Shown: positions 1-64,000 of the stretch, piece by piece
Numbering within the stretch: the stretch's first letter is position 1
How the letters are laid out: each line of letters opens with the position of its first letter
Virus record (IMG/VR): IMGVR_UViG_3300024308_000188
Span: 62,001-126,000 of that record
DNA length: 64,000 nt
Reading direction: 5' to 3' (one strand)
Position numbers and translations under genes: made by a program
The notes under the pieces: model-generated
What the model saw: only the letters and a program-made list of their open reading frames with translations
The model's database searches: none
What the model was told of the DNA's origin: nothing

Positions 1-370
1 TAACTGCCTTTCCTTGTTGCGGAACCAAATAGTTCGGATTGATAGATAAACGATCTTGGTTTTCACCTAAAAATTCCAATGGAGTTTCTGTGGTAAAAAC
101 TAAGCCGCTTTCATACTCAAGCCAAGCTTCTTTGGTTTCATCCAGATAATAAATGATCCCTGGAGTTTCCATAACACCACAGAGCATCATTTTCTTACGA
201 GCATCAAATTGTTCAATACCAAAACTTTTAGATGCAGCGTCAACCAAAAATTGATCACGATCAGCAATTGTAGCAAAAACTCTGTAGCCACCCTTGAGGA
301 AATTATCCTCAAGGATGAACGGAACAAAGTTTGTCGCTGGCTGATAAAAATCTGTAGCTGCCAACGGCAT
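1..370 (-). CDS. Partial gene (runs off window start), probable virion structural/fibre protein
   Basis: Not in ORF track. ATG at 370 with AGGAG SD; reads MPLAATDFYQPATNFVPFILEDNFLKGGYRVFATIADRDQ... with no stop to position 1. The GGYRVxATIADRD motif is typical of phage fibre/structural proteins. Confidence 0.6.
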   Translation of the reverse strand, partial: MPLAATDFYQPATNFVPFILEDNFLKGGYRVFATIADRDQFLVDAASKSFGIEQFDARKKMMLCGVMETPGIIYYLDETKEAWLEYESGLVFTTETPLEFLGENQDRLSINPNYLVPQQGKAV

Positions 371-387
371 AAAACTAACTCCTAGTC

Positions 388-3003
388 TTATGGAATACTT
401 GAATCTGGAACACTGGAGCCATAACTAATGCGCCAAGTGATCGCAGGGCCATAAGGGAATGTAACACGATAAACATAATACTGCTTGCCATTAACAGTGA
501 CTTCTTCAGCACTATTAAATGTACCATCGCTTGCAGTTGTTCCAGCGCCATCCCAAGAACCAGCAACATTATTACCAGTGTTGACAATATAAATGTAACC
601 CCAAGATTTAGGATACATAATATAAGCCAACGATTGCATGTTAGTGCTTGCACCAGTAGTGAATGTTTCGTTGTTTACTCCAGTTAAAGTTCCTGTCAAC
701 AAATCATAGAATGCAGATGTTGCGTAATCTGCTTTTAAGTTTTGCTGTGGAGCCATACCAAAACGTGGAGAAATGTCAGTGCTAATTGCTTTTGCGTTAA
801 TTGTGTAACTGGCGTTAGCGGTGCCACCGTCATTCACATAACTTGCAATTAATTGCACTGTGCGGTTTTGATCTAAACTCAATGGAACTGAAACAAGAAT
901 ATTGTTACTGTTATTTGGATCAACAACAGCAGTTATTCCATAGTTTGGTGACGCAATTGAGAACGTAACTTGTCCACTGTTTGCTGCTATAGCTGTCCAC
1001 TGTGTTGGAGTGAATGACATTTTTGCAGCAAGTTTGAAATCTTCTGTTGTTCCTGCATTCACGTTAATGCTGGTAACAGCACCATCATAGTTTGCTGGAG
1101 CAACACTGGCTTCAAATATTTTCAGTGTGTTTGGTGTATTTAAACGAGCGCGAATAGTTAAGTTTTGCTCAACCGCATAATCAACACCGTTATAAGTTAC
1201 AACAACACGAATACGAACTGTTTGGTTCGCAGTTATATTGTTTGGAACTAAAGTTGCAGATCCGTCAGTTGGATGTTCTGTGATAGAGGCATGAGCGCCA
1301 CCATTCACAATACTCCAGACTGTACGTGTACTATCTGTAACCGCAAGTGTTGTGTTATTATCAAAACGAATACGACTACGGAAAACTTGAGGCTGATCTT
1401 CAAAGAAGTCAGTTAATCCGTTATAAATTTCGGCACCTGTTGGAACAGCAACATCAGTAACAGTAATATTCATACTGTCATTTAAAGTTACTCCACCTTC
1501 AATATAGCTGGCGTTTAATCGTACCGTTGTATTTGTTGTAACACTTCCAGCAGTACCAGTTGCTACACCACCATTTTGATTTACAGCAAGTACAGCTGTA
1601 TTCTCGCTTGCGAAAATATTAGTTGTGTTATAAACAACTATACTTCCATCGCTGTATGTAACACGGAAAGTAAATACAAAACTTTCACCTTCCATTAATG
1701 TAGCCGGACTTGGGCCAATAATTGCAAGCGATTGTGGGACAACAGGAGCTTCAATAACTGTAACTTGTTTTGTTGCTGTAGCAGTAGCGCCACCAAAACT
1801 ATAGGTTGCAGTAAGAATTGTTGGAGTAGCTGCGTTAACTTCACCAACAGTTAGACTTCTGTTTGGATTTATCGACACAAGTGCCGGAGAGTTTGTAACA
1901 AAAGTAAGTGGAGTTACAATTGACTGCGAGTTATCGCTGAAAGTTGCACGTACACTATAAACACTTGACGTTGTGTTTTCAGTTACTTCATCAGCACCTA
2001 AAATTTCTAAAGCAATTACTTCTATACCAGCAACTATATTCACGTTCAAAGTAGCGGAGCGAGTAATACCTAAATGAGTATAACTTGCGGCCAATCTAAT
2101 CGGAGTATTTACGCTGATGTTATTTGTTGTCAACAAACCACTAATGTTTATGCTGGCGGCAGAAGTGTTTAACTCGTTTTCAAATATTGATGGGACAACT
2201 GCACGACTTGAACCATCAGCGAAATGAGCAATAACTTCATACTGCTCAGTTGATTGTTCTTGTACAACAGTAGGGCCAACAATTTCAATACTTAACAAGC
2301 TTCTGTCAACAAATGCAATATCTTCAGAGCGAGGATAACGCCATACAGCTAAAAATTCATTAGCATTATCTGGATTAATCGCATCTAAAAATAAAAGCAT
2401 TCCATCTTCAGGAGGAAAACTTGTATCAACACGCGCATATTGCGTAGCATTGATCTTTATCATTGTTCTTGCGTAATCGGGATGCGTGTGCAGATTTGGG
2501 TAACGATCATTGCTCATACGCAAATCGTCTTTTTCTACACCGATTGGTAAAACTGGCTCTATATTATTTTCCGAATCCGGCAGATTAGGTTCTAAATAAG
2601 CAAGACCTAAAATCGATGTTGTTGCTGGCCCAATATTTTCATTAGGTGTTTCAATACCTAACAAATTTGGATCGGTAACAACTGGAATCCAATACTGAGG
2701 TTCGTCCCACAACATATCGTAATCGGTGATTTCAATCCAAGCACTTTTGTATGGAGCGGTTGAAGTTTCATGATCCGTTCTACGCAAAACTTTTCTGTAG
2801 TTAGGATCAATCGGATTCAATGGCATCCATAAGATATTGTAGGCAACGCGAGAAAACGTAGGTTCACTAACGCTACATAATAATGTCCAAGTTTCATCAA
2901 CACCTTCAACTGGTTGAATAATGAAATCAATTGGGTTGAGCGGATCTATGCCACGATATGAACAAAGCTGGTAATGCTTTTCAATAAATTCAGCTAAAGT
3001 CAT
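388..3003 (-). CDS. Virion protein with N-terminal shared paralog domain and ~5 tandem Ig-like (BIG-type) repeats
   Basis: Repeating ~95-aa beta-rich units (LSIEIVGPTVV...YEVIAHFADGS; ALEILGADEV...YSVRATFSDNS; SLAIIGPSPATL...FRVTYSDGS); T/V/N/S-rich; downstream of sheath gene. Confidence 0.7.
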   Translation of the reverse strand: MTLAEFIEKHYQLCSYRGIDPLNPIDFIIQPVEGVDETWTLLCSVSEPTFSRVAYNILWMPLNPIDPNYRKVLRRTDHETSTAPYKSAWIEITDYDMLWDEPQYWIPVVTDPNLLGIETPNENIGPATTSILGLAYLEPNLPDSENNIEPVLPIGVEKDDLRMSNDRYPNLHTHPDYARTMIKINATQYARVDTSFPPEDGMLLFLDAINPDNANEFLAVWRYPRSEDIAFVDRSLLSIEIVGPTVVQEQSTEQYEVIAHFADGSSRAVVPSIFENELNTSAASINISGLLTTNNISVNTPIRLAASYTHLGITRSATLNVNIVAGIEVIALEILGADEVTENTTSSVYSVRATFSDNSQSIVTPLTFVTNSPALVSINPNRSLTVGEVNAATPTILTATYSFGGATATATKQVTVIEAPVVPQSLAIIGPSPATLMEGESFVFTFRVTYSDGSIVVYNTTNIFASENTAVLAVNQNGGVATGTAGSVTTNTTVRLNASYIEGGVTLNDSMNITVTDVAVPTGAEIYNGLTDFFEDQPQVFRSRIRFDNNTTLAVTDSTRTVWSIVNGGAHASITEHPTDGSATLVPNNITANQTVRIRVVVTYNGVDYAVEQNLTIRARLNTPNTLKIFEASVAPANYDGAVTSINVNAGTTEDFKLAAKMSFTPTQWTAIAANSGQVTFSIASPNYGITAVVDPNNSNNILVSVPLSLDQNRTVQLIASYVNDGGTANASYTINAKAISTDISPRFGMAPQQNLKADYATSAFYDLLTGTLTGVNNETFTTGASTNMQSLAYIMYPKSWGYIYIVNTGNNVAGSWDGAGTTASDGTFNSAEEVTVNGKQYYVYRVTFPYGPAITWRISYGSSVPDSSIP

Positions 3004-3006
3004 CGT

Positions 3007-4014
3007 TTATTCCTCCACCACAACAACAGCACCTTCAACCTGAATGCTGCTCATTCCGTTGATGTCAACCAGCGTTGCTTGTATTGTGTATTTACCAACT
3101 TGGTTAGCCACAAAAGTGTTTCCAGAAATGGATTGAATAACACCTTCATGACGTAAAACAATAACACTTGGAACAAATGTGCCTAAATAAGTTCTAAATT
3201 TTGTTTCAGGATCTGATTCACCAAATGCTTTGATGTTAATTGTGAATGTACGTGCTTCTGTAACAATCACACCATTAGCACGATCAAATACAGTTAACTC
3301 TGGAATAAAAAGTTCACCAGAGTAAGGAGGAACATTTAGTGCTGAAGGATTTAATGCAGGAGCAGTTGGAGAAGTTTCGTGAACTTCAGACAGCAACAAT
3401 TTTCTGTAACTACTATCGCCTGATACATTTGCGATCACAGAGAAATTTGCTTCCGCATTTCCGTTGTCAATCACAACAGTTCTTCCAGTTGTTTTTAACA
3501 TACGCGCTGGAATTTCAGGGTGCATTCCATCGTGAGGCAATGGATTCCGAGGATTTGTATTGCGTGGATCTTCAGCAGAAACAACTGTTGGAGTTTCACG
3601 TTCAGCCACATGAGTAGGAGTACGAGTTAACGTAACGATACCGATACGATCTACAGTAGCTAATTCAATTTCACCATTAGGTTCTTCACCTGGTAAGTAA
3701 AAATGATCATACCACATATCATCGAAATTAGTTATAGCCACCCAAGTATGCTGAGTGCCATACAGCGGATCAGGATCTTTACTTACGCGAGCAAGAACAC
3801 GTTTGTAACGTAAACTTGTTCGGTTGTAATCAATCCACATCACATTAAGTGGTAAAACATATTCATGCGGTTCAATTTTAGAGCAAGCAAAAATATTAGT
3901 TTTACCCAACACGCTGTTAGTGCGCTTTGCAATTATTGGAGTGTTGGTACTTAAATTTTCAATCTGAGTAAATTCGGTTAATGCAGCGACGAATGCTGTT
4001 TGACGACTATCCAT
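3007..4014 (-). CDS. Virion protein, paralog of 388-3003 and 4014-4676
   Basis: Shared motifs CSxxEP, LPxNVxWI, Y+.VL.R, W..I..xD, ATxDRIGIVTLT, HPExPARMLKT. Confidence 0.6.
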   Translation of the reverse strand: MDSRQTAFVAALTEFTQIENLSTNTPIIAKRTNSVLGKTNIFACSKIEPHEYVLPLNVMWIDYNRTSLRYKRVLARVSKDPDPLYGTQHTWVAITNFDDMWYDHFYLPGEEPNGEIELATVDRIGIVTLTRTPTHVAERETPTVVSAEDPRNTNPRNPLPHDGMHPEIPARMLKTTGRTVVIDNGNAEANFSVIANVSGDSSYRKLLLSEVHETSPTAPALNPSALNVPPYSGELFIPELTVFDRANGVIVTEARTFTINIKAFGESDPETKFRTYLGTFVPSVIVLRHEGVIQSISGNTFVANQVGKYTIQATLVDINGMSSIQVEGAVVVVEE

Positions 4015-4676
4015 TACGCTGCTCCCATATTTACATCAGCTTCTGTTAATCTGCGCCAAATTGCAGTTGTGTGACTGTCACAGACCAAAGCCATTCCAAT
4101 AGCTGGAGCATTTTGATTTTGAACAGTAACAAAGGCGCTGACTGTCTTTAACATCGTTGCAGGTTTTTCTGGATGATCGTGTGCAGTTGGATCTCGATCA
4201 TTTGTAAGAGTATAATGCCCTTCACTTATGATACGTGGAGCAAGTGCAATAGTAGGTTGAGTAGTCAGTTTAAAAATACCGGCTTCTAATGTTGTTGCAT
4301 AAGAAACTGGTTCATCATCCATGCCTTCTAAGTCTGAAGGATCATAGTATTGCTGATCAAAAACTTCGTCATAGAAATACAGAAGTTCCCAACTGTGTTC
4401 AAATTCACTGTGGGAACCGCTTGTTTTACTTGTACGTTGTAGTGCTTGCTTATAAAATTTGCTATTGCGATCAAAGTTGATCCAAATTACGTTAGCAGGT
4501 AGAACCATACGAGTTGGTTCTACCTGACTGCACACAAAAGTTGTGGTACGTAAACTTGTTGGATCTTGATGACGCAAAGCAACAGGTGTTTCGTTATTAA
4601 GATCACCCATGTTACTGATTATTTCAGCAGCATCAATGAATTTCTGTAAACGAAGTTCCATTGCCGGACTTGCCAT
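4014..4676 (-). CDS. Virion protein, shortest paralog of the three-gene family
   Basis: CSQVEPTRMVLPANVIWINF, ATTLEAGIFKLT and HDHPEKPATMLKT match the two neighbours. Confidence 0.6.
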   Translation of the reverse strand: MASPAMELRLQKFIDAAEIISNMGDLNNETPVALRHQDPTSLRTTTFVCSQVEPTRMVLPANVIWINFDRNSKFYKQALQRTSKTSGSHSEFEHSWELLYFYDEVFDQQYYDPSDLEGMDDEPVSYATTLEAGIFKLTTQPTIALAPRIISEGHYTLTNDRDPTAHDHPEKPATMLKTVSAFVTVQNQNAPAIGMALVCDSHTTAIWRRLTEADVNMGAA

Positions 4677-4687
4677 CAGGATTCTCC

Positions 4688-6382
4688 TTATGCTTCAATG
4701 CCTGTAAAAGTGCTGCCCTTCGGATTCAAATTGAAACGAACGTGTACACGTTTTGTTGCAATAGTCGGATCATAAAGCATGTCCAATACTAAATCGCCGT
4801 TTGCAATTAAATCTTTAGTGTTATTTCTTTCATCACATTGGTTATTGAAATATTCAACACCACGGCCAGCTTTAATTGGACGCATAAAATCATCAGCACT
4901 TGTTTTGATACTTGCACGTAAGAAAGCATCGTTTGGATCAAACAATTTATTCTCTGTGTAAGTTTTGCTGGCTTTCAAAATGTGAAGTGAAAGTGCAACT
5001 ACGTTAGCATCACGGAAAGCACTTGCACGAGCAAGCAATGTATTCTGTGACCATAAGCAGTAACCTAAACCATCTGGAAGTTTACGCACGTAGTTAACTT
5101 GAGCTTGTTCCAGAGCATCACGAGCACCTTGATCATATTCATGGCGAACACCAAGAATATTTTGCAGAGTACCATTCTCCATACCAGCAGCGGCAAACCA
5201 AAGAGCACGATTACTTGCGGTAAATGCCATACGTTGTGCAACGTCACCACTGATAGGAATATAAAGCTGGCGATCAGTGAATGTATCGTAAATCAAAATA
5301 TCAGGGCCGTACATGCCACCCCAAAAGGTATTAGCATTTAATGTTTGACGACGATAAGCAACACTGTTTGAAACTTCTTGCATATTACTTGGTGTATCAA
5401 GAATTGCATAAGCATCACCGCGCTGTTCAGCCAATTGCAACATTTTGTGTTGAATCAAATGGTGAGTGTAACCAGCGTTTACTAACAAGCTGATGTCAAT
5501 TTGTTCAGGATCTGAGTAAGCATCCCAAGCATTAACTATTTGAGTTACTGTGGCGCGTTGGCCATCATCACCGCCAGCCAAAGTTTCGTGGGCAGAAGTA
5601 ACGAATTCGTATTGAGCGCCAAACAATTCGTTGTGTTTGAAATCAATGTATTTACTGTTGACGTTAATAACATCTTCAATATACATTTGCTCGCCGTTCT
5701 CGTTAACTTCTTGAGTTAAACTAACAGTAAACTTTTCAATCGGTGCTATACCAGCAGCAAATGCTCCGTAATAAACATAAACATTCAAATGTTTTGGGTT
5801 GTGGCCATTTGAACGTAATGGAACACCAGCTGGATTTGATGGGCCAACAGCAACAGTTATTTGATTATTCCAAGCACCTGGATCTTTGGCGCTAAAGAAA
5901 CCAGTTACGTTTTGAATTCCAGGAGTTGTTGCAAGAAATCCAATATTTTTCATTGGATCTTCATTGCCTTCAGGAACATTAGATCCGGCAACAGAATTAT
6001 TTGTTAAGCGCATTACAGGATTAACAGCAGCCGGATCATCAACAGTCAACCAAGCAAAAGCAGTTTTAGCCTGATTGACAACACGCACGAAAAACGCACG
6101 GTTAGTATTTCTTAAGTTACGATCTAAACAGTAACCAGCAAATCCATATTTTTGTGGATTCAGATCGCCAAGCTTAGCACGACGATCTTCATTGTCGGTT
6201 ACGAAAATAGGTGTATTCGGTTTACCACGTTGAGCTTCGCCAACATAAGCCGGAATACTTGAGGAAACGAGTGGAAATCTTTCAGAAGCGTCTTTAATAT
6301 ATCCGTAGACACCAGGTGCCGGATTTGAAGGGTTAATCATAGCGTTTTTGCTCCATTGACAATACTTTTTCAGTATAGACAT
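4688..6382 (-). CDS. Contractile tail sheath protein (start may be ATG of MINPSN at ~6340)
   Basis: N-terminal PGVYGYIKDAS...SIPAYVGEAQRGKPNTPIFVT, middle GAWNNQITV and LAGGDDG, C-terminal DLIANGDLVLDMLYDP are sheath-family motifs. Confidence 0.9.
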   Translation of the reverse strand: MSILKKYCQWSKNAMINPSNPAPGVYGYIKDASERFPLVSSSIPAYVGEAQRGKPNTPIFVTDNEDRRAKLGDLNPQKYGFAGYCLDRNLRNTNRAFFVRVVNQAKTAFAWLTVDDPAAVNPVMRLTNNSVAGSNVPEGNEDPMKNIGFLATTPGIQNVTGFFSAKDPGAWNNQITVAVGPSNPAGVPLRSNGHNPKHLNVYVYYGAFAAGIAPIEKFTVSLTQEVNENGEQMYIEDVINVNSKYIDFKHNELFGAQYEFVTSAHETLAGGDDGQRATVTQIVNAWDAYSDPEQIDISLLVNAGYTHHLIQHKMLQLAEQRGDAYAILDTPSNMQEVSNSVAYRRQTLNANTFWGGMYGPDILIYDTFTDRQLYIPISGDVAQRMAFTASNRALWFAAAGMENGTLQNILGVRHEYDQGARDALEQAQVNYVRKLPDGLGYCLWSQNTLLARASAFRDANVVALSLHILKASKTYTENKLFDPNDAFLRASIKTSADDFMRPIKAGRGVEYFNNQCDERNNTKDLIANGDLVLDMLYDPTIATKRVHVRFNLNPKGSTFTGIEA

Positions 6383-6420
6383 AAATTATGGAGTTTTGAC
6401 AATGATTAAATTTTGAGGTA

Positions 6421-6450
6421 GAAAAAGAAAAGGGATCGCAAGATCCCTTT
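6421..6450 (-). terminator. Intrinsic terminator
   Basis: AAAGGGATC-GCAA-GATCCCTTT hairpin followed by a U-tract on the minus strand, just after the J-domain gene stop. Confidence 0.8.
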
Positions 6451-6455
6451 GTTGG

Positions 6456-7364
6456 CTAGTCGAATTCAGTTTGTTTGAATCTAAACTTTTCGGCTTTAGC
6501 CATTCTGATTTGTTCTGAAATTAAATTAATCGCAGTACGCATCAAAGCATAGCTATCACCAAATTGTTCATAAGCAGCGCACAGCATTCCACGAGGACTC
6601 AGTAAAATTGATTTTACTTCTTCCTGAATTTGTATTGCCTGTGCCTTCAATTCTTCAACTCTGCGCTTCAATTTTTCGGCAGCAGCTTTCTTAGAGAATT
6701 TGCTGGCTTTTTTATTCTTGGTTATTTTTAATTCATCGAGTAATGTACGAAGTTCATCAAAAGCATGTGCTTCTAATAAAGTTTTCGCATGATCGTACAT
6801 TGCTTTGCTGAAATCACTTCCCAATTTATCTGGATGCAGAACTCTATTAAGTTCTTTCTTGAGAGCTTTATACAACTTTTGAATTTGCTTATCCGACAAT
6901 TTAGGTTTTTCATTAGCACTAATTGTCTGACTTTCATTTAAAGCTCGAAGTCTTTCAAGAATTTCTTTACCAGCAGCTCCTTCCTGTTTCATACGAAGCA
7001 TTTCCTGCTTTAAATTTTCTTCGTATTTTTCGCGCTCAATCATGTTTTCTGCTATAAGCATATTTAATTCATGAAAGAGTTCCATATAGGTCGGATATTT
7101 AGAAAGTGTTTTATTAACCTGTTCCTCAAGAGATTCAACATGAGCCTTGATTATCTTGTTTTCATCGATCTTGCGCTGCCAGTATTGAATTTGATTTTCG
7201 ATACTGGTCAGATCTATATTTGATTCGTCAAATAATACAGGCAAATATACTTCTGTTCGGACATCAGGTTCCGATGTTTTTTCTTCAAACTGTTCTGGAA
7301 TATCTGGACGGGCTTTATCCCATCCTATCCATCTAGGTCGCATATCGTTACTTGAGCCGAACAT
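6456..7364 (-). CDS. J-domain (DnaJ-like) protein with long coiled coil
   Basis: IQKLYKALKKELNRVLHPDKLG: helix II plus HPD motif of J-domains. Confidence 0.65.
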   Translation of the reverse strand: MFGSSNDMRPRWIGWDKARPDIPEQFEEKTSEPDVRTEVYLPVLFDESNIDLTSIENQIQYWQRKIDENKIIKAHVESLEEQVNKTLSKYPTYMELFHELNMLIAENMIEREKYEENLKQEMLRMKQEGAAGKEILERLRALNESQTISANEKPKLSDKQIQKLYKALKKELNRVLHPDKLGSDFSKAMYDHAKTLLEAHAFDELRTLLDELKITKNKKASKFSKKAAAEKLKRRVEELKAQAIQIQEEVKSILLSPRGMLCAAYEQFGDSYALMRTAINLISEQIRMAKAEKFRFKQTEFD

Positions 7365-7369
7365 AAGTT

Positions 7370-7558
7370 TTAACCTTTCACAAGATTTTGAATTGGAGTA
7401 TCGAGCAATGAGCGCAATTCTGGACTAATCTCATTCTTGTCCTCGATATGATCTTTTAACCACTTTAAATTCGAGCCGCCTTCACTAACGCTTCTGCGGT
7501 GTTTTGGAAGATTTAATTTGGGATCGGCTAATAATCTGTTAAGAACATCTAATGACAT
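7370..7558 (-). CDS. Small hypothetical protein
   Basis: Fits the operon packing and has phage-like codon usage. Confidence 0.6.
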   Translation of the reverse strand: MSLDVLNRLLADPKLNLPKHRRSVSEGGSNLKWLKDHIEDKNEISPELRSLLDTPIQNLVKG

Positions 7559-7560
7559 TT

Positions 7561-8310
7561 TTAATCCTTCTTAGGTGCTGCAACACTTACACTGATTTCA
7601 ACTTGAGTAAGGCGACTGTTCATCAAATTTATTCCGGTAACAACATTTTTAGGATTGTATGTGAAACAAATTCGTTTATCAGAAAGCATTTTCTGCAAAT
7701 AATCGTACTGTGCGTAAATAGGATTATTTGCAAAATATTTAGATTCCATCAACAAACTGAGTAAAGAATCAGAAGTGTGGCCTTCAGGAAGCTCTAAAGT
7801 TTTACCATGCTGCTTCATTAAAGTTGGAACATGAGGATTCCAAGCACGAGCAAGCAGATTAAACTTGAACTGTTCAAAACTCAAGCCCGAACTTTTCTCC
7901 ACAACTTCTTCACCACTTATTCCAGTATTTAAGAATTCTGGAATAAGTATATCCAGTTGAGTAGTCAGCATGTTGTGCGTTTGAAGAGTGTCAGCAGCTT
8001 CTTCGATTGAACGATCCATGTAACACTTGATAAAAGTTTCTTGATCTAAAGCATCTACTGAACCAGAAGGTAATCTTCTGTACACAAATGGAATAGTTGC
8101 TTCCAACCAAAACTTCAAGTAATCTTCGGTTGTAAGAACCTGAGTTTTTAAACTACGATCTTGACGAGATACAATTGTACGACTCCAATAATCTTCAAGC
8201 CAAATTGTTGTTGTCGTCAAGTCGTTACCTTCCGCACGATTGTCAGTAACAGGAAACCATGCGAATTTTTTGTGCCAAATACCTAAAACTGATTTACTTA
8301 ATATTTTCAT
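7561..8310 (-). CDS. Hypothetical protein
   Basis: 249-aa ORF in a tightly packed operon. Confidence 0.7.
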   Translation of the reverse strand: MKILSKSVLGIWHKKFAWFPVTDNRAEGNDLTTTTIWLEDYWSRTIVSRQDRSLKTQVLTTEDYLKFWLEATIPFVYRRLPSGSVDALDQETFIKCYMDRSIEEAADTLQTHNMLTTQLDILIPEFLNTGISGEEVVEKSSGLSFEQFKFNLLARAWNPHVPTLMKQHGKTLELPEGHTSDSLLSLLMESKYFANNPIYAQYDYLQKMLSDKRICFTYNPKNVVTGINLMNSRLTQVEISVSVAAPKKD

Positions 8311-8813
8311 TTATTTATCCGAACTTTGAATGGATGATTTATTCTATACAGAGGCATGTCATGTATAGATCCTGAAGGAAATTTTTTCATAAATATTTCA
8401 AATGGATGATAAGTTCCGGCCAAAAGACTTTCAGCGAAATCAGCATCCACAATATGAGGTAAATCTGCAAGCATATCCGATCTATCTTCAATGCTAACAT
8501 GCCTTTCCACATACCAACTGGCCAGTAGTGTTACGGCCTGACAAGCACAATCTGCATACTGCTTTGGATCTACATAGTAGCCATTTAATAAATAGTAGAA
8601 TCCAGTTGCGGGTTCTTCCCTTACTACATAGTTAAGAGGGATCAATAAATCTCTCGACTTTCTTCCGTAAAAGCTTCTGTTTTCTTTCCACTCGGCAAAC
8701 TTATCCTGAAAATTTATACCATCAAAAGTAACATTGAATACAGGTTTTTGAAAAATAAATTTCATAGGTAAATGTTGTTTACCTTGAAACAACCAATAAA
8801 GCAGTGAGTCCAT
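8307..8813 (-). CDS. Hypothetical protein
   Basis: 168-aa ORF with stop/start overlaps on both sides. Confidence 0.7.
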   Translation of the reverse strand: MDSLLYWLFQGKQHLPMKFIFQKPVFNVTFDGINFQDKFAEWKENRSFYGRKSRDLLIPLNYVVREEPATGFYYLLNGYYVDPKQYADCACQAVTLLASWYVERHVSIEDRSDMLADLPHIVDADFAESLLAGTYHPFEIFMKKFPSGSIHDMPLYRINHPFKVRINK

Positions 8814-9484
8814 TAAAGCATATCCAGAATATGTGTTATTTTTTGATCGGAACCAATTCTTATTGCGGCAGTGACAGGATAATACAGCTTACGCGCAAAA
8901 AATGTAAGTGGGTCTTGTCCAGCTGTCACAACAAGTTTTGGAATGCTATCGAATACATCGAGAATGTCTCGAAGTTTTTCTATTTTGTACGGAGTTGATT
9001 CATCATTTATATTTGTTATGACCAACATGCAAGGATTTGTCTCACGGATTTGTTTAATAACATCATGAGAACTGTAGCCAGTTAACTTAATCCACATTGG
9101 AGCGGATCTTCCAGCGCGATGTCTGCTATCGAAATCGCTGTAAATATCCATAGCTCTATTCATAACAACAGCGGCCAATTGCTTGGCCCTTAGATCAGTT
9201 GGAAAACTATTTATAACAAAAGTGCCACTTCCTTTCAATGGATTTGCCATTAATTTTTGATAGCATTCTATTTGCTTTTGCTCACCCACGTTTCTTGTTT
9301 TGACCTCAGAAATTTTAGGCTTAAAACTTGATACGCAATTTAACAAGTCGAATGTTAATCTACGATTTGCAATAACGAGGCGATCCATGCCACACGAGAG
9401 CAAGAATTTCTCACGGTCTTTAGGAAAGATACAAGACACTAATGTCGATATGTCTTTTTGGGTTTTGGGTTTTGGTTTATTCAT
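8813..9484 (-). CDS. Possible degenerate DnaC/IstB-like AAA+ fold protein
   Basis: The order of elements fits a DnaC-like ATPase (beta strand FVIN, loop, helix RAKQLAAVVM, later CMLVITNI and PKLVVTAGQDP), but no GxxGxGKT Walker A and no acidic Walker B are present. Confidence 0.35.
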   Translation of the reverse strand: MNKPKPKTQKDISTLVSCIFPKDREKFLLSCGMDRLVIANRRLTFDLLNCVSSFKPKISEVKTRNVGEQKQIECYQKLMANPLKGSGTFVINSFPTDLRAKQLAAVVMNRAMDIYSDFDSRHRAGRSAPMWIKLTGYSSHDVIKQIRETNPCMLVITNINDESTPYKIEKLRDILDVFDSIPKLVVTAGQDPLTFFARKLYYPVTAAIRIGSDQKITHILDML

Positions 9485-11142
9485 TTTTTAGCCATATTTC
9501 CAAACATAGAAAACAAACCACGTTCAATATTGGGGCCAGATTTTTTCTTCTTGTTAGATTTGCGTTCGGAGTACGCATCACGTTCTTCACTGTCGTACAT
9601 TCCAGAATCGTTATCAGGACGTTGTAGCTTTTTATCAAGCAAACTTCCATAAACTCTGTTTGCTTTTTTGCTTAAACGATAGCCAAGTTCTATACTATGT
9701 CCCAAGGTATTTTTAAAACAACCAAAACTAATGGGCATGTCAATATCAACAAACATACGAATAAGTGGTTGCTTCTTTCCTTCCATTGGAGTACAGATAC
9801 GGCGAGACTCTTGTTCCCAGTTAGGCTTGTTGCTAATTGGAGAAACCATATAAAGAGTGTCCCAACGTGGAACATTCAAACCCAATTGCATTAAACGTCT
9901 GATACCTACAACAACCCGAACTTTTCCAGCACGAGCATCTTGAATTATTTGAATACGTTCACGTTTGTTCTTTTCGCCGCCACCGCCAGTAAAGCCAATT
10001 GCAATTTTTTCACCAAAAGCATTATTGATTCCATCGACCAATTCTTTAACATGCTCCTTGAACATAACAGCCATAACAATTGAGCGTCCTGCTCTTAAAT
10101 CATGCACAACTCCTTCAATGATTTTTTTATTACGTGCTGGATGTTTGGATAAAAATCTGTTTGCGTATGTCCAAGCAGCTGGCCCACGAGTATAACTATT
10201 TCTGTTCTTTGGCGCACAGTCTGTTGCGTGAACTGTAACAACAGGTTTCATGCTGTCTACAGTAGTTTCAGCAACAACTGGGCCAACTAAATTTTCAATA
10301 ATTATGTGCCGTCCGTCCTTTCTAACGTCCGTCGCGGTGCAGCCGCCTTTATAAAGTGCCGGAAGCTTACTGATAAATTTTGCGTAAAGTGTTGCGTTAG
10401 CACGGTGAATTTCATCACACCATACCATACCAAAATTGTCTTTAAGCCACTTTAACCGCTTCTCACTCATACCACTATCTTTGATGAAACTTTGGTAGGT
10501 AGCTAAGCCTATTTGAAAATTCTCAAAGTCCTCTTTTTTCTTGAGAAATCCGTAGATCTTTTTACCAGCCAATTCCTGAATTTGTTTGATGTTTGTATGT
10601 GCTTCCATTTCCTCTAAAAAGTTGTCAAGGAAATCTTTTTGGTCAGCAATAATAACTGTGCGCTGGCCCATCTTTATTGCAATAGCTAATGTTGTTATTG
10701 TTTTACCAGATCTTGGTGGAGCTTTTAACAAGCCATGTTTGGCTTTACTCCAATCACCAAGAATTTCTATTTGATAATCTCTCAATTCACTAACAAACTT
10801 TATGCGTTTGTCCATTGGAACACGCTTACGCTTATCAATGATTTTAAAATCATCAAAATCAATATCAATTTTATCTTCAAGGTTTAAGCGATCACCTATT
10901 GGAAATCCAACGTAGTTTGTGCCACCAACCATTTTACGTTTTAATAAATTAACGCCACCTTTATAACCGCCAAGTTCGCAGTTAGCGCAGAACTCTGAGA
11001 AACGATCTCGTTTATAAGGGCAACGACGACAAACTTTTTCTTCGTAAAAATGTTTAATATAATGCTTTTCCGCAAGATCCATATCAACAACCTTCACTGG
11101 TATATAGATATGTTCTCGTAGCACCAATGGTGGCTTACTCAT
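9481..11142 (-). CDS. SF2 DNA helicase, UvsW-like, with N-terminal Cys cluster
   Basis: Q-motif ELRDYQ, Walker A APPRSGKT, DEIH, motif III TAT, GLNVPRWD, QESRRI; CxxC...CxxC at the N-terminus. Confidence 0.85.
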   Translation of the reverse strand: MSKPPLVLREHIYIPVKVVDMDLAEKHYIKHFYEEKVCRRCPYKRDRFSEFCANCELGGYKGGVNLLKRKMVGGTNYVGFPIGDRLNLEDKIDIDFDDFKIIDKRKRVPMDKRIKFVSELRDYQIEILGDWSKAKHGLLKAPPRSGKTITTLAIAIKMGQRTVIIADQKDFLDNFLEEMEAHTNIKQIQELAGKKIYGFLKKKEDFENFQIGLATYQSFIKDSGMSEKRLKWLKDNFGMVWCDEIHRANATLYAKFISKLPALYKGGCTATDVRKDGRHIIIENLVGPVVAETTVDSMKPVVTVHATDCAPKNRNSYTRGPAAWTYANRFLSKHPARNKKIIEGVVHDLRAGRSIVMAVMFKEHVKELVDGINNAFGEKIAIGFTGGGGEKNKRERIQIIQDARAGKVRVVVGIRRLMQLGLNVPRWDTLYMVSPISNKPNWEQESRRICTPMEGKKQPLIRMFVDIDMPISFGCFKNTLGHSIELGYRLSKKANRVYGSLLDKKLQRPDNDSGMYDSEERDAYSERKSNKKKKSGPNIERGLFSMFGNMAKK

Positions 11143-11678
11143 TAAGTGTTACCTTCAAATTTACGGATAACCTGATGCGCGTTAACTAACTGCGTTATCA
11201 TGAATCCGCCTTTATCAATGTTGTCAATGTAAGATTTACAGATTTGAAGCAACTGCTCAGCATCAATCAAATATTCATAGTAAGGTTCCATGATACCAAC
11301 TACGAATTGTTTTCTTTCTTCTTTTGTACGCAACTTTGCAAGATCATTGGCATATTCATTAACCAAATAATCGACCATACTGTTCAGAGTTTTGGATAAA
11401 AGAGTTGTTGCCTCTAAACCCATAACCTGAATTTCGGTGAGGCGTGTACGAAAGCTATGATCTAAAATAGCTGCCTTACTTAAGTTGCGAACGAAGTTAG
11501 GGCTATTAACTTCGAGTGAATGAAGTTTGCGACTTGAATGCAAGTGCTTCATTTCCTGCTTTAATTCATCAAAGTCCAAATTGTATTGAGGCAAATCTTG
11601 AAACGTCTGTTTCAAACGTAAAAGCTTTGCGTCTTTTTTAAGGATTCTCTTTACTCTTTCGCGTGTTTGCTTATCCAC
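11142..11678 (-). CDS. UvsY-like recombination mediator (putative)
   Basis: C-terminus LLQICKSYIDNIDKGGFMITQLV...RKFEG resembles the T4 UvsY C-terminus as I recall it (LLDFCSGALDAIKSRGFAIKH...RAFEAG); helical; next to the UvsW-like gene. Confidence 0.5.
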   Translation of the reverse strand: MDKQTRERVKRILKKDAKLLRLKQTFQDLPQYNLDFDELKQEMKHLHSSRKLHSLEVNSPNFVRNLSKAAILDHSFRTRLTEIQVMGLEATTLLSKTLNSMVDYLVNEYANDLAKLRTKEERKQFVVGIMEPYYEYLIDAEQLLQICKSYIDNIDKGGFMITQLVNAHQVIRKFEGNT

Positions 11679-11688
11679 TATATCACCT

Positions 11689-12102
11689 TTAATCAGTTAC
11701 AGTGAGTTTGCTGTTAGTTGGATCATAAGGAACAATCAATACGTTGTCGTATTCATCAATAAAAGTCATGAGTCCACCAACACCTTCAGCCTGTTTAAGC
11801 GTGTAAGATCCTATTTCAGACTTTCGCGTTACCATAACGTGCGATGTTTTAAATTCAAGATAGTGAGTATCGATTAAAAGGAGAGATCCCACTATAGCAT
11901 TTGTTGCGCTGACTATGGGATAACATTTGCAATGAGGCCCATATTCAAGAACACTGTCTCTGTCGATTGAAACAGTGCTTTTTTCATTTGATGTAACATA
12001 AAGCAATTGAGTTTTATTTTTAGAATCAACGCCGAGAACAATAAAAGTGTTCAACGGCATTTTTCTAATACTGAAGGGTAATCTAGGATCTCGAATAATC
12101 AT
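11689..12102 (-). CDS. Hypothetical protein
   Basis: 137-aa ORF inside the replication operon. Confidence 0.65.
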   Translation of the reverse strand: MIIRDPRLPFSIRKMPLNTFIVLGVDSKNKTQLLYVTSNEKSTVSIDRDSVLEYGPHCKCYPIVSATNAIVGSLLLIDTHYLEFKTSHVMVTRKSEIGSYTLKQAEGVGGLMTFIDEYDNVLIVPYDPTNSKLTVTD

Positions 12103-13220
12103 TCTTTGAAATATCCGTAAGCTACCAAGACTCCATCAGAAAATTCAGTTTCCATTTTATAACAGGCAGGATCTCCTTGCTTGTTAGGATAAACAGAAAA
12201 CTCGATTTTCTTACAGCCTCGAATGTTTTTATAACTGTCCTCAAAGATAACTGGATCTATTTGAGCGCTAAATTCTGATCCTTTTGCGTCCTTGACTTTT
12301 ACAACATCTTCAATTGAACCACCATCATTTTGATAGTGTAACTGGATTCGATCTTTGTTGGTTTTAATTAAAAGGGAAGAAACCCCCTTCTTAAAATAAC
12401 CAGCAATGTTCTGAAAAGCAGTTGCGAAATCAGAACCTATTGTAAAAGATTTGATTGGTTTTTTAAGTCCAGCCAAGAAATTTTCTATTTGCTCCAAGTT
12501 TACTTCAGTATCTATTGGGGGCAAAGAAACAGTTATGTTTTTACCACGAATAAACAAACGCTCGTCCGTAATAAAGAATTTAGCATCATCTTTGATAATG
12601 CGATCTAAAATAGAAAAAATACCTATAGGTATTGTGAGTTTCAAAGGCGCAGTCTTAGACTTGATTTTTCGCTTGTATATATGCAAGTGATAATCATCAT
12701 TACCCATTACCGTTAAATACTTACCATCATAAACAATTGTTGCCGATGGAATGTAATTATCGTTATATGGATCTTTTAAACGTGCAACTTTAACGCCATC
12801 ACCCAATGAACCGAAAAAATCTTTATCGATTGCTATACTTGAATCAGTGTCAATACTTGATCCAAGTTTTAAATCTGCAAGAGCTGAAGCTCCGGGTTCG
12901 CTACGTTTTAAATCGCCTTTGAATCGGCCAGCAGAAAACACTATTTTATCATGGGTGAATTCAATAGTAACTTCATCACGACCATTAACAGCTGTTTTCA
13001 ATGTAACAGCATCGGCAAAGAAGAATTCTCCTTCGCCTTTAAATCTTTTCGGGGTAAGAACAACTGAAGCAACACGGTCTGAATCCATAGCAACCAACTT
13101 AACGGCTTTTTTACCAAAAACAAAACCGTAGTGAGTGAGTTCACCAACAGGAACTGTTAGTACAACTCGATCAAGTGCTTCCTTTAATTCTTTCCCATCA
13201 ACAACAAATACATTACTCAA
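12099..13220 (-). CDS. Sliding clamp, DNA polymerase III beta-like
   Basis: 373 aa (beta-clamp size); three repeats of helix-pair plus beta sheet (KELKEALDRV; LVAMDSDRVA; LTVMGNDDYHL; FSAQIDPVIFEDSYKNI); immediately downstream of polA. Confidence 0.7.
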   Translation of the reverse strand: MSNVFVVDGKELKEALDRVVLTVPVGELTHYGFVFGKKAVKLVAMDSDRVASVVLTPKRFKGEGEFFFADAVTLKTAVNGRDEVTIEFTHDKIVFSAGRFKGDLKRSEPGASALADLKLGSSIDTDSSIAIDKDFFGSLGDGVKVARLKDPYNDNYIPSATIVYDGKYLTVMGNDDYHLHIYKRKIKSKTAPLKLTIPIGIFSILDRIIKDDAKFFITDERLFIRGKNITVSLPPIDTEVNLEQIENFLAGLKKPIKSFTIGSDFATAFQNIAGYFKKGVSSLLIKTNKDRIQLHYQNDGGSIEDVVKVKDAKGSEFSAQIDPVIFEDSYKNIRGCKKIEFSVYPNKQGDPACYKMETEFSDGVLVAYGYFKE

Positions 13221-13591
13221 GATGTTTGCTCCGTATTAGGTTGTATTGTAAAATAACGAACAACTGAAACGGTATTCAAGCCAACTACGTCATGTGGGAT
13301 AGCGCGAATTATATTTTCGCTACCAATAACTCCCTGAAGTAGTCCAAGAATTCCTAAACTGCAAAGATCTTGATTAAGTTGGGTAGCGAAAACATCTGTA
13401 TCTGCAATAGCAAGACTGCAAATGAAATTTGTGGATAATAAAGCGGAGACAGCGCGAGGATCTTTTTCCAGCATATGATTCAAAAGATTTGCTGCATCCG
13501 TAGCCTGTTGTTTTTTAATCTCTGACGTAACTTCGGCCAAAGTTTCAGCAGTAATATCGGGGAAATGTTTTTTGAGAATTTGCTCTAACAT
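13217..13591 (-). CDS. Hypothetical protein
   Basis: 124-aa ORF between polA and the clamp gene. Confidence 0.65.
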   Translation of the reverse strand: MLEQILKKHFPDITAETLAEVTSEIKKQQATDAANLLNHMLEKDPRAVSALLSTNFICSLAIADTDVFATQLNQDLCSLGILGLLQGVIGSENIIRAIPHDVVGLNTVSVVRYFTIQPNTEQTS

Positions 13592-13612
13592 AAAAGAACC
13601 ATAGCGGCCTAA

Positions 13613-14917
13613 TTAGGCCGCTTCCTTAAGTTTCTTCTTGGCCGCAGCAACTGTCTCACTTCTAGTTGATTCTGTTTTAGCAGCTTTTTTCTTGCTTGCT
13701 TCAATTTCAGCAATCGCCTTGTCAAGTAAAACTTTGTTACTACGAGTTTCTTTTGCGTAAACAGCAGCCAATTTGATTTCCTCTTTAGTCAAAGGATTTT
13801 TCTTTGGCATACTTCTGATTTTGATGTTATTAGCCCACAATTGTTTTTGTAACCACTCAGGCATATCAGCATACTGATCTTGCATGATAGTATCTACAAC
13901 TTTATCAATGTTTACTTTGTGGCCCAATTCTTTACTTTGGAACTCAAGACTCTTACGAACTAAAGCTTCCATACTTAAGAAACTAAAGTTCCACGCCTTA
14001 ACATCCCGCTCGTTTCCACCAATATCAAAATCCATTTCAGGTGCGCTAGTAAATTTATAATCAAACTTTTCTTCTACCAGAGTTTTAGCTCCAGTAGTCA
14101 TAGCACGTTCGATAAATTTAACTGCTAACCAGAACCACTCGTAACCAACTTCAACAGTTAAACTGTCGTGTACGGAAACATTAAGGTTCATTAATGGATA
14201 TTTACCAGTGTCCAAGAAATGTTGATATTTGTATTTATCAATCAAACGTATTGCCAACATCATAAGGTCACTACCAAAACCTTGAACTGGACTGTTAACC
14301 GCTTGACGTAAACAACGATTGATAATACTGTTTAAATGTTTGTCCTTGCTTCTGTAATCAGTTTGACGATCAACAAGTTTCTTGAACATCAGTGGCCATA
14401 ATGTACGACGACGACCAACAGGACTTTCAACAAACAAATTGTCAATCGCATCTTTCTTACAGGTATCAAACCAACCGTAACCAACAGGGAATCTTTCAAG
14501 AAACTTCGCTTTAAGTTCACGAATTTTCTCAACAGTCTGACCAGTAGATAAGGATAAACCATCATCACCTTGTTGATAAATCAAACCGAAGATAACTGTT
14601 TTTACTGCGTTACGAATAGGCTTACTTACTTCATGGATTGGAAGTCCAAAGAAGTAACTAGCGTTGATACGGTGAACGTCACCTTCAATTTCTATTCGGT
14701 GAGCAATCCAAGGATCTGGAACAAACTTATAGCGATTACGTAAATCAGCACCAACTTGGAAAACATCAGCAACATTTTTATCGCCACTAATAATAGACCA
14801 ACCACGTACTTCGTGAGCCGAGTAGTCAACCTTGATCAATAATGTTCCAGGTTGAGAAATAAGCAGACGTTTAATATGGTAGCCTAATTCATCACGGCTA
14901 GGTACTTGCTGGAGATT
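13613..14917 (-). CDS. polA: Family A DNA polymerase, exon 2 (434 aa)
   Basis: Frame stays open 26 codons upstream of the tracked TTG: NLQQVPSRDELGYHIKRLLISQPGTLLIKVDYSAHEVR (motif A); RNAVKTVIFGLIY (motif B); VHDS (motif C). Confidence 0.92.
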   Translation of the reverse strand, partial: NLQQVPSRDELGYHIKRLLISQPGTLLIKVDYSAHEVRGWSIISGDKNVADVFQVGADLRNRYKFVPDPWIAHRIEIEGDVHRINASYFFGLPIHEVSKPIRNAVKTVIFGLIYQQGDDGLSLSTGQTVEKIRELKAKFLERFPVGYGWFDTCKKDAIDNLFVESPVGRRRTLWPLMFKKLVDRQTDYRSKDKHLNSIINRCLRQAVNSPVQGFGSDLMMLAIRLIDKYKYQHFLDTGKYPLMNLNVSVHDSLTVEVGYEWFWLAVKFIERAMTTGAKTLVEEKFDYKFTSAPEMDFDIGGNERDVKAWNFSFLSMEALVRKSLEFQSKELGHKVNIDKVVDTIMQDQYADMPEWLQKQLWANNIKIRSMPKKNPLTKEEIKLAAVYAKETRSNKVLLDKAIAEIEASKKKAAKTESTRSETVAAAKKKLKEAA

Positions 14918-15240
14918 CTTTATTCTTTCTTAAGATATGTTCGCAAAACATATCCCGATGATGCGAGTTTCAGCAATCCTCGTCTTACACATCGCTCCAT
15001 TCTTTACAAATGGAAGTTGAGACTATATCAAGGCCATATTTATTTATAATAAACTTAGGCCGCTACCATTTTGAGTGATCATTTGCTTATCACCCTACTC
15101 GCATTTCAGCGATAGTCGTTAGGCATTTACAAACTTTCGTTTGATTTAGCACGGTAGGTTCTTCCCATGTATTCTCTACACAGGACTCTTCCCCGTTTAG
15201 GTAGCTTTCGACATGCAGTTTCCTACATGAAGCCCAATCT
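14918..15240 (-). ncRNA. Group I self-splicing intron (subgroup IA2-like), 323 nt, no homing-endonuclease ORF
   Basis: 5' exon ends in U (CCU) and the intron ends in G. P10 AGAUU/AAUCU; P2 CAUGUAG-GAAA-CUGCAUG; P3 GCUACC/GGUAGC; P7 GACUAU/AUAGUC within R (AACGACUAUC) and S (GAUAUAGUCU); P7.1, P7.2, P8 and P9 hairpins. Removal restores TGRTSASNP-NLQQVP in frame. Confidence 0.92.
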
Positions 15241-17205
15241 AGGATTTGATGCACTCGTCCGACCAGTAACAACAGCTTGGTAACTATAGTTAGGTCTTAA
15301 TCTACGTGTGTGCTTGAAGTCTTTATCAGTAGCAAACAATTTAATAAAACTATTCACATAACTGTTTCGTAACTTCTGAGCTTTTTGTAAATCCGTGAAG
15401 TTCTTAACGATTTTAACGTCTTTGTGCTTGGCCTGAAATTGTTTATCAATCTGAGGCATTGGCTGGTCAGTACCTTTACGCTTTTTCTTGGTAGAAAAGT
15501 TTACTGGTTCCAATTTACAAACGTCAAAGAACAATATTTGTTTGTGTTCTTCCTTGCTTAAATCGAAGTTATTCAGTTCAACAGTACCGAACAATCCGCG
15601 TTGAGGCGCACCACGATTTTTAGCAAGTATCTTATTGGCTTTACGAACTTCATCACTGTTTTTGATATTTAGTTCACGTTCTTTGATGATTTGATTCACT
15701 GGACTATCTTTTGTTTTTAGATAGAACAAGTAATCAACATCACAAAGCGCACCAGTAGATTCCAAAATAGAGAACGAATGTATCTGATCTCCAACAATGG
15801 TTGAAACTGTTTTCTGGTACTTTTTAAATCCAATATCTTTCGCTCTGCGTAATTGCTGATGAAAGATCAACCAAGGAACAACAACGTCGAGACTACAATA
15901 TTGAAGTACAGGTTCAGTCAATGGAGTTTGTGCAATGTGTGCTCGGTTTTCTTTACCAAATGGATTGTCAAGGAAAGCAGTGCATCCATATTGCATAGAA
16001 AGATTACCTAAATTAAAGTAACCTTTACCTGTGGCAGTAGATAACACTTTCATGTTTTCATCTAAGATGAATTCACCAGCAGCAATATCCCACATATCAG
16101 CTTTGAAATGTCTGATGTCAAAGTTTGCTCTCATTACATTAAGGTCAAACTTTCCGTTGGTGGTAATATGCAACTTGTTTTTATTCTTTCTCTCAAAAAA
16201 CATTCGCATAAGCACTTTGATTCGATCAAGCTCCTTACGACTAAATGGAGTATCAAAGTGATAAATTGGAATTACATAAGCGTTCTTAGCATCACAACAT
16301 AATTGCACAGTCTGAACTTTATTAAGAACCTTACTAAGATCCTCGGTTTCAGTATCGACTGCTACGTATTCAGCAGCAGCCATCTTTTTCAGAATGCGCT
16401 CTACTTCGGAAACTTTTGTCACATAATGAGTTTTATACTTTGGAACGAATTTGTTCCGTTTCATTATGTGTACAGGTTGAATGTTGTAGCGATTAATACC
16501 GCCATCAAGAGCTGTTACAAGATTTCTGGCTGAATAACCACTAAGATAATAATTCTCTTTTGTTTTGGTGCTAAACACTGTGTTAAATGAAAGAGAAGGA
16601 ACTACAACAAAATCATGCTCTATTGTTTTTCCATCTTTATTCTTTATACTTACGTTAGCATCAACAGCTTGACCTAAGTAGTTGACAAAGTTCTGCTTAG
16701 ATTTTTGATAAGCAAGTGGACACAAATAAGTAAAAGGATCTTGTCCAAATGTAACAACAATGTCAGGCTTGTACTCACAAATAGTTTGCTTTAAATGCCG
16801 TGCAAAATCCTGATTGCTTTCATCAAGCGTATCTGCGTAAGCTTTACCATAAGTTTTAAACTGATTAAAGTTTGTTGCTACCCAATCATAGTCACTTTCA
16901 GCACATTCCGATCTATAATACTCGTGTGCAAGTTTACAAAGCAATAAAAACTTTTCACCTGTCGCACCAGAAAGCAAACGATTGCTCTCAAGATCTTCTG
17001 TAGGTACATGATCGAGTACAAATAATATTCTTTTCTTAGCATCTGGATTTTTATACCGGACTGCTTTCACGTTGTACAGATTTCCATCTGAAAAGCGTGA
17101 CTTAAGAGCCTCCCTTATGGATTTTTTAGGTTTATAGCCTAAGTCTATCCAACGAAGTGGAATCTCTTGTTTAGCATGTTTTTTCTTTGCTGAAACAACT
17201 GCCAT
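15241..17205 (-). CDS. polA: Family A DNA polymerase, exon 1 (UDG-like domain + 3'-5' exonuclease + thumb); spliced product ~1089 aa
   Basis: ExoI VAVDTET, ExoII NGKFD, ExoIII YCSLD; ends YQAVVTGRTSASNP; N-terminal ~200 aa align with a family-4 UDG fold. Confidence 0.92.
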
Positions 17206-17234
17206 GTGATTAACCTCTTAGTTTACACATATTG

Positions 17235-17244
17235 ATTTACAGTT
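17235..17244 (-). promoter_or_regulatory. AACTGTAAAT promoter-like motif upstream of polA
   Basis: About 30 nt before the ATG; the same motif recurs before other replication genes. Confidence 0.7.
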
Positions 17245-17254
17245 TTGTACAAGC

Positions 17255-17286
17255 AAAGAAAAAGGGCAACCGTTAGGCTGCCCTTT
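17255..17286 (-). terminator. Intrinsic terminator
   Basis: AAAGGGCA...TGCCCTTT hairpin plus U-tract on the minus strand. Confidence 0.75.
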
Positions 17287-17290
17287 GAGT

Positions 17291-17875
17291 TTAACGCGGT
17301 CTGTGGTTTTGATTAGGATGCTTGTGATGCCGATTTTGATCACGGTTAGCATTCAGCTGTTCAGCTGTTTTTACCTGTGAATTATCGGTAGCTCCAGCAT
17401 CTTTATTTTGCTCAGGCGGTTGTTCAACATTTTCAGTCACAACCGCTTCAGCAGTTTTAATAACTTCTACTGGTTCAACTTTCTGTCTACGGGGTTCGAC
17501 AGTTTGAGATCTTACCGTATCAGCCATTAATGGATCGTAAGCGGCTTTTATGTTTTGGGTTGGATCAAAAACCTGATCTACTTTAACAAGTTCAGCAGCC
17601 AACTTTTCGTAGTAACCAGTTGGTATATCTACGTGAGTAAGCAATCCACTTTTCGGTTTCGTATAATCAAGCATTATGCCAGAAGGAAGTTTTGAGGTAA
17701 AGTCAAAAGGCATACCATGATTCGGATATGCCGGACTGAATTTACCGCTAACTTCAAAAGCACGTTTGGCGGCAATGGTCTTTTCAGACCAAATGCCGTC
17801 ACACGCTCCGGTATAATACCCAAGAAACTTCAAAATCATTTGCTGACGTTGCAAGCGTTGGATATTGGTTTCCAT
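17291..17875 (-). CDS. Peptidoglycan-binding-domain protein with disordered C-terminus
   Basis: IQRLQRQQMILKFLGYYTGACDGIWSEKTIAAKRAFE is a PG_binding_1-type motif. Confidence 0.75.
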   Translation of the reverse strand: METNIQRLQRQQMILKFLGYYTGACDGIWSEKTIAAKRAFEVSGKFSPAYPNHGMPFDFTSKLPSGIMLDYTKPKSGLLTHVDIPTGYYEKLAAELVKVDQVFDPTQNIKAAYDPLMADTVRSQTVEPRRQKVEPVEVIKTAEAVVTENVEQPPEQNKDAGATDNSQVKTAEQLNANRDQNRHHKHPNQNHRPR

Positions 17876-17884
17876 TTAATTTCC

Positions 17885-20800
17885 TTACATGCGTAAATCA
17901 TCAATTTTTGCAACAAGTTGATCTTGGTTAGTGATAACGTAACCAGCTTCTTTCAACTCTTTAAGTTTGCTCATGAATTCGCGTTTACCAGCTGCGAAAT
18001 AAATGTGCATACCAGGATGAAGCTTCCAAGTTCCACCTACACCGCCACCAGGAATTGCTTTTCCTTCAAGACGTTTCGCAAATGGGTTAGTTGCTTTGTC
18101 CACAACAATACGTAAACGGTCGTGCATCGTTACCGGATACATTTTAACCATTTTAGTATTCTTGCTTTCACGCAAACGCGCACGGAAAAAATCTTGAACA
18201 TCATTCATGATTTTCTTAGCATGACGTTGGTTAAAGAGTTGTTTAGGATCGATCTTCTTGTCACTAAACATATCGTAAACAGCAACCAAACGATTATAAG
18301 TTGGGCCATCAATTTCCAACTGTCCTTTGTCTGATTTTTCTTCAATCCAATTTAAGAAAGCGTAGTACGCAGGGAACGCTTTAAAGTCTACGTATACGAA
18401 ATCTTCAAAGTTTTTGAAGCCAAACTTCAACAAGCCATCTGCATCTGCGTCATTATTTGTAACGTGCATACACAAGAAGCCGTTATAGAAAGAAGGAATT
18501 AATTTAATCTTCTTAGGTTTAATCGCTGGAGCCGCAGGTGCAACAGGACGTTTAGGTGGAACACGACCTGAAAGTGTACCAGCAGGAACTACGCTAACGG
18601 TTGGCCGTACACGCGGAACTTTTGGAACAACTTCTACACCTTGATTTACTGGGCGTTTTTTCTCAATGTTGTCTTTGCGGATATTTGCACGTTCGCGTTC
18701 GCGTGTCTGACGACGAGCATCTTCACGTTCTTGCTTGATGCGTTGTTCCTCAGCCTGTTCTCTCTGAGCGCGAATACGATCAGCTTCTGCCTGTTGTTTA
18801 GCTGCCGCACGTTCCATCTGAAGTTTTTCAGTTTTCGTTCCCCACATTTCTGTAGGTTTAAAGAACTGATCATAAACTTTTCCGGAAACTTTTGTTGCAA
18901 TATAAACCATACTGATAGGCATCAGAACAGGAGGTATATTTTCCAGCATGTTACGTTCATGATATTTAATACGAACACTATGAATCGGTCTGCGTGGATC
19001 AGAAATCATTTCTCCTGGATTATCAGGATCAGGAATTTTCCGAGTACGTTGCAAACCAACAATTGTACCAGTACCAAAACCAGTACGAACTGGACTACCT
19101 TTCAACACTGCTTCTGCATCTTCTAAAATTTCTTCGATGCGCGTTGGAATATATTCTGACAATTTAACCAAACCAAATCCTTCTGGATCAGGAATATTTT
19201 GATTCGGCATTGTTGGAATTTGTGGCATCGTTTTGAAATCTTTTGGAATAGGTGGAATATCAAGATCCAACATTTCCGCACGAGTTGTTTTACGCATTTC
19301 CGTAAATTCGCTTGCTTCGATGTTTGCTAATAAAGCTTTTGCACCAAAGTAATCGTTTACAATACGAGTTTCACCATTTTCCGTTTCTTCTAACGTACCA
19401 CGGTAATCCTCTAATTCACAGCGTTCAAACAACAAATCCAAAGACATCTTGATTGGTTTCAAGACGTATTCGTTTAAAGGTTCATAACGTCTGTTGCCTT
19501 TTTCGTTGAAGCGAATACTGTCAACAGTTTTCCACATCAAACGAGCAACTTTACCAACTTCCAATGTACCGCCAGTCATAATCCAATCGACGTAAATAAC
19601 TTCACGCGCCATATCTCCAGGTTGACCATCAGTAAATTTTGCTGCGGCCGGATCTGGACGGAAAATACGTGCTGTACTTTGTTCGTAATCACCAGGTGAC
19701 CACGGAGTATCAACACGAATAATACGACTTGCCATTTGAAGGTTGTAACCTTCTGTAATAGCTTGCTCGTTAGCTACGAAAATTTCTACATCTTTTGATT
19801 TCATGAAGTCTTGTAAGTTTTGCTTACGTTGATCTTCTGGAATCTGACCGTGGAACATACGCGCTTTGCGTTTATACTCAGGAGGTAACGAATCGAAAAT
19901 ATATTTCGTGTTACCTGTGTAGCGGCAGAAAATAAGTACCTTACCTTTAATCTCCGGTTTCCAGTTATCCAAATCTTGATCTGGTGGCGTAGAAGTTTTC
20001 GGAGTCAATCGACGTTTTATAGTCGGTAATTCGTCTGGCCCAAGTGGAATTGGACGACGCATATACAGTTGACCTTTATATTCAACTATATCGTACTCTT
20101 TCGCTTGCATTTCACGATCCCACTGAATAATACGTCCAGTTTGATCTGCGTTTGCATCATACTTAACACTTTCAAAATGTTCACGTAAGCGTTCTATTAC
20201 CATCGAAACTTTTGATGGAACAAAATCGCCTTGTCTTACACCAGCAATAGCTGCCAACTCTTTGAAGTAAGAATCACCCCAAGGATTTGTAATTAGCTGC
20301 TCAACACGTTGGAAGTATTTTTTGTCGATAGTAGGTAACATAGAAGCATTGATAACACCACTGGCATCAACAACTTTTCCACGACCACCACCGCCACCTT
20401 CTTCGTCATCATTTTCTTCCAATTCATCATCGAAAGAGTTTTCATCATCGTCATCTTCGTCGTCATCTGCTTTGCCGATGTCGCCAGAAAGAATGATAGA
20501 TTTAACTTCGTTGATAACGTGTTCGTAAGCTTCTTGGTGTAACTTGTTACCAAGTTTATTCATTGTTTCGTCTGTAGGATCGAACAAACGAATTTGAATA
20601 AATGTATCAATTGGATTAGGTAACATGAATGCCCACTCTTTACGTTTCAGAGTGATCATGCTGCAATACTTACCAAGTTTGGTACGCATTTTACCTGGAC
20701 CATCTTCAGCAGAAAGATTGATTCCAAGTTTATCCATTTCATCAGGAGTTTTAAGTGCGTAAGCATTCATTAAGGCAGCTTGGCCAATAACATCAGCAAG

Positions 20801-23800
20801 AATACCGTGAACCAAAGTACCTGTGGCTAAACGCGCATAAGCAACGCCAGTCATAGTAAATACTTCTTTGATTACAGTATGAATTGTTGAGGTCTTGCCA
20901 CTACGCATAAATGTTTTTGCTTTATGACTTTCATCAAGCAACACATAGTTAGGATTGAATTGTTTTAAGAATTCAACACCACCACTGATTTTAATTTTGC
21001 GCGTACCAAAAGTCAAATCGAATGTATTTGTTTTACTAAGGAAGTGAATACCAGCAACAATAATTGTGTTACGTGGAGCATCCTTAATAATCTTGGTCAG
21101 TAAATCCAGACCCCAAATTTTAACGATTTTGGTTGTGATTGGAATAGTATTCCAGTTACCGTTAGTAAACTTGGCAGTATCTTCACACCAGTTTGCACAC
21201 AATCCATCTGGAGCAAGTACGAGTGGAACGAAGTGATCTGCTTTGTGTTTCTCGGCCAAACATAAAATGTCTGTAATACCAATTAATGTTTTACCGCCAC
21301 CTGGACTTACGTCGAGAATTGCATACTTCGGCGCTTTTCGTAAAAACTGGTGAGCTTTTACTTGGTGAGGAAACATTTGAGGTTTTTTGCCGTTAACAGC
21401 AACAATACCTGGAGCAACAATATCTTCAACATCAACATCAGAATCTTGTTGATAGCGGTCAAACATTTCTTCAGCACGTTCAAAATAATCCAACGCTTTT
21501 GGAACATACTTTGAAAATATGTAAGCAAGCGGTAGAACATCCGTACTGATATAGTTGAACGAAGGCAAGTTTTTGTTGTTTAAATCTTTTTCGTCACGCT
21601 TAGGATATAACAGCTCTTTCTTCGGAATCAAAGTAATATGCTTACACATATTCTTGAATAAACAACCACCAAAGTAAGTATAGATGTTATTAAACTTGGC
21701 CATAGTAGTATCAGCACTACGGAAGTTTAAATGAGCAGGATGGTCAGGCAATTCAGTTTTGACATTACTAAAGCCGACTTCATCTGCAATCATGGCGTGA
21801 AGATTTGTTCCGGGAGTACCTTCGGCATCAGCCAATGCTTTCAACAGGAAAGCAAGTACAACGTAGCCTTGACCATATAAATGGTCAGCAAGCAAAGAAC
21901 TTCCATCAATTGTATCAGGAATTAAATTGCTATACAGATCGAAGTCTAACGGTGTCCCTTCCAAGGTAAAAGAAGTGTAATTCTTTTCTTTCTTGGTTTC
22001 TTCGATCAATTGAACAATGTTTGGAACCACACCTTCTTTTGCATAAAAGCTGTAGGTTTCAAATAACTTGATAAGACGCTGGTTCAAGAAAACACGCAAA
22101 TAAATTGGAGCATCTACCAACTTTTTACGTTCTTCAGGAATGTTCAAATCTGGTGCAAGTTTTCTGATTTGCAAAATACTGTTCAAGTTTGTCAGTGTAT
22201 GCAGTGCATCAGGATCATGGCGGAACTCAGAAAGAGAAGTTAAAATATGTTTCTTCTGAGATTTTTCTCCTGGTTCTTTAAAATCAAAACCAAGGAAATC
22301 TGCCATAATCAGATCGTCCGGTGGAGTACAACCGTTCAGATCTTTTGGAACTAAGTTATCGGTTTCACTTGCGTAAAGCAGAGTGTTGTAATCCCAGTTA
22401 AATGCAATCAGCGCACCGCGCATTGATTTTAACTTAGAGTTTTTATCTGCCATTAAACCGTTTGTGCCAGCGATATTTAATTTCTCAGGATTACTTGCGG
22501 TAACAGATGCACCAGCAGGACTACCAGCAGGTAAACCTAATTCGTAAGAAAGTGACAGCATTTCTTCATATGCTTGCTCATAAGCAAGTGCATTATCATT
22601 TGAAGAATCGGCAGGACTTGGAATGTAACCGAAACGTCCATCAGGCATAATCACAAGACCATCATCATCTGATTTACTTTCAGAAACATGATAGCCAAAT
22701 TTCTCACGATAACCAGCAAGTTCTTGAATACGACTTGGTGGAATAACATACTGTGCAGTACGACGAGGATCGTAGTTAATGCCTTTAGCATGTTTTGGTT
22801 TTAAGAAAGCACCAGCCCACTGAGTAACCCAAGAGCTTAAACAATAAAGTGCTTTATCGCCAGTTTCGCTCTGACACATAAAGTTTACGATAGCGCGTTC
22901 AAAACTTAATGAAATAGATCCACCAACGCGAGGAGTAAATACAACTGTTGGTGTAATTAAAGTTTCGTTTTTCGGACGAGGAACTTCAATAGATTCTGTT
23001 CCAGAAATTTGTGCGCGAGTTTGACTTGAATTCCAAGAAGCCCAAGGCTGCATTAACTCTGGCTCTTGTTCGATAATAACCAGTACGTTCAGGAAACTCT
23101 TATACAAAGTAACTGAACCATCTAAGTTATTAAAGAAGTTTAGTGGAAAGCCAATCAGTTTACTTAATTCGTTGTTCCAACTTTTAAAATTGTAATCAAC
23201 TGGAAATTGACAAAGACGACGTTGGTGCGCGTTATCTAAAGTCAACACACCTTTATCACTACGCATAGAAACCAGTTCACAGATTTTCTGTGCAGCCGCC
23301 ATAATGCGTTGGGCAATTGGTGTTGAATAGTTTGTTTGCATCATACCTAAATGACGCGCATCATTCGGACGAGTCGGTAAAGCAGGGAATGGTTTGATGT
23401 GAAGTTTTAAACCGCCACGACCATATTGTCCACTAAACAGAATATCGTAACCGCCTTTATAACGTGAGGAAGGTTTGATAATAGTGTTTGCGGTTGGACG
23501 ATCTTCAAAAGGCATATCTTTTGGAAAGCGACTATCTTCAGCATCTTCGCTCTGTGTATCGCGCTGTGTACTCAAAGCAATTAACAAATGGCGAACCATA
23601 TCTTCGCTTGGTTCATCGTTCATTTGAATAATATTAGATGCCAATGCTTGAAGCTCAGCAGTTACTTGGCTGTCAGGCATATCGTCTAAAATATTTGCTT
23701 GCTCTAAAGCTTTACGACAGAAAGCAAAGAAATTGTTAAGGCCCATGCTGACAGAAAGTGTTTTACTTGCAGCCTCACGGAAACCGTCCATTTTGAAACC

Positions 23801-23953
23801 AGCTTCAGTAGGTCTGTTATTAACAGTGTAAAATGCTTCTGTATACAGCTTTTTTAATTTCGGATCTAACTCAACAGGAGCAACAGCTTTAGTCAACAAC
23901 TCTTCCGCTGTAGCACTCGTCGAAGTAAATTCTCCGTCGATTGTAATTGCCAT
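17885..23953 (-). CDS. Giant SNF2-family helicase/ATPase (2022 aa)
   Basis: MFPHQ, VSPGGGKT, LLDESH, ATGT, KVLIFCRY, FHGQ, EGYNLQMASRII, PWSP..EQSTARIFR; ~860-aa unrecognised N-terminal region. Confidence 0.85.
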   Translation of the reverse strand: MAITIDGEFTSTSATAEELLTKAVAPVELDPKLKKLYTEAFYTVNNRPTEAGFKMDGFREAASKTLSVSMGLNNFFAFCRKALEQANILDDMPDSQVTAELQALASNIIQMNDEPSEDMVRHLLIALSTQRDTQSEDAEDSRFPKDMPFEDRPTANTIIKPSSRYKGGYDILFSGQYGRGGLKLHIKPFPALPTRPNDARHLGMMQTNYSTPIAQRIMAAAQKICELVSMRSDKGVLTLDNAHQRRLCQFPVDYNFKSWNNELSKLIGFPLNFFNNLDGSVTLYKSFLNVLVIIEQEPELMQPWASWNSSQTRAQISGTESIEVPRPKNETLITPTVVFTPRVGGSISLSFERAIVNFMCQSETGDKALYCLSSWVTQWAGAFLKPKHAKGINYDPRRTAQYVIPPSRIQELAGYREKFGYHVSESKSDDDGLVIMPDGRFGYIPSPADSSNDNALAYEQAYEEMLSLSYELGLPAGSPAGASVTASNPEKLNIAGTNGLMADKNSKLKSMRGALIAFNWDYNTLLYASETDNLVPKDLNGCTPPDDLIMADFLGFDFKEPGEKSQKKHILTSLSEFRHDPDALHTLTNLNSILQIRKLAPDLNIPEERKKLVDAPIYLRVFLNQRLIKLFETYSFYAKEGVVPNIVQLIEETKKEKNYTSFTLEGTPLDFDLYSNLIPDTIDGSSLLADHLYGQGYVVLAFLLKALADAEGTPGTNLHAMIADEVGFSNVKTELPDHPAHLNFRSADTTMAKFNNIYTYFGGCLFKNMCKHITLIPKKELLYPKRDEKDLNNKNLPSFNYISTDVLPLAYIFSKYVPKALDYFERAEEMFDRYQQDSDVDVEDIVAPGIVAVNGKKPQMFPHQVKAHQFLRKAPKYAILDVSPGGGKTLIGITDILCLAEKHKADHFVPLVLAPDGLCANWCEDTAKFTNGNWNTIPITTKIVKIWGLDLLTKIIKDAPRNTIIVAGIHFLSKTNTFDLTFGTRKIKISGGVEFLKQFNPNYVLLDESHKAKTFMRSGKTSTIHTVIKEVFTMTGVAYARLATGTLVHGILADVIGQAALMNAYALKTPDEMDKLGINLSAEDGPGKMRTKLGKYCSMITLKRKEWAFMLPNPIDTFIQIRLFDPTDETMNKLGNKLHQEAYEHVINEVKSIILSGDIGKADDDEDDDDENSFDDELEENDDEEGGGGGRGKVVDASGVINASMLPTIDKKYFQRVEQLITNPWGDSYFKELAAIAGVRQGDFVPSKVSMVIERLREHFESVKYDANADQTGRIIQWDREMQAKEYDIVEYKGQLYMRRPIPLGPDELPTIKRRLTPKTSTPPDQDLDNWKPEIKGKVLIFCRYTGNTKYIFDSLPPEYKRKARMFHGQIPEDQRKQNLQDFMKSKDVEIFVANEQAITEGYNLQMASRIIRVDTPWSPGDYEQSTARIFRPDPAAAKFTDGQPGDMAREVIYVDWIMTGGTLEVGKVARLMWKTVDSIRFNEKGNRRYEPLNEYVLKPIKMSLDLLFERCELEDYRGTLEETENGETRIVNDYFGAKALLANIEASEFTEMRKTTRAEMLDLDIPPIPKDFKTMPQIPTMPNQNIPDPEGFGLVKLSEYIPTRIEEILEDAEAVLKGSPVRTGFGTGTIVGLQRTRKIPDPDNPGEMISDPRRPIHSVRIKYHERNMLENIPPVLMPISMVYIATKVSGKVYDQFFKPTEMWGTKTEKLQMERAAAKQQAEADRIRAQREQAEEQRIKQEREDARRQTRERERANIRKDNIEKKRPVNQGVEVVPKVPRVRPTVSVVPAGTLSGRVPPKRPVAPAAPAIKPKKIKLIPSFYNGFLCMHVTNNDADADGLLKFGFKNFEDFVYVDFKAFPAYYAFLNWIEEKSDKGQLEIDGPTYNRLVAVYDMFSDKKIDPKQLFNQRHAKKIMNDVQDFFRARLRESKNTKMVKMYPVTMHDRLRIVVDKATNPFAKRLEGKAIPGGGVGGTWKLHPGMHIYFAAGKREFMSKLKELKEAGYVITNQDQLVAKIDDLRM

Positions 23954-23968
23954 TTGTTTTTCCTTACA

Positions 23969-24397
23969 CTAAATAAATAAATTCCAAAGAGGATTAGCTG
24001 CAATTTTTTCTTGTGAACAGCGTTGAATCAAAGCTGTAGCATAAAGTTTGGCATCCAAAGAACTTAAAGTGTCCCAAGTTGCCTTGTTATTGTAAATCAA
24101 AAACATATTCTCTGAAGTAAGATTGTCTATCTCTGCCTGAATATGCTCTCGACGTTGAGCAAGTTTGTCATCCTCTTCAGGAGTTTCAAGAACATCACCG
24201 CCCTGAAGATCTTCTGGAAGTTCCTCAGTTTGCGTATAGAAGGCAAGACGTTCTTCAAGCAAAGCAACTTGTCTGCGTAATTCCGCTATAGTTTGCTTGT
24301 CATCATTTGATTCATCTTCTGAAGATCTTGAAAAAATTGCTTTGGGGTAATCTCTTGCCACCAAAGGAAGAACAATGGAAGTGCTTTTCATATTCAA
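23969..24397 (-). CDS. Hypothetical protein (acidic, coiled coil)
   Basis: Operon packing. Confidence 0.6.
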   Translation of the reverse strand: MNMKSTSIVLPLVARDYPKAIFSRSSEDESNDDKQTIAELRRQVALLEERLAFYTQTEELPEDLQGGDVLETPEEDDKLAQRREHIQAEIDNLTSENMFLIYNNKATWDTLSSLDAKLYATALIQRCSQEKIAANPLWNLFI

Positions 24398-25137
24398 TAT
24401 CCCGCGTTAAATGAATTGAGTGATCTTATTAGTAAATTATGGAAAGATTGCTTTGTATATTTTCCCATAGGTAAAACGTAAGGAAAGTCAAAAGATATTT
24501 TTAAACAAAGAATATCTTTGTTCAATCTTTTCAAATGCACCTTAATTCCACTAACATCACCAACAAAAAACCAGCTGTAAATATTTTGCTTTTTAATCGA
24601 ATCTAAAGTGAAGTCTCGGTCAACACTTAAAGGTTTTGGAAAATCTCTGTAAAGAAATCCCTTAAGTGAATGCAAAGCCGCATCCATATTACCTTTTGGA
24701 ATTATCAGATTCTGATAGATGCTTACGTTTGGTAAGGCAGAAGCATGTAGAAAAGAATTGTAATTCAATCCAACATCTATAGATCTAGTGCCTTGGCGAA
24801 AGACTAATAAGTTTTTTCGGCGAAACAATTCATTCAATTTAATATTTACAGTTTTCAACAAAGTTGTTATAAGATTCAAACTAAATTGACTTGCTTCGTA
24901 TTTTTTACCACCAACAAAAGCATTAGTGGTAATATTGTTCAGATAGTTTATGAAAAGAATACTAACTAGAATATCAGCATTGGTTTCATACAAAGTTCTT
25001 ACATCTTTTATGGTTTGAGTATCATTAAATTTTTCCCAAAGAGCGTCACCTTCATGCTGTTTAACCATAGAAGGGTAGGAATCTGATTTGTGCCCTATAC
25101 GCAAACCATGTTTTTTGAGTGTAGAGGCAAAACTCAT
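24394..25137 (-). CDS. Hypothetical protein
   Basis: 247-aa ORF, operon packing. Confidence 0.65.
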   Translation of the reverse strand: MSFASTLKKHGLRIGHKSDSYPSMVKQHEGDALWEKFNDTQTIKDVRTLYETNADILVSILFINYLNNITTNAFVGGKKYEASQFSLNLITTLLKTVNIKLNELFRRKNLLVFRQGTRSIDVGLNYNSFLHASALPNVSIYQNLIIPKGNMDAALHSLKGFLYRDFPKPLSVDRDFTLDSIKKQNIYSWFFVGDVSGIKVHLKRLNKDILCLKISFDFPYVLPMGKYTKQSFHNLLIRSLNSFNAGY

Positions 25138-25140
25138 TGG

Positions 25141-25506
25141 TTAACCTCCAAATAGACGTTTGTTCTTTCTTGTTTGTAAAGCTTTCAACAGATGTTTACC
25201 TGCCTCATTTGCCTTACCTCGTTTTTTAGAATGACAGGTAGCGCATAAAGTTTCAAGATTTGAAAGAATATTCAAACCTCCTCTTGCAACAGGAACAATG
25301 TGATCAACAGTCAGTTGAACAGCACTAGGATTATTAGGATTATCCTCAGCACCACAACAAACACAAGTATAATCATCACGTTCTTTTACAATAGCTTTTA
25401 CTCTTTCCCATTCAGGGCCAGATCTTAAATCGGATTTTGGTTTAAGTGGGCCGGAAAGTCTATTGCCGGATTTTTTAAATCCTCGGTTTCTCTGAGCAAT
25501 TCCCAT
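25141..25506 (-). CDS. HNH endonuclease
   Basis: RDDYTCVCCG...LTVDHIVPVARGG...SNLETLCATCHSKK. Confidence 0.9.
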   Translation of the reverse strand: MGIAQRNRGFKKSGNRLSGPLKPKSDLRSGPEWERVKAIVKERDDYTCVCCGAEDNPNNPSAVQLTVDHIVPVARGGLNILSNLETLCATCHSKKRGKANEAGKHLLKALQTRKNKRLFGG

Positions 25507-25512
25507 ATGCGT

Positions 25513-26253
25513 TTAACCTGTCAGTATACGTTTTGTATTTTCTATGGAGGCTAAATAGCTTTCTTTCATTTTAACAGCTGAAGCTTTTGCCTGAGTTTTA
25601 CAATACTTAATGACTTCATCTTGCAAATCAGTTGGGATGTTTTTTCGTACATAAGAATTAAGATGATTTACAAAATCCAAAATTGATTGAGAAGTAGTCA
25701 TAGCGAACGGGTTCAAAACATCTTGAACAAGAGCATCAATGTATTCGCCAACATTTTGTAAACTTTTCATATCCGCAATAACATCGCGCATCTGATCATA
25801 AACTTTCATAAGAGCATAAATGTCTCGACTATCCTTGCTCTTGAAATACTTTTTTTCAGCCATGTCTGAGATAGTGATCAACTGTTTGAACATTGTTTCG
25901 TATTGATTAACGTATCTACGATTATCATCGAATACGTTGTCGCCCATTTGCTCAATAAGTCCGTTAGCCTCAGCAACCAAAGCCGCTTTATGTTTTTGAA
26001 GATCTTGCAAAGACTTTGAAGATTTGCCAGTCAATTTAGATGGAAGATCTTTTTTATCTTTAACCAAAGATTTAGTTTTTAACTTAGGCTTCGGAACTTC
26101 TTTGGTTTTTAACTTTGGTTTACCTTGTGTAGTAACTTTAGGTTTGGTTTTAGTAGGCTTTTCCTGTTTAACAACTACCTTAGCTTTTTTCTTTTCCGAA
26201 GTGGCTTTTCGTTTGGTAGTCATTTCTGACAATTCTATTTTCTTACCTGCCAT
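25513..26253 (-). CDS. Hypothetical protein with Lys-rich N-terminus and helical C-terminus
   Basis: First ~80 aa are K/P/T-rich low complexity. Confidence 0.65.
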   Translation of the reverse strand: MAGKKIELSEMTTKRKATSEKKKAKVVVKQEKPTKTKPKVTTQGKPKLKTKEVPKPKLKTKSLVKDKKDLPSKLTGKSSKSLQDLQKHKAALVAEANGLIEQMGDNVFDDNRRYVNQYETMFKQLITISDMAEKKYFKSKDSRDIYALMKVYDQMRDVIADMKSLQNVGEYIDALVQDVLNPFAMTTSQSILDFVNHLNSYVRKNIPTDLQDEVIKYCKTQAKASAVKMKESYLASIENTKRILTG

Positions 26254-26267
26254 CTTTTTCCCCTAGA

Positions 26268-26297
26268 AACAAATAGTGGGGCTATTAAAGCCCCACT
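26268..26297 (-). terminator. Intrinsic terminator
   Basis: AGTGGGGCT-ATTAA-AGCCCCACT hairpin followed by a U-rich run on the minus strand. Confidence 0.7.
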
Positions 26298-26317
26298 TGT
26301 TTTGTCTTATCTTGAGA

Positions 26318-27130
26318 TTATGCCCAAGCATGGCCGCGAATGATAGCTTCGTATTTATCCCAGTAAGTACGGTTGAAGCCGTAAACTTTTTGGTAGAAAC
26401 TTACTAACTTATCTACTGTATTTTCTGAACCAGCTTCAACAGTTAAGTGTTCTGGAACAGTTAATTTCAGACCACTTAAATCTGGAGCAGCACTTAAACT
26501 TGAATATGTCATTACCTGATCTGGATCGATAATGTCCAACTCTTCTTCTTTCGGAGCAAGAACTGCCAAAGCATCAGCACCATCAGCGCTCACGCTGGCT
26601 AAAACAACACCAGCACGTAACTCGCCTTTTTGTAAGTAAAGTGCGAAGTCACCGCTTTGAACATTGTCTTTTGCATTGTCAGCAGAAGCAACAGCAGAGA
26701 AATAAGCATTATCAGAACCAGGAACCGGTGAACTACATAAACTTGCCATAAGTTCATTGATTTCAGTAGCGTTGTCAACATTGTTGGCACGTACTAAATA
26801 TTTACCATCGGCATTTGTAGTCAGTGACCACATATTGTCGTTTTCATCTTCGTAAATAGATTTACTCAGACTGCGGAAACCAGCCATACCTTCTTGATAG
26901 CGAATGATGTCTTTTGTCGGAATAGCTGCACCACGTACTAAAGTGCGGTAAGGGCTTTTTTCAATAACTTGAAAACTTCCAGCAACAGCCATCATGTTGC
27001 TTTTAGTTAATTGTTGAAAACCGTTGTGAAAATCAGAAGCAGACACAACTTGATTTAAGCCGTGAGATACGTCAGCGATGATCATTGCGCCGCCAGCTAA
27101 AGCTTTAAAACTTGTGATCTTTACTTGCAT
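26318..27130 (-). CDS. Hypothetical protein, possibly virion
   Basis: Strong GGAG SD and highly biased codons. Confidence 0.6.
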   Translation of the reverse strand: MQVKITSFKALAGGAMIIADVSHGLNQVVSASDFHNGFQQLTKSNMMAVAGSFQVIEKSPYRTLVRGAAIPTKDIIRYQEGMAGFRSLSKSIYEDENDNMWSLTTNADGKYLVRANNVDNATEINELMASLCSSPVPGSDNAYFSAVASADNAKDNVQSGDFALYLQKGELRAGVVLASVSADGADALAVLAPKEEELDIIDPDQVMTYSSLSAAPDLSGLKLTVPEHLTVEAGSENTVDKLVSFYQKVYGFNRTYWDKYEAIIRGHAWA

Positions 27131-27165
27131 GGTTATTCTCCATAGTACATTTATTTTGAAATCAA

Positions 27166-28326
27166 TTAACGCTTTATCGAAGAACGCATCCAGAATCCCG
27201 GACCTCTTCTCAGTTTTGTGGTAGCACTATTAATAACGCTTGTTCTTCCTAAGCTACGCGCTATAGCACTTGCTAAGTTAGATGATCCGATAGATCCATC
27301 GTTATCAGTTATACTAGCCTTGCCTAACAATTTCTTGTAAGGCTTTACTTCGTTTTCAATCTGAGATTCAAGTCTGCCTATAGCAGCCTCTAAGCTCGGA
27401 GTTCTGTCTACATTAAGATTAACAGTTTGTCCACTGAAATCAAAAGCACTTGCACCTTCAGCTAAAGTTTGAGCTTTCAAACATTCCAACGAAGAACACA
27501 CAATCCACAAATGCAATAAAATACCTTGCATGTTTGTTCCGCGTATAGATGTCACTAAAGGCGGGTAACTATTAAACATTTGAAGTCCACGATACAGATA
27601 GTTAACGTAATCTGCCGTAGTATATTCAAGTTCCGGTATAATGTTTTCAAGCTTTGCTTTATCAATAGCTTTTTGCATCATACCAACAGCTACCATTATT
27701 TGGTTTGTAATGACCCACAAATTTGACTGGTGCATGTTTGGAACCATTCTGGCATCAGTGTGATTAACAACAACGCTTATAGGTTCCAGTCTTAGCAAAC
27801 TAACGTCCATATCAAAAGGAACCTCGAATACAGCACGAGTTTTTGTTATGGTACGTGTCACATTTGGATCAGTCATCAAATCAAGATCTTCAAGAACAGA
27901 TTCATTATTTATAGAAATATCCATCAATACAGAATCTGTTTGTTTCACAGGAGCTTCAAGTACAAAAGTAAATTTGCTTCCAGATGCTCTGTGTAAACAA
28001 ACAATATCACCGTAACGCTTATTAGTGGCAGGTTCTACAGTTACTTTGAGTTCATAACTGACACGGTTGCAACCGTCATCAGTCATTTCCCATAAAACAC
28101 GCAAATCAACTTCATCAGTTAAATTCATGTTAGGGAAAACAAAATCAACTTGCCATTCACCAACAACTGTTGTGGGGGTAGCTTCTCTGCGATCAATGAT
28201 ACTGTTATCAAGATCAAAAAGTGTTACAGTTGGGCCTCCGGTTCCCTCATACGGATATATGGGAGTTCCGTCAGGCTCCAACATTTTTTGTGTTAAATTT
28301 TGCTGACTTCCCTCAACTACACGCAT
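27166..28326 (-). CDS. Hypothetical protein, possibly neck/adaptor-type virion protein
   Basis: Beta-rich N-terminal half and helical C-terminal half; no firm family assignment. Confidence 0.5.
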   Translation of the reverse strand: MRVVEGSQQNLTQKMLEPDGTPIYPYEGTGGPTVTLFDLDNSIIDRREATPTTVVGEWQVDFVFPNMNLTDEVDLRVLWEMTDDGCNRVSYELKVTVEPATNKRYGDIVCLHRASGSKFTFVLEAPVKQTDSVLMDISINNESVLEDLDLMTDPNVTRTITKTRAVFEVPFDMDVSLLRLEPISVVVNHTDARMVPNMHQSNLWVITNQIMVAVGMMQKAIDKAKLENIIPELEYTTADYVNYLYRGLQMFNSYPPLVTSIRGTNMQGILLHLWIVCSSLECLKAQTLAEGASAFDFSGQTVNLNVDRTPSLEAAIGRLESQIENEVKPYKKLLGKASITDNDGSIGSSNLASAIARSLGRTSVINSATTKLRRGPGFWMRSSIKR

Positions 28327-28329
28327 TTC

Positions 28330-29487
28330 TTATTCCTCGAAAAGTTGGTCGCTGAGTTTTTTGAATTCAACATCTTGATCTATAAGTGAGTAAGCTGCTT
28401 TATCTTGAACAGCAAACAATTTTCTCATAAGACCATAAGCTTCTTCGCTATACATGCCATCGCCTTTTGTTACCTTGCGAAGAATTTTAGTATAAAGAGA
28501 AGCAACAAGTTGATCATCAAGACCCACACCTAAAGTTTCATGATAACGATAAAGCAAGTGAATAACGCAATGAACACTGTCATCGATTATGTTCATGTCA
28601 ATATCGTTAGGTGTTAGTTGTCGCTGAATGCTTGAATGAATTTCTGACATAAGTTTTCTAATGCCAGATTCAATAAAAGCAGTAAGTGAGGAAGTTGGGC
28701 CATAGATCCAGTTAAATGCTTCAGCATCCAAATTTTGACCTATGTAAATACTATCCAAAATAAAAACAGTAAAGTATTTATAAAACCCTTCATCGATAAG
28801 TTTTGGAACAAGCAAATGTGAGTAATCTTGCCAAAACTTTTTGTTGTAATGCCAATAGCCAATTGGTACTTCTTTGAAAAGATACTCAGGTTGCTTTTCG
28901 TAAAATTGGTTATACAAACTTCTTAAAAAATGTGTGGAATATACAGAAGAATCCCACCAACCACGAGGATGAACAACAAAACTTTTTGAGACAAGTCCAA
29001 CAGTGTTATAAAGAAATTCAAGTTGCTTGTGAATATTGAAATCAATTCCGTATTTACGAGCTGTACTTTGATCCACAGTAATGGTTAAGTAGTTTAAATT
29101 TCTTAGGTCGGGGCCAAAAAGAAAATCATTACTAATCAAGTCGATTGTTGTTAACTGTTCAATCTTTTTCAAAGGTCGGCCAGTCAAACAAAAGGTGAAG
29201 GTTATAAGATTAGAAGGCAATGTGCTTCTTTTCTTAAAATTAACTTCAGAGTAACCGAAGCTTTTGCCAAGCGAAGTAGATACATTCACTAAAGAAAAGC
29301 TATTTGCTCGAACAAGAACAAATGGGTAACTCTCTAATCGATTCAAAATAAAAGTGAACAAAGAACCTAAGTGTCTACCTAGATCCTCTGTTCCATTGTT
29401 TTCTCTGACCACCAATGCACGTTTGACTTGTCGGCTTAAACCATTAACTGGGTTAAGCTTAAATGTAGAGGCAGCAGACAAGTGCAT
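28330..29487 (-). CDS. Hypothetical protein
   Basis: 385-aa ORF, operon packing. Confidence 0.7.
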   Translation of the reverse strand: MHLSAASTFKLNPVNGLSRQVKRALVVRENNGTEDLGRHLGSLFTFILNRLESYPFVLVRANSFSLVNVSTSLGKSFGYSEVNFKKRSTLPSNLITFTFCLTGRPLKKIEQLTTIDLISNDFLFGPDLRNLNYLTITVDQSTARKYGIDFNIHKQLEFLYNTVGLVSKSFVVHPRGWWDSSVYSTHFLRSLYNQFYEKQPEYLFKEVPIGYWHYNKKFWQDYSHLLVPKLIDEGFYKYFTVFILDSIYIGQNLDAEAFNWIYGPTSSLTAFIESGIRKLMSEIHSSIQRQLTPNDIDMNIIDDSVHCVIHLLYRYHETLGVGLDDQLVASLYTKILRKVTKGDGMYSEEAYGLMRKLFAVQDKAAYSLIDQDVEFKKLSDQLFEE

Positions 29488-30905
29488 TATTGAATCGTCC
29501 GAAGCATTTCATTCACGACTTCAGGTTTTAAGTGAAGTTCTGTTCCAAGTTTTTTGATCTTATCGCGTGTCAAATCGTGTTTGGTTTTAGAAACCATTGC
29601 AACACGAATGTACTTGCGACGAGAATTGCGGCCGACTTCTTCACGCATGTTTGGTCGTGTACGTGTTTGAATTTGAGAAGTAATCTTTTTCAGATCGGCA
29701 ATCTTGTTGTAGTAAACACGATCTACTGCCGCAGCAATTTGTGTTTTTGCTTCCAACTCTTCTTCTTTGCTTAAGCCTTTGACCAAACGGAAAATCAAGA
29801 AATCATCGACTTGACGTAACTGGTCAACATATTCAATTGATGCAAATTCAGGAATACGTTTCATTTGGCTGGTTGTTAAGCCAACGGCTACGCGATCACG
29901 AGTTGGATTACCCATATCCTGAGTTAACATTGCACCAATTAAGCGTTTCATTTCAGCTGTGTTAGATAAAGGTTTACCGATTGGGAAAGAACCAGGAATC
30001 TTATCACTTGTTAAACTAATAACATGGTAAGAAAGTTCACCAGTTCCAATATCAATTGAACCAGTAACAACAATTGAATAATCATCACGCACATGACCGC
30101 CAACAGTTACCAAATCTTTTATATGAATAAAAGTCTGGTAGTTGATTTTGCTACGGTCAATACTCTTGCCTTCAGGACGGCCAGATTTACCGACATAAGC
30201 TGTTGTGTCAGGAGAAGTTGTTTTGTAGACAAAAGTGTTCTGAGTAATTGCACTGTAAAGGCGCTTGTCAATAACATCAGTTAAATATTCGACGACACCT
30301 TTGATCATTGCATTATGATGTTTAGGTCTTGTTTCACGCGCAATTTTGGACATAGCCTTCAGCTGATCTTCAACAGCTGTCTTAGCCAAGTTAATTGAGG
30401 CACGTAAATTCTGACGAAGCAGACGATTGTTTTCCATCTTTGTAAAAGTGGAACTCATTAAAACTTGTTCTGCTATCTCAAGCTCGGCAATGTGCTGCTC
30501 AAGTTTGTGCAGAGTTTCATTTTCTTTCGCAATTTCTTTTAAATCAGGAGCAGTGAAAGAAGTCAATTTTGTCGTAACGCTAGGAAGCTTTACATCTGAA
30601 GCAGGAATTGGAGTACCAGCTTCGCGTTTCTTTTTGACTTTCTTTGCTTCGTATTCTTCGATTCTATCTTGTTGATCATCTAGATCGCCAAGTTCGATTC
30701 TGTTGGTTTTAGAACTGGCTATTGCAATCGTGTACACTGAAGGTTTAGTTTTTTTAGATGATACAGATTGCAGAAAATGTTCCGTATCTTCACTCAAGAT
30801 TTTAACTTCATCGCTCAGTGTACTTATAATAGCAGCTAATTCTTTTACAGAACGTGCTGAGCGAATTGATTCCGCTCTTTCTGATAAGCGATTTACCTTA
30901 AACAT
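29487..30905 (-). CDS. Hypothetical protein
   Basis: 472-aa ORF, operon packing. Confidence 0.7.
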   Translation of the reverse strand: MFKVNRLSERAESIRSARSVKELAAIISTLSDEVKILSEDTEHFLQSVSSKKTKPSVYTIAIASSKTNRIELGDLDDQQDRIEEYEAKKVKKKREAGTPIPASDVKLPSVTTKLTSFTAPDLKEIAKENETLHKLEQHIAELEIAEQVLMSSTFTKMENNRLLRQNLRASINLAKTAVEDQLKAMSKIARETRPKHHNAMIKGVVEYLTDVIDKRLYSAITQNTFVYKTTSPDTTAYVGKSGRPEGKSIDRSKINYQTFIHIKDLVTVGGHVRDDYSIVVTGSIDIGTGELSYHVISLTSDKIPGSFPIGKPLSNTAEMKRLIGAMLTQDMGNPTRDRVAVGLTTSQMKRIPEFASIEYVDQLRQVDDFLIFRLVKGLSKEEELEAKTQIAAAVDRVYYNKIADLKKITSQIQTRTRPNMREEVGRNSRRKYIRVAMVSKTKHDLTRDKIKKLGTELHLKPEVVNEMLRTIQ

Positions 30906-30970
30906 AATTGGCCTTAACGGTTGCTATGGATATACACTAAAATTATATATCAGAGTGTTTTTAACGACAG

Positions 30971-31013
30971 AAACGAAAAAAGGCCAAGAAATTAATCTCG
31001 GCCTTTTCTTTTT
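30971..31013. terminator. Terminator hairpin (possibly bidirectional)
   Basis: AAAAGGCC...GGCCTTTT with A-tract on the left and T-tract on the right, just after the H1-like gene stop. Confidence 0.65.
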
Positions 31014-31022
31014 AACTAAGAA

Positions 31023-31793
31023 TTACTTCTTAGGGAACTTCGAAGTTCCTGGTTTCTTACCAGCTGGTGCAGCAGGTTTTTTGCCAGCAGGTTTTTTGCC
31101 AGCAGGTTTTTTGCCAGCAGGTTTTTTGCCAGCAGGAGCAGCAGGTTTTTTGCCAGCAGGAGCACTTGGCTTTTTACCAGCAGGAGCAGCAGGTTTTTTA
31201 CCGGCTGGAGCACTTGGCTTTTTGCCAGCAGGAGCTGTTGATGGCTTTTTGCCAGCAGGAGCAGCAGGTTTCTTACCAGCTGGAGCTGGAGCCTTAGTAC
31301 CAGGTTTACGAGCTTCGTACTTTTTCAGCTGATCAGCATGGCGTTGTTTCATACCTTCACGAGCAGCTTTCTGTTTTTCAGCACGTAACTTGTTGCTGGC
31401 TTTTTGACGTTCAGTTAAAGCTTTGAATTGCTCTTTTTGTTTAGTACGGATAGTACCACCACGAGCTTTCCAAGCGGCCAAACGCTCTTTTAAAGTTGTA
31501 GAAGCTTTAGGGGCTTTAGCTGGAGCTTTGCCTTCTTTAGCTTTACGTTTTTCAGCTAACAGTTTAGCGCGTTCTTTTTCAAACTTACGCTCAGCAGGAG
31601 TTTTCTTGCGGTCACGTAATTCAGCTTGCTTTTTAGCTTTTGCTTTTTCAGCAGCAGTCATTTTTTTACCATGACCAGCAGCAGCAGCTTTCTGAGCGGG
31701 AGTTTGTTTTTTAACTGGAGCGTTTACGTTACCGCCCAAGCGAGAACCAGCGCCTTTGCCGTCCTTGCCTTTACCTTTACCTTTAACAGCCAT
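31023..31793 (-). CDS. Histone H1-like basic protein (K/A/P/G-rich)
   Basis: Tandem (A)PAGKKP repeats; extreme Lys/Ala content; GAGGT SD and a long AT-rich upstream leader. Confidence 0.8.
   Translation of the reverse strand: MAVKGKGKGKDGKGAGSRLGGNVNAPVKKQTPAQKAAAAGHGKKMTAAEKAKAKKQAELRDRKKTPAERKFEKERAKLLAEKRKAKEGKAPAKAPKASTTLKERLAAWKARGGTIRTKQKEQFKALTERQKASNKLRAEKQKAAREGMKQRHADQLKKYEARKPGTKAPAPAGKKPAAPAGKKPSTAPAGKKPSAPAGKKPAAPAGKKPSAPAGKKPAAPAGKKPAGKKPAGKKPAGKKPAAPAGKKPGTSKFPKK
31051..31290 (-). repeat. Coding tandem repeat of PAGKK units (15- to 27-nt periods)
   Basis: About 11 copies of CCTGCTGGCAAAAAA-like units. Confidence 0.9.
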
Positions 31794-31906
31794 AATAGAC
31801 CTCTACTTTTGAAATTAAATTAATTACTCTCCACGAGAATCTCTCACAATCCTCTTACCTTAAAATTACTATTATAAAAATAAAAATAAAATATTTAAAA
31901 TATTTT

Positions 31907-32968
31907 TTAATAGCCTAAAGTGCGGAGTGCTTCAGTAACTGCTTTCTTTCCAAAAAGAAAATCTTCTTTTTTTAGTTTATTAGTTTTATAAAAATCTTTC
32001 AGGCCAAGCATGGGATCTATCTTTGGAAGTTCGCTAACTTCTTTTAAAAAGTTTTGGTCGTAGTCCAAATCAGCTTCAAGCTTTTTACCTTTAACTCCCC
32101 AAAGCTGGTCAATGTTTGGAACATCTTGTCTTAGTTTTGCAGGAACAACAATACCGTCAGCAACATAAAGCCTATAGCGTATGTTTGGATCTACGCGCAA
32201 AGCTGCGAATTCTTTCTGATTTGCTATGTGAACAGTTTCCAATCTAAATTTAGGAATATTATCTACGTATTCCCAATCAGCTTTCATCACTCCATTCTTG
32301 ACCTTGTATTTTACAACAGCAAAACCTTTAGGTAGTGTTTCGCCAAAGGTTTTTTGAAACAAAGCGCCTGGATAAAGGACTCTGAGTTTTTTAAGATACT
32401 GTCTCAGATGTATATGGCCGCTAACAGTGAAGTCACGTTGGCTATTGACCTTTAGTGCCTCTTTTACTTTTAATTCGCGGCCATTGTCACCAACAGCACC
32501 TTGAACATCACGGTGTATTATGTTCACAACTGGTTTATCAGAAGGCAGCAGTTCAGTAAATGGAAATGGGCAGAAATTAAAATCTATTCCACCAATTTTG
32601 CGGATTTCTCTTTGGTCTACAACCACAAAGTTCTTAAGCATTTTAAACTCAACCATAGTCTGAAAGATACTAAGGCTAGAAGTTTTGTTATCACCGTAAT
32701 CGTGATTGCCCATCAAGTAAAATGTTGTTACATGGTTGTCATACTTACTCAAGACAGCAATAAGTTTTTGAATACTTTCGGCAGTCATTTTATAACTGTC
32801 GCTTATGTCACCAGCAACAATAATATAAGGAATTGCCTTTTTAACAGCGTACTTGTAAACTTTTTCTACTTCAAATCCTATGCGGTCAGCGTGGTCGGAA
32901 GGGAAATGATTTTTCAGACCATCAAAATGCCAATCACCTGTATGAATTACCTGAACTTCCCGTGACAT
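31907..32968 (-). CDS. SbcD/Mre11 (gp47-like) nuclease subunit
   Basis: HTGDWH, AGDISD, MGNHD, SGHIH calcineurin-like motifs; YPGALFQKTFGE. Confidence 0.85.
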   Translation of the reverse strand: MSREVQVIHTGDWHFDGLKNHFPSDHADRIGFEVEKVYKYAVKKAIPYIIVAGDISDSYKMTAESIQKLIAVLSKYDNHVTTFYLMGNHDYGDNKTSSLSIFQTMVEFKMLKNFVVVDQREIRKIGGIDFNFCPFPFTELLPSDKPVVNIIHRDVQGAVGDNGRELKVKEALKVNSQRDFTVSGHIHLRQYLKKLRVLYPGALFQKTFGETLPKGFAVVKYKVKNGVMKADWEYVDNIPKFRLETVHIANQKEFAALRVDPNIRYRLYVADGIVVPAKLRQDVPNIDQLWGVKGKKLEADLDYDQNFLKEVSELPKIDPMLGLKDFYKTNKLKKEDFLFGKKAVTEALRTLGY

Positions 32969-33275
32969 AACTGCCTTCTTTTGTATGGATGATTAAATAT
33001 TTGTCTATGAATTTCAAATACTGCTTGTGCGCCAACTTTAAGATCTTTTCATCAAGTTGAAATTCTTTAAGATTACTTGGATGACCAACAGCACTATAGT
33101 TTTGAGTTACTTTCCATTTTCCGTCAATGAGTTTTAAATATTCATAGTCAGTAAAGGTAATGCTAGGTGAAGGATAAGAGTGAGTGGTAACAGAGAAATA
33201 ATAAATCTTTTTCTTATTACCACACGGAGAAGTACGTTCGACCTTTAACTGAGGAACCTTAGACTTCGACTTCAT
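32934..33275 (-). CDS. Hypothetical protein
   Basis: 113-aa ORF, operon packing. Confidence 0.55.
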   Translation of the reverse strand: MKSKSKVPQLKVERTSPCGNKKKIYYFSVTTHSYPSPSITFTDYEYLKLIDGKWKVTQNYSAVGHPSNLKEFQLDEKILKLAHKQYLKFIDKYLIIHTKEGSYVTGSSGNSYR

Positions 33276-33720
33276 CTAAAAATACCTTGAAGATATTTTC
33301 TGGAACAAACAAAATGTGTTGAGTGCTATCAATAGAATATCCAGCGTAGTTTACAAAATCTGTTACTTGTTTCATAAACAAAGTGATGTCTACGACAGGA
33401 AGCATTGGAGCATCAGGACAAAGCTTATGGTAGTAAGTTTTGAAATCTTGCTGAAGTGAACCAACTTGAATTTTATTAGGCTCTAAATTTTTCTTAAGAT
33501 TTTGCGTGATATTTTGTGCAATAGCAAGAGTGAATGCTAATGATTCTAAAGAGACAGCATCAGGATCGTCTGAAAAATCACGCATGGTTACTTTCGCAAA
33601 ATATTTGCAGTTACAATCAGAGAAAGATATGTCTGCAATATCACGCAGAAATAGATCAGCAAGTTCCGCCATACACAGTCGATGCCAATCTAAATGAGAT
33701 CCAACAGTATCAGGATTCAT
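33259..33720 (-). CDS. Hypothetical protein
   Basis: 153-aa ORF with SD. Confidence 0.65.
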   Translation of the reverse strand: MNPDTVGSHLDWHRLCMAELADLFLRDIADISFSDCNCKYFAKVTMRDFSDDPDAVSLESLAFTLAIAQNITQNLKKNLEPNKIQVGSLQQDFKTYYHKLCPDAPMLPVVDITLFMKQVTDFVNYAGYSIDSTQHILFVPENIFKVFLDEVEV

Positions 33721-33729
33721 AAAATATCC

Positions 33730-34626
33730 TTAAGGAAGAAGAAACATAAACTTATTGCGGTTAGAAATAACCCAATGTGAAGGATCTACCCAACCTTGTG
33801 GTGTATTTCGGACAGTATCTGAAAATGGTGTGTAGTACGTTAGCAAATAAATGCAACAACCTTTCTCGAAAGAAATTCCCCATTTTTCCCAAGTGTCACG
33901 ATACTGATAACACTTATCACCGTGAGCAGCACCAGCACCAGCAGCCAAGTCAGGATTAAGACCAAGCTTTTCTAAAAACGTAGCAAAATGTTCATCTATA
34001 TATTTATAGTGATTCACTTCAGCTGTTTTCTTCATTGGACGAATGTAATGCTTGCAGAAAAAATCATCAATGAACTGAGGATCTACCTGAACTGTTTTTA
34101 CGAAACTTGTACCAGCTTGATTGCCAAACTTTTTGCTGTACAAGATTATTCCGTTGTTCTGAATTCTTTCCAAAGTAGTTCTGAATTTAACTTTGTCCGT
34201 GAACTTGTAACCAGTGCTGATAAAATCAAACAAATCCAGATCGTTATACTCAACATCGAAAACTGATATATCGATTTCACCACCAGACACGTAAGCAAAA
34301 GTCTGATCATAAATCTGACTAGAGTAGCCACAGAACATAGCGCAAAGTACAGCACGATCTGCTGAAGGAAGCTCAACAAGATCAGAGTCTGTTATATTCA
34401 ATAGCTCTTTATATAAGTTTACTGGGTTTATTTCGTAGCAATCATTTGCATTTGTTTTTGCTTGATCGCTTTGCGTAGCAGCATACATCAAATGAGTAAG
34501 ATGTCGTAAGATCAATGCGGCATTGCGTTGATAGGTTTCAGCTAAACCGTCTGGATGAAGATTAAGTTTGGTTAAATCCAAATTCAATTTATTTCCCCTT
34601 CTTTTCATTTGCAAGATAAGTATCAA
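33730..34626 (-). CDS. Hypothetical protein
   Basis: 298-aa ORF; Trp/Tyr-rich C-terminal domain (GAAHGDKCYQYRDTWEKWG...GWVDPSHWV). Confidence 0.65.
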   Translation of the reverse strand: MILILQMKRRGNKLNLDLTKLNLHPDGLAETYQRNAALILRHLTHLMYAATQSDQAKTNANDCYEINPVNLYKELLNITDSDLVELPSADRAVLCAMFCGYSSQIYDQTFAYVSGGEIDISVFDVEYNDLDLFDFISTGYKFTDKVKFRTTLERIQNNGIILYSKKFGNQAGTSFVKTVQVDPQFIDDFFCKHYIRPMKKTAEVNHYKYIDEHFATFLEKLGLNPDLAAGAGAAHGDKCYQYRDTWEKWGISFEKGCCIYLLTYYTPFSDTVRNTPQGWVDPSHWVISNRNKFMFLLP

Positions 34627-35395
34627 TACTGACCTTGCTTTTATCTGTTATTTGTTTATCGCTTTCAAGCATTTTTAAAATGTACATGAATTCATAAGGA
34701 TTCAAATCGTAAGCTGTTGATACGTCAGCTACATCAGGAACACCATTTATTTCTTTGAAAGCAATTTGATAGCGTCGTGCAATATCGGAAAAAAGAATAT
34801 CACTTATGTCAGACACTATTGCCGAGCTAAGTTTTATTTGAGTGCCAAGTCTTTTGAGTTCTTCTATAAGCTTTTCTTTAGACCAATCATTGCGTAAAAA
34901 CTGACAGCAGATTTTTTTAACAGGTTTTTGGTGAGTCTTGGCAGGTAACTTATAAATGTAAGTCATTAGCTTGTCAAAGACAGATCCAGATTTGGCTTTT
35001 TGAATAACAATGTCCAAATAAGTTACTTTCTTTTTCTGTATAGGTTTTTCAACAGGGTTAGAAAGAACCTCTAAATCTATTTCATCAAAAACAACTATTC
35101 GAGTTTTATTTTCAGAATCAATTCCGTAATCAAGTCTATTAAAGCCTTTGTACTCAAGCAAGAATAATGGTGAAGCAAATACAAAAACTTTTTGCTTTAA
35201 CCCACACAAAATCTTGTAATTGCGTACAAAATCTTCTCGACTTAGACAAATGATATATTTGGTTTTACGCAAACCTTCTGCCGTAAATACGGATTTGGGT
35301 TTTATGATCTTAAAAGTTGGGTTGGAATCAAAAGACAATAAAGCTTTAATAACTTCGTCTGGTGAATGTCCAGCTACTCCATAAAATACAGGCAT
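34589..35395 (-). CDS. Hypothetical protein under the replication-type promoter motif
   Basis: AACTGTAAAT 26 nt upstream and AAGGAG SD. Confidence 0.65.
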   Translation of the reverse strand: MPVFYGVAGHSPDEVIKALLSFDSNPTFKIIKPKSVFTAEGLRKTKYIICLSREDFVRNYKILCGLKQKVFVFASPLFLLEYKGFNRLDYGIDSENKTRIVVFDEIDLEVLSNPVEKPIQKKKVTYLDIVIQKAKSGSVFDKLMTYIYKLPAKTHQKPVKKICCQFLRNDWSKEKLIEELKRLGTQIKLSSAIVSDISDILFSDIARRYQIAFKEINGVPDVADVSTAYDLNPYEFMYILKMLESDKQITDKSKVSIDTYLANEKKGK

Positions 35396-35420
35396 GGTTT
35401 AGGTATCTCCTTTGTAGTAG

Positions 35421-35430
35421 ATTTACAGTT
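35421..35430 (-). promoter_or_regulatory. AACTGTAAAT motif
   Basis: Exact motif match; its TAA is the stop codon of the upstream DHH-like gene. Confidence 0.7.
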
Positions 35431-36325
35431 TAGCGTTTATATACTGAACTATTTCACTACAAATATCGTTTTCGCGTAAATTTAAAGAGCTGACAAATCC
35501 TGCAAAACTTTGAGTACCATAGCCGTCAAAAATATTTGCTATTAATGAAGCGTCATAATCAAGTCCAGATCTGCATCCTACTGACCAACTGCGATACACG
35601 TAACCACTTACTCTGCAATCAGAATACAAAAACACATAATCGTATTTTCCTAAACTAAGTAAATGTTTGATTATGTGATATGAGAAAAGTTTGGGCGCGT
35701 TAATGAAAGCACATTTGTAATCCAATAAATTTGAATAGCCGCAATTGGATGCAAGATAAGAAGCAGTGGTTTGAAAAAACGAACCAACTTGCATACCTTC
35801 AACCGCAAGTTCTGACAAATTAGGGCTTATAAAATGTTGGGTGTTTAATAAAAACGCATCTTCCTCACACTGCAACATTTTATAACGCAATCCATCATAA
35901 ATAAAACGGCTATTAGATATTTCATTTTTATGTAGTACAACATCCTCTATAATAAGTAATGTTTCTGGAACCATGTCGCTCGGTAAAAAATATGACCACG
36001 CAGATACGCAAGTGCTTCGCTCAGGAATGGAAAACTGAGTTATTTTGGTTTTGCTTGATTCTGATAGCTCAACAGGCATATGATCTATGTATGTCACGTT
36101 TTTACCATAAGATGATATACGTGCAAGATCTTGCGGTGTAAGATGTAAGCCGAGAATATAAATGTGATCGGCTATATCACCTTTTGTGAAATATTCAAAA
36201 ATGCTGAGCTTTCCATAATCAAATGCTAAATAAATAGCATCATTTTTGAATCTAAAATATGCGGCCAACGCAGAAGCTTGGCCGTCCATTGTGTGAGCGT
36301 TATACACAACATAAGTTTTAGACAT
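35423..36325 (-). CDS. DHH/DHHA1-family phosphoesterase-like protein with degenerate motifs
   Basis: VVYNAHTMDG, IYILG, VTYIDHM, and C-terminal IANIFDGYG..SFAGF; DHH is changed to DHM. Confidence 0.6.
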   Translation of the reverse strand: MSKTYVVYNAHTMDGQASALAAYFRFKNDAIYLAFDYGKLSIFEYFTKGDIADHIYILGLHLTPQDLARISSYGKNVTYIDHMPVELSESSKTKITQFSIPERSTCVSAWSYFLPSDMVPETLLIIEDVVLHKNEISNSRFIYDGLRYKMLQCEEDAFLLNTQHFISPNLSELAVEGMQVGSFFQTTASYLASNCGYSNLLDYKCAFINAPKLFSYHIIKHLLSLGKYDYVFLYSDCRVSGYVYRSWSVGCRSGLDYDASLIANIFDGYGTQSFAGFVSSLNLRENDICSEIVQYINAKL

Positions 36326-36334
36326 AAAATACCT

Positions 36335-38755
36335 TTAAGATACTTCTAGGTATGATGATCCTTTTTCTTTAACTACTGTTAGTAGCGTATAATCTTGGAA
36401 ATCATCTATACTCTTAGGTGTTATCCAGAATATATGCGGAACTATTTGCCGAAGTTTTGGTAAAAATTCTCTAATCAAATGTTCGCGCACGGCTGTACTG
36501 CATCGACTATCAGGTTCGTCAAGTATCAAGAAATTGGTTCGCTTTTCTTCTGGAATCAATGGCAATAAACTAACTGCGAATAATAAACGGAAACAGTTGG
36601 CTTCTGCACCACTCAAGTAAACTATGTCGCTTGATTCTCCGTTATTACGGATGGCAACTGCACTTATGCCATTCGCTTGAGTGCGAATTTGAAATTTCAT
36701 AGGTTCAAGAAAAACTAAACTACTATAGCGATTTAAGCTATCTTCTAATTGACGAACTATTGCCTCAGCTGCTTGTAGCTTTAAATTATTCGGAGAGTAT
36801 GCAGTCTGCAATATCTTATACTGCTCACGCATTTTTAATAATGGCTCTACAACCTTCAATTTATTAGAAAGATCTTCAGCAGTCTTACTTAAATTCTTAA
36901 ATTCAATTTTGGCAAGATTTAATTTACGCCAAAGTTTTTCAAGCTGATCGTTTTCCTGAGTCAGTTCCTTTAATTCTTTTTGAACGCGAGAGTGGGCTTT
37001 TTCATCGTAATGTTCGCTGCCAAGATCTTTAATGCGATCTTTGTTTTGAAGTAACAGTGAAAGCGCTTCGATTTTACGTTCGATAGATTCGCTGGATTCT
37101 TTAACAATAACTTTTGGTTTGACTGGTTTCTTAAGTGAATCCATTTGAGCAATCAACTTATCGTACTGCTCAGATTGTTTACCTTGTTCACGAATTTGTT
37201 TGAGCTTTTTACGAGCCGACTCTAACTTGGTTTCAAGCTTAGTATCTATGGTTACTTTAGAAATACTTTCAACAGAAGAACCTAATTCTTCATACTCTGA
37301 ATATATTTCATAATCCTCTAAATACTGTTGCGCTTTTTTAACTCGATTTTCAAGGTCTTTGTATTTAACTTTTTCAGATCCACACACAGGACATCCTGCT
37401 AAATGTTCATGATCTTGAAGTTGATCCCAAAGTGCAACAGTAGTTTTAAGCAAATCTACCTGACTGGAAATAGCGTCAGTTTTCTTGCCAAGATTTTTTT
37501 CGGTAAGGTCAAGACTTTTTGCAAATTTTGTTTTTAGAAAAGTGGACTTCAAAGCTGAAGCCTTGGCTGTTGCTTTAGAGTTTTGTTTTTTGATCTCTAT
37601 ATAAGCCTGATATTTTTCTGTTTGGTTTTCAAGATCGCGTTCAAGTTTTGAAATAAGGCTAACGTATTTTTCATACTGTTCAGCTAATTCGTCTGTGCTT
37701 AATTCGGGTTTGGTTATGGAATCCAAAGATTTTTGAATGACAGAAGATTTACTTTTATACTCGGAGCTGGCTTCCACATAAAATTCAAACTGCTGTGAAA
37801 GTTTTAGGTTGCTTCTTAATTTGGCAAGATCTTCTTTGGTGCTTAACTTACCCAAAGCTTTTTGTAATTCTTTTTGTTTGGTAACAAGCTTCTTTAAACG
37901 ATCAGCATTGTTTTTTGCTGTTGTTAGTTTGCCAGATAACTCATAAAGTTTTTTTAGTTTGGCTTTGACACCATCCAGTTTTTCATGGACACGTTTTAAC
38001 TTGGAATTTTTATCAGAAGTCCACTCAAGTTCCTCTATTCTTTTTTGAGCAGCTTTAAGTTCTTGAGCTAAAGTTTGATATTCAATCTCTGCTTTAGCAA
38101 CTTCACCCAGTTTTTTAGTAAAATATTTACGTAGTTCATCGTAAACATCAAGGCCAAACAATTTTGTTATAAAGGCCAATCTATTCTGTGGACTAGCATT
38201 TATAAAGTTGCAACTACGTTGATCGCTAACATAAGAAGTTGCGTAAAACATTTCTTCGGAAATAGGAAAAGCCCGATCCAAATGGGTACGGGCAATTTCA
38301 AGTTTCACTGGTTTTCCAGCTTCGTTTACGTTAACATATTCACCAGATTTATTTTTGATGAATACACTGTAAGCAGAAGCTGTTTGCTCAAAACGATAAC
38401 ATTCACCTAAATGATTTTCTACCTCAAGGATGTGAGTGCTCTTTTTACCTTTAAGCACATCTTTCTTGTTTCGACTTTTGATGGCTAAAGGGTCTGTTTC
38501 AAAAGCGACAGTAGGAATACTTGAAAACAAGCGACTTTTGCCAACAGCATTTTTGTTAGCTGGATTTCTACTGTCTAAATTTTTACCGTGGATTACATAC
38601 AACCCATGTTCGCTACCAACCTCAAGAAGCGTATCTTCAAAGGTCAATACGTTTTTCAGGCCAAACCCGTTTAGCTTAATCATAGTTCTACTCTTCTTTT
38701 GTTTCAGTGGTTTCTTCAGATTCTTTTTGTTCACCAAATATCTTTTGGAACTCAC
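36335..38755 (-). CDS. SbcC/Rad50 (gp46-like) ATPase
   Basis: Walker A NAVGKS, coiled coils with CPVC zinc hook, signature LSGAE, Walker B LILDEPD. Confidence 0.9.
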   Translation of the reverse strand: MSSKRYLVNKKNLKKPLKQKKSRTMIKLNGFGLKNVLTFEDTLLEVGSEHGLYVIHGKNLDSRNPANKNAVGKSRLFSSIPTVAFETDPLAIKSRNKKDVLKGKKSTHILEVENHLGECYRFEQTASAYSVFIKNKSGEYVNVNEAGKPVKLEIARTHLDRAFPISEEMFYATSYVSDQRSCNFINASPQNRLAFITKLFGLDVYDELRKYFTKKLGEVAKAEIEYQTLAQELKAAQKRIEELEWTSDKNSKLKRVHEKLDGVKAKLKKLYELSGKLTTAKNNADRLKKLVTKQKELQKALGKLSTKEDLAKLRSNLKLSQQFEFYVEASSEYKSKSSVIQKSLDSITKPELSTDELAEQYEKYVSLISKLERDLENQTEKYQAYIEIKKQNSKATAKASALKSTFLKTKFAKSLDLTEKNLGKKTDAISSQVDLLKTTVALWDQLQDHEHLAGCPVCGSEKVKYKDLENRVKKAQQYLEDYEIYSEYEELGSSVESISKVTIDTKLETKLESARKKLKQIREQGKQSEQYDKLIAQMDSLKKPVKPKVIVKESSESIERKIEALSLLLQNKDRIKDLGSEHYDEKAHSRVQKELKELTQENDQLEKLWRKLNLAKIEFKNLSKTAEDLSNKLKVVEPLLKMREQYKILQTAYSPNNLKLQAAEAIVRQLEDSLNRYSSLVFLEPMKFQIRTQANGISAVAIRNNGESSDIVYLSGAEANCFRLLFAVSLLPLIPEEKRTNFLILDEPDSRCSTAVREHLIREFLPKLRQIVPHIFWITPKSIDDFQDYTLLTVVKEKGSSYLEVS

Positions 38756-38791
38756 TTAACATGCGTGGATCGTCAAACATTGTACTACCTT

Positions 38792-38801
38792 ATTTACAGT
38801 A
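38792..38801 (-). promoter_or_regulatory. TACTGTAAAT motif upstream of the sbcC-like gene
   Basis: 37 nt before the GTG start; overlaps the stop of the upstream gene. Confidence 0.65.
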
Positions 38802-39333
38802 ACTTCAGACTCTGCTTGTATGTTTCACAGAGCTTTCCAGAAGAAATTCTTTCAGAAAAAATTTCACGAATATGATCCAAGCTAAGTGCATGATAGTTTG
38901 TTTGTTCAAGACTAACATTCAAATAACGAGGATCGTCAATAACTTTATCATGCAAGTGGCCATGAACATTTAATTTACCACGTAAATGTTCTGGATGCAG
39001 TGGCATATGACTTAAAGTAAAACCATATTTGTTTTGATAAAAATAAACCGCTGAGTAGACTTCGCACAGTCTCTTCAATGGAATTTTATCTGTACAGTGG
39101 TTGCCACCTATCAAAATAACGGTGGCCCCAGTTTCACGAAATTGCTCGATATACTTTAACGATTCCTCACTGAAGCAAATATCTCCATGAAGATAAAGGG
39201 TAGATCTTTTGTTAAGTTGTCTTAAAATATTTTCAAAAATAACAGTGTCATGTTCTTGCACAGAAGAGAAATGAGTTCTGTATTTACAAACATTCGACTG
39301 ACCGAAATGCAAATCAGCTGCGTGAAAATTCAT
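38794..39333 (-). CDS. Calcineurin-like metallophosphoesterase
   Basis: ADLHFG, GDI, GGNH, SHMP, NVHGHLH. Confidence 0.85.
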   Translation of the reverse strand: MNFHAADLHFGQSNVCKYRTHFSSVQEHDTVIFENILRQLNKRSTLYLHGDICFSEESLKYIEQFRETGATVILIGGNHCTDKIPLKRLCEVYSAVYFYQNKYGFTLSHMPLHPEHLRGKLNVHGHLHDKVIDDPRYLNVSLEQTNYHALSLDHIREIFSERISSGKLCETYKQSLKLL

Positions 39334-39335
39334 TG

Positions 39336-40148
39336 TTAGTCTTTCACCTCAGAAGGTGCTATAAAAACAAGCACAGGTTTTTTAATCAGTAAATCTGGAC
39401 GTATTTGGAAAACAATTTGATCTGTATCAAGATCACTCGCATAACTTGCCTTGAAGATTTTATAAAGATCTTCGTAGATACTAGCTAAACGTACAACCTG
39501 AGAAGAATTAAGCATGTAGTCAGTGCGGCCAAGCGGAGGTAAAGTAGAACTTTGATCTCCGAGTTCTGTACTAATAGTTCCATTGCGAACATTATCTATG
39601 AAAGCAAAGAAATCTGTAACATACTTAAAATATGTTTCACGTTGAAGCGCAGAACACATGACAATTGTGTGACTTATACGTTTTGAAATATCGTACATAG
39701 GATTAACTACAACACTATTTTCAATACGCTTTTGATCAATATCAGTTTCTGCAAGTCTTACTCTGTACTTACCGGAAAATCTTTTGCGGCCAGCATTGTT
39801 GTAGTATTCATTAAAACGAGTGTGAAGTACAAGGTTGGTAAGAAACCGAGTTGTTCTCAAACGAGAAAGAACACCAATTTTAGAAAATGGAGAATGCACA
39901 TCAACACGCTTAGATACAGATAAAAGATTAATAGAGTCTTTATCAAGAACATTAGCAAACTGAATAAGCATTAATTCTTTAATGCCGTCAGTGAACTGAG
40001 TATCAGGTTGATCAAAAAATAAGTTGCAGATTTCTTTTGAAGGCATACCGGAAACGCAAATACGCTGCATATCACTACCGAAAGATTTTTGTACAGTTTG
40101 AATTGTTTGCATTTTAAATTTCTCCATTGGTTTCAGTGTTAATCTCAA
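39336..40148 (-). CDS. Hypothetical protein
   Basis: 270-aa ORF. Confidence 0.65.
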   Translation of the reverse strand: MRLTLKPMEKFKMQTIQTVQKSFGSDMQRICVSGMPSKEICNLFFDQPDTQFTDGIKELMLIQFANVLDKDSINLLSVSKRVDVHSPFSKIGVLSRLRTTRFLTNLVLHTRFNEYYNNAGRKRFSGKYRVRLAETDIDQKRIENSVVVNPMYDISKRISHTIVMCSALQRETYFKYVTDFFAFIDNVRNGTISTELGDQSSTLPPLGRTDYMLNSSQVVRLASIYEDLYKIFKASYASDLDTDQIVFQIRPDLLIKKPVLVFIAPSEVKD

Positions 40149-40956
40149 CTGAAACTTTATTCATTGGTTTTTGTTCGGTCGGATCAATATCATACGGATT
40201 TACATAATCAAGAACAGCTGTTGCTATCAATGAACTATTTCCAATAGTGCCATCAGTAAGCTGTAGCTCAGTAGATCCGTGATAAATACTTTTTACATTA
40301 CCAAACTTCAAAGTATGAAGCAAGACAAAGTTATCAATCAAGTCAGGTTTGGTGTATGCTAAACCGTTTTTCTCAAATTTTTCTGTAATCGCATAACAAT
40401 AACGAGCTTTAACTTTTTTACCTGCAAGAAAAGACAAACGAGCTGACAATTGTTTATCTATACAGTGGATTATTTCAAATTTCTGAGCCTTAACAACAGG
40501 AATATAAACTACAATAGTTCCTGATTCGTACTCACGTAAAAATTTACTATCGGGAATACCATAGCTCCAATGTTCAAGCTCTGTTATTTCACAAGTAAAT
40601 ACTTTATTTACTTCAAAATTGTGTTGCTGAATTTCGTTAACAGCTTTGAGTGCTCTCGGACGAAATTCAGCAAGAGGATCTTTATAAATTGGCTGATCAT
40701 ACATTAATTCAGCCCACTTAGAAAAAATATCTCGTATTGCACCGACTGAAGGCTTCTCTTCTTCAAAAGTACAATCAAAGCAACCTTCAGTCGGTAAAGG
40801 TGAACTGAATGCCTTTTCATGAAAAGACTCAGGAACATCAATTGTTAACTTTGGCCTTTTATCGCTTGGGAAGAATCCAGAAAAATCTATTGTAAATGTT
40901 TTATCCATCATTCTTATCTCCTTGCTTAGATTTTTCGGCATGTGAAATAATGTCAT
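40114..40956 (-). CDS. Hypothetical protein (start probably at MMDKTF)
   Basis: 280-aa ORF; SD lies before the internal ATG. Confidence 0.65.
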   Translation of the reverse strand: MTLFHMPKNLSKEIRMMDKTFTIDFSGFFPSDKRPKLTIDVPESFHEKAFSSPLPTEGCFDCTFEEEKPSVGAIRDIFSKWAELMYDQPIYKDPLAEFRPRALKAVNEIQQHNFEVNKVFTCEITELEHWSYGIPDSKFLREYESGTIVVYIPVVKAQKFEIIHCIDKQLSARLSFLAGKKVKARYCYAITEKFEKNGLAYTKPDLIDNFVLLHTLKFGNVKSIYHGSTELQLTDGTIGNSSLIATAVLDYVNPYDIDPTEQKPMNKVSVEINTETNGEI

Positions 40957-41143
40957 TCATTTCTGCGCCAGTATCACGATGATCGTATTCAACACCATTA
41001 TCAAATTCATGATAGCTGATTTTGTGATCAGGATTACTAAAGAAAATCTTGTAGACAGCAAAGGCTAGTACAGCAACCGCAGAAAATAAGCATAGTAAAA
41101 ATAAAGCTATTGAAATGGATGCTTCGTTTTGAACTTCAATCAT
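40901..41143 (-). CDS. Small membrane protein
   Basis: Hydrophobic stretch ISIALFLLCLFSAVAVLAFAVY. Confidence 0.6.
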   Translation of the reverse strand: MIEVQNEASISIALFLLCLFSAVAVLAFAVYKIFFSNPDHKISYHEFDNGVEYDHRDTGAEMNDIISHAEKSKQGDKNDG

Positions 41144-42318
41144 TTTTTCACCTTGTTAAAATAGTCATCAACACTTAAATCAGCTAATGCAGTATAAAGT
41201 GCAACAGCCGCAGGATAAGCCGGAACCGTTAAGATTTTGTGATCGACATCAAGTAAAACAGATTGAACTTTTAACAAAGCGGGCAACGAAACTTTTACCT
41301 TGTTTTTATTAACGGACGAAACAAAAAGTTTGCCAATGGCTGGAACATATTTTGCAATGCCAGTAATACTTTCAATTTGCCAGTCAATAAGATAACGCAG
41401 TTGTGAAATAAGTTTACGAGGTTCTTTGCAACCTTTGCAGTTTTTAACGATACCCAACAAATTGTTACCAAGAACTGCAACGAGTATTTCAGCGGAAACC
41501 GAATTCAATTCTTCTTCAGTTGCTTGCATACCAAGATCGCTGACAACACTTTCATCATATTTGTTACCACTTGAAACAATGCTGATCAATGTGTCCAACA
41601 TACTTATTGCATTACGCATCTGGCCTTCACAAAGTTCGGCAATACGCTTAAGGCATTTTTTGAATAAGTCTTTATCTTTAATCTTAAGACCTTCTTCTTT
41701 CACAATGATCTCTAAACGAGCATAAACTTCTTTGGCTGATATTGGATTAAGCGTTATGTGTGTGCAGCGATTGCGAATTGTGTTCTTAAGTTTTTCTGGA
41801 TTAGTAGTACATAAAATCCAGATGCAGTTTTTGCTCGGCTTTTCTAGTGGAACCAGCAAAGTGCTTTCAGCTTTATCACTAAGTAAATGGGCTTCGTCAA
41901 TCAAAATGATTTGTTTGTTAAAACGGGGTGTACGTTTTGCGCGTTGTAACAGATTGCGAATGTCATCTATGTTACCAGCTTCACCTGCATTGATTTCAAT
42001 TAAATCTGGAATCTGATCATCAGAAAACTTACAGGCATCACATTTACCGCAAGCTGTATTCTTTTCACAGTTTACGTAACGCGCTATCATTTTGGCAAGC
42101 GTGGTCTTTCCACTACCAGTTAAGCCGCTGATTAAAATTGTTGAGGGAAAGCGTTTACGCTCAAGCCAACCACTCATTGTATTTTGAGCGCTAGTTTGAC
42201 CAATATAATCAGAAAGTTTTGTTGGACGGTATTTTTCAGGAAGGTTGTAACTTTCGAGTGTTTTGGGTTTCTTACTGACAAGTTTTTTAGACATGGTAAA
42301 TCCTCTAGGTTTATACAC
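41140..42318 (-). CDS. Clamp-loader ATPase, DnaX (gamma/tau)-like; likely start ATG at 42294
   Basis: EKYRPTKLSDYIGQ, GLTGSGKTT, CxxxxxCGxCxxC zinc motif, IDEAHLL, TIRNRC. Confidence 0.9.
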   Translation of the reverse strand: MYKPRGFTMSKKLVSKKPKTLESYNLPEKYRPTKLSDYIGQTSAQNTMSGWLERKRFPSTILISGLTGSGKTTLAKMIARYVNCEKNTACGKCDACKFSDDQIPDLIEINAGEAGNIDDIRNLLQRAKRTPRFNKQIILIDEAHLLSDKAESTLLVPLEKPSKNCIWILCTTNPEKLKNTIRNRCTHITLNPISAKEVYARLEIIVKEEGLKIKDKDLFKKCLKRIAELCEGQMRNAISMLDTLISIVSSGNKYDESVVSDLGMQATEEELNSVSAEILVAVLGNNLLGIVKNCKGCKEPRKLISQLRYLIDWQIESITGIAKYVPAIGKLFVSSVNKNKVKVSLPALLKVQSVLLDVDHKILTVPAYPAAVALYTALADLSVDDYFNKVKK

Positions 42319-42322
42319 TAGG

Positions 42323-42332
42323 ATTTACAGTA
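42323..42332 (-). promoter_or_regulatory. TACTGTAAAT motif upstream of the clamp loader
   Basis: 29 nt before ATG 42294, just downstream of a terminator. Confidence 0.7.
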
Positions 42333-42342
42333 TTGACAGGAC

Positions 42343-42384
42343 AAAAAAATGGCTGGCACGACATTAGCGTATCGTAACCAGCCA
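42343..42384 (-). terminator. Intrinsic terminator
   Basis: TGGCTGG..ACGA...TCGT.CCAGCCA followed by T7 on the minus strand. Confidence 0.8.
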
Positions 42385-42396
42385 GTAAATCTAATA

Positions 42397-42529
42397 GGAG
42401 TTAAGGGGAAACTCACTCCATTTTCGATTCAAATCAACAGCGTCAAATCCATTGACTTTAATCCACCAGGAAGATAGCGAACTATCTAAATACAAATTAT
42501 AGTGCTGTTGATTTTTAACATTGAATCGA
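42397..42529 (-). ncRNA. Candidate structured RNA (long basal stem with two internal hairpins)
   Basis: TCGATTCAA/TTGAATCGA and AATCAACAGC/GCTGTTGATT arms; inner AGAUAG-UUCG-CUAUCU and GUCAA/UUGAC hairpins; followed by a terminator. Confidence 0.5.
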
Positions 42530-42574
42530 GTAAAAAGTTTGATTTGTAAATGCGAGTAAATGCGTTCAAATCAA

Positions 42575-43300
42575 TTAAGCAAATATTGGATCAGGACTGC
42601 AAGTAAGATCAATTGTATAGTCTGTCCAATGATCTTTATTCCAAGGTCGCAGATTTTTAACAGTTTGAATACCAGCCTGAGTAAAATCATTTAAGATCTT
42701 AGGCTGATCTTCTATAATCAGTTGTACGTTATCGCCAAATAAATCATCGAGAATATCCAACTTTGAATGCCCTACCGGACAAACAATTAACATATCTGGA
42801 ATTAATCCACTCTCAACTAAAACATCATGAGTTAGTTTAAAGCCATCAGAGCGGAATCCTCTGTGTGTAATAAATGCAAGGTAAACAGGTTGGTCATTAC
42901 GTAAATTGAATTGCTCGTTTAATTCTCCATCACGCAATTTGCGTATGAATTCTTTTGTATGTTCAAATGGTTTTGTCATACTCAAATAGTTAGAGTTATG
43001 TAGAATATCCAAAAACATTTGAAGATCGAGGCCAAGAGTTTCAACCATATCATAGCGAACTACATCAGACAACGTGTATTTTGTTCCGCATCTTTCATTG
43101 ACCATGTTAAGAAGAACTTCTACGGTAGCCAGAATAGATTCATCGAGATCAATACCTATTACTTGATGACCTTCAGTGTATTCAGTCCAAACTTTTGATC
43201 TTAGTTCGGAGTTTTTGTCGTAGTCGGACGGGTTTATTGTGTTATGAACTTTCATTTTGTTATATTCCGTTGATAAAAGGTGCAGAGTTTTTGTCTGCAC
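42575..43300 (-). CDS. HAD-family 5'(3')-deoxyribonucleotidase-like phosphatase
   Basis: VIGIDLDESI (DxD), FITHRG, K...IIEDQP. Confidence 0.8.
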   Translation of the reverse strand: MQTKTLHLLSTEYNKMKVHNTINPSDYDKNSELRSKVWTEYTEGHQVIGIDLDESILATVEVLLNMVNERCGTKYTLSDVVRYDMVETLGLDLQMFLDILHNSNYLSMTKPFEHTKEFIRKLRDGELNEQFNLRNDQPVYLAFITHRGFRSDGFKLTHDVLVESGLIPDMLIVCPVGHSKLDILDDLFGDNVQLIIEDQPKILNDFTQAGIQTVKNLRPWNKDHWTDYTIDLTCSPDPIFA

Positions 43301-43309
43301 CTGATCTGT

Positions 43310-44539
43310 TTAACGAATCAACTTTTGTATTGTGGATTCGCAAGCCTTAGTTACATCGCTTGGCAATTTTTTACCTTGCAGATGCGCTGTCATTGTTTCA
43401 GCGAAGAATTCACGTACATTGGTAAGGGCATATTCAGAACCAACATCGTTTACTTGATCGCTAATATCTTGATGCTCAGGCCACAACTCTTCGAGTGCAT
43501 CACGATTGTTCTGAACCAGCATGTCAACGTCATTACGATCAAGACGATGAACACGCTTCATATAAGAATAAATTTCTTTAATCAAGGTTACTTGATTTTC
43601 GTCAGCCATTTCTTTCATGAACGCATTAATTGCGCCATCGTAGCCTTGAATATCTTTTAACAGTGTTTTCAGATCATCCGAATCGAATGACTGGCGTTTA
43701 ATACGCTTACCATAAACTCCGGCCCATTTAGATTTTAAATGATCTGGAACTTGTCGGAACCAAACACCGTGGCAGAATTCGTGGGTAAGTACGTATTCCA
43801 GATATTGACGATCATCGAAATTAATTCCGTTGATAACAATGAAATCTGTTTTGCCACCTTCTTTTGTACGCTTGTAAGTAAATGTTCCGGCATACTTACT
43901 TACTTTAGTTCGTAACTCTATATGGCTAAAGTTATCTAACCAAGAAGTCATGCGGTGTTTTTTGAACAATTTGAAAACTGTTTCAGAACAACTTTTAAGA
44001 AGATCAAAATGTTGTTTAGTAAACTTTTCACGGTATAAACGAACTTCACCAATATCAGGCAAAGTCAACTTTTTAATAAAAGGTTCTATCTTAACCCCGA
44101 ACACGCTGCCGATAGCTGGCTTTTTGCCTAAGTTAGCAATAACATCTTCAGGTTTAAATTCTTTTTGGTTGTCAGAGTCATCACGTTCAACCCCATCTTC
44201 TAAAAGAATTCGGTTACGGCCTATATAAAGACCAAGAACATTTTTAGTGCCAATCTTTACAATCAAGTGATCGTCACTTTCGTAAGCAACTTGGCTGGAC
44301 TCAACAACTGTTTTAGAATCAGAGTCAGATTTTCTTGAAGATTTTTTGGCCTTATCAATAGCGCCTTCAGCTATCTTCTTTGCCATTTTCTTTTTGGTCT
44401 TTTCAATGTCACCTAATTCCACTTTGGTAACAGCAACCTTCTTTTTCTTTACCACAATTTCTTCTACTTTACCTTTATTGGCCTTAATCTTAGTTTTAGG
44501 TTTCTTTCCGGCTTTTAATCCACAAATTACACTTGTCAT
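43310..44539 (-). CDS. Zincin-type metallopeptidase-like protein with Lys-rich N-terminus
   Basis: LTHEFCHGVW (HExxH) and distal YALTNVREFFAE supplying the likely third ligand. Confidence 0.65.
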   Translation of the reverse strand: MTSVICGLKAGKKPKTKIKANKGKVEEIVVKKKKVAVTKVELGDIEKTKKKMAKKIAEGAIDKAKKSSRKSDSDSKTVVESSQVAYESDDHLIVKIGTKNVLGLYIGRNRILLEDGVERDDSDNQKEFKPEDVIANLGKKPAIGSVFGVKIEPFIKKLTLPDIGEVRLYREKFTKQHFDLLKSCSETVFKLFKKHRMTSWLDNFSHIELRTKVSKYAGTFTYKRTKEGGKTDFIVINGINFDDRQYLEYVLTHEFCHGVWFRQVPDHLKSKWAGVYGKRIKRQSFDSDDLKTLLKDIQGYDGAINAFMKEMADENQVTLIKEIYSYMKRVHRLDRNDVDMLVQNNRDALEELWPEHQDISDQVNDVGSEYALTNVREFFAETMTAHLQGKKLPSDVTKACESTIQKLIR

Positions 44540-44582
44540 ATATTTCTCCTGATTGGAATTTAAAAATTATGGGCATTACGGC

Positions 44583-45017
44583 CTAAATTTGGTTTTTAAG
44601 AAAAGAGACTTTAATGGACTGTATCTTATCCATCATTTCTTTTGAAACCATAGCAAATTCTGTGTTCAATCCAAAAACATACCAGCCACTATCTTTAATT
44701 GGATGCTCAGTAAATACTACAAATTGAAATTTACCTCGTTTCTCAGAAGCTGTTCTATATTGGAATTTTTTCTTTAGTGGTATTCGTTTGGAATGTGACT
44801 GATTTACGTATTCTATAAAACTATCTTGAACTTGCCTATCAAGATATTTACAGTATAGGTATATCCTATTAGTCAATCCAATGCAAAATAATTCTGGATG
44901 ATCATTAAAAAGTTGGTTGAATTCTTCAAATTCAACACGTTTTTTACCTTTTGGTCTGGCATCATGGACAAGCTTTTGAAGCTCGATTAATTGCTTACAG
45001 GTTTCGTCATTGTACAT
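44583..45017 (-). CDS. Hypothetical protein
   Basis: 144-aa ORF with AAGGA SD. Confidence 0.65.
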   Translation of the reverse strand: MYNDETCKQLIELQKLVHDARPKGKKRVEFEEFNQLFNDHPELFCIGLTNRIYLYCKYLDRQVQDSFIEYVNQSHSKRIPLKKKFQYRTASEKRGKFQFVVFTEHPIKDSGWYVFGLNTEFAMVSKEMMDKIQSIKVSFLKNQI

Positions 45018-45039
45018 AAGTTTTCCTTATTGAAGAAGC

Positions 45040-45660
45040 TGCGAAGGCATGGCTGCGGGTTGTCGGTGTCCGCGAAAGTGGGGGGGGTGGCGCGGCGGAA
45101 CCGGAAAAAGGATCCTGGAAAAGATCAATAACCCAGTTAGTGTGTTAGCTTTTTCTTTTGATTTTAAGGTTGTACGAAGCGGAGCGAAGTACAGCTCTTA
45201 ATCTACGTAGTAGATTTAAGATCTTGATCCAATTTCCCCATGCCCAGATCCCCAACAAACAATTAATAAACAGATCTTTGCTTTTCTACTGATCTCATTT
45301 TCCCCCCCAAAAAAAAAAAAAAAAAAAAAAGATCTGGCCTGTTAATTTGACGAAGGCAAATTTTAGGCAGACCTCCGCCTTTTTATGATCTGTTCCACTG
45401 ATCGCTGTGGGCTAATTCAAATGCCTTGAGATCTTTTTGATCTTTTAATTTATTCTAGTGGCCTGTTGTCTGTTGGGGCATTTAGTAATTTTTAAAGAAT
45501 TTTAGGAATCCATGATTCCAAAGTTGGTGTTCACTTCGCTCACACCAACTATAAACCTTCTTTAATTACTAACTGATCAACTAACGATCCTAAGCAATTA
45601 ACTCATTTCCAAAAGCCCAATTGATCCAGCTGTTTTTATTTAATTTACAGTATTACTTTA
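45040..45660. other. Putative replication-origin-like non-coding region
   Basis: 15 GATC sites in 45111-45626; oriC 13-mer-like words; AT-rich blocks; G8, C7 and A22 tracts; several hairpins; no ORF. Confidence 0.55.
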
Positions 45661-45854
45661 GCAGACCCTACTTTCTGACTACCAGACTTTAGTACACTTA
45701 GAAGCGTTAAAACCCTATTTAGATGCAACGACAAAAAATGGTGTTTTTACCCAAAATAGCTAAAACATAAATTTAGCCTTTTTCTTTAAAATGGGGACAG
45801 AATTTCAGTAAAATACATCAAAAATTGGTAGGAAAATTCACGAATTTTGGACGT

Positions 45855-45883
45855 AAAAAAGGGCAGCTTTTTAAGGCCGCCCT
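45855..45883 (-). terminator. Intrinsic terminator
   Basis: AGGGCGGC...GCTGCCCT plus T6 on the minus strand. Confidence 0.7.
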
Positions 45884-45890
45884 ACAAAAC

Positions 45891-46100
45891 TTATTTAGTG
45901 CTTTCAAATTTAGCGCGAAGTTTAGCACCTACTTGTTTCATTAGTGCCTCTACTTTCTCACCTTCTTCTTTTTCAACAGCAGTCTGAATCTGTTCACCTA
46001 AATCACCGGAAAGAAACGGCATGATTGTACTCAACATAAGACTGCGGCCAGTTTTCTTCTTACCACCTTTCTTTTTACTTACCGAAACAAAGACTTTCAT
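45891..46100 (-). CDS. Small hypothetical protein
   Basis: GAGGT SD, biased codons, followed by a terminator. Confidence 0.65.
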   Translation of the reverse strand: MKVFVSVSKKKGGKKKTGRSLMLSTIMPFLSGDLGEQIQTAVEKEEGEKVEALMKQVGAKLRAKFESTK

Positions 46101-46108
46101 TAGTCACC

Positions 46109-47266
46109 TCAATAAAGTTTATAGCTTTTAAAAATGTTGTAAGCAGCTTCAGATCTTTGAACAGCACGAGTAGTTGCCATCCATTCCCAAACCTGACGAT
46201 CTGCCGTTGACTTGCGCGGTACATCATTTACTTTCAAGACTAAATTACGTTCGGGAACAATAATAAAATCTTCTGATCTGAATAAACCTATACGCGCAGG
46301 AAGAACAACAGTAATATCACCTATTGTTATTTCCTGTTCGTAGTTTACCATTTCATTTTCTTGGCTAATATTAGCCTGAATGCTATCCTCACTTAATTTA
46401 AACATTACTATCGCATGAGTAAAATTTGCTACATCACGCACACTTACTTGAATACTTCTTCCGCGATGCTGATCCAAATCGCTATACTTTAAAGGAGTTT
46501 TTGATGTTCCTACGTATAAACGATTATTGGACGGCAACACATCTGTATTAGCACGAACGCTATACGAAGCGCTGATAAAATATTTTGGAACCAGTATTTC
46601 AAAAAGTACATAGCCATCAGATTCTTGTTGAATAAAGTTTACTGGAGTGCTGTTATCAAAAGCGTAACCTTTGATAGCAAGTGCATCATAACTTGTCATC
46701 AATGATTGACGGAAATTCGTGAATTCAAAAGCTGGTTGGCGTCCTTCACGATAACAGATACCACAATCAACACCTGTTCCAGATGTCATAGCATCTTGGA
46801 AGGTAAACACATCATCTGGATTTTCAGCTTTTATTTCCTCATGTTCTTCACGCAACATATCACCAATTTCAACACGTTTGTTATTGAGTGGTTTTGGAGC
46901 ATGACGCTCTACCTCACTTTCTCCAAACAAACTTGATGAACCAAGATCCAAAACCATAGTTGCTTTTTTACCTTCTGGCTGTGAATCTGGAATTGGAGTC
47001 TGCGTGTATTCATCTGACTCTATATCAACCAAACTTGTATCAAGTGCGGCCACACTATCTTCAGCAATATGTTTGCTGCAAGTACAATAACGGCCAGCTC
47101 GAACACGCTTAGCCACAATAGCCACAACTTTATCTACGTTAAGCGCGTTCTCAATTTGATTTTGGAATACAGGCAAAGTTTCATTTAAGCGCTTTTGAGC
47201 GCGTTCATGTGTAAAGTTTTTGGCTCTACGTTTGCCCTTCTTTTGTGCTGTATTAAGCCAACTCAT
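46109..47266 (-). CDS. Hypothetical protein with CxC...CxxC motif, possibly head-completion/neck type
   Basis: RYCTC...DCGICYREG; beta-rich C-terminus. Confidence 0.5.
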   Translation of the reverse strand: MSWLNTAQKKGKRRAKNFTHERAQKRLNETLPVFQNQIENALNVDKVVAIVAKRVRAGRYCTCSKHIAEDSVAALDTSLVDIESDEYTQTPIPDSQPEGKKATMVLDLGSSSLFGESEVERHAPKPLNNKRVEIGDMLREEHEEIKAENPDDVFTFQDAMTSGTGVDCGICYREGRQPAFEFTNFRQSLMTSYDALAIKGYAFDNSTPVNFIQQESDGYVLFEILVPKYFISASYSVRANTDVLPSNNRLYVGTSKTPLKYSDLDQHRGRSIQVSVRDVANFTHAIVMFKLSEDSIQANISQENEMVNYEQEITIGDITVVLPARIGLFRSEDFIIVPERNLVLKVNDVPRKSTADRQVWEWMATTRAVQRSEAAYNIFKSYKLY

Positions 47267-47345
47267 ATGAAAAATTCCTTTCCATTATTCTCGGATCTAA
47301 ATTATCGGTTATTAATTTTAGAACATACTGCAAAGGGAATAAAAT

Positions 47346-47951
47346 ATGCAAAAGCTACGCATTCTATCTTTTGATCCTGGAACATCAAATTTTGCTTATA
47401 GCATACAAGAGTATTCTTACGATGGATCAAAATTAAAGGCAAAGATTTTAGGAACTGGTATGTTTACTAAGTGCGTTACCCAACTTACAGGTAATCACAT
47501 GAATAAACAAATAAGAAAGTTTCAGAAGGCTATGTTAAAGATAAAACGCAAATACAATCCTGATCGAGTTTTCATTGAACGCTTTCAAAGTCGTGGACTT
47601 ACAGGAACAACAATAGAGTGCATTAACATAATGCTTGGACTCATGTTGAACATATTTGCGGATAAGCAGCCAAATATTTACTTGGCCAGTACATGGAAAA
47701 ACAGAATCAATAAAAAGTTGGAAGGTTTATTTGAAAATCCGACATCTAAAAAAGCAAGTCAGTTGGATTTAACTTATAAAGCTTATGGTATGAGTAAAGT
47801 TGCGTCACCTAAAACGCCTCATGAACTAGATGCCACTCTTATTGGTTTCTATTCTGCGACACGTATATTAGGTATGCAGGACTTTGAAAACTTTAATACA
47901 AACAATTGGGAAAAGTTTATTTCTTGGTTTCTAACAACACCCAAACTGTAA
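47346..47951 (+). CDS. RuvC-like Holliday junction resolvase
   Basis: ILSFDPGTSNFAY, VFIERFQ, HELDA: RNase H-fold D/E/D triad. Confidence 0.85.
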   Translation: MQKLRILSFDPGTSNFAYSIQEYSYDGSKLKAKILGTGMFTKCVTQLTGNHMNKQIRKFQKAMLKIKRKYNPDRVFIERFQSRGLTGTTIECINIMLGLMLNIFADKQPNIYLASTWKNRINKKLEGLFENPTSKKASQLDLTYKAYGMSKVASPKTPHELDATLIGFYSATRILGMQDFENFNTNNWEKFISWFLTTPKL

Positions 47952-47953
47952 AT
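47944..47953 (+). promoter_or_regulatory. AACTGTAAAT motif
   Basis: Overlaps the RuvC stop; ~33 nt before ATG 47986. Confidence 0.65.
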
Positions 47954-47973
47954 GCAGTAGTATGTAATAAAAT

Positions 47974-48603
47974 TTGAGAATTAACATGCAACAAAAGATT
48001 GCCGTTTGTCCTTGCAACAAAACTTTTCAATTTACAGGCAAGTGCATTGTTACAACTTGTCAATATCACAATGTTAAAACCAAATCAGGTTGTTTGGAAC
48101 TTGATATTGCGGCCACAAGCACAAAATTAAGTGACACGCAAATTCTACATTTTAAAATTTTACCTAACCAAGATAAGTTTGAATCGAAGTCTTATGATGG
48201 TAAGTTTGCATTCTATGCTCGTAAAAAAGCTGTTGTCGCAGCTAAAGCAAACATGCTTTTATATTTATACTGCGGCTGGATTAAAAGCAAACTCAAACCT
48301 AGTGATAAGTTCAAATATGAATTGGGTATTTCAAATGTATTGGATGAAATGCTGAGAAACTTTCCATTCAATCAACCGGAATTAAATTTTGAACCTTGGA
48401 TGCTTTACTACGCGGCCAACCCAAAAGTTTATCAAAGTTTTATTGATGAACAAAATCGTGGCGGTGAAGAAAGTGTCTTTTTAATAAACGTGTTATGCTT
48501 AACTCCCGGCAAGCATAAAAATTTAGTGTATGCACTTAAAAATTTCAACAACGCGAAAAAGACTTTTGAAAAACAGAAGTCTAAACATGGAGCAATACAA
48601 TGA
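47974..48603 (+). CDS. Hypothetical protein with N-terminal Cys/His cluster
   Basis: CPCN..C...CQYH...GCL; likely start ATG 47986. Confidence 0.6.
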   Translation: MRINMQQKIAVCPCNKTFQFTGKCIVTTCQYHNVKTKSGCLELDIAATSTKLSDTQILHFKILPNQDKFESKSYDGKFAFYARKKAVVAAKANMLLYLYCGWIKSKLKPSDKFKYELGISNVLDEMLRNFPFNQPELNFEPWMLYYAANPKVYQSFIDEQNRGGEESVFLINVLCLTPGKHKNLVYALKNFNNAKKTFEKQKSKHGAIQ

Positions 48604-49247
48604 GTACAAAAGTAAAAACAATTACACTGGCCGCTTGGAATGAAAAGTATGGTTCTAACATTGCTAACGGCATTTATGTTGTTAACAATATGGCTGTACC
48701 TGCCGAAGTTATTTTCAACGTGGTAGGTGCTAACGGTCAACCTTCTGCGGTTAGTGTTCCAAATACTAACGCACCTTTAGATTTGACAGCTATCACAACT
48801 CGTGAAGCTATCTTGAATTCACATGAATTCAAGCGTTTACTGAGTATGCAATATTTGGTTCTGATTGACAACCTTGATGCTGAGCGTATTCTGAGTGAAA
48901 ATTCTGAGTTACGTGAAGCTGCTGCTGTTGCACTGAAAAATAACGGTGGCAAATATGTTGCACGTTCTGTTACCGAAACTTTTGAAATCGGTGGCGCAAA
49001 GGCTCAGCCTTCTGAAAGTCTGCAAGGTAAAATGCAAAGTGCAAACCTTGATATAGAAGATGACGGTGACGATTTAACTGCTGTCGAAGAAATTCTTGGC
49101 GTGTCTGAAGATCCAGAAGCGACTGATGATCAAGTTGTGAAGATTTTCAACAAGTTCTCTTCTCAACTGAACAGTTCTGATTTAGAAGAACTGATGGATA
49201 AAAGCAAAAACAGCAAACTTCAAGATCTGATCGCTGAAAAGATCTAA
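48600..49247 (+). CDS. Hypothetical protein
   Basis: Strongly biased codons; acidic C-terminus; terminator follows. Confidence 0.7.
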   Translation: MSTKVKTITLAAWNEKYGSNIANGIYVVNNMAVPAEVIFNVVGANGQPSAVSVPNTNAPLDLTAITTREAILNSHEFKRLLSMQYLVLIDNLDAERILSENSELREAAAVALKNNGGKYVARSVTETFEIGGAKAQPSESLQGKMQSANLDIEDDGDDLTAVEEILGVSEDPEATDDQVVKIFNKFSSQLNSSDLEELMDKSKNSKLQDLIAEKI

Positions 49248-49258
49248 AGTACAGACGT

Positions 49259-49296
49259 AAAAAAAGGGGAGCCATTAAGGTTCCCCTTTTATTTTT
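49259..49296. terminator. Bidirectional terminator between convergent genes
   Basis: A7-GGGGAGCC...GGTTCCCC-TTTTATTTTT. Confidence 0.8.
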
Positions 49297-50362
49297 GTTC
49301 AATCATTCGTAAATTTTCAGGCTTTATAAATTTCCCACCATATTCCTTTATTTCATCTTTCAAAGCACGTAACATTTTCTTAGGCATTACGTCAGGATCT
49401 AATTTTACAATCTTACCATCCTTTCCTTTCTTACGTGGTAACTTAAATCCTCGATACTCAAAAGAAATCTGCATGTTGTTGCACATCCATTCAAGCTTTT
49501 CTGCCATTGCTTTACCTGCCGCATCATTATCCGGTAGCCAACAAAGTAATTCAATATCAAGCCTTTCTACCAAACGTAATTTCTTTCCATTTATATTTTG
49601 AGAACCTAATACCGCAAGTGCAGGAATACCAGCCATTATTAAACGCAGTGCATCCCTTGGGCCTTCAACCAAAACTACATAACGATATTTCATTTTGGCA
49701 AGCATTGCTTTAACAAAGTTGAAAGGAAATAATCCACTTTCTTTAACCCAATCACCTGCACTACTCACATAACTTAATTTACCTTCTTTCTTTTCTTCAA
49801 GTGCCTCTATTACACCTTTAATTTCTTTACCTACTTTTACAGGCAATATACATTTGAACTCGCTATATTTATTTACGGCAGCAAGTCCATTCAAATTTTT
49901 AATTAGCCATCCCGGATAACCACGCCATTCATTATAAATAGGCCAATCAATTGTTGAAGGATCTCCCAAACTTTTTAACATTCCTTCCATGTCAGTATTT
50001 TTGTTGGTCAGCATTCCTCCTTCCATTTCACGAAGTTTCTTATTCAGGCCGTTCGTGTCAACACTTCCGGTTTTTGGAATAAGATTTGATATTTTCCTTA
50101 ATCCAGCTTTTTCAGCAAACTTGTTCCAATCTCCACTTTCAGGACAACCAAAACAGTTGAATGTTCCCATTGGGTAGCGAGATCCTTCACTTACTACAAC
50201 ACCGCAACTTGGAGTCCTTTCATCGTGAAATGGACAACATACCATTATGCGATCTTGTGTTGTTTTTTGCGGCCCATCTAATTTTTGTAATTCAGTTGTT
50301 ATGATCGACTGCATATCTTCTGCAACAGCCGATGTTTTCTTTGGTGATTTCTTAACCGCCAT
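49289..50362 (-). CDS. DnaG-type DNA primase
   Basis: CHC2 zinc finger CCPFHDERTPSC...FNCFGC; TOPRIM LVEGPRD and PDNDAAG. Confidence 0.9.
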   Translation of the reverse strand: MAVKKSPKKTSAVAEDMQSIITTELQKLDGPQKTTQDRIMVCCPFHDERTPSCGVVVSEGSRYPMGTFNCFGCPESGDWNKFAEKAGLRKISNLIPKTGSVDTNGLNKKLREMEGGMLTNKNTDMEGMLKSLGDPSTIDWPIYNEWRGYPGWLIKNLNGLAAVNKYSEFKCILPVKVGKEIKGVIEALEEKKEGKLSYVSSAGDWVKESGLFPFNFVKAMLAKMKYRYVVLVEGPRDALRLIMAGIPALAVLGSQNINGKKLRLVERLDIELLCWLPDNDAAGKAMAEKLEWMCNNMQISFEYRGFKLPRKKGKDGKIVKLDPDVMPKKMLRALKDEIKEYGGKFIKPENLRMIEQK

Positions 50363-50405
50363 AATATTAACCTTGTACAGTAAGTACCATAATTTCTACT
50401 CATGG

Positions 50406-50415
50406 ATTTACAGTT
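50406..50415 (-). promoter_or_regulatory. AACTGTAAAT motif upstream of primase
   Basis: 44 nt before the ATG. Confidence 0.7.
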
Positions 50416-50439
50416 TAGTACAGGTCAAGGAACCAACGT

Positions 50440-50742
50440 ATGATGAACGTAACTAAAGGCAGAGTTCTGTGTTATAGTCCAGAAATGCTTGAACTAAGAG
50501 ATTTATTAAGATCTTATTTTTCTGAAGATCGATTGCAAATTTGTGGTGAAACGAATAATGTAAATGCTTTCTATATACACATAGAAAGCTGCAATATCCA
50601 AAAGCTTGCATCTAAACTTGCGCTGCAAGGACACAAGATGGAACCTAGTGATCTTGCTGGCATCTATTGCCTTCAACTTAAATCTGGCGCTAAATTCCAC
50701 GTTATTGTGTCTGAGAAATTTAGTGTCTTGGTAACATTATGA
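50440..50742 (+). CDS. Hypothetical protein
   Basis: 100-aa ORF, AAGGA SD. Confidence 0.6.
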   Translation: MMNVTKGRVLCYSPEMLELRDLLRSYFSEDRLQICGETNNVNAFYIHIESCNIQKLASKLALQGHKMEPSDLAGIYCLQLKSGAKFHVIVSEKFSVLVTL

Positions 50743-51881
50743 GTTTTTCTTCGCTGGCAACTACTCACCATTATAAAGGCAAGTCATCCAATTCTGGTGA
50801 AGAATCTACGCCATACTCTTTAGATTTTCAAAAAACTAATCCAAATCGTTTAAGTCCGATCAGTAAACTTGTTGCCCAAGCAATGGAAGCAAGTGTTGTT
50901 CTTCCTCGTGGCCGTGCTCCACAATTCAGACCTAGTAGCTTTCCATGTTGCTCAATTTTAAATTGGATGCAACTTCTGCGCTTTAAAAAGCTAGGCAACA
51001 ATGAAGAACACAAATACTTTGGTATGCAATACTATACCGGAGTCGGCACAACAGTTCACGAAAAAATCCAATACTTTGCTGGATTCACTGGTAAATTTTG
51101 GGGTAACTGGAAATGTATAAATCCAGTTTGTAAAGAAAGTAAGAAAGCTAGAAATCTTTACGATCATTTGGGTAATATTGTTAAAGAAGGAAAGCCAACA
51201 AGAACGCATACAACTAAAAGCACTTGCCCTAAATGCCATGAACCTATGGATTACGTAGAGTTCGCAATAAAATATCGTGGTATCGATGGTCACATTGATG
51301 CGATCATAAAGTTGGATAACGGTGAATGGTGGGTAATGGATTACAAAACCACCAGCATGAAAAAAGTTGTTGCCTACAAATTTCCAGAGAAAAAACATTT
51401 GCATCAACTTCCGTTTTATGTTTATGCACTTGAAAAGAAATATGCTAAAAAGTTTGGCATGAAATTAAAAGGCTTCTCACTTATTTATATTCCACGAGAT
51501 AATCCTCGTGCCTTTGTTGAGTATAAAGAAAGGTGGACAGATAAATGGCGTGTTCGTTGCCATAATCAATTTGAAGCAGAATATGAAAAATGGGAAGCAA
51601 TCAACAGCGATGTCGAAACCGAAACTTTTGATGAAGTCATTAGAACCAAGCCTTGCAAGAGTCAATCCGAATATCGTAGTTTAATGCACGTATACGAAGA
51701 TTGTCCATTGCTGAGTATTTGCTTTACTCAGAAAAAGCTTCGCAATTTCTTAGATACTTGGGTTGAATATCATTCTGACGATCCAAAACGTCTAATACCT
51801 TTTAAGCAGGTAATTGAAATTGTAACTGACTTGGAATACAAAAGTAAAAAGACACCAACAGTTAAACGAATTCGTTTATAA
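50739..51881 (+). CDS. Cas4-like PD-(D/E)XK exonuclease (stand-alone)
   Basis: FPCC, GTTVHE, GHIDA, MDYKT, QLPFY and C-terminal C...C..C for an Fe-S cluster. Confidence 0.8.
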   Translation: MSFSSLATTHHYKGKSSNSGEESTPYSLDFQKTNPNRLSPISKLVAQAMEASVVLPRGRAPQFRPSSFPCCSILNWMQLLRFKKLGNNEEHKYFGMQYYTGVGTTVHEKIQYFAGFTGKFWGNWKCINPVCKESKKARNLYDHLGNIVKEGKPTRTHTTKSTCPKCHEPMDYVEFAIKYRGIDGHIDAIIKLDNGEWWVMDYKTTSMKKVVAYKFPEKKHLHQLPFYVYALEKKYAKKFGMKLKGFSLIYIPRDNPRAFVEYKERWTDKWRVRCHNQFEAEYEKWEAINSDVETETFDEVIRTKPCKSQSEYRSLMHVYEDCPLLSICFTQKKLRNFLDTWVEYHSDDPKRLIPFKQVIEIVTDLEYKSKKTPTVKRIRL

Positions 51882-51890
51882 GATTTAAAA

Positions 51891-52235
51891 ATGGCTAAAC
51901 CGCATCTGCATGACGACAATGTTAAAGTTTTAGCAAAATACAAGAATCTGCTTGGCTATGAGCTTATAGAAGATCTTGAATTTGCAAGTCCTTTGATTAC
52001 AAACCTTGCTGTTAATACTTATTTATTAAAAATAAATGTTCAGCTTCTTGATGAAGAACTAAGTCGTGAACGACAACTAGCTTTCAATCTTAACAAAGCT
52101 TTAAAGTTGTCTAATCGCCAATCATCTGTTGTTCAAAAACTTCGCACTAGAATAACACAGTGCAAAAAGGATTTACGTACAAGACGAATAATCGTCAACC
52201 GTATTGTTAAAGAACTAAAAGGTATTTTACGATGA
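51891..52235 (+). CDS. Hypothetical coiled-coil protein
   Basis: 114-aa ORF. Confidence 0.6.
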   Translation: MAKPHLHDDNVKVLAKYKNLLGYELIEDLEFASPLITNLAVNTYLLKINVQLLDEELSRERQLAFNLNKALKLSNRQSSVVQKLRTRITQCKKDLRTRRIIVNRIVKELKGILR

Positions 52236-52738
52236 AGCGTGTAACAATTCATTTGCCTGATTTTTCTTCTGAATCTAAGTCGCGGGGCGATCAAGCTTAT
52301 CTTCGCTTGGCCGAACAAGGCACAAGTCAATTAGATATTGATGGGAGAGAAGAACTTCGTAAACTTGAAAGAAAGAGATCAAAGAAACGCTTGCAACAAC
52401 TAAATGAAGATATTGAGTTGGAAATTCTTGAAGATCAGGTTGCGGCCAACAAAGTCACTACTAAAAAAGAAAAGACTGAAGCAACTGTTGCTGCTTGGGC
52501 TTTACGACAGACTGGCGATAAAAATCCGAAACCTACAAAGTTTCCTAAAAAAGAAGAAAAAGAATCTGAGGAGAAATCTGAAGAAGATTCTGAGGAGAAA
52601 TCTGAAGAAGATTCTGACGTTGATTCAGCATTAACTGAAGAATTGGAAACCGAAGAAAACACTGAAGAGTCGGAAGAACCAAAAGAAGGAGAAGAACAAG
52701 ATGAAAGTTCTGATACAGATGCCTTCGAGGAAGTCTGA
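52232..52738 (+). CDS. Low-complexity protein with acidic tail
   Basis: E/S/K-rich; 24-nt tandem duplication (SEEKSEED x2). Confidence 0.6.
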   Translation: MKRVTIHLPDFSSESKSRGDQAYLRLAEQGTSQLDIDGREELRKLERKRSKKRLQQLNEDIELEILEDQVAANKVTTKKEKTEATVAAWALRQTGDKNPKPTKFPKKEEKESEEKSEEDSEEKSEEDSDVDSALTEELETEENTEESEEPKEGEEQDESSDTDAFEEV

Positions 52739-53411
52739 TGTGGCTTACAAACCTATAAAATCTAGTGTGCGAAAAGTAAAATCTGTTGCTAGAAGAATGC
52801 ACGAAGAAAGACAACGTAAAATCAAAGAGTTCCAATCTCACAGTGCTAATAAAACAGCACAAAAGAAACTTACTTCAGCTGACAAAGCTAAAACAAAAAG
52901 AATTGAACTTAAAGATCGAGTTGTCCGTGTTGTTCCATTAAAGCAAAATGCTGGCATTGTTCAACAATTACCTGACACAGTTCTTACACGTAAAGGCAAA
53001 AGCTTGAAAGAATTGTTGCGCGGTACTCCCCCACTTTTCAAGCATAACGCCAAGCACGTTATTATAAGCAAATTGGTTCGTAAGAAAACTAAAAGTGGAT
53101 TACCTGCTGTTGAAGCAGTTGCCTATTCCGTAGATCCTTATCGTCCGAATAAAACAAGAAGAGATCACAAGCTTTATATAATTGGACTTGATAGTCAAAC
53201 AGATCCGATTAATAAACAGCGTCGAGTTCTTGTAAGTTGTCCGTGCGAAAACTATGTTTTTACTTGGGAATACGCAAACGCTTTACATGGCGCAAGTAAA
53301 TTGGTTTATGGTAATGGTGATCCACCGACTTTTACCAATCCTGGAAATGCAGTTGGTTTATGCAAACACTGTGTTGCGTTGGCCGAAGAATTAGTTAAGA
53401 AAAATTGGTAG
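52701..53411 (+). CDS. SWIM zinc-finger protein with basic N-terminus
   Basis: VSCPCENY...GLCKHCVAL (CxC...CxH); true start probably 52719 or 52740. Confidence 0.7.
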   Translation: MKVLIQMPSRKSDVAYKPIKSSVRKVKSVARRMHEERQRKIKEFQSHSANKTAQKKLTSADKAKTKRIELKDRVVRVVPLKQNAGIVQQLPDTVLTRKGKSLKELLRGTPPLFKHNAKHVIISKLVRKKTKSGLPAVEAVAYSVDPYRPNKTRRDHKLYIIGLDSQTDPINKQRRVLVSCPCENYVFTWEYANALHGASKLVYGNGDPPTFTNPGNAVGLCKHCVALAEELVKKNW

Positions 53412-53421
53412 GTGACATAAA

Positions 53422-53703
53422 ATGGCTTGTTCAGGTTGCGCTAGACGTAGGGCAGCAATTAAATCTTTTGCAATAAACATTACAGACAAAATAGCTAGTG
53501 GTGCAAAAAAGTTGGTTACTTCTATTGGTAGTGATTCTACTGCACAAGCTAAACCCTTAACTGGGCCGACAGGTCAATCAGCTTGTGTTAATTGCACTAC
53601 ATCAGTTACGGCAGATGGTTGGATCAATAAATGCACAATATGCGGAGCAGTTAGCGAAGCGAAACCAATACCTCACAAATTAAAACCAAAATGTGATTGC
53701 TAG
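53422..53703 (+). CDS. Small Cys-rich zinc-binding protein
   Basis: CSGC, CVNC, CTIC, CDC. Confidence 0.6.
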   Translation: MACSGCARRRAAIKSFAINITDKIASGAKKLVTSIGSDSTAQAKPLTGPTGQSACVNCTTSVTADGWINKCTICGAVSEAKPIPHKLKPKCDC

Positions 53704-54401
53704 GAGAAATACAAGTGGAAGAAACTAAAGGCGTGACACAAGAAATGAAATTGATCTCTGATCTTTCAGGTCAAGTGAGCAAATTGGAAACTCTTGTTAA
53801 TGATAAAAATGTCATTATTCAAAAACAAAGTAATGACCTTGCTATCAGTGGCAACAAAGTTTCGGTTCTACAAGAAATGTTATTCGCGGCAAACAATCGA
53901 TTAGTTGAAGAACTTACAATTCTTAAAACAACGCAACAACTTGCAATGAGTCTTACTGAACGAGTAAAAACTTTAGAATATGAGGCTAAGGTCAATGCAG
54001 AACAAAGCAAAAAAGATCTTGAACTTGCGCGAAGTCAAGCCAACGTAAGTTCACAGCAAGTTGTGCAAAGAGCTGAGCGTCAACGCGAAAGTGATGCGAT
54101 TAACGATTGGGTGTGCAATTTCTTTACCTCTTGTTTTACTGATGTTGATGCAACCAAACGTATTCGTGAATATGCGAATGGTAAGCGAACTTTGTGCTGG
54201 TTATTAAGCACGTTCTTTCTTTCTACCGATGAAACATTCAAAAGTTGCGGTATAAAAGAATCCGCTGAAAACTATGACAAGTCGCAAAAAGAATCTTTGA
54301 ATAATGCAGATACACGCATGTATATTTTGCGTACACACATTACATTGTACGCAAAGAAAGCACGACTGCTTATTCCAGCCAAGTCAGAAAGTAATCAATA
54401 G
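53697..54401 (+). CDS. Hypothetical coiled-coil protein
   Basis: Heptad-rich N-terminal half. Confidence 0.65.
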   Translation: MLGEIQVEETKGVTQEMKLISDLSGQVSKLETLVNDKNVIIQKQSNDLAISGNKVSVLQEMLFAANNRLVEELTILKTTQQLAMSLTERVKTLEYEAKVNAEQSKKDLELARSQANVSSQQVVQRAERQRESDAINDWVCNFFTSCFTDVDATKRIREYANGKRTLCWLLSTFFLSTDETFKSCGIKESAENYDKSQKESLNNADTRMYILRTHITLYAKKARLLIPAKSESNQ

Positions 54402-54408
54402 CAATGTT

Positions 54409-54440
54409 AAAGGCGGCCCTAAAAAGCTGCCTTTTTTATT
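54409..54440 (+). terminator. Intrinsic terminator
   Basis: AAGGCGGC...GCTGCCTT followed by TTTT. Confidence 0.8.
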
Positions 54441-54456
54441 GCCTCTGCTTTTGTAA

Positions 54457-54466
54457 AACTGTAAAT
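54457..54466 (+). promoter_or_regulatory. AACTGTAAAT motif upstream of the sigma gene
   Basis: 35 nt before the GTG start, right after a terminator. Confidence 0.7.
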
Positions 54467-54500
54467 ACTAGGGTAAGGGCTTAATGTTAAAGGATTCTAT

Positions 54501-55520
54501 GTGAGTAAAGAAAATTTAACAGGCGGTCAAATACAAGAAATAATGGACACGCTTTTATATAAAGCACTTGAACCAATAGTGATCCATACAAATGTCTTTG
54601 ACAGTCAACTTATCTATTTACTAACCGCTGTTATAAAAAACAAAAAACGAAAGTTTTGTGCTCTTGAAAGATCTCAGACCATAGACATTTTGGCACAAGC
54701 CATAGTTTGTCCTGACCGCATTCGTAAGTTCGAGCTGATCAAAAAACTTAAGATCGAAAGATCTTTTGTTCATGTTTTCATAAAGAAATTTTTAGCAGAA
54801 TACAAAGACGTATATATGGAACTTTATTTCCATTATATGAGCGAACCGAAGCGAAGAAATTTTTATCGGGATCGGATGGTTCCGTACAAAGCTCTTTTAG
54901 GTGCAGATAGTATACAAGATGTTTTTGTGGCTATCACCCAACCTTCTGAGTATCTGGCCTTATTCTACAAATATTTCAACAGTGTTGTTGAGCAGTATCA
55001 TAAGTTTTGTTATACACATGCAAAACATTTGATTGATACAAACACTGGAAATAACTACGACTACAAAGATGTGGTGCAAAACTTTTTGCGTAATGTTGTG
55101 GTAGCACTAAACAAATATGACAGCAGCAAAGGCGCTTTAACGTCATATATAAAGTATTGGATTCTCAACAGTCTTACTTGTGCAAGTTCTGAACATGAAT
55201 ATGGAATAGCTTATGTTATCCCACAGAACCACAAGAAAACTTTGAGTGGTGGTCATAGTTCAAATGTAAACTTTTCAACTTCAATGGACACCTTACTTTC
55301 TCAGGGTGAAGATGAAGATGGAAATTTACATGAATTACTTACGGCAGAAACAGAAGATCTTTCTGATGAACATGCTGTCGATCATGAACTAAGGCGATTA
55401 TATCTCATGGCAAAAAGAGCAGATCCTTTTGGATTGGCCAGACTTACGCTTGAGATACCAGAGGTATTTACTGAGGCAGAGCTAGAGTTAATGGAACGGC
55501 ATACTCTGTCTAAACTGTAA
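54501..55520 (+). CDS. Phage RNA polymerase sigma factor (sigma70 family, region 2)
   Basis: DVVQNFLRNVVVALNKYDSSKGALTSYIKYWI parallels region 2.2-2.3 (DLIQ..N.GL..A..KFD..KG..FSTYA.WWI). Confidence 0.7.
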   Translation: MSKENLTGGQIQEIMDTLLYKALEPIVIHTNVFDSQLIYLLTAVIKNKKRKFCALERSQTIDILAQAIVCPDRIRKFELIKKLKIERSFVHVFIKKFLAEYKDVYMELYFHYMSEPKRRNFYRDRMVPYKALLGADSIQDVFVAITQPSEYLALFYKYFNSVVEQYHKFCYTHAKHLIDTNTGNNYDYKDVVQNFLRNVVVALNKYDSSKGALTSYIKYWILNSLTCASSEHEYGIAYVIPQNHKKTLSGGHSSNVNFSTSMDTLLSQGEDEDGNLHELLTAETEDLSDEHAVDHELRRLYLMAKRADPFGLARLTLEIPEVFTEAELELMERHTLSKL

Positions 55521-55522
55521 AT
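55513..55522 (+). promoter_or_regulatory. AACTGTAAAT motif upstream of SSB
   Basis: 39 nt before the ATG; overlaps the sigma gene stop. Confidence 0.7.
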
Positions 55523-55560
55523 AATAAGATGAAGCTTCATACAATTCTCGGAGAAAAATA

Positions 55561-56592
55561 ATGGCAAGTGGTTTTGGTAGTATAGACCCAAAAGCAGGAA
55601 ACAGTAAGTACAAAGACGAGGCTCGAATTGACGAAGTATTGGGTATGCACAAATTTGTGTCCAATCAAGACTTTTCAGAATTTCGTTTTTTACAAACTCC
55701 TATCCTGCCGTTAAAACAGCACTGGATTAAAATCATTGCTGGTAAAGACAACAAAGAAATCAAGGTAAGTCGTTGGTGTATTGCATTTGATCCGACAGAC
55801 GAAAAAGTTCCACGCAAAGGTGTAACGTGTCCATATTGTTCACTGTCTCAAGGTGAAGATGGAGCTTGTCAAACCAGCGTTAAGTATTATGCGAACGCTA
55901 TTGTTCGTGACTTGCAAGCTGACATGCCTCGCGCTGCAATGAAACAAAAACTTTCGGCAGAAGAAAAGAAAACTGGATTTATTCAACAAGGCAGTAAAAC
56001 TTGGACACCTGTTCGAGTTCTTGCACTTCCTGGTTCTTTAGCTGAAAAAATTCAGAAGGCCGAAAAGCGCAATATCCATAAAAACAAGAAAACTGGTGAG
56101 AAAGAATCTTTCCCAATCACCCATCCTAAGTACGGTATTGATCTTGCAATCAACTTTGATAACGACAAAGCTGGCGGTGATAAATACAGCATTGACCGTG
56201 GTGAACTTAGTCCAATCACAGAAGAAGAATCAAAATACCTTGTTTGGTGTTTGGATGCTTCACTGGTAGAAAAGCTTGGCATTAAATCACAGGAAGAAGC
56301 CGACGAAGATTTCAAACGCATGAAAGTTGTTGGTGGTACTGACATCGATGACGAAGATGAAGAAGAGGATGAAGATTCTCTTGGCAGCAAGAAAAAATCC
56401 GGCAAGAAGCCACTTAAAAAGTCTGGTAAAAAATCTTCAAAATTCGATGAAGATGAAGATGACAAACCGACCAAGAAAAAGAAACCTGTCAAGAAAACTT
56501 CAAAGTTTGATGACGAAGATGACAAACCTGCTAAAAAGTCCGGCAAGAAGCCTGTTAAGAAAACAACTTCAAAACTGAAGAAAAAGAAATAG
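55561..56592 (+). CDS. Single-stranded DNA-binding protein, gp32-like, with mixed acidic/basic tail
   Basis: FRFLQ...KQHW...CPYC...YYANAIVRD...ITHPKYGIDLAI..D...DKYS pattern; lies directly before recA. Confidence 0.7.
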   Translation: MASGFGSIDPKAGNSKYKDEARIDEVLGMHKFVSNQDFSEFRFLQTPILPLKQHWIKIIAGKDNKEIKVSRWCIAFDPTDEKVPRKGVTCPYCSLSQGEDGACQTSVKYYANAIVRDLQADMPRAAMKQKLSAEEKKTGFIQQGSKTWTPVRVLALPGSLAEKIQKAEKRNIHKNKKTGEKESFPITHPKYGIDLAINFDNDKAGGDKYSIDRGELSPITEEESKYLVWCLDASLVEKLGIKSQEEADEDFKRMKVVGGTDIDDEDEEEDEDSLGSKKKSGKKPLKKSGKKSSKFDEDEDDKPTKKKKPVKKTSKFDDEDDKPAKKSGKKPVKKTTSKLKKKK

Positions 56593-56673
56593 TTGTTTGA
56601 CTATTAAATTTAGTTAACTGCATTTTGTTTTAATGAGCGGCCAGTTTATTGGCCGCTAACTTGGATTCTTAAA

Positions 56674-59556
56674 ATGGCTAAAAAGAAAAAGTTAGACATT
56701 GATGACGACGTTGTTGTAGAAGAACCAAAGAAAAAGGGTAAATCAAAAGGCAAGTCTGCTAAAGAAATTGTAGACTCTGCTATTGAAGATGCTCGCGGTT
56801 ATTCTCCAGCTGACGACATTGATGATTTGCTTGATAGTGTTGAAAAGAAATATGGCCTTTCCAGCAGTTTGGTTGACCGTGATGAAAAAAGATTATCCAC
56901 AGGGCTGTTGGCTCTTGATCTATTGCTTAACGGCGGTATTGTTGGTGGCGGTTGGTACACTATTTATGGCGGTGAGCAAAGCTGTAAATCGACATTAACA
57001 ATGACTCTTCTCTGCATGATTCAGAATGCTATTGATGAATTAAACAGAAAAATTGCTGCCAGTATTTTTGATTACGAAGGATCTACTGATATTGAATATA
57101 TTGGTAACATGATGGAAGCACTTGGATTAAAATCTGATGCTACTACAATATTCGGAATCAAAGATGACGACACTGGTTCTTGGTTGATTAAACCAAAAAT
57201 TCGTTATTACATGCCTGATGTTGGTGAAGATTTTTATCGTTACCAAGCAAAACTTCGTCGCGCACTTCCTGATGTACAAAAAATCGGTGACAAGTATTGG
57301 TATGTTTACGAACATACTCAAGAAAATAAGAAAAAGTTTGCTGGAAAATACGATGTTAAGTATTTGACTAAAACAAATAAAATTCGTATTCCTGCTCCAG
57401 ATGGCTTTATGCAAGCAGTATCAATCGTTGATAGTTATCCGGCCATGTTGCCTGAAGGCTTAGATGATGATGATCGTAATGAAGCTATGGCAGAACAAGC
57501 ACGTATGCACGCTGCTGGTATTAAAAAAGTACGAAGCGGTATGCGTAAAAAACGTATGACTGTTTTTGGTGTAAACCAATTACGTTTACGTCCTGCTGTT
57601 ATGCACGGTAATCCTGAGTATGAGCCTTCCGGGGAAGCGCTCAAATTTTTCTGTATGACTGGAGATACTTTCATTCATTCAGAGAAAGGTATGCTAACTG
57701 CCTTTGAATATTATCAAGAATGCAGCAAAGCTAAAAAGCTTCCAAAACTTCTTGGTTATCAAGGCATCGAACGTCCTACAATATTCGACACTACTGGTCG
57801 TAGTTCTATACTTGAGTTAAAAACTGAATACGGATTTTCAATAGCTGGAAAGCCAAGTCATCGAACAATGATGATTAAGTCTGGCGGCTGGAAATACGAC
57901 TGGAAGAAATTGAATCAAGTTGTAGGCGCTACAGATTATTATGTTCCAGTGAAAGTTGGCTCTGATGTTTGGGCTAAAAATCCTGCAACATTTGATTATG
58001 AGCATTATTCAAAACAGAGTAATGAGCAACAAGTAGTTAGCATTCCAAATGTTCTCACACAAGATCTTGCATTCGTTCTTGGAGCTTTATCTGGTGATGG
58101 ACACGTTACTGGTGAAAACGGTCTTGTTCAGTTTATTTCTGGTGATGTAGATTTCTTTGCTGAGTATTGTGATCGTATCTACGATGTGTTTGGAATTGAA
58201 CCTACTATTAAGACTATAGGTAACGCACAAGAGGCTCGAATTTATTCGACTGAGGTTGCGGGATTCCTTTCATATCTAGGTGCTACTGGTTATTCTCGAA
58301 GCAAAGAAGTTCCACGTTGCATTCGTATTTCACCTAAGAAATTCTTTGTTGAATTCTTACGTGGATATTTGAATGCAGATGGAAATGTTTCTTCAAAAGA
58401 AGTAAGTGCTAATAGTAATTCAAAAGCCTTACTTAATGTAATACAACAGCTTTGCTTGAATGCCGGAATTATTACAAAGCTTTCAATGAGCGAAACTAAG
58501 TATCATAAAGAGTCTAAGTTGAATGAACTGCATCGCATTAGCTTTGTTTCTTCATCAGTGAACGACTTGAACTTAATGATGTCTGAGTTCGGCGGCTTAT
58601 GTGAACGCAAACAGAAGCTGTTAGATGACACTATTACCAAAGTAAATAATGGTAATCAGTTTTATAACATTGATGTATTGCCATTTGATTTGATTAGCTA
58701 TGATTCTGTCCGTAGTGACTTTAAACTTAAGTCACATATTGAATCTGCAAAAGGCAGACGCAAACTATATCGTTTGTCTGACTTCGATTCATCTTGGGTA
58801 GATGAAGCAAATCAGATCATTGCTTCTTGTCGTACAGAACAAGAACGTAGTCGGAATAGTCGGATATTAGCTGACTTGATTGAGTTCTTGAACTATACAA
58901 CAAAAAACAATTTGCTTTGGACTAAAGTTGTCGATGTTGATCGTAACCGATCTGAAGAAATGACTTACGATGCAAACATGCCAGACACCCATACAATTAT
59001 CACTAACGGAATTGTTAGCCATAACTCCGATGTGAGGATAAAATCTACTTCTCGTGGATCTGCTCCATACGGTTTTGTTCTTGACAAAGGCATCATGGAA
59101 GAAAATTCTGTGACTGTTGAAGGCGGTAAAGATATTTATCGTTTCATCTGTTTGCGTACTGTCAAAAACAAACTCGGTGGTATTCCTAACCGTGAAGTTT
59201 GGGCGCGTGTTTGGGTTACTGATGGTGATGGTCGTGCTCGTGGATTCGATCCAGTTTTTGATACCTTCGAGTATTTAAAGCAACTTGGTTATGTTGATGG
59301 AACACGGAACAATCTAAAGTTCCATCCAGATGTTCCACTGCATGGTGCTAAAAAATTAAGCTTTGAAGATTTCAAAGTTCTTGTTCTTGGTAGTAAAAAA
59401 CAAATCACCGAAGTTTGTGAGCGAGTTGGTTTGAAGAAAGCTGGAAACATTCGTACATGGTGTTCTAAACATTGTGCAAGTGGAAAAGGCCCGAAACGCT
59501 ACAAAGATCAAATCGTCAAACGCAGTAAAGAAAAAATCGATACTGATGACGAATAA
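56674..59556 (+). CDS. recA: RecA/UvsX-like recombinase interrupted by an intein (~502 aa after splicing)
   Basis: LSTGLLALDLLLNGG, YGGEQSCKST, IVDSYPAM, AEQARM, NQLR, GEALKFF|SDVR, TVKNK. Confidence 0.9.
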   Translation: MAKKKKLDIDDDVVVEEPKKKGKSKGKSAKEIVDSAIEDARGYSPADDIDDLLDSVEKKYGLSSSLVDRDEKRLSTGLLALDLLLNGGIVGGGWYTIYGGEQSCKSTLTMTLLCMIQNAIDELNRKIAASIFDYEGSTDIEYIGNMMEALGLKSDATTIFGIKDDDTGSWLIKPKIRYYMPDVGEDFYRYQAKLRRALPDVQKIGDKYWYVYEHTQENKKKFAGKYDVKYLTKTNKIRIPAPDGFMQAVSIVDSYPAMLPEGLDDDDRNEAMAEQARMHAAGIKKVRSGMRKKRMTVFGVNQLRLRPAVMHGNPEYEPSGEALKFFCMTGDTFIHSEKGMLTAFEYYQECSKAKKLPKLLGYQGIERPTIFDTTGRSSILELKTEYGFSIAGKPSHRTMMIKSGGWKYDWKKLNQVVGATDYYVPVKVGSDVWAKNPATFDYEHYSKQSNEQQVVSIPNVLTQDLAFVLGALSGDGHVTGENGLVQFISGDVDFFAEYCDRIYDVFGIEPTIKTIGNAQEARIYSTEVAGFLSYLGATGYSRSKEVPRCIRISPKKFFVEFLRGYLNADGNVSSKEVSANSNSKALLNVIQQLCLNAGIITKLSMSETKYHKESKLNELHRISFVSSSVNDLNLMMSEFGGLCERKQKLLDDTITKVNNGNQFYNIDVLPFDLISYDSVRSDFKLKSHIESAKGRRKLYRLSDFDSSWVDEANQIIASCRTEQERSRNSRILADLIEFLNYTTKNNLLWTKVVDVDRNRSEEMTYDANMPDTHTIITNGIVSHNSDVRIKSTSRGSAPYGFVLDKGIMEENSVTVEGGKDIYRFICLRTVKNKLGGIPNREVWARVWVTDGDGRARGFDPVFDTFEYLKQLGYVDGTRNNLKFHPDVPLHGAKKLSFEDFKVLVLGSKKQITEVCERVGLKKAGNIRTWCSKHCASGKGPKRYKDQIVKRSKEKIDTDDE
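57652..59025 (+). mobile_element. Intein with LAGLIDADG homing endonuclease (458 aa)
   Basis: Starts CMTGDTFI, ends IITNGIVSHN followed by Ser; blocks LAFVLGALSGDGH and EFLRGYLNADG. Confidence 0.95.
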
Positions 59557-59608
59557 AAATAGGCGGTTAACAGCCGCCTATCCTAACAAATCGACTTGGA
59601 GATTTATT

Positions 59609-60340
59609 ATGTCCTACGAAAACACATCGTTTGCTTTTAGCAAAGCACTTGCTTTGGAAAGTGCTGATCGTGAAAATTTCTCACACGATAAACAAGTTTA
59701 TGAATTTACTTCAGATCAACTTGTTAATTATGCTGCAATAGTTGCATACAAAACCTTTCATAATGTGAAAGGTGGCGCTGAAATGGATGCAGAATCAGAT
59801 CCAATTACAGTTAATGACAAACCTGCTAAAGAAGTTTGGGCCAGTCATTACTATTCTGCACATTCTCCAGCGACACAATTTCCAAAACTTTTACCCAACT
59901 CAAATGGAACCTTTTCCTTGCAATCTGAAGGTACTCCACTTTCATTAGGTGAAGTAGTTTACAATGCTTATTGTGATGCAACAAACTGGAAGTCAGTTTA
60001 CTCTGGTGCTGATTTACCTGAATACAATCTTCAACGTCCTGAAGTTATTGCTGCGTGGGAAGCTGGTGCAATGGCACTGTTGAAAATGTTTTCAAATCTT
60101 CCTGTTCCTCCATCTACTTCTGTTGGTGGATCTGAAGGCCCAATTGGATCAGACGGTTGTTGCGGTGGCCCTCTTGGTGAAAGCGGCCCTGATGGTTACG
60201 ATCCAACAGCGGATCAAGTTGAAACAAAAGAATCTGTTGCAATTGATTCTTCTCAAGTAGGTTCTGTTGAAAACGCTTTAGGTCTTTCTTCAGAATCTGA
60301 CGAATCAGCTGGCGACGAAACTTACGCGCTGAAAGCTTAA
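59609..60340 (+). CDS. Hypothetical 243-aa protein ending in an SsrA-tag-like sequence
   Basis: ATG 59609 with GGAG SD (the tracked upstream start overlaps recA); flexible G/S/D/E tail ending AGDETYALKA*. Confidence 0.75.
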   Translation: MSYENTSFAFSKALALESADRENFSHDKQVYEFTSDQLVNYAAIVAYKTFHNVKGGAEMDAESDPITVNDKPAKEVWASHYYSAHSPATQFPKLLPNSNGTFSLQSEGTPLSLGEVVYNAYCDATNWKSVYSGADLPEYNLQRPEVIAAWEAGAMALLKMFSNLPVPPSTSVGGSEGPIGSDGCCGGPLGESGPDGYDPTADQVETKESVAIDSSQVGSVENALGLSSESDESAGDETYALKA

Positions 60341-60350
60341 GGAATTTGAA

Positions 60351-61139
60351 ATGCGTACAGAATTAATTTTAGGTACTTTAGATCCTAAGTTCGATGCTTA
60401 CCTTGATGAACACATGGCAGAGCATTCTGAAAACTTAGATCCTCGTTTGCCAAACTCTATCATTGTTACACAACACGCTGCTTCGTTTGCCGAACTTTTT
60501 AACCCGCTTTATTTATTTGGCGCTTCACGTGAATTGCTGGATGATACAGAAGATCGTTTCACTCCAATTAAGCACAGACACTTTATTCCATATATTCCTG
60601 TTGTACATGACGGAAAATTTGCTTTGTACGCACGTACACCAAAAGGAACTGAAGGTCAACTTCACGGCAAATTAAGTATTGGCTTTGGTGGCCATATTGA
60701 AATGGCTGAGTGTGCGTATTTTGGCGCTACAGTTAATGTTGATCGCCATGAATACAAAAAAGATTCTTTGGATCTTCCTTCTACTCTTGTGAGCAGTACG
60801 CTACGTGAACTTGACGAAGAGTTTGGAATAGATCAACACAACATTGTAGGTTATTCTGAAACCTTGGATCACGATACTTATATGGAGCGCACTTATGGTA
60901 CTCGTTTGCATACCATAATTACAAGTCGTGCTGTTCCAGTTGATTGTCGTCATCTTGCACTTGTTTATGTTGTTGAGGTTAAGGATGCCGATGTTCTTGA
61001 AATTGAAGAACAGTTAAACTTCCTTGGCTGGTTTACTCGTGAAGAACTTAACGAGAAATATTTTGACCAGCTTGAAATGTGGTCTAAAGCTTTAGTGGCC
61101 TGTGAAAATCTTTTGAATTTCCCTCGCCTTTTAGTTTAG
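60351..61139 (+). CDS. Nudix (MutT-family) hydrolase
   Basis: HFIPY...YAR..GTEGQLHGKLSIGFGGHIE...STLRELDEEFGI...HLALVY. Confidence 0.8.
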   Translation: MRTELILGTLDPKFDAYLDEHMAEHSENLDPRLPNSIIVTQHAASFAELFNPLYLFGASRELLDDTEDRFTPIKHRHFIPYIPVVHDGKFALYARTPKGTEGQLHGKLSIGFGGHIEMAECAYFGATVNVDRHEYKKDSLDLPSTLVSSTLRELDEEFGIDQHNIVGYSETLDHDTYMERTYGTRLHTIITSRAVPVDCRHLALVYVVEVKDADVLEIEEQLNFLGWFTREELNEKYFDQLEMWSKALVACENLLNFPRLLV

Positions 61140-61210
61140 TGTTGTCGTAGGTAAATCGGACGTCCCAACCGGAACAAGGAGAGTTCCACCTTTATTATAG
61201 GAATCTTAAA

Positions 61211-61552
61211 ATGTTGCAACAATTATCTGTTCAAATTGATCGTGCCTCTTTAAATGCAAAGCTGGTGTTGGCTCGTAAACAAGTTTCTGATCTCATTACT
61301 TTTGCCGAAGATCATTTTGATCTTAGTTACGATTCTACTATTTCAAATGTTAAAACACGTTTGAAAGAAAGTACGGCAAACTTAAAACTGGATCAATTGG
61401 TCGGCTACATTGAAGAGTTGATCCAGCACCGCGATAACATTCTTATCTGCATAGACGAGCGCTCAGAGGAAACTGTAAATCGTATATCAAAGCTGGATAG
61501 TTTGTTAGATAATTTCGGATTACCAAAACTGTCGGCTAAAAAGTCATCTTAA
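61211..61552 (+). CDS. Hypothetical helical protein
   Basis: AGGA SD; 113 aa. Confidence 0.65.
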   Translation: MLQQLSVQIDRASLNAKLVLARKQVSDLITFAEDHFDLSYDSTISNVKTRLKESTANLKLDQLVGYIEELIQHRDNILICIDERSEETVNRISKLDSLLDNFGLPKLSAKKSS

Positions 61553-61558
61553 AAGTTT

Positions 61559-61684
61559 TGCTGGTGCGGAAATGTTAGGTAATTTAAACATAACTTACTC
61601 AGTTTGTTATTACACTCACAAGGCTTTTGGTTTAGGGGTGAAAGTAGAACATTAAACCTGAACTTCTAGCTTTCCGCACCAGCA
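61559..61684 (+). ncRNA. Candidate structured RNA closed by a perfect 14-bp stem
   Basis: TGCTGGTGCGGAAA (61559-61572) / TTTCCGCACCAGCA (61671-61684); inner stems ATAAC/GTTAT and CACTC/GGGTG. Confidence 0.5.
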
Positions 61685-61704
61685 CTTTATTAAGGTACAC
61701 TCAA

Positions 61705-62127
61705 ATGAAACCTATAGTTTTAGTAAATAGTAAAAAGTTTTTAGAACAACTTGGTGACGTAAGTGCCAGTTTAAAAGTCAACAAAAATATTTTTACTCAC
61801 CATGTTCCATCTGATCCAACAAAAGATTTTATTTTGTTGGTTCCACAGAATTATTCATTTCTTACCGTGCAGGCTCACAGTATCAGTGGAGCAACAGATA
61901 TTTTCTACACAGCTTCTGATATAAAACTTGCAAATATTCCTGATCTTCCGGCTGATGGAGGAATACAGGAAAAATTTATTACAGCCGATTGGATGTTATC
62001 TGATCTGCTTACCGGAATTCCAGCTGGTGAAACTAAAATGGAATCCATTGAACATCTTGTAACAGCAGTTAAGATAGTCACAACTGGCGAAGCCCGTATA
62101 GTTCTGTCTATCAAAGACAGTATATAA
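61705..62127 (+). CDS. Hypothetical protein
   Basis: AAGG SD; 140 aa. Confidence 0.65.
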   Translation: MKPIVLVNSKKFLEQLGDVSASLKVNKNIFTHHVPSDPTKDFILLVPQNYSFLTVQAHSISGATDIFYTASDIKLANIPDLPADGGIQEKFITADWMLSDLLTGIPAGETKMESIEHLVTAVKIVTTGEARIVLSIKDSI

Positions 62128-62129
62128 AT

Positions 62130-62520
62130 TTCCCTGACCTGCCAAACTTTGCATGTATTTGTTTGGCAACTAAACTCAGGAACTGGATTGTGTCTGCGCT
62201 ACATCCTTTCCGATAGTTTGTGTAAGAATTTCTTACGGTCTTTTTTATTTCGGCACTCTAGCGTCCTCTAAGTGCTGTTTCTGGTCGCAAGACTGGTTTT
62301 ACAAAACAAGCTTATTCGTTTGCATCGACATGCGAGATACGTGAGTAGCTGTCATGAGAAATTCTTTGTTTTGTATTAGCGCCACCGAATCTGATTGGCG
62401 ATCTGATCACGTTTATCAAAGCATATAAGATAGATGGTTATAGTGTAATGCTTTCCACTAGAAGCTGTTTGTTGAAATTGCTTTTCAGTGACTTTCCATG
62501 TTTCAACAGGTAAACATGGT
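62130..62520 (+). ncRNA. Candidate large structured RNA immediately 5' of the tRNA
   Basis: 390 nt with no ORF over 25 aa, packed with stems; G-U pairs and a GCAA tetraloop are all consistent with the plus strand. Confidence 0.45.
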
Positions 62521-62524
62521 TAAT

Positions 62525-62599
<75 letters not shown>

Positions 62600-62618
62600 T
62601 TTTCAACAGGTAACAAAA

Positions 62619-62702
62619 ATGCTTCCAGATTATTCAGAATTAAAACCCTATCTGCTTTCTCTTGTTTTAGTTTTTGTTATTTTGATTGCGCTTAGTTTTT
62701 GA
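62619..62702 (+). CDS. 27-aa single-pass membrane peptide (not in track)
   Basis: MLPDYSELKPYLLSLVLVFVILIALSF*; CAGGT SD-like sequence upstream. Confidence 0.4.
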   Translation: MLPDYSELKPYLLSLVLVFVILIALSF

Positions 62703-62832
62703 TTCCAACACTAAACTTATTTCAGTTAGCTAAGTAACTTAAGATAGTCCTGCACTTAGCCGCGTAGGAGACTATGAAAAGTTTGTGGTTTAAGTGTATC
62801 ACTGAACAGGAATCTTTATTTGGTAATCATTT

Positions 62833-63165
62833 ATGGAACCAGAGTTTTTAAATTGCCCTGAATTTTATTCTAAACATTTTCTTGAACTTAACAATAAAGA
62901 AAAATTCTGCGCTTTTTATTGGAGTCAGATGCGAAGATTTACAACGCTTAAGCAAGCTTTAACTTCTTTACCTGCAAATAGAATACCTTACAGATGCGCT
63001 TTAATTGTTTTGCGCGAAAAGAAATGTCGTTGGCCTGAAGTAGAATTCTTGATAGCCCAAACTTCTTACTCAAAAGGTTTGTATTTGAATTACATGAAAA
63101 TTTTAGTTGAACGAAACCAATTGACTACAGAAGAATTTGAAGATATTTTGAATATGTTAAAGTAG
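62833..63165 (+). CDS. Hypothetical protein
   Basis: 110-aa ORF. Confidence 0.55.
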   Translation: MEPEFLNCPEFYSKHFLELNNKEKFCAFYWSQMRRFTTLKQALTSLPANRIPYRCALIVLREKKCRWPEVEFLIAQTSYSKGLYLNYMKILVERNQLTTEEFEDILNMLK

Positions 63166-63640
63166 ATTCCACTTTAGATCTGCAAGCAGAGACATTTTTT
63201 GTCTTAGGTCAGAACAGCCGTTGCTTGTGCGCTGGTATGCAGTGCAAAGTTTATTATGTCAAGCTAGATCCCTTGACTAGACTTTATACGAAGTAGCCTA
63301 ACTTCGAGATTTTTAGTGGAATCTCCTTTAACATCTTTGTCTGTTCGATCTCCTTTTAGGTACGTGGGGTTCCAAGCAAGTTGTGTCGAACAGGCATTCT
63401 AATTTTTCGCGGCATTAGTTTAAGCAGTCCTTGAAAAAGTTTTGTGTGAGGCGGATTCTTCCTTGCCGCTGTGCTGATGAACTTATAGAGGAAAAACAAC
63501 GAGACAATACTTGCGTCCCTCCAAGTCGGTTAGTATTGTGAGTATCTCACGCACTCATTCGTTATTTCAAAACATGAACGTGCTGACGCGAACTCCCGCT
63601 GAGAGTACAAACCTTAATCTAGCATTAAGCAATGTTTAGA
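63164..63640 (+). ncRNA. Candidate large multi-domain structured RNA
   Basis: Stems AGATTCCACT/AGTGGAATCT, GTCAAG/CTTGAC, CGAAG/CTTCG, TGTCTGTTCGA/TCGAACAGGCA, ACAATACT/AGTATTGT; no ORF over ~21 aa on the plus strand. Confidence 0.45.
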
Positions 63641-63850
63641 CTTTGAATTGTTGTAGGTTTTTGGACTTTTTTCCTTGCTCCAATTCTTGGGTCGTGTATT
63701 TGAAATGCCGCTATACAGGAATATTCATGGTAACTATATTCATCTTTTTTCTAACGATTTGTATTAACCGCGAAAACAATTTACGGCGGTCATCCGTAGA
63801 AAGTTTTCGTATAACAACTAACATTCAACGCATAACAGATTACTTTGACC

Positions 63851-64000
63851 TTAAAGGTTGGTTAACTGTTCGCGTTGTACAAGTTGAGCATAAACCTGCT
63901 CACTATAAGCACTCGTTGATATGATGCTTGGCGATTTGTTATTTACATGACTCCTTATCTTGTTGAGAGGGTAAGAACAAATCTCGGTAGCCGTAATACC
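63851..64000 (-). CDS. Possible 3' end of a gene starting beyond the window
   Basis: Frame open from 64000 to TAA at 63851 (...AYSEQVYAQLVQREQLTNL*). Confidence 0.3.
   Translation of the reverse strand, partial: GITATEICSYPLNKIRSHVNNKSPSIISTSAYSEQVYAQLVQREQLTNL

What the first reader, a model, noticed from the sequence alone, without database searches (positions are those of the whole stretch)
14918..15240. ORF-less group I intron splits the DNA polymerase gene
Seen: the track shows two ORFs, but excising 14918-15240 gives TGRTSASNP|NLQQVP, the canonical PolA motif. All core helices can be paired by eye (P1 with U.G, P10 AGAUU/AAUCU, P2 with GAAA loop, P3, P7, P7.1/7.2, P8, P9). No endonuclease ORF is present, so this is a minimal 323-nt ribozyme that is either immobile or mobilised in trans. 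Group I introns in phage polA genes are known (SPO1 family; T7-like phiI/W31).
Basis: partly seen in the sequence, partly recalled or inferred. Interest (0 to 1): 0.72.

Follow-up and report, generated by a model that had tools for sequence, protein, structure and literature searches.

The report
Gene-less self-splicing intron in phage polymerase
A 323-base self-splicing (group I) intron with no gene of its own interrupts the DNA polymerase gene of an uncultured jumbo phage at the classic phage intron site. This is a known kind of element, but sister strains carry the same intron with a nuclease gene, or lack it.

Summary
On the minus strand, 15240..14918 (323 nt) separates two family-A DNA polymerase reading frames. 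Removing it gives one 1089-aa protein that aligns without a gap to six uninterrupted homologues, at TGRTSASNP|NLQQVP. A 97%-identical contig from an unrelated wastewater run lacks exactly these 323 bases.

The insert is a subgroup IA2 group I intron. It has P1 (U.G), P10, P2-P9.2, P7.1/P7.2 joined by GUA, and a terminal G. Rfam scores it below its cut-off (30.6 bits, local E 1e-5). Three diverged homologous introns at the same site give 21 compensatory, 6 one-sided and 0 broken pairs out of 53.

The site is E. coli Pol I P674|N675, the published site of the SPO1, SP82, Bastille and Pf-WMP3 introns.

No endonuclease ORF is in the intron. A 99%-identical sister phage (319.5 kb, complete) has the same intron with a 167-aa I-HmuI-like HNH gene replacing P6a, and both forms co-occur in one metagenome. 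Relatives in Erwinia-type jumbo phages carry an HNH gene in P8 instead.

Splicing itself was not shown. Verdict: a real intron, a new member of a known kind, of modest interest.

The parts
15241..17205 (-). polA exon 1 (655 codons). It holds an N-terminal region without a Pfam hit, the 3'-5' exonuclease domain, and the start of the polymerase domain, ending ...TGRTSASNP (CCU).
   Evidence: DNA_pol_A_exo1 at E 1.1e-13; DNA_pol_A profile positions 25-126.
14918..15240 (-). Group I (IA2) intron, 323 nt, with no ORF. Intron nt n corresponds to window position 15241-n.
   Evidence: RF00028, 30.6 bits, E 1e-5; exactly this stretch is absent from the X5 contig; helices, covariation and z-score.
13613..14917 (-). 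polA exon 2 (434 codons plus stop), starting NLQQVP. It carries the rest of the polymerase domain.
   Evidence: DNA_pol_A profile positions 127-362, E 3.3e-37. The first in-frame start codon is 26 codons inside (14839), so the conserved NLQQVPSR... can only be translated after splicing.
15233..15243 (-). P1 and the internal guide sequence. Exon CCU (15243..15241) pairs with intron GGG (nt 6-8), with U.G at the splice site. The loop AGAUU (nt 1-5) is the P10 guide.
   Evidence: Read from the sequence. All three intron-bearing lineages have CCT here, against 1 of 9 intron-less relatives.
14913..14917 (-). P10 partner: the first five bases of exon 2 (AAUCU) are complementary to intron nt 1-5 (AGAUU).
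   Evidence: The same AATCT is present in the Alexandravirus intron-bearing allele, whose guide sequence is identical.
15223..15225 (-). In-frame UAG, 16-18 nt into the intron, inside the 5' strand of P2. It ends translation of unspliced RNA before the ribozyme core.
   Evidence: the ORF ends at 15223.
15212..15229 (-). P2 (nt 12-29): 7 bp with a GAAA loop.
   Evidence: 4 of 7 pairs compensatory against L017.
15200..15205 (-). P3 5' strand (nt 36-41, GCUACC). It pairs with nt 174-179.
   Evidence: present in the MFE fold.
15062..15067 (-). P3 3' strand (nt 174-179, GGUAGC).
15123..15196 (-). P4-P5-P6-P6a domain (nt 45-118). Nt 85-118 (15156..15123: P4' strand, P6, and P6a with its GAAA loop) is the block replaced by 567 nt with an HNH gene in the sister strain.
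   Evidence: joint 15122/15157 with 567 letters between, in runs X4 and X2..
15112..15117 (-). P7 5' strand (nt 124-129, GACUAU). It pairs with nt 215-220 and forms a pseudoknot with P3.
   Evidence: Invariant in all homologues. Matched by RF00028.
15074..15111 (-). P7.1 (nt 130-141) and P7.2 (nt 147-167), joined by A-GUA-G. This is the hallmark of subgroup IA2.
   Evidence: The criterion is taken from PMC3428280.
15032..15061 (-). P8 (nt 180-209): a GGCC/GGCC stem with an A+U-rich loop. Alexandravirus and L017 carry an HNH ORF at this place.
   Evidence: A 1-nt indel is tolerated here in run X4.
15021..15026 (-). P7 3' strand (nt 215-220, AUAGUC), within the conserved GAUAUAGUC.
14933..15015 (-). 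P9 (nt 226-246), P9.1/P9.1a (nt 247-285) and P9.2 (nt 286-308).
14918..14918 (-). Terminal G (omega G) of the intron.
   Evidence: The boundary is fixed.

Best explanation
[quoted passage not shown] It sits in the family-A DNA polymerase gene of an uncultured jumbo phage.

How it most likely works:
- The gene is transcribed as one pre-mRNA.
- The intron folds into the P3-P8 and P4-P6 core.
- A free guanosine attacks after the exon's last U, which is held in P1 as a U.G pair (CCU/GGG).
- The guide sequence AGAUU then aligns the 3' exon (P10), and the terminal G is exchanged.
- The exons are ligated to ...AAU CCU|AAU CUC..., restoring the conserved motif TGRTSASNP-NLQQVP.
- Unspliced RNA yields only a truncated exonuclease-domain protein, because a UAG lies 16 nt into the intron.

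Mobility:
- The intron has no homing-endonuclease gene, so it cannot move by itself.
- It can be copied into intron-less alleles only during mixed infection, with an endonuclease supplied from elsewhere.
- The obvious source is the 99%-identical sister strain, whose copy of the same intron carries an I-HmuI-like HNH gene in P6a.
- The ORF-less form is more likely the state before that gene invaded than a deletion product.

Shown: the boundaries, the restored ORF, the fold with covariation, the absence of an ORF, the HEG-bearing and intron-less alleles, and the identity of the site with the SPO1-type site.
Inferred: catalytic activity, mobilisation in trans, and the order of events.
For: Boundaries and restored ORF:
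- The spliced ORF of 1089 aa aligns gap-free to six uninterrupted homologues.
- The Pfam profile is split at 126|127.
- The X5 contig lacks exactly the 323 nt.
- Of 129 phage records matching the junction peptide, 123 are uninterrupted.

Ribozyme:
- RF00028 matches over its full length (positions 1-253) at E 1e-5.
- Every helix was verified.
- The MFE fold recovers P2, P3, P4, P5, P6, P6a, P7.1, P7.2, P8, P9, P9.1 and P9.2, with z = -4.1.
- Across the window, the Alexandravirus intron and the L017 intron, 53 pairs split into 26 invariant, 6 one-sided, 21 compensatory and 0 broken.
- The core matches about 199 phage records, mostly Herelleviridae, usually in stretches with no annotated gene.
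- CCT precedes the site in all three intron-bearing lineages.

Site:
- P|N corresponds to Klenow chain index 351, which is residue 674.
- PMC3428280 places the SPO1, SP82, Bastille and Pf-WMP3 introns at site 674.

Mobility context:
- No ORF with a family hit lies in the intron.
- The own record has no HNH_3, phrog_59 or GIY-YIG gene, no homologue of the sister's HNH, and no second intron copy.
- The sister genome G001 has the 857-nt allele with a 167-aa ORF. That ORF hits HNH_3 (E 1.2e-10), phrog_59 (E 3e-27) and I-HmuI 1U3E (E 5e-4).
- Both alleles are present in run X2.

Ancestral state:
- The compact P6a hairpin with a GAAA loop is shared with Alexandravirus and L017.
- At the two informative sites in the tract next to the insert, the window agrees with both outgroups and G001 does not.
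Against: - No RNA evidence of splicing exists. The only joined molecule has CCA rather than CCU before the joint, and it comes from a library that may contain DNA. It is probably an intron-less allele, not a spliced transcript.
- Rfam's curated threshold is not met (30.6 against 50 bits). The whole-record search with RF00028 returned nothing.
- P1 is short: 3 bp plus two A-U pairs beyond a mismatch.
- The own record is incomplete (214.5 kb, CheckV estimate 85%, against 319.5 kb for the sister). A homing endonuclease could therefore lie in the missing part.
- The polarity 'ORF-less is ancestral' rests on hairpin architecture and only two informative sites.
Confidence: 0.9

Rival explanations
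1. The polymerase is made as two separate polypeptides from two genes, and the 323 nt are an ordinary spacer. There is no splicing.
For: Two ORFs are seen mechanically. GenBank annotates the homologous Alexandravirus arrangement as separate 'hypothetical protein' genes.
Against: - The first possible start codon of the downstream frame is 26 codons past the junction. Those 26 codons (NLQQVPSR.E.G..IKR...) are nevertheless conserved against the uninterrupted homologues.
- The break falls inside a contiguous conserved motif, at one point of the Pfam profile.
- The spacer has a complete group I core with 21 compensatory pairs.
- A near-identical allele lacks exactly the spacer.
Confidence: 0.03
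2. It is a decayed group I intron that no longer splices, so the polA gene of this metagenomic phage is dead or the record is defective.
For: The match is below the Rfam threshold. P1 is short. No homing endonuclease is present. No RNA evidence exists.
Against: - No helix is broken, and U at -1, the terminal G, P7 and J8/7 are all intact.
- The same intron is present in abundant populations in several samples (word depth up to 337 in run X4) and in a complete 319.5-kb genome.
- polA is the only family-A polymerase frame seen here, and its exons are kept free of stops.
Confidence: 0.04
3. The intron is real, but the ORF-less state is derived. On this view the homing-endonuclease gene was lost from an HEG-bearing ancestor (the decay phase of the homing cycle), rather than never having been there.
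For: - HEG loss is the expected fate once an intron is fixed. This rests on general knowledge of the homing cycle, not on a test here.
- All three other known members of this intron family carry an HNH ORF.
- The P8 loop is A+U-rich, and its flanks match those of the ORF insertion in L017 and Alexandravirus.
Against: - With respect to the P6a gene of the sister strain, a deletion would have had to recreate a P6a hairpin of the same architecture as in Alexandravirus and L017.
- At both informative sites in the adjoining tract the window has the outgroup state.
- With respect to a former P8 gene, nothing argues either way.
Confidence: 0.3
4. The insertion is an assembly artefact, that is, a chimeric contig.
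For: The window comes from a metagenome assembly.
Against: - The ORF-less form is assembled independently in run X2: a contig covers 15093-15186 with no differences.
- The intron with identical flanks occurs in runs X4 and X2 and in G001.
Confidence: 0.01

Closest known systems
Group I introns in the polA genes of Bacillus phages SPO1, SP82 and Bastille (encoding I-HmuI, I-HmuII and I-BasI), and of cyanophage Pf-WMP3 (I-PfoP3I)
   Same: - Subgroup IA2.
- Same host gene and same insertion point, E. coli Pol I site 674, between the P and N of DPNLQ.
- The sister strain's intron ORF is an I-HmuI-like HNH of phrog_59. That is the PHROG family PMC11878797 reports for HNH genes in Bastillevirinae polymerase introns.
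   Different: - The window's copy has no ORF at all.
- The host is a jumbo phage of about 320 kb, related to phages of Gram-negative Erwinia, Dickeya and Yersinia.
- No splicing or nicking data exist for it.
Unannotated intron in the polA gene of Erwinia phage pEa_SNUABM_40 (Alexandravirus, MZ443780) and of two IMG/VR relatives, plus IMG/VR contig 3300031414_000055 (L017)
   Same: - Same insertion site and the same intron lineage.
- 76% (Alexandravirus) and 67% (L017) nucleotide identity over the core.
- The first 55 nt are identical to Alexandravirus.
- P6a has the same architecture.
   Different: - They are 1220 and 1028 nt long, with a 261- or 226-aa HNH ORF in the P8 loop.
- The Alexandravirus copies end in A, not G.
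- The polA exons are only about 50-60% identical in protein.
T4 td, nrdB and nrdD introns, and the Twort-, K- and A511-type Herelleviridae introns
   Same: IA2 core with P7.1/P7.2. The stretch around J6/7-P7 matches many Staphylococcus, Listeria, Enterococcus and Bacillus phage records at 84-93%. The resemblance to td itself is recalled from memory and was not tested here.
   Different: They sit in other genes, and no similarity extends beyond the core.
ORF-less phage introns mobilised by an endonuclease encoded elsewhere ('collaborative homing', 'trans homing')
   Same: An intron without its own endonuclease sits at a site that a related endonuclease may target. Papers on this concept were located by title and abstract only (PMC3984707, PMC2790892, PMC6083498).
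   Different: In those cases the endonuclease gene is recalled to stand free in the same genome; this comes from memory, not from those papers. Here none was found in the 214.5 kb held, and the candidate helper sits inside the sister strain's copy of the same intron. No functional test was done.
Introns in the polA genes of T7-like phages phiI and W31
   Same: IA2 introns in a family-A polymerase gene, with the HEG in P6a, as in the sister strain here.
   Different: They are inserted at site 881, not 674, and they carry an ORF.

Membership tests
Group I intron (Rfam RF00028) | Covariance-model score at or above the curated gathering score (50 bits) | tested here: not met
   No hit at gathering. 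The match scores 30.6 bits over model positions 1-253, E 1e-5 in a 1-kb search. The whole-record search returned nothing.
Group I intron | Conserved core helices P3-P8 and P4-P6, with the P3/P7 pseudoknot, supported by covariation | tested here: met
   All helices were located. Of 53 pairs, 26 are invariant, 6 one-sided, 21 compensatory and 0 broken across three lineages. MFE z = -4.1.
Group I intron | U as the last exon base, paired with G in P1 | tested here: met
   CCU|AGAUUGGG. CCT is present in 3 of 3 intron-bearing lineages against 1 of 9 intron-less relatives.
Group I intron | Terminal guanosine (omega G) at the 3' splice site | tested here: met
   ...AAUAAAG|AAUCUCC. The boundary is fixed.
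Group I intron | Excision restores an uninterrupted, conserved reading frame | tested here: met
Group I intron | Guanosine-dependent self-splicing | not testable with these tools
   No transcript data show the CCU-AAU junction. The X5 contig has CCA and may be DNA.
Subgroup IA2 | P7.1 and P7.2 between P7 and P3', linked by G-U-A | tested here: met
   P7.1 is nt 130-141, GUA is nt 143-145, and P7.2 is nt 147-167. The criterion is as stated in PMC3428280.
polA site-674 introns (SPO1 type) | Insertion between the codons equivalent to E. coli Pol I P674 and N675 | tested here: met
   Query residues 77-156 align to Klenow chain residues 328-407. The equal lengths suggest no gap, though the alignment itself was not inspected. 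That puts the P before the junction at chain index 351, which is residue 674. The site list comes from PMC3428280. The SPO1 sequence itself was not inspected.
Mobile (homing) group I intron | Intron-encoded homing endonuclease | tested here: not met
   The only ORFs overlapping the intron, of 60 aa and 47 aa, have no Pfam or PHROG hit. The sister allele does carry an HNH ORF.
Collaborative or trans homing | An endonuclease encoded elsewhere that cuts the intron-less site | tested here: inconclusive
   No HNH_3, phrog_59 or GIY-YIG gene is in the 214.5 kb held. One small PF01844 HNH lies 10 kb away. The HEG-bearing allele co-occurs in run X2. Cleavage specificity is untested.

The most novel reading that the evidence does not exclude
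One natural phage lineage preserves three states of the same polA site. They are an intron-less allele (run X5), an ORF-less intron (the window, also in run X2) and the same intron newly invaded by an I-HmuI-like HNH gene in P6a (G001, runs X4 and X2). Relatives of the intron in other jumbo-phage genera carry a different HNH gene in P8. On this reading the ORF-less ribozyme came first, and two endonuclease genes colonised different loops independently. That would be a field record of how mobile group I introns are assembled. It would also show an ORF-less intron persisting as a target-site 'immunity' allele beside its nuclease-bearing sibling.
Probability: 0.4. Interest if true: 0.5.

Novelty: new member of a known kind. 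Interest (0 to 1): 0.35.

Why it matters
Annotation. The polymerase of this phage is one 1089-aa protein, not two genes. The same correction applies to Erwinia phage pEa_SNUABM_40, whose exons and intron ORF are deposited as three 'hypothetical proteins'.

Biology. The classic polA site-674 intron niche was known from Bacillus phages and a cyanopodovirus. This finding extends it to jumbo phages related to those of Gram-negative hosts.

Experimental handle. Three alleles are available at 97-99% exon identity: intron-less, ORF-less, and HNH-bearing. The HNH-bearing and ORF-less forms occur in the same samples; the intron-less allele comes from another study. These are ready-made material for testing trans-mobilisation, target-site immunity and the order of intron and endonuclease acquisition.

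None of this changes the current understanding of group I introns.

Tried and rejected
- Rfam at gathering threshold over the whole window found only a tRNA.
- RF00028 over the whole 214.5-kb record returned nothing, even for this intron, so that route is insensitive here.
- Megablast of the region against phage records gave one partial hit only.
- A second copy or a related intron elsewhere in the own record was sought with nhmmer and blastn using the four-intron core alignment. Only the known locus was found.
- A helper endonuclease in the own record was sought with HNH_3, phrog_59, GIY-YIG and the sister's HNH protein. None was found.
- One small PF01844 HNH ORF lies 10 kb away. Nothing links it to the intron.
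- The sequence of the intron-less allele was sought by exact junction pattern. No match was found in viral contigs or metagenome contigs.
- The 5' intron pattern in metagenome contigs returned only the window's own contig and one already known.
- RNA evidence: the four 'RNA-Seq' wastewater runs are labelled METAGENOMIC and may hold DNA. The joined contig has CCA, not CCU, before the joint, so I do not count it as spliced RNA.
- Co-conversion in Alexandravirus: intron-bearing L001 and intron-less L020 differ by about 11% throughout. The cluster of changes next to the site is therefore not clearly above background.
- The P1 pairing proposed by the Rfam alignment (exon AUCAA with UUGGG) was rejected. 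It puts the U.G pair 7 nt upstream of the junction fixed.

Full report
**What is in the sequence**

The gene lies on the minus strand. An ORF of 660 aa (17205..15223) ends ...YQAVVTGRTSASNP, followed by five more codons (RLGFM) and UAG. The frame that starts at 14917 reads NLQQVPSRDELGYHIKRLL... and runs to 13613.

Joining 17205..15241 to 14917..13613 gives a 3270-nt ORF of 1089 aa. It aligns without any gap at the junction to the uninterrupted polymerases of six jumbo phages: Rivsvirus, Yoloswagvirus, Salmondvirus, Sasquatchvirus, Yersinia phage fHe-Yen9-02 and phage NCTB. Overall identity is 48-54%.

Pfam's DNA_pol_A profile stops at position 126 at the end of exon 1 and resumes at position 127 at the first residue of exon 2. 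The first-stage coordinates, 14918-15240, are exact.

**Independent delimitation**

The window is part of a 214.5-kb IMG/VR record from a subsurface metagenome. In run X5, from a wastewater sample of a different study, a 3129-nt contig about 97% identical to the window passes from 14917 straight into exon 1. It lacks exactly the 323 nt.

The 22 bases next to the joint were reported as 'other letters'. Their reverse complement reads CGT ACT TCC GCT AGT AAT CCA, which is RTSASNP in other codons. That is 10 synonymous differences in 21 nt, including two six-fold serine codon switches. By contrast, the contig shows no listed difference from the window in the first 68 nt of exon 2, and differs by 1.7-4.3% elsewhere.

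The contig has CCA rather than CCU before the joint, and the library, although called RNA-Seq, is 'METAGENOMIC'. I therefore read it as an intron-less allele and not as spliced RNA. Either way it fixes the boundaries.

A 79%-identical polymerase in another IMG/VR contig (L016) is also uninterrupted. So are 123 of the 129 phage records that match the junction peptide.

**Is it a group I intron?**

Rfam finds nothing at its gathering score. In E-value mode RF00028 matches 15258..14995 over the whole model, at 30.6 bits and E 1e-5 for the 1-kb search.

By inspection, checked by script, the RNA has:
- P1 (exon CCU with GGG, U.G at the splice site)
- an internal guide AGAUU complementary to the first five exon-2 bases (P10)
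- P2 (7 bp, GAAA loop)
- P3, P4, P5 and P6
- P6a (GAAA loop)
- P7, and P7.1 and P7.2 joined by GUA
- P8, P9, P9.1/9.1a and P9.2
- a terminal G

An unconstrained MFE fold recovers every one of these helices except P1, P10 and P7. P1 and P10 involve exon bases outside the folded 323 nt. P7 is pseudoknotted with P3. The fold is 4.1 SD more stable than dinucleotide shuffles.

**Covariation**

Three further introns sit at the same codon boundary:
- In a sister genome (G001).
- In Erwinia phage pEa_SNUABM_40 and two IMG/VR Alexandravirus-like contigs (L001, L011, L012).
- In a 38.8-kb IMG/VR contig (L017).

After removing their ORF-bearing loops, I counted 53 pairs in ten helices across the window, Alexandravirus and L017. 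Of these, 26 never vary, 6 vary on one side only, 21 show compensatory double changes and none is broken. The helix register was set by hand, which favours the model somewhat, but the signal is large.

The J6/7-P7 core also matches about 199 phage records. These include Staphylococcus K-like, Listeria A511-like, Enterococcus and Bacillus phages, usually in stretches with no annotated gene. One of these phages is Bacillus phage SIOphi, in which PMC11878797 demonstrated intron splicing experimentally; which SIOphi gene the match lies in was not checked.

P7.1/P7.2 linked by GUA is the criterion for subgroup IA2 used in PMC3428280.

**The site**

The proline before the junction aligns with Klenow chain index 351, which is E. 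coli Pol I residue 674. This assumes an ungapped 80-residue match and a chain that starts at residue 324.

PMC3428280 states that the SPO1, SP82, Bastille and Pf-WMP3 introns lie at site 674, phiL7 at 676, and phiI/W31 at 881. This is therefore the SPO1-type site, not the T7-like one. I did not inspect the SPO1 sequence itself.

**No ORF, but a sibling with one**

Only mechanical ORFs of 60 and 47 aa overlap the intron, and neither hits Pfam or PHROGs.

The held record has no HNH_3, phrog_59 or GIY-YIG gene and no second copy of the intron. A small PF01844 HNH ORF lies 10 kb away at 25141..25506.

Laying public runs showed a variant in two samples of the source study (X4 and X2). In it, intron nt 85-118 (15156..15123: the P4' strand, P6 and P6a) are replaced by 567 other bases. 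In X2 this form (depth 7) stands beside the ORF-less form (depth about 13).

An exact-pattern scan recovered the variant. It is IMG/VR contig 3300033997_000243, 319.5 kb with terminal repeats and rated complete, and 99.0-99.7% identical to the window around polA. Its intron is 857 nt long.

The variant intron holds a 167-aa ORF. The ORF matches HNH_3 (E 1.2e-10), phrog_59 (E 3e-27) and the solved structure of I-HmuI, the SPO1 polA-intron nickase (E 5e-4). It is at most 36% identical to any HNH gene in isolated phages.

The Alexandravirus and L017 introns carry a different phrog_59 ORF (261 and 226 aa), placed in P8. It is 34% identical to the P6a one over 70 residues.

**Which state came first?**

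The window's compact P6a (UAAAU-stem-GAAA-stem-UAAAUGCC) has the same architecture as in Alexandravirus and L017. In the tract next to the insert, the window and G001 differ at several positions. At the two informative ones (the U before the GG of the P3' strand, and the A in CCUAAG of P8) the window agrees with both outgroups.

This favours the ORF-less P6a as the older state and the HNH block as an invasion or cassette exchange. The evidence is thin, and I put this at about 0.6. Whether P8 ever held a gene in this lineage cannot be told.

**Mechanism**

Splicing by the standard two-step guanosine pathway is inferred from the anatomy.
- Unspliced RNA would be translated only to the UAG at intron nt 16-18, giving an exonuclease-domain fragment.
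- The 26 conserved codons at the start of exon 2 precede any start codon, so they can be expressed only after ligation.

Mobility must depend on an endonuclease supplied in trans, most plausibly by the co-occurring HNH-bearing allele. The dense synonymous divergence confined to the last 21 nt of exon 1, between the intron-bearing and intron-less alleles, has two possible readings:
- co-conversion from a foreign donor, or
- selection on the endonuclease target.

I cannot separate the two.

**Verdict**

This is a genuine ORF-less IA2 group I intron at the classic polA site. Its interest is modest, and lies mainly in the natural three-allele series and in correcting the annotation of related phages.

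Noticed in passing
L001:4205-4235 (Erwinia phage pEa_SNUABM_40), and L012 (reverse strand, just before the match to exon 2): The homologous Alexandravirus intron ends ...GACCACAAA|AATCTCC. The base before the only frame-restoring 3' splice site is A, not the near-universal terminal G. Two separate records show this. No in-frame alternative using a nearby G keeps the NLQ residues. This is unexplained.
   Followed up: partly
L001:1129-5522 (MZ443780, pEaSNUABM40_00176 to 00178): polA exon 1, the intron HNH ORF and polA exon 2 are deposited as three 'hypothetical protein' genes, and the intron is not annotated. Among the phage records searched, only this Erwinia phage carries the intron. Alexandra, pEa_SNUABM_22, pEa_SNUABM_16, pEa_SNUABM_3 and others are uninterrupted.
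   Followed up: partly
window 15186-15240 (intron nt 1-55), against L001:3001-3055: The first 55 nt of the intron are identical to the Alexandravirus intron. The rest of the core is about 70% identical and the polymerase exons only about 58% identical in protein. L017 differs here, with compensatory changes, so constraint alone does not explain the identity. This suggests recent exchange between intron lineages.
   Followed up: no
window 15241-15262, against the X5 contig: There are ten synonymous differences in the last 21 nt of exon 1 between the intron-bearing and intron-less alleles. The first 68 nt of exon 2 show none. This may be a co-conversion tract or an endonuclease-target variant.
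   Followed up: partly
window 15544-15694: The window and sister genome G001 differ at 16 positions in this 150-nt patch of exon 1. They are identical for the 300 nt between the patch and the intron, and nearly identical across exon 2 (1 difference). This looks like a mosaic recombination patch.
   Followed up: no
L013:2501-3200 (Escherichia phage U1G, N4-like) and L014:2501-2557 (Pseudomonas phage CRC2): Intron nt 4-61 match at 83-85% in N4-like phages. In U1G the match lies between two hypothetical genes, just upstream of an annotated 'HNH homing endonuclease # Phage intron'. A related intron may sit in a different gene there.
   Followed up: no
window 25141-25506 (-): A 121-aa ORF carries a classical HNH motif (PF01844, E 5.9e-14). 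It is the only HNH-type nuclease found in the 214.5-kb record. Nothing links it to the intron.
   Followed up: partly
window 15047: Run X4 has one extra C in the P8 loop. This is a length change tolerated inside the 323 nt, as expected for non-coding RNA.
   Followed up: no
window 62525-62599 (+): tRNA-Gly (anticodon TCC). It is the only Rfam hit at gathering score in the window.
   Followed up: no
window 17885-23953 (-): A 2022-aa ORF lies upstream of polA. Its counterpart in Dickeya phage JA11 is annotated as a putative ATP-dependent DNA helicase.
   Followed up: no
window 16428-17205 (-), polA residues 1-259: The N-terminal 260 residues or so of the polymerase, ahead of the 3'-5' exonuclease domain, have no Pfam match.
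   Followed up: no

What the first reader, a model, noticed from the sequence alone, without database searches (positions are those of the whole stretch)
17235..55522. A WACTGTAAAT promoter-like motif defines a replication regulon
Seen: exact ACTGTAAAT in the sense orientation about 25-45 nt upstream of polA (17235), 34589-35395 (35421), sbcC (38792), clamp loader (42323), 47974 (47944), primase (50406), sigma (54457) and SSB (55513). Further copies lie at 24844, 44846, 45643 and 61471. Roughly 1-2 would be expected by chance in 64 kb at this composition. No accompanying TTGACA -35 is seen. Inference: the recognition element of a phage sigma factor or activator; the sigma gene carries one itself, suggesting autoregulation.
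Basis: partly seen in the sequence, partly recalled or inferred. Interest (0 to 1): 0.7.

Follow-up and report, generated by a model that had tools for sequence, protein, structure and literature searches.

The report
Conserved jumbo-phage promoter motif CTGTAAAT
The repeated ACTGTAAAT is very probably a phage-specific promoter, shared by a wide clade of giant phages that carry their own RpoD-like sigma factor; a relative's database record already labels it a putative promoter, so it is real but not new.

Summary
The window holds 12 exact ACTGTAAAT against 1.2 expected, and the 214.5-kb contig holds 20, all in the sense orientation of the local genes. Eight window copies lie 25-43 nt upstream of start codons. 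Three follow intrinsic-terminator-like hairpins. Four supply the TAA stop codon of the preceding gene.

The contig is about two thirds of a roughly 320-kb jumbo phage with no RNA polymerase of its own. It encodes a sigma-70-like protein (54501-55520, phrog_17569).

The core CTGTAAAT or xGTAAATA is among the most enriched upstream words in all eight relatives tested and is the top word in five. These relatives infect Erwinia, Pseudomonas, Xanthomonas and Vibrio. The motif sits before orthologous primase, sigma and SSB genes.

The Lu11 GenBank record already annotates CTGTAAAT-N5-GTA as "putative middle/late promoter".

My best reading is a -10-type promoter without a -35 element, like T4 late TATAAATA, read by host core polymerase with the phage sigma. 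Transcription probably starts at the conserved G about 7 nt downstream. No TSS data exist.

"Replication regulon" is too narrow: the portal and endonuclease VII genes carry the motif too. A second motif, TAATTT(A), drives the tail sheath genes and some genes inside the replication module.

Sigma autoregulation is plausible but untested. A cascade is the main rival: the sigma as a middle gene that reads TAATTT.

The parts
17235..17243 (-). ACTGTAAAT promoter-like site, 29 nt upstream of the polA N-terminal part (15223-17205). A terminator-like hairpin with T-run lies just upstream. Predicted start G at 17228.
24844..24852 (-). Intragenic sense copy inside 24394-25137. No GTA downstream. CTGTAAA is kept at nearly the same position in the 48%-identical G001 orthologue. 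It may be an internal promoter or a constraint of the coding sequence (K-T-V-N).
35421..35429 (-). Promoter-like site 25 nt upstream of 34589-35395 (phrog_18876, function unknown). Its TAA is the stop codon of the DHH phosphoesterase gene 35423-36325.
38792..38800 (-). Promoter-like site 36 nt upstream of the SbcC-like gene (36335-38755, GTG start). Its TAA is the stop codon of the phosphoesterase gene 38794-39333. Predicted start G at 38785.
42323..42331 (-). Promoter-like site 28 nt upstream of the clamp-loader ATG at 42294, after a T-run. Predicted start G at 42316.
44846..44854 (-). Intragenic sense copy inside 44583-45017. Function unknown.
45643..45651 (-). Copy in the 875-bp non-coding gap 45017-45891. 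It points into a stretch rich in GATC sites, a T22-G7 tract and a C-rich tract. The next ORF is about 625 nt away.
47945..47953 (+). Promoter-like site 32 nt upstream of 47986-48603 (phrog_19006, function unknown). Its TAA is the stop codon of 47346-47951. Predicted start G at 47960.
50406..50414 (-). Promoter-like site 43 nt upstream of the primase gene (49289-50362). Primase is a lone minus-strand gene bounded by the bidirectional terminator 49262-49290. The site is conserved upstream of primase in G001 and in Erwinia phage Y3. Predicted start G at 50399.
54409..54434 (+). Intrinsic-terminator-like hairpin with T-run directly upstream of the sigma promoter site.
54458..54466 (+). Promoter-like site 34 nt upstream of the sigma gene. 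Predicted start G at 54473. Conserved in G001 and in Y3-like phages.
54501..55520 (+). Sigma-70-family protein, 339 aa, phrog_17569. It is the candidate reader of the motif.
   Evidence: Pfam Sigma70_r2 scores 27.6 bits against a cut-off of 24. The family profile matches RpoD regions 1.2-2.4. The AlphaFold model (pLDDT 81.6) matches E. coli sigma-70 chains. The equivalents of Y430, W433 and W434 are conserved.
55514..55522 (+). Promoter-like site 38 nt upstream of the SSB gene (55561-56592). Its TAA is the sigma stop codon. The same arrangement recurs in several distant lineages.
61472..61480 (+). Intragenic sense copy inside 61211-61552, 224 nt upstream of 61705-62127.

Best explanation
ACTGTAAAT is the core of a phage-specific promoter of the "-10 only" type. 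It has no -35 element.

Inferred mechanism:
- Host core RNA polymerase is re-targeted by the phage's own sigma-70-like protein (54501-55520) and opens DNA at this element.
- Transcription starts about 7 nt downstream, at the G of a weakly conserved GTA.
- This gives leaders of about 20-35 nt that contain the Shine-Dalgarno sequence.

Genes served: polA, clamp loader, primase, SSB, SbcC and the sigma gene itself, and outside the window the portal and endonuclease VII genes. It is therefore a general middle or middle/late class, not a replication-only regulon.

Shown: enrichment, strand specificity, position, and conservation at orthologous genes across a broad phage clade. The genomes checked have this sigma; the RNA polymerase beta family PF00562 was sought in three of them and not found.

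For: 1. Enrichment. The window has 12 copies against 1.18 expected. For the 8-mer CTGTAAAT, the near-identical complete genome G002 has 52 against 8 in the backwards-read control, G001 has 50 against 13, and Y3 has 41 against 7. For the 9-mer ACTGTAAAT, Lu11 has 36 against 0.
2. Strand and position. All 20 exact copies are sense. Eleven are intergenic, and 10 of those lie 25-97 nt upstream of a same-strand gene.
3. Context. Three window sites follow terminator-like hairpins. The lone minus-strand primase gene, bounded by a bidirectional terminator, has this element upstream in three lineages.
4. Unbiased 7-mer enrichment upstream of genes puts CTGTAAA/TGTAAAT or a GTAAAT variant among the most enriched words in the contig and all eight relatives. 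It is the top word in Y3, Xhv12, GR11A and Peetri.
5. The only transcription component shared by all of these genomes is the sigma phrog_17569. PF00562 (RNA polymerase beta) and the gp55-type sigma families were sought in G002, G001 and Y3 and not found.
6. The second motif, TAATTT(A), is not enriched in Xhv12, Peetri or GR11A, which still have the sigma and the GTAAAT motif.
7. The sigma keeps the -10-melting residues Y, W, W and has a sigma-70-like fold.
8. G-T-A is over-represented 6-9 nt downstream of the motif in most lineages. The shortest motif-to-start-codon spacings (15-16 nt) fit a -10 position and do not fit a -35 or -24 position.
9. The Lu11 record annotates the same 16-mer as "putative middle/late promoter".
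Against: - There are no transcription start data. The wastewater "RNA-Seq" contigs were inconclusive, and no infection RNA-seq was found for the contig or Lu11.
- The sigma-motif link rests on co-occurrence only. The complex prediction was not run by the tool.
- The sigma gene sits behind the motif and behind a terminator. If the sigma is required for the motif, its first expression needs another route: basal host recognition, read-through or an injected protein.
- The motif does not fit the sigma-70 -10 consensus cleanly. With the last T at -7, position -11 would be T.
- Three or four copies are intragenic or far from any gene.
Confidence: 0.6

Rival explanations
1. Cascade model. CTGTAAAT is a middle promoter read by host RNA polymerase, either host sigma-70 helped by an early phage protein or another phage factor. 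The 54501-55520 sigma is a middle gene product that instead reads the second conserved motif, TAATTT(A), which precedes the tail sheath genes.
For: - In known cascades such as SPO1 and T4, the sigma gene for a class is expressed from the preceding class. That is established knowledge, not tested here.
- Here the sigma gene lies behind CTGTAAAT and a terminator in G000, G001 and Y3.
- TAATTT fits the sigma-70-type -10 pattern TAnnnT better than GTAAAT does.
- TAATTTA precedes both tail sheath genes.
- G000 and G002 carry an extra early-region sigma of 226 aa.
Against: - TAATTT(A) is not enriched in Xhv12, Peetri or GR11A, which keep the sigma and the GTAAAT motif.
- The extra 226-aa sigma is absent from G001 and Y3, which keep CTGTAAAT.
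- TAATTT also drives non-structural genes inside the replication module, so it is not a clean late class.
- No candidate early activator was identified.
Confidence: 0.25
2. The motif acts at the RNA level, as a processing site or a binding site for a translational regulator in polycistronic mRNA, and not as a promoter.
For: It is sense-strand specific, lies 25-45 nt upstream of start codons, and often overlaps the preceding stop codon.
Against: - Sites sit directly after intrinsic-terminator-like hairpins, where little RNA would pass.
- The isolated, oppositely oriented primase gene needs its own promoter, and this is the only conserved element there.
- The AT-rich 8-mer resembles -10 elements and the T4 late promoter.
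Confidence: 0.05
3. A DNA-level signal unrelated to transcription (replication, packaging, or a restriction or methylation site), or a compositional or coding artefact.
For: One copy points into a putative origin or terminus-like non-coding region. Some copies are intragenic.
Against: - The motif is oriented strictly with the genes.
- Most copies cluster just upstream of start codons.
- It is conserved at orthologous intergenic positions despite 20-45% protein identity and genome GC from 35 to 56%.
- It is not palindromic.
Confidence: 0.03

Closest known systems
"Putative middle/late promoter" features of Pseudomonas phage Lu11 (GenBank JQ768459.1)
   Same: - The same sequence: CTGTAAAT followed after 5-6 nt by GTA, preceded by A-rich bases.
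- The same position, for example upstream of the SSB homologue.
- The same gene order sigma-SSB-RecA, with a sigma 42% identical.
   Different: Lu11 is a 51% GC phage of Pseudomonas putida. Its record annotates only some copies; the one before primase, for example, is not annotated. No experimental support or reader protein is given in the record, and the genome announcement could not be read.
T4 late promoter TATAAATA, read by gp55 with gp33 and the gp45 clamp
   Same: A single 8-bp AT-rich -10-type element without a -35 element. TGTAAATA differs from it by one base. Applying the T4 geometry puts the start on the conserved G (inference from established T4 knowledge).
   Different: No gp55-type sigma was detected in three genomes tested. 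The candidate reader is a 339-aa RpoD-like sigma. The genes served include replication genes, which in T4 are early or middle.
Phage-encoded sigma cascades of Bacillus phage SPO1 (gp28, gp33/34)
   Same: The phage relies on host core polymerase and re-targets it with its own sigma-70-family protein to phage-specific promoter classes.
   Different: SPO1 promoters are bipartite, with -35 and -10 elements. No -35 element is conserved here. The order of events here is unknown.
Extended -10 promoters of bacterial sigma-70 (TGnTATAAT)
   Same: A TG dinucleotide lies just upstream of an AT-rich element, and no -35 is needed.
   Different: The TG abuts TAAAT without the spacer base, and the consensus T at -7 or A at -11 cannot both be met. 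The site therefore looks poor for host sigma-70 (inference).

Membership tests
Lu11-type putative middle/late promoter of sigma-encoding jumbo phages | Sequence CTGTAAAT followed after 5-6 nt by GTA | tested here: met
   Lu11 features read CTGTAAATACATAGTA, CTGTAAATACAGTGTA and CTGTAAATGGTGAGTA. The window sites are ACTGTAAAT-N6-GTA in most gene-proximal copies.
Lu11-type putative middle/late promoter of sigma-encoding jumbo phages | Lies upstream of orthologous genes in a phage of the same clade | tested here: met
   It lies upstream of SSB in Lu11 and in the window. It lies upstream of primase, sigma and SSB in Y3, in G001 and in the window. The order sigma-SSB-RecA is conserved.
Bacterial-type promoter read by a sigma-70-family factor | Sense orientation at a short, bounded distance upstream of genes, including after terminators | tested here: met
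Bacterial-type promoter read by a sigma-70-family factor | Transcription starts at a fixed distance downstream | not testable with these tools
   No infection RNA data were found. The metagenomic RNA-Seq contigs were inconclusive.
Bacterial-type promoter read by a sigma-70-family factor | A cognate sigma is present and binds the element | tested here: inconclusive
   The sigma is present and co-occurs with the motif in the contig and all eight relatives. Binding was not tested, because the complex job was not folded.
T4-type late promoter system (gp55/gp33/gp45) | Consensus TATAAATA | tested here: not met
   The consensus here is (C/T)TGTAAAT(A/C).
T4-type late promoter system (gp55/gp33/gp45) | A gp55-type minimal sigma is encoded | tested here: not met
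   phrog_234 and phrog_12791 were searched in G002, G001 and Y3 and gave no match at E <= 1.
Sigma-70 family (for the protein 54501-55520) | Region 2 with the -10-melting aromatic residues | tested here: met
   Pfam Sigma70_r2 scores 27.6 bits against a cut-off of 24. The profile aligns to RpoD, with Y216, W219 and W220 matching Y430, W433 and W434. The best fold matches are E. coli sigma-70 chains.
Sigma-70 family (for the protein 54501-55520) | Region 4 helix-turn-helix for -35 binding | tested here: inconclusive
   There is no Pfam region 4 hit. The model has a confident C-terminal bundle of three helices (287-338) after a disordered 227-286 linker. No -35 element is conserved.
Extended -10 sigma-70 promoter | TG at -15/-14, one base before a TATAAT-like hexamer | tested here: not met
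   The TG directly abuts TAAAT, and no register satisfies both A at -11 and T at -7.

The most novel reading that the evidence does not exclude
An entire, widely distributed clade of RNA-polymerase-less jumbo phages uses one ancient promoter of the "-10 only" type, xGTAAATA. The clade's hosts include Erwinia, Dickeya, Pseudomonas, Xanthomonas and Vibrio, and it is also found in subsurface and wastewater samples. The promoter is read by a divergent RpoD-like sigma that sits behind its own promoter in a positive feedback loop. That would be a T4-late-like promoter architecture run by a full-length sigma-70 relative rather than by gp55. A second, clade-restricted motif, TAATTT, is read by a factor not yet identified. 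One copy of the promoter fires into a putative replication origin.
Probability: 0.45. Interest if true: 0.5.

Novelty: new member of a known kind. Interest (0 to 1): 0.38.

Why it matters
It gives a concrete, testable transcription map for a large, mostly uncultured group of giant phages that depend on the host polymerase. The map has a host-type early class, a CTGTAAAT class and a TAATTT class. It defines likely operon starts in the replication module, helps annotate start codons, and supplies ready-made templates to test what the clade's sigma factor recognises. The family-wide conservation goes beyond what the single Lu11 annotation shows. Phage-specific promoters for phage sigmas are nevertheless expected biology.

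Tried and rejected
- Direct phmmer of the sigma against PDB sequences found nothing meaningful. The profile and fold searches were needed.
It is not evidence either way.
- I laid four wastewater "RNA-Seq" runs on 50001-56000. The contigs are fragmentary strain variants. Depth is highest over the SSB gene, and two contigs begin near 55496-55521, but there is no usable start-site signal. A gap at about 54330-54770 in all four runs is unexplained.
- No infection RNA-seq was found for the contig or for Lu11.
- The downstream GTAnnn could be the real -10, with CTGTAAAT as an upstream activator box in the manner of MotA or a -24 element. I rejected this. It would put starts inside or after the Shine-Dalgarno sequence at the closely spaced sites.
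- I looked for a second conserved sigma or a gp55 homologue to explain TAATTT. Searches of G002, G001 and Y3 found none, and the neighbours of sigma/UvsX have no sigma-like Pfam hits.
- Literature searches for the motif string and for promoters of Y3, Lu11 and PaBG found no published description. The Lu11 announcement is not held.
Full report
**1. Observation**

Dinucleotide-preserving shuffles give a mean of 1.18 and a maximum of 4 in 100.

The window is bases 62001-126000 of a single 214,526-bp contig with 37.9% GC. The contig holds 20 exact copies. Every one is in the sense orientation of the local genes: 11 are intergenic and 9 lie inside a same-strand gene. None is antisense. Copies with one mismatch are a chance-like mix of sense and antisense.

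Eight window copies lie 25-43 nt upstream of start codons that have Shine-Dalgarno sequences. Their genes are:
- the polA N-terminal part
- 34589-35395
- an SbcC-like gene
- the clamp loader
- 47986-48603
- primase
- sigma
- SSB

Pfam and PHROG hits confirm the gene labels.

Three sites (17235, 42323, 54458) follow terminator-like hairpins with T-runs. At four sites (35421, 38792, 47945, 55514) the TAA inside the motif is the stop codon of the preceding gene. In six of the eight gene-proximal sites the seventh base after the motif is G, within a GTA.

**2. What the genome is**

The contig comes from a subsurface metagenome, and related strains occur in wastewater runs. It aligns at 97-99% identity to about two thirds of a 319,518-bp IMG/VR genome, G002, which is classed as complete with terminal repeats.

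It carries the features of the Lu11/PaBG/Y3 group of jumbo myoviruses:
- two tail sheath genes, a terminase and a portal gene
- two PolA-like ORFs, a clamp loader, a primase, SSB and a UvsX/RecA-like recombinase

The PaBG paper describes the two-sheath feature for this group (PMC7412058).

The RNA polymerase beta family PF00562 was sought in G002, G001 and Erwinia phage Y3 and not found, although the same search found it in all 14 control genomes. The phage must therefore use the host core enzyme. Published overviews of such phages say the same (PMC7824862; PMC13282480).

**3. The sigma**

The 339-aa product of 54501-55520 passes the Pfam Sigma70_r2 threshold and belongs to phrog_17569, "RNA polymerase sigma factor". 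It has at least 248 homologues in metagenomes and 88 in sequenced phages.

A profile of 40 homologues aligns to regions 1.2-2.4 of RpoD. The equivalents of E. coli Y430, W433 and W434 are kept, while Q437 is an invariant Asn.

The AlphaFold model has mean pLDDT 81.6. It shows:
- a helical N-terminal part and a sigma-2-like domain
- a disordered 227-286 linker
- a small C-terminal helical bundle

Its best PDB matches are all E. coli sigma-70 chains. Region 4 is not detectable by sequence.

G000 and G002 also carry a 226-aa sigma just outside the window, in the region served by host-type promoters. It is absent from G001 and Y3. No gp55-type sigma was found.

**4. Conservation**

In Erwinia phage Y3, whose sigma is 45% identical, CTGTAAAT(A) lies upstream of the orthologous primase and sigma genes, and a close variant (CTGTAAAC) lies upstream of SSB. 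A 286.6-kb IMG/VR relative, G001 (sigma 70% identical), has it upstream of all three.

Whole-genome counts:

| Genome | Motif counted | Observed | Backwards-read control |
|---|---|---|---|
| G002 | CTGTAAAT | 52 | 8 |
| G001 | CTGTAAAT | 50 | 13 |
| Y3 | CTGTAAAT | 41 | 7 |
| Lu11 | ACTGTAAAT | 36 | 0 |

An unbiased search for 7-mers enriched 8-80 nt upstream of genes returned this motif among the top words in the contig and in all eight relatives. I downloaded each relative whole and used my own simple gene calls. The lineage variants are:
- aaaCTGTAAAT in G000, G002, G001 and Lu11
- atCTGTAAATa in Y3
- AAACTGTrAA in PaBG
- tCCTGTAAATA in Xanthomonas phage PhiXhv-12 (sigma 28% identical)
- tcTTGTAAATAa in Vibrio phage GR11A (21%)
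- cgGGTAAATa in Pseudomonas phage Peetri (24%)

No position around -35 carries information. G-T-A is over-represented 6-9 nt after the motif in most lineages.

Among 55 distinct IMG/VR loci that encode the sigma, GTAAA[TA] lies within 110 nt upstream of the sigma gene in 25. It lies at the sigma-SSB junction in 22, often with the motif's TAA serving as the sigma stop codon.

**5. Prior knowledge**

The GenBank record of Pseudomonas phage Lu11 (JQ768459.1) carries "regulatory: promoter, putative middle/late promoter" features. The three I read are CTGTAAAT followed after five bases by GTA, and one lies upstream of the SSB homologue. The element is thus already annotated in a relative, with no reader protein or experimental evidence given in the record.

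I found no paper in the held library that describes it. The Lu11 announcement is not held.

**6. Other promoter classes and the "regulon" claim**

The same enrichment analysis gives a second motif, TAATTT(A). It is shared by G000, G002, G001, Y3, Lu11 and PaBG but not enriched in PhiXhv-12, Peetri or GR11A.

TAATTT(A) precedes both tail sheath genes and an ATPase gene. Within the window it also precedes:
- 46109-47266
- 31023-31793
- 29487-30905
- the peptidase gene 43310-44539
- 47346-47951
- the exonuclease operon that starts at 50440

Host-type promoters of the form GTGTCAAAAA ... TGGTATAAT occur outside the window at G000 129-162 kb.

A TCTGTAAAT copy precedes the portal gene, and another CTGTAAAT copy lies upstream of an endonuclease VII gene. 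The motif therefore marks a general phage-specific promoter class that includes most replication genes.

**7. Mechanism**

The motif most likely occupies the -10 position. The shortest spacings to a start codon are 15-16 nt, and the Shine-Dalgarno sequences lie more than 10 nt downstream. Placing the -10 at the downstream GTAnnn would put starts inside or after the ribosome-binding site.

TGTAAATA differs by one base from the T4 late promoter TATAAATA. The T4 geometry puts the start on the conserved G. This step is inference from established T4 knowledge.

The assignment to the phage sigma rests on co-occurrence. The sigma is the only transcription protein shared by all genomes that have the motif, and the alternative motif is missing in three of them.

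The main rival is a cascade in which this sigma, a gene behind CTGTAAAT and a terminator, reads TAATTT instead. If the sigma does read its own promoter, its first expression needs basal host recognition, read-through or an injected protein. None of these was testable here.

An RNA-level role is unlikely. The sites follow terminators, and the isolated primase gene needs a promoter of its own.

**8. Verdict**

The element is a conserved phage promoter core. "Replication regulon" is too narrow. The element is a new member of a kind already annotated in Lu11. Interest is moderate.

Noticed in passing
window 6382, 24433, 31816, 47298 (- strand), plus TAATTT upstream of 29487-30905, 43310-44539, 47346-47951 (+) and 50440-50742 (+); also G000 16043-38785: A second conserved promoter-like motif, (a)TAATTT(A), lies 22-51 nt upstream of the two tail sheath genes, an ATPase gene, a peptidase gene and the exonuclease operon. 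It is enriched upstream of genes in G000, G002, G001, Y3, Lu11 and PaBG but not in PhiXhv-12, Peetri or GR11A. No reader protein was identified.
   Followed up: partly
window 45017-45891: The largest non-coding gap in the window. Read on the minus strand it holds a terminator, an ACTGTAAAT pointing inward, many GATC sites, a T22-G7 homopolymer tract (about 45300-45335) and a C-rich tract. The contig ends of the near-identical complete genome G002 (126-bp overlap) map to about 45310-45435. No tRNA or Rfam hit was found. It may be a replication origin or a genome-end region.
   Followed up: partly
G000 132307-132987 (window coordinates 70307-70987, outside the window): A second sigma of 226 aa (Sigma70_r2 48 bits, phrog_351), 2.8 kb downstream of the host-type promoter at G000 129495. 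It is present only in G000 and G002, not in G001 or Y3.
   Followed up: partly
G000 129495, 136930, 141496, 161758 (outside the window): Near-identical host-type promoters of about 50 nt, GTGTCAAAAA ... TTTTGGTATAAT, with an extended -10. They probably form the early class.
   Followed up: no
window 13613-14839 and 15223-17205: DNA polymerase A lies in two ORFs. One holds the exonuclease and the start of the polymerase domain; the other holds the C-terminal polymerase part (phrog_17). A 383-nt gap separates them. It may be a split gene or an intervening element.
   Followed up: no
window 56674-59556: The UvsX/RecA-like recombinase is 960 aa. It has an endonuclease-like segment (phrog_4645) inserted at about residues 461-655, probably an intein or a homing-endonuclease insertion.
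   Followed up: no
window 49262-49290: A strong bidirectional terminator (12-bp stem flanked by an A-run and a T-run) lies between the convergent 48600-49247 and primase genes.
   Followed up: no
window 62525-62599: tRNA-Gly (anticodon TCC) on the + strand.
   Followed up: no
window 54330-54770: All four wastewater "RNA-Seq" runs lack contigs over the terminator, the promoter and the first roughly 270 nt of the sigma gene, while the flanks are covered. The cause is unknown; divergence, filtering or low depth are possible.
   Followed up: no
whole contig: The 214.5-kb contig is only about two thirds of the genome. The near-identical IMG/VR genome is 319.5 kb, and about 105 kb of it is missing from the contig.
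   Followed up: yes

What the first reader, a model, noticed from the sequence alone, without database searches (positions are those of the whole stretch)
45111..45652. GATC-dense, oriC-like non-coding region
Seen: 15 GATC in 516 bp (about 2 expected), four as AGATCT. Two words are one mismatch from the E. coli 13-mer GATCTnTTnTTTT (45273 GATCTTTGCTTTT; 45439 GATCTTTTAATTT). A TACTGTAAAT motif at 45643 points into the region with no ORF to serve, and no consensus DnaA box is present. Inference: a phage origin, possibly transcription-primed and sensitive to Dam/SeqA-type methylation.
Basis: partly seen in the sequence, partly recalled or inferred. Interest (0 to 1): 0.65.

Follow-up and report, generated by a model that had tools for sequence, protein, structure and literature searches.

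The report
Candidate jumbo-phage replication origin
The GATC-rich stretch is real and lies in the largest gene-free gap of an uncultivated jumbo phage; the gap keeps the same layout in related phages, looks most like a replication origin with hairpin priming signals on both DNA strands, and this function is not proven.

Summary
There are 15 GATC at 45111-45626 (about 2.7 expected, the densest stretch of the 214-kb genome). Four are AGATCT, two words are one mismatch from the oriC 13-mer, and there is no DnaA box.

The element is larger than reported. It fills the 873-bp ORF-free gap 45018-45890 inside the replication gene module.

The gap holds:
- a recurring phage promoter-like motif, TACTGTAAAT;
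- two inverted arms around a GATC-rich core that carries the genome's only long homopolymer (C7A22);
- the genome's most stable GC-rich block.

Each arm carries a hairpin tipped by a DNA "mini-hairpin" motif (GCGNAGC type). This motif is known from primase sites in phage G4 and in RSF1010 ssiA. It sits on the gene-sense strand in one arm and on the opposite strand in the other.

Four lineages at 62-70% protein identity keep this layout with covarying stems (one is cut short by its contig end); a fifth at 42% keeps part of it. Complete relatives encode a Dam-family methylase.

Best reading (about 0.45): a phage origin with strand-specific priming hairpins, probably activated by transcription and perhaps modulated by methylation. 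It is not oriC-like in the DnaA sense.

GC skew gives no independent support, and no replication data exist. The main rival is a structured leader or regulatory region of the 45-kb operon.

The parts
45850..45883 (-). Intrinsic terminator of the upstream 69-aa gene (45891-46100). It marks the start of the gap in the direction of transcription.
   Evidence: 8-bp stem with 6 GC pairs, followed by a T-run. The same element is found in L004, L046, L047 and L048.
45643..45652 (-). Phage promoter-like motif TACTGTAAAT reading into the element. The next ORF is 626 nt downstream.
   Evidence: 23 ACTGTAAA sites in the genome, about 13 of them 5-100 nt upstream of co-oriented ORFs. The motif is invariant and in the same position in L004, L047 and L048, and L047 carries the full consensus with the downstream GTATA. 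The phage encodes sigma70-region-2 proteins.
45522..45550 (-). Left-arm hairpin B: 9-bp stem, GA/GA internal loop, and a GCGAAGT mini-hairpin tip on the gene-sense (window minus) strand.
   Evidence: DNA fold z = -5.2. In L004, L047 and L048 the stems differ while the tip ACGAAGT is kept; L046 has CCGAAGG. RNAalifold counts compensatory pairs.
45505..45519 (.). Small palindromic hairpin GGAATC-N3-GATTCC next to hairpin B.
   Evidence: The core AATCAATGATTC is conserved in L004 and L047.
45465..45478 (.). Inverted-repeat motif, left copy (CCCCAACAGACAAC on the sense strand).
   Evidence: I14, 13 nt, 92% complementary to 45250-45262. In L048 all copies carry a different sequence but stay complementary.
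45263..45464 (.). Central core between the two arms, with 7 of the 15 GATC and the homopolymer.
   Evidence: Relatives have a GATC-rich core with a pyrimidine tract in the same place.
45302..45330 (+). C7A22 homopolymer tract (T22G7 on the sense strand). It is the only A/T run of 9 or more in the 214-kb genome.
   Evidence: T21 in G001, T of at least 21 in L046, (CTTTT)13 in L004, pyrimidine tracts in L047 and L048, and about A37 in NCTB. Assemblies break here.
45250..45262 (.). Inverted-repeat motif, right copy (CCCCAACAAACAA on the window plus strand).
   Evidence: This copy is duplicated in L004, L047 and L048.
45200..45216 (+). Right-arm small hairpin AATCT-ACGTAGT-AGATT, with its tip motif on the window plus (antisense) strand.
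   Evidence: Relatives carry TGCAA-GCGNNAGC-TTGCA at the matching place.
45168..45196 (+). Right-arm hairpin A: 8-bp stem (two G-T pairs on the plus strand), GAA/GAA internal loop, and a GCGGAGC mini-hairpin tip on the window plus (antisense) strand.
   Evidence: L004, L047 and L048 have two copies each, with different stems and tips GCGAAGC, GCGTAAGC or variants, all with the motif on the antisense strand.
45030..45117 (.). GC-rich block with a G8 run, directly upstream of the 144-aa gene.
   Evidence: the most stable 80-bp duplex of the whole genome starts at 45038. A GC-rich block lies at the same place in L004, L047, L048, L057 and L058. The G8 run is replaced by mixed sequence in G001 and in run X5.
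45111..45626 (.). GATC cluster (15 sites) spread over both arms and the core.

Best explanation
The 873-bp gap 45018-45890 is the phage's origin of vegetative replication, or its main initiation zone.

Proposed mechanism (inferred):
1. Transcription from the phage promoter at 45652, and/or an unknown initiator bound to the inverted CCCCAACAGACAAC-type motifs, opens the A/T- and GATC-rich core.
2. Opening exposes single strands, and the hairpins fold. Hairpin B folds on the gene-sense strand in the left arm. Hairpin A and its small neighbour fold on the opposite strand in the right arm.
3. Their mini-hairpin tips act as strand-specific priming signals for the phage's DnaG-type primase (49289-50362). 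Because the motif-bearing strand is the template, the two arms would start DNA synthesis outward in opposite directions.
4. The GATC cluster, methylated by the lineage's Dam-family enzyme, would couple firing or re-firing to methylation state.

Shown here: the anatomy, its uniqueness in the genome, its conservation with covariation, the strand asymmetry of the motif, and the promoter-like motif. Inferred: every functional step above.
For: Genome-wide extremes at this one locus:
- highest GATC density;
- largest ORF-free stretch;
- the only long homopolymers;
- the most stable GC-rich block;
- 3 of the 10 stem-flanked mini-hairpin motifs of G000, and 6 of 9 in G002, lie within the 0.4-0.6 kb of the gap.

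Conservation: L046, L047, L048 and L004 (62-70% protein identity) keep the layout, with L046 cut short by its contig end. L058 (42%) keeps part of it (GATC cluster, antisense GCGAAGC, GC-rich block) but has no TACTGTAAAT by the pattern. Stems and inverted-repeat motifs change while complementarity is kept.

Strand asymmetry: the tip motif is on the sense strand in the left arm (6 of 6 instances) and on the antisense strand in the right arms (10 of 11). Fisher P = 6e-4, but the lineages are not independent.

Precedent: the same motif class marks primase start regions in phages G4, St-1 and alpha3 and in RSF1010 ssiA. RSF1010 carries its two ssi signals on complementary strands (PMC13037366, PMC8567376).

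Setting: the gap lies among the primase, RuvC, clamp loader, helicases, DNA polymerase, SbcC-like and UvsX-like genes. A promoter-like motif reads into it. G001 and G002 encode a Dam-family methylase.
Against: - There are no replication data of any kind. Only assembled contigs were available, so there is no depth profile and no read ends.
- GC skew follows the coding strand and gives no independent support.
- No initiator was identified. The conserved 385-aa neighbour has no informative fold match.
- The gap is AT-rich only at about the top 0.4-1% of the genome, not its extreme.
- The hairpin motifs were not found in the more distant cultured relatives JA11, fHe-Yen9-02, NCTB and Yoloswag.
- The GATC cluster is absent from L057, NCTB and Yoloswag.
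- GNRA-like tips are also common in RNA, and the region is probably transcribed, so an RNA function is not excluded.
Confidence: 0.45

Rival explanations
1. The gap is a transcribed regulatory leader. It would be the promoter region plus a roughly 630-nt structured 5' leader, or a separate non-coding RNA, of the 45-kb minus-strand operon. Its hairpins would act in RNA, for example in processive antitermination, RNA stability or timing control, and the GATC sites would tune promoter or regulator binding. This reading can coexist with an origin.
For: A conserved promoter-like motif lies 626-870 nt upstream of the first gene in the window, L004, L047 and L048. RNAalifold recovers hairpin B and a long-range pairing of the inverted-repeat motifs. 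That pairing has compensatory changes and a G-U kept in all four sequences in the sense orientation. The gap directly precedes a very long co-directional gene block. The phage has its own sigma factors.
Against: In a sense transcript the right-arm hairpins would carry pyrimidine loops, the complement of the conserved GNA/GNNA tips. The same motif on opposite strands in the two arms therefore fits DNA better than a single RNA. No Rfam family matches. The overall covariation term of the consensus fold is not favourable. No antisense promoter was found. A T22 run inside a leader would favour slippage or termination.
Confidence: 0.25
2. The gap is a Dam-controlled DNA-processing site other than an origin. 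It could be a packaging start (pac-like) or genome-end region, as in phage P1, whose pac site is regulated by clustered GATC methylation.
For: The region has a dense GATC cluster and the lineage encodes a Dam-family methylase. The assemblies of G001, NCTB and L046, and the contigs of runs X2 and X4, all end in this gap.
Against: All these breaks fall exactly at the A/T homopolymer, and the 127-bp end repeat of G001 looks like an assembler overlap. They are best read as assembly artefacts. The large terminase gene is about 62 kb away in G001. There is no repeated TGATCA/G hexamer pattern of the P1 kind, and the flanks of the GATC sites share nothing beyond A/T. The gap sits in the replication module, not the packaging module.
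Confidence: 0.1
3. The hairpins are N4-type single-stranded hairpin promoters for a phage RNA polymerase. They would drive divergent early transcription, and the GATC and homopolymer features would be incidental.
For: N4 virion RNA polymerase promoters are hairpins with GGA or GAA triloop mini-hairpins such as GCGGAGC (PMC13037366). Hairpin A carries exactly GCGGAGC on the template strand of the downstream operon. Only 2-3 such hairpins exist per genome, as in N4.
Against: No T7-like RNA polymerase domain was found in G000, G001 or G002, although the control search also stayed silent. None of the scanned ORFs of more than about 780 aa in G001 is an RNA polymerase by PHROGs. The hairpins here have an extra internal loop and longer stems than N4 promoters. 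Hairpin B would drive transcription into a terminator and convergent genes.
Confidence: 0.07
4. The gap is an accumulation of low-complexity and palindromic sequence in an intergenic spacer, with no specific function. It could be the remnant of a mobile element with inverted ends.
For: The two arms are inverted copies, as in the ends of a transposon. The homopolymer and G/C runs vary between near-identical strains.
Against: The syntenic position and modular layout are kept over 30-58% protein divergence. Stems and repeats covary, and there is no second copy anywhere in three genomes.
Confidence: 0.03

Closest known systems
E. coli oriC (DnaA-dependent, Dam/SeqA-controlled origin; from established knowledge)
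   Same: A dense GATC cluster, often as (A)GATCT. GATCT-plus-T-rich words close to the 13-mer consensus. Non-coding.
   Different: No DnaA box here or in relatives. The phage has no dnaA or seqA (for SeqA). oriC has no strand-specific hairpin arms, no long homopolymer and no extreme GC-rich block.
IncQ plasmid RSF1010 oriV with ssiA and ssiB (PMC8567376, PMC13037366)
   Same: Hairpin priming signals occur once on each complementary strand. The hairpin is tipped by a GAA mini-hairpin (CCGAAGG in ssiA, and the same word in L046 hairpin B). GC-rich and AT-rich segments lie side by side. Opening by an initiator or helicase is needed to expose the hairpins.
   Different: There are no 20-bp direct iterons; inverted motifs take their place. 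The phage primase is DnaG-type (Zn-ribbon plus Toprim), not RepB'. No RepC or RepA relatives were sought. RSF1010 has no GATC cluster or promoter of this kind. Sequence similarity is limited to the short tip.
Complementary-strand origins of phages G4, St-1 and alpha3 (DnaG-dependent ssi; PMC13037366)
   Same: Mini-hairpin consensus GCGNAGC or GCGNNAGC at the tip of a longer hairpin on the template strand. GCGTTAGC of St-1 and alpha3 recurs in the small hairpins of L004 and L047. A DnaG-type primase is encoded 4 kb away.
   Different: Those are single-stranded DNA phages with one origin strand. Here the genome is a roughly 320-kb double-stranded phage, with the signals on both strands around a duplex core.
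Transcription-activated or R-loop-primed origins: T4 oriF/oriG, the T7 primary origin, ColE1 (from established knowledge)
   Same: A phage promoter reads into an easily opened, A/T-rich non-coding stretch. A priming site could be exposed on the displaced strand: hairpin B lies 80-100 nt downstream of the promoter on the non-template strand.
   Different: No RNA-DNA hybrid or primer end has been shown. The sense transcript across the T22 run would be U-rich, which gives a weak hybrid. The element is much larger and is organised as a palindrome.
Phage P1 pac site and P1 oriR (Dam-dependent; from established knowledge)
   Same: Clustered GATC in a phage that encodes its own Dam-type methylase, with methylation as a licensing signal.
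   Different: There is no TGATCA/G hexamer array, the site is not next to terminase genes, and there are no RepA-type iterons.
Phage N4 early hairpin promoters (PMC13037366)
   Same: A GCGGAGC or GAA-loop mini-hairpin on the template strand, with very few copies per genome.
   Different: No virion RNA polymerase was found. The hairpins carry an extra internal loop and lie on both strands.

Membership tests
oriC-type (DnaA/Dam/SeqA) origin | Cluster of DnaA boxes (TTWTNCACA) | tested here: not met
   No match in the gap, even allowing one mismatch to TTATCCACA. None in the gaps of nine relatives, apart from one lone TTTTGCACA in NCTB.
oriC-type (DnaA/Dam/SeqA) origin | GATC cluster far above background | tested here: met
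   15 against 2.7 expected, the genome maximum. Also enriched in L046, L048 and L058, weakly in L047 and L004, and not in L057, NCTB or Yoloswag.
oriC-type (DnaA/Dam/SeqA) origin | AT-rich 13-mer unwinding element (GATCTnTTnTTTT repeats) | tested here: inconclusive
   Three matches with at most one mismatch, out of 19 genome-wide, lie in the gap. They are scattered and not tandem, and one is just the T-run. Duplex stability is only in the lowest 0.4-1% of the genome.
oriC-type (DnaA/Dam/SeqA) origin | SeqA or Dam available to read and write GATC methylation | tested here: inconclusive
   G001, G002 and all relatives checked carry a Dam-family methylase. It lies outside the 214-kb fragment that holds the window, and its specificity was not tested. 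No SeqA in the phage. The host is unknown.
IncQ/RSF1010-type oriV | Two hairpin ssi signals, one on each complementary strand | tested here: met
   Structural criterion only. Stem-flanked mini-hairpin motifs lie on the sense strand in the left arm and the antisense strand in the right arm, in all lineages with both arms. Priming itself cannot be tested here.
IncQ/RSF1010-type oriV | Direct iterons bound by RepC | tested here: not met
   The repeat search finds no family of three or more direct repeats of about 20 bp. Instead there is one inverted motif pair in the window, and one left copy plus two right copies in relatives.
IncQ/RSF1010-type oriV | RepB'-type primase, RepA helicase and RepC initiator | not tested
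   Only the DnaG-type primase (PF01807 plus PF13155) was seen, 4 kb away. RepB', RepA and RepC families were not searched.
G4-type DnaG-dependent priming signal | Mini-hairpin consensus GCGNAGC or GCGNNAGC at a hairpin on the template strand | tested here: met
   GCGAAGT and GCGGAGC in the window. GCGAAGC, GCGTAAGC, GCGTTAGC, GCGCAAGC, ACGAAGT and CCGAAGG in relatives. Consensus as given in PMC13037366.
G4-type DnaG-dependent priming signal | Primer synthesis by primase on the SSB-coated single strand | not testable with these tools
   Needs an in vitro priming assay.
Transcription-primed phage or plasmid origin (T4 oriF/G, T7, ColE1) | Promoter directed into the origin | tested here: met
   TACTGTAAAT at 45643-45652 on the minus strand. 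The motif class precedes about 13 genes. It is conserved in position in L004, L047 and L048. Promoter activity itself has not been shown.
Transcription-primed phage or plasmid origin (T4 oriF/G, T7, ColE1) | Persistent RNA-DNA hybrid used as a primer | not testable with these tools
   No raw RNA reads were available. Runs X5 and X6 are contigs of uncertain RNA or DNA nature.
P1-type pac site | Site within or next to the terminase genes, with a cleavage terminus | tested here: not met
   The large terminase gene is about 62 kb away in G001. Contig ends at the homopolymer are explained as assembly breaks. True termini cannot be tested without raw reads.
N4-type hairpin promoter | Cognate single-subunit virion RNA polymerase | tested here: inconclusive
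   No PF00940 match, but the control search was silent too. The ORFs over about 780 aa that were scanned (not all of those listed) are helicase, tail, terminase or unknown.

The most novel reading that the evidence does not exclude
This would be the first defined origin for the Lu11/PaBG-like ('Lupandier'-related) jumbo phages. It would be a palindromically organised, double-stranded DNA phage origin. G4/ssi-type DNA mini-hairpins on opposite strands would start the two diverging leading strands. Opening would be driven by a phage-sigma-dependent promoter, and firing would be licensed by phage Dam methylation of a GATC cluster. That would carry the 'single-strand initiation signal' logic of small plasmids and single-stranded DNA phages into a 320-kb virus.
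Probability: 0.3. Interest if true: 0.7.

Novelty: new variant of a known kind. Interest (0 to 1): 0.55.

Why it matters
No origin was mentioned in the family paper I searched (PaBG, PMC7412058). A full-text search for jumbo phage, origin of replication and GATC found nothing relevant.

If this gap is the origin, it gives three things:
- a compact, testable cis element (under 900 bp) for building shuttle or reporter replicons and for engineering these phages;
- a concrete substrate for the phage's DnaG-type primase;
- an example of ssi-type hairpin priming signals working in a large double-stranded DNA phage, possibly coupled to phage-encoded Dam methylation.

There is also a practical point. 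The homopolymer in this element repeatedly breaks metagenomic assemblies of these phages.

Tried and rejected
- blastn of 44000-47000 against cultured phages found no match.
- The metagenome scan with the 385-aa protein returned only the window's own contig. The viral-contig scans gave only G001 and G002.
- GC skew was rejected as evidence. The cumulative minima lie 5-6 kb from the gap in G000, G001 and G002, at the gene-strand switch, and minus-strand genes to the right of the gap still show coding-strand skew.
- Read laying had only Logan contigs, so it gave no depth or read ends. It showed contigs breaking at the homopolymer and a strain variant of the G8 block.
- Rfam had nothing near any gathering score.
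- AlphaFold plus Foldseek of the 385-aa neighbour, tried as a possible initiator, gave a beta-sandwich with no significant PDB match. This was not pursued.
- The pattern scan TTGCAAGCNNNNGCTTGCA in viral contigs returned 77 unrelated palindromes and was uninformative.
- No longer consensus was seen around the GATC sites, only a preference for A before and T after the site. An iteron reading of AGATCT was therefore dropped.

Full report
**Setting**

The window is bases 62001-126000 of a 214,526-bp virus contig with 37.9% GC, classed as linear and about 85% complete. The contig comes from a subsurface metagenome.

Its genes mark it as a jumbo myovirus distantly related to Pseudomonas phages Lu11 and PaBG, phage NCTB, Erwinia phage Yoloswag, Dickeya phage JA11 and Yersinia phage fHe-Yen9-02. 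The clamp loader is 33-38% identical to theirs and the 385-aa protein 35-40%.

The finding lies in an 873-bp ORF-free gap, 45018-45890, between two minus-strand genes. On one side are the 69-aa (45891-46100) and 385-aa genes, and on the other the 144-aa gene that starts at 45017. Around the gap are RuvC, a DnaG-type primase, the clamp loader, helicases, a DNA polymerase, and SbcC-like and UvsX-like genes.

**The observation**

- There are 15 GATC between 45111 and 45626, against 2.7 expected from the genome's own frequency (P = 1.7e-7). This is the densest 516-bp stretch of the genome, and the next best window has 10 and is coding.
- Four of the sites are AGATCT.
- The two 13-mer-like words are as stated. 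A third, exact match is simply GATC followed by the T-run on the other strand.
- There is no DnaA box.
- GATC is mildly over-represented genome-wide: 1063 observed against 742-930 expected.

**What else is in the gap**

The gap is extreme for this genome in several other ways.
- It is the largest stretch free of ORFs of 90 aa or more.
- It holds the only A/T homopolymer of 9 or more (A22, preceded by C7) and the only G/C runs of 7 or more.
- It holds the most stable 80-bp duplex of the genome, a GC-rich block starting at 45038.

Read in the direction of the genes (window minus strand), the order of parts is:
1. the terminator of the 69-aa gene;
2. about 200 nt of AT-rich spacer;
3. the TACTGTAAAT motif (45652-45643);
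4. hairpin B (45550-45522);
5. a small palindrome (45519-45505);
6. the motif CCCCAACAGACAAC;
7. a 200-bp core with 7 GATC and the T22G7 tract;
8. the inverted copy of the CCCCAAC motif;
9. a small hairpin (45216-45200);
10. hairpin A (45196-45168);
11. two more GATC;
12. the GC-rich block;
13. the 144-aa gene.

The two arms are inverted copies of one module: large hairpin, small hairpin, spacer, CCCCAAC motif.

**The hairpins**

Hairpin B reads: 9-bp stem, GA, GCGAAGT, GA, stem, on the gene-sense strand. Hairpin A reads: 8-bp stem, GAA, GCGGAGC, GAA, stem, on the opposite strand. Its neighbour reads AATCT-ACGTAGT-AGATT, also on the opposite strand.

These tips match the DNA 'mini-hairpin' consensus GCGNAGC/GCGNNAGC. 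A 2026 review (PMC13037366) places this consensus in three settings:
- the primase start region of the complementary-strand origins of phages G4, St-1 and alpha3;
- ssiA of the RSF1010 origin (CCGAAGG);
- the hairpin promoters of phage N4 (GCGGAGC).

RSF1010 carries its two ssi signals once each on complementary strands, and they are exposed after the origin is opened (PMC8567376).

A genome-wide scan for such tips flanked by at least 5 perfect pairs gave these counts:

| Genome | Size | Hits genome-wide | Hits in the gap |
|---|---|---|---|
| G000 (the window's contig) | 214 kb | 10 | 3 |
| G002 | 287 kb | 9 | 6 |

**Relatives**

The relatives came from three sources.
- Viral contigs: G001 is 319.5 kb, complete, and 98-99% identical to the window's contig. 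G002 is 286.6 kb, and its 385-aa protein is 62% identical.
- Logan contigs reached through a protein search: L046 (69%), L047 (65%), L048 (63%), L057 (44%) and L058 (42%).
- Cultured phages.

The gene order primase, RuvC, 385-aa gene, small gene, gap, next genes is kept throughout.

L004 (the G002 locus), L047 and L048 keep the whole layout. It comprises:
- the terminator;
- an invariant TACTGTAAAT 80-100 nt before hairpin B;
- hairpin B with a different stem and the tip ACGAAGT;
- the AATCAATGATTC palindrome;
- the left CCCCAAC-type motif;
- a GATC-rich core with a pyrimidine tract, which is (CTTTT)13 in L004;
- one or two right modules, each with the inverted motif, a hairpin 'stem-GA-tip-GA-stem' and a TGCAA-GCGNNAGC-TTGCA hairpin;
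- a GC-rich block.

These parts are shown.

Three further points come from the relatives.
- Stems differ between lineages and between copies, yet they stay paired.
- In L048 all three copies of the inverted motif carry a different sequence (GTCTGAGTAA type) and are still complementary.
- L046 has the T-run at the same spot as the window, and its contig ends there.

Across lineages, the tip motif lies on the sense strand in the left arm (6 of 6 instances) and on the antisense strand in the right arms (10 of 11). Fisher P is 6e-4, with the caveat that the lineages are related.

L058 keeps a GATC cluster (10 sites, P = 2.5e-4), an antisense GCGAAGC and the GC-rich block. L057 keeps the gap and the GC-rich block but has only one GATC.

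The cultured relatives keep a 430-580-bp gap, but differ in detail.
- NCTB has an AACTGTAAAT, three direct repeats and a run of about A37.
- fHe-Yen9-02 has short direct repeats.
- None of them shows the hairpin motifs or a significant GATC excess.

**Methylation**

G001 and G002 encode a 290-aa D12-class methylase. It scores at or near the TIGR00571 (Dam) threshold. Its best solved relatives are T4 Dam, E. coli Dam and DpnM, all specific for GATC.

The gene lies in the part of the genome missing from the window's contig. The same family is present in NCTB, JA11, Yoloswag and fHe-Yen9-02, so its presence does not predict the GATC cluster. Its specificity has not been tested. The phage encodes no SeqA, and the host is unknown.

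**Promoter**

ACTGTAAA occurs 23 times in the contig. About 13 of these sites lie 5-100 nt upstream of a co-oriented ORF, usually followed by (A)GTRTA after 5-6 nt. The phage encodes two proteins with sigma-70 region 2, as reported for PaBG (PMC7412058).

The site in the gap has only the upstream half of the motif in the window, but the full motif in L047. It most likely drives transcription through the element into the 45-kb minus-strand gene block.

**Interpretation**

The best-supported reading is an origin of replication. The case rests on these features together:
- an opening zone (core plus A/T tract) flanked by inverted motifs;
- strand-specific hairpin priming signals in each arm that would start synthesis outward in both directions;
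- a promoter that can open or activate the region;
- a GC-rich boundary;
- GATC methylation as a modulator.

This combines features known from RSF1010 oriV, from G4-type priming sites and from transcription-activated origins (T4, T7, ColE1; the last three from established knowledge). It is not a member of the oriC type, because the DnaA boxes are absent.

Every functional step is inferred. I put the origin reading at about 0.45.

The main rival, at about 0.25, is a structured RNA leader or regulatory region of the long operon. The two readings can coexist. RNAalifold finds the same local hairpins and a long-range pairing with compensatory changes, but a single RNA would not explain why the same tip motif sits on opposite strands.

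The other readings are less likely.
- A Dam-controlled packaging site: the terminase is 62 kb away, and the contig ends at the homopolymer are best explained as assembly breaks.
- N4-type promoters: no matching polymerase was found.
- Junk or a mobile-element remnant: this does not fit the conservation.

**What did not help**

- GC skew follows the coding strand gene by gene.
- The public runs are kept only as contigs, so they give no depth and no read ends.
- The 385-aa neighbour has no informative fold match.
- Rfam is silent.

Noticed in passing
window-wide, e.g. 42323(-), 47944(+), 50406(-), 54457(+): A phage-specific promoter-like motif, (A/T)ACTGTAAAT-N5-6-(A)GTRTA, lies 5-100 nt upstream of about 13 ORFs and is always co-oriented with them. 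A protein with sigma-70 region 2 is encoded at 54501-55520, and a second one lies outside the window.
   Followed up: partly
window 46109-47266 (-): A conserved 385-aa protein sits next to the gap in every relative. It has four invariant cysteines (C61, C63, C168, C171) and a C-terminal beta-sandwich. It has no Pfam family and no significant PDB fold match.
   Followed up: partly
window 56674-59556 (+): The UvsX-like recombinase ORF is 960 aa long and contains an endonuclease-like insert (residues about 461-655). This could be an intein or a homing endonuclease.
   Followed up: no
window 45080-45087 and 45302-45308: The G8 and C7 runs of the window are replaced by mixed sequence in the 98%-identical genome G001 and in a contig of run X5. 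The A/T run is 22 in the window and 21 in G001. These runs are either hypervariable or sequencing errors.
   Followed up: partly
window 45309-45341; L003 end; L046 end; L010/L011 junction: Independent assemblies all break at the A/T homopolymer of this gap: G001, phage NCTB LT598654, a Logan contig of L046, and contigs of runs X2 and X4. This is a practical trap when judging the ends and completeness of these phages.
   Followed up: yes
L004 8105-8122 and 8282-8299: The two TGCAA...TTGCA hairpins of G002 carry the central 8-mer GCGTTAGC in opposite orientation. The loop is flipped inside an unchanged stem.
   Followed up: no
G002 108,397-110,001: G002 has an even larger ORF-free stretch (1,605 bp), about 15 kb from its copy of the gap. 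It was not examined.
   Followed up: no
window 17885-23953 (-): A 2,022-aa ORF matches a giant phage 'DNA helicase' family end to end (phrog_21391). It is the largest gene in the window.
   Followed up: no
whole contig: GATC is over-represented genome-wide (1063 observed against 742 by base composition and 930 by Markov expectation), so there is no avoidance of GATC-specific restriction. NCTB and L057 are GATC-poor (about 2 per kb).
   Followed up: partly
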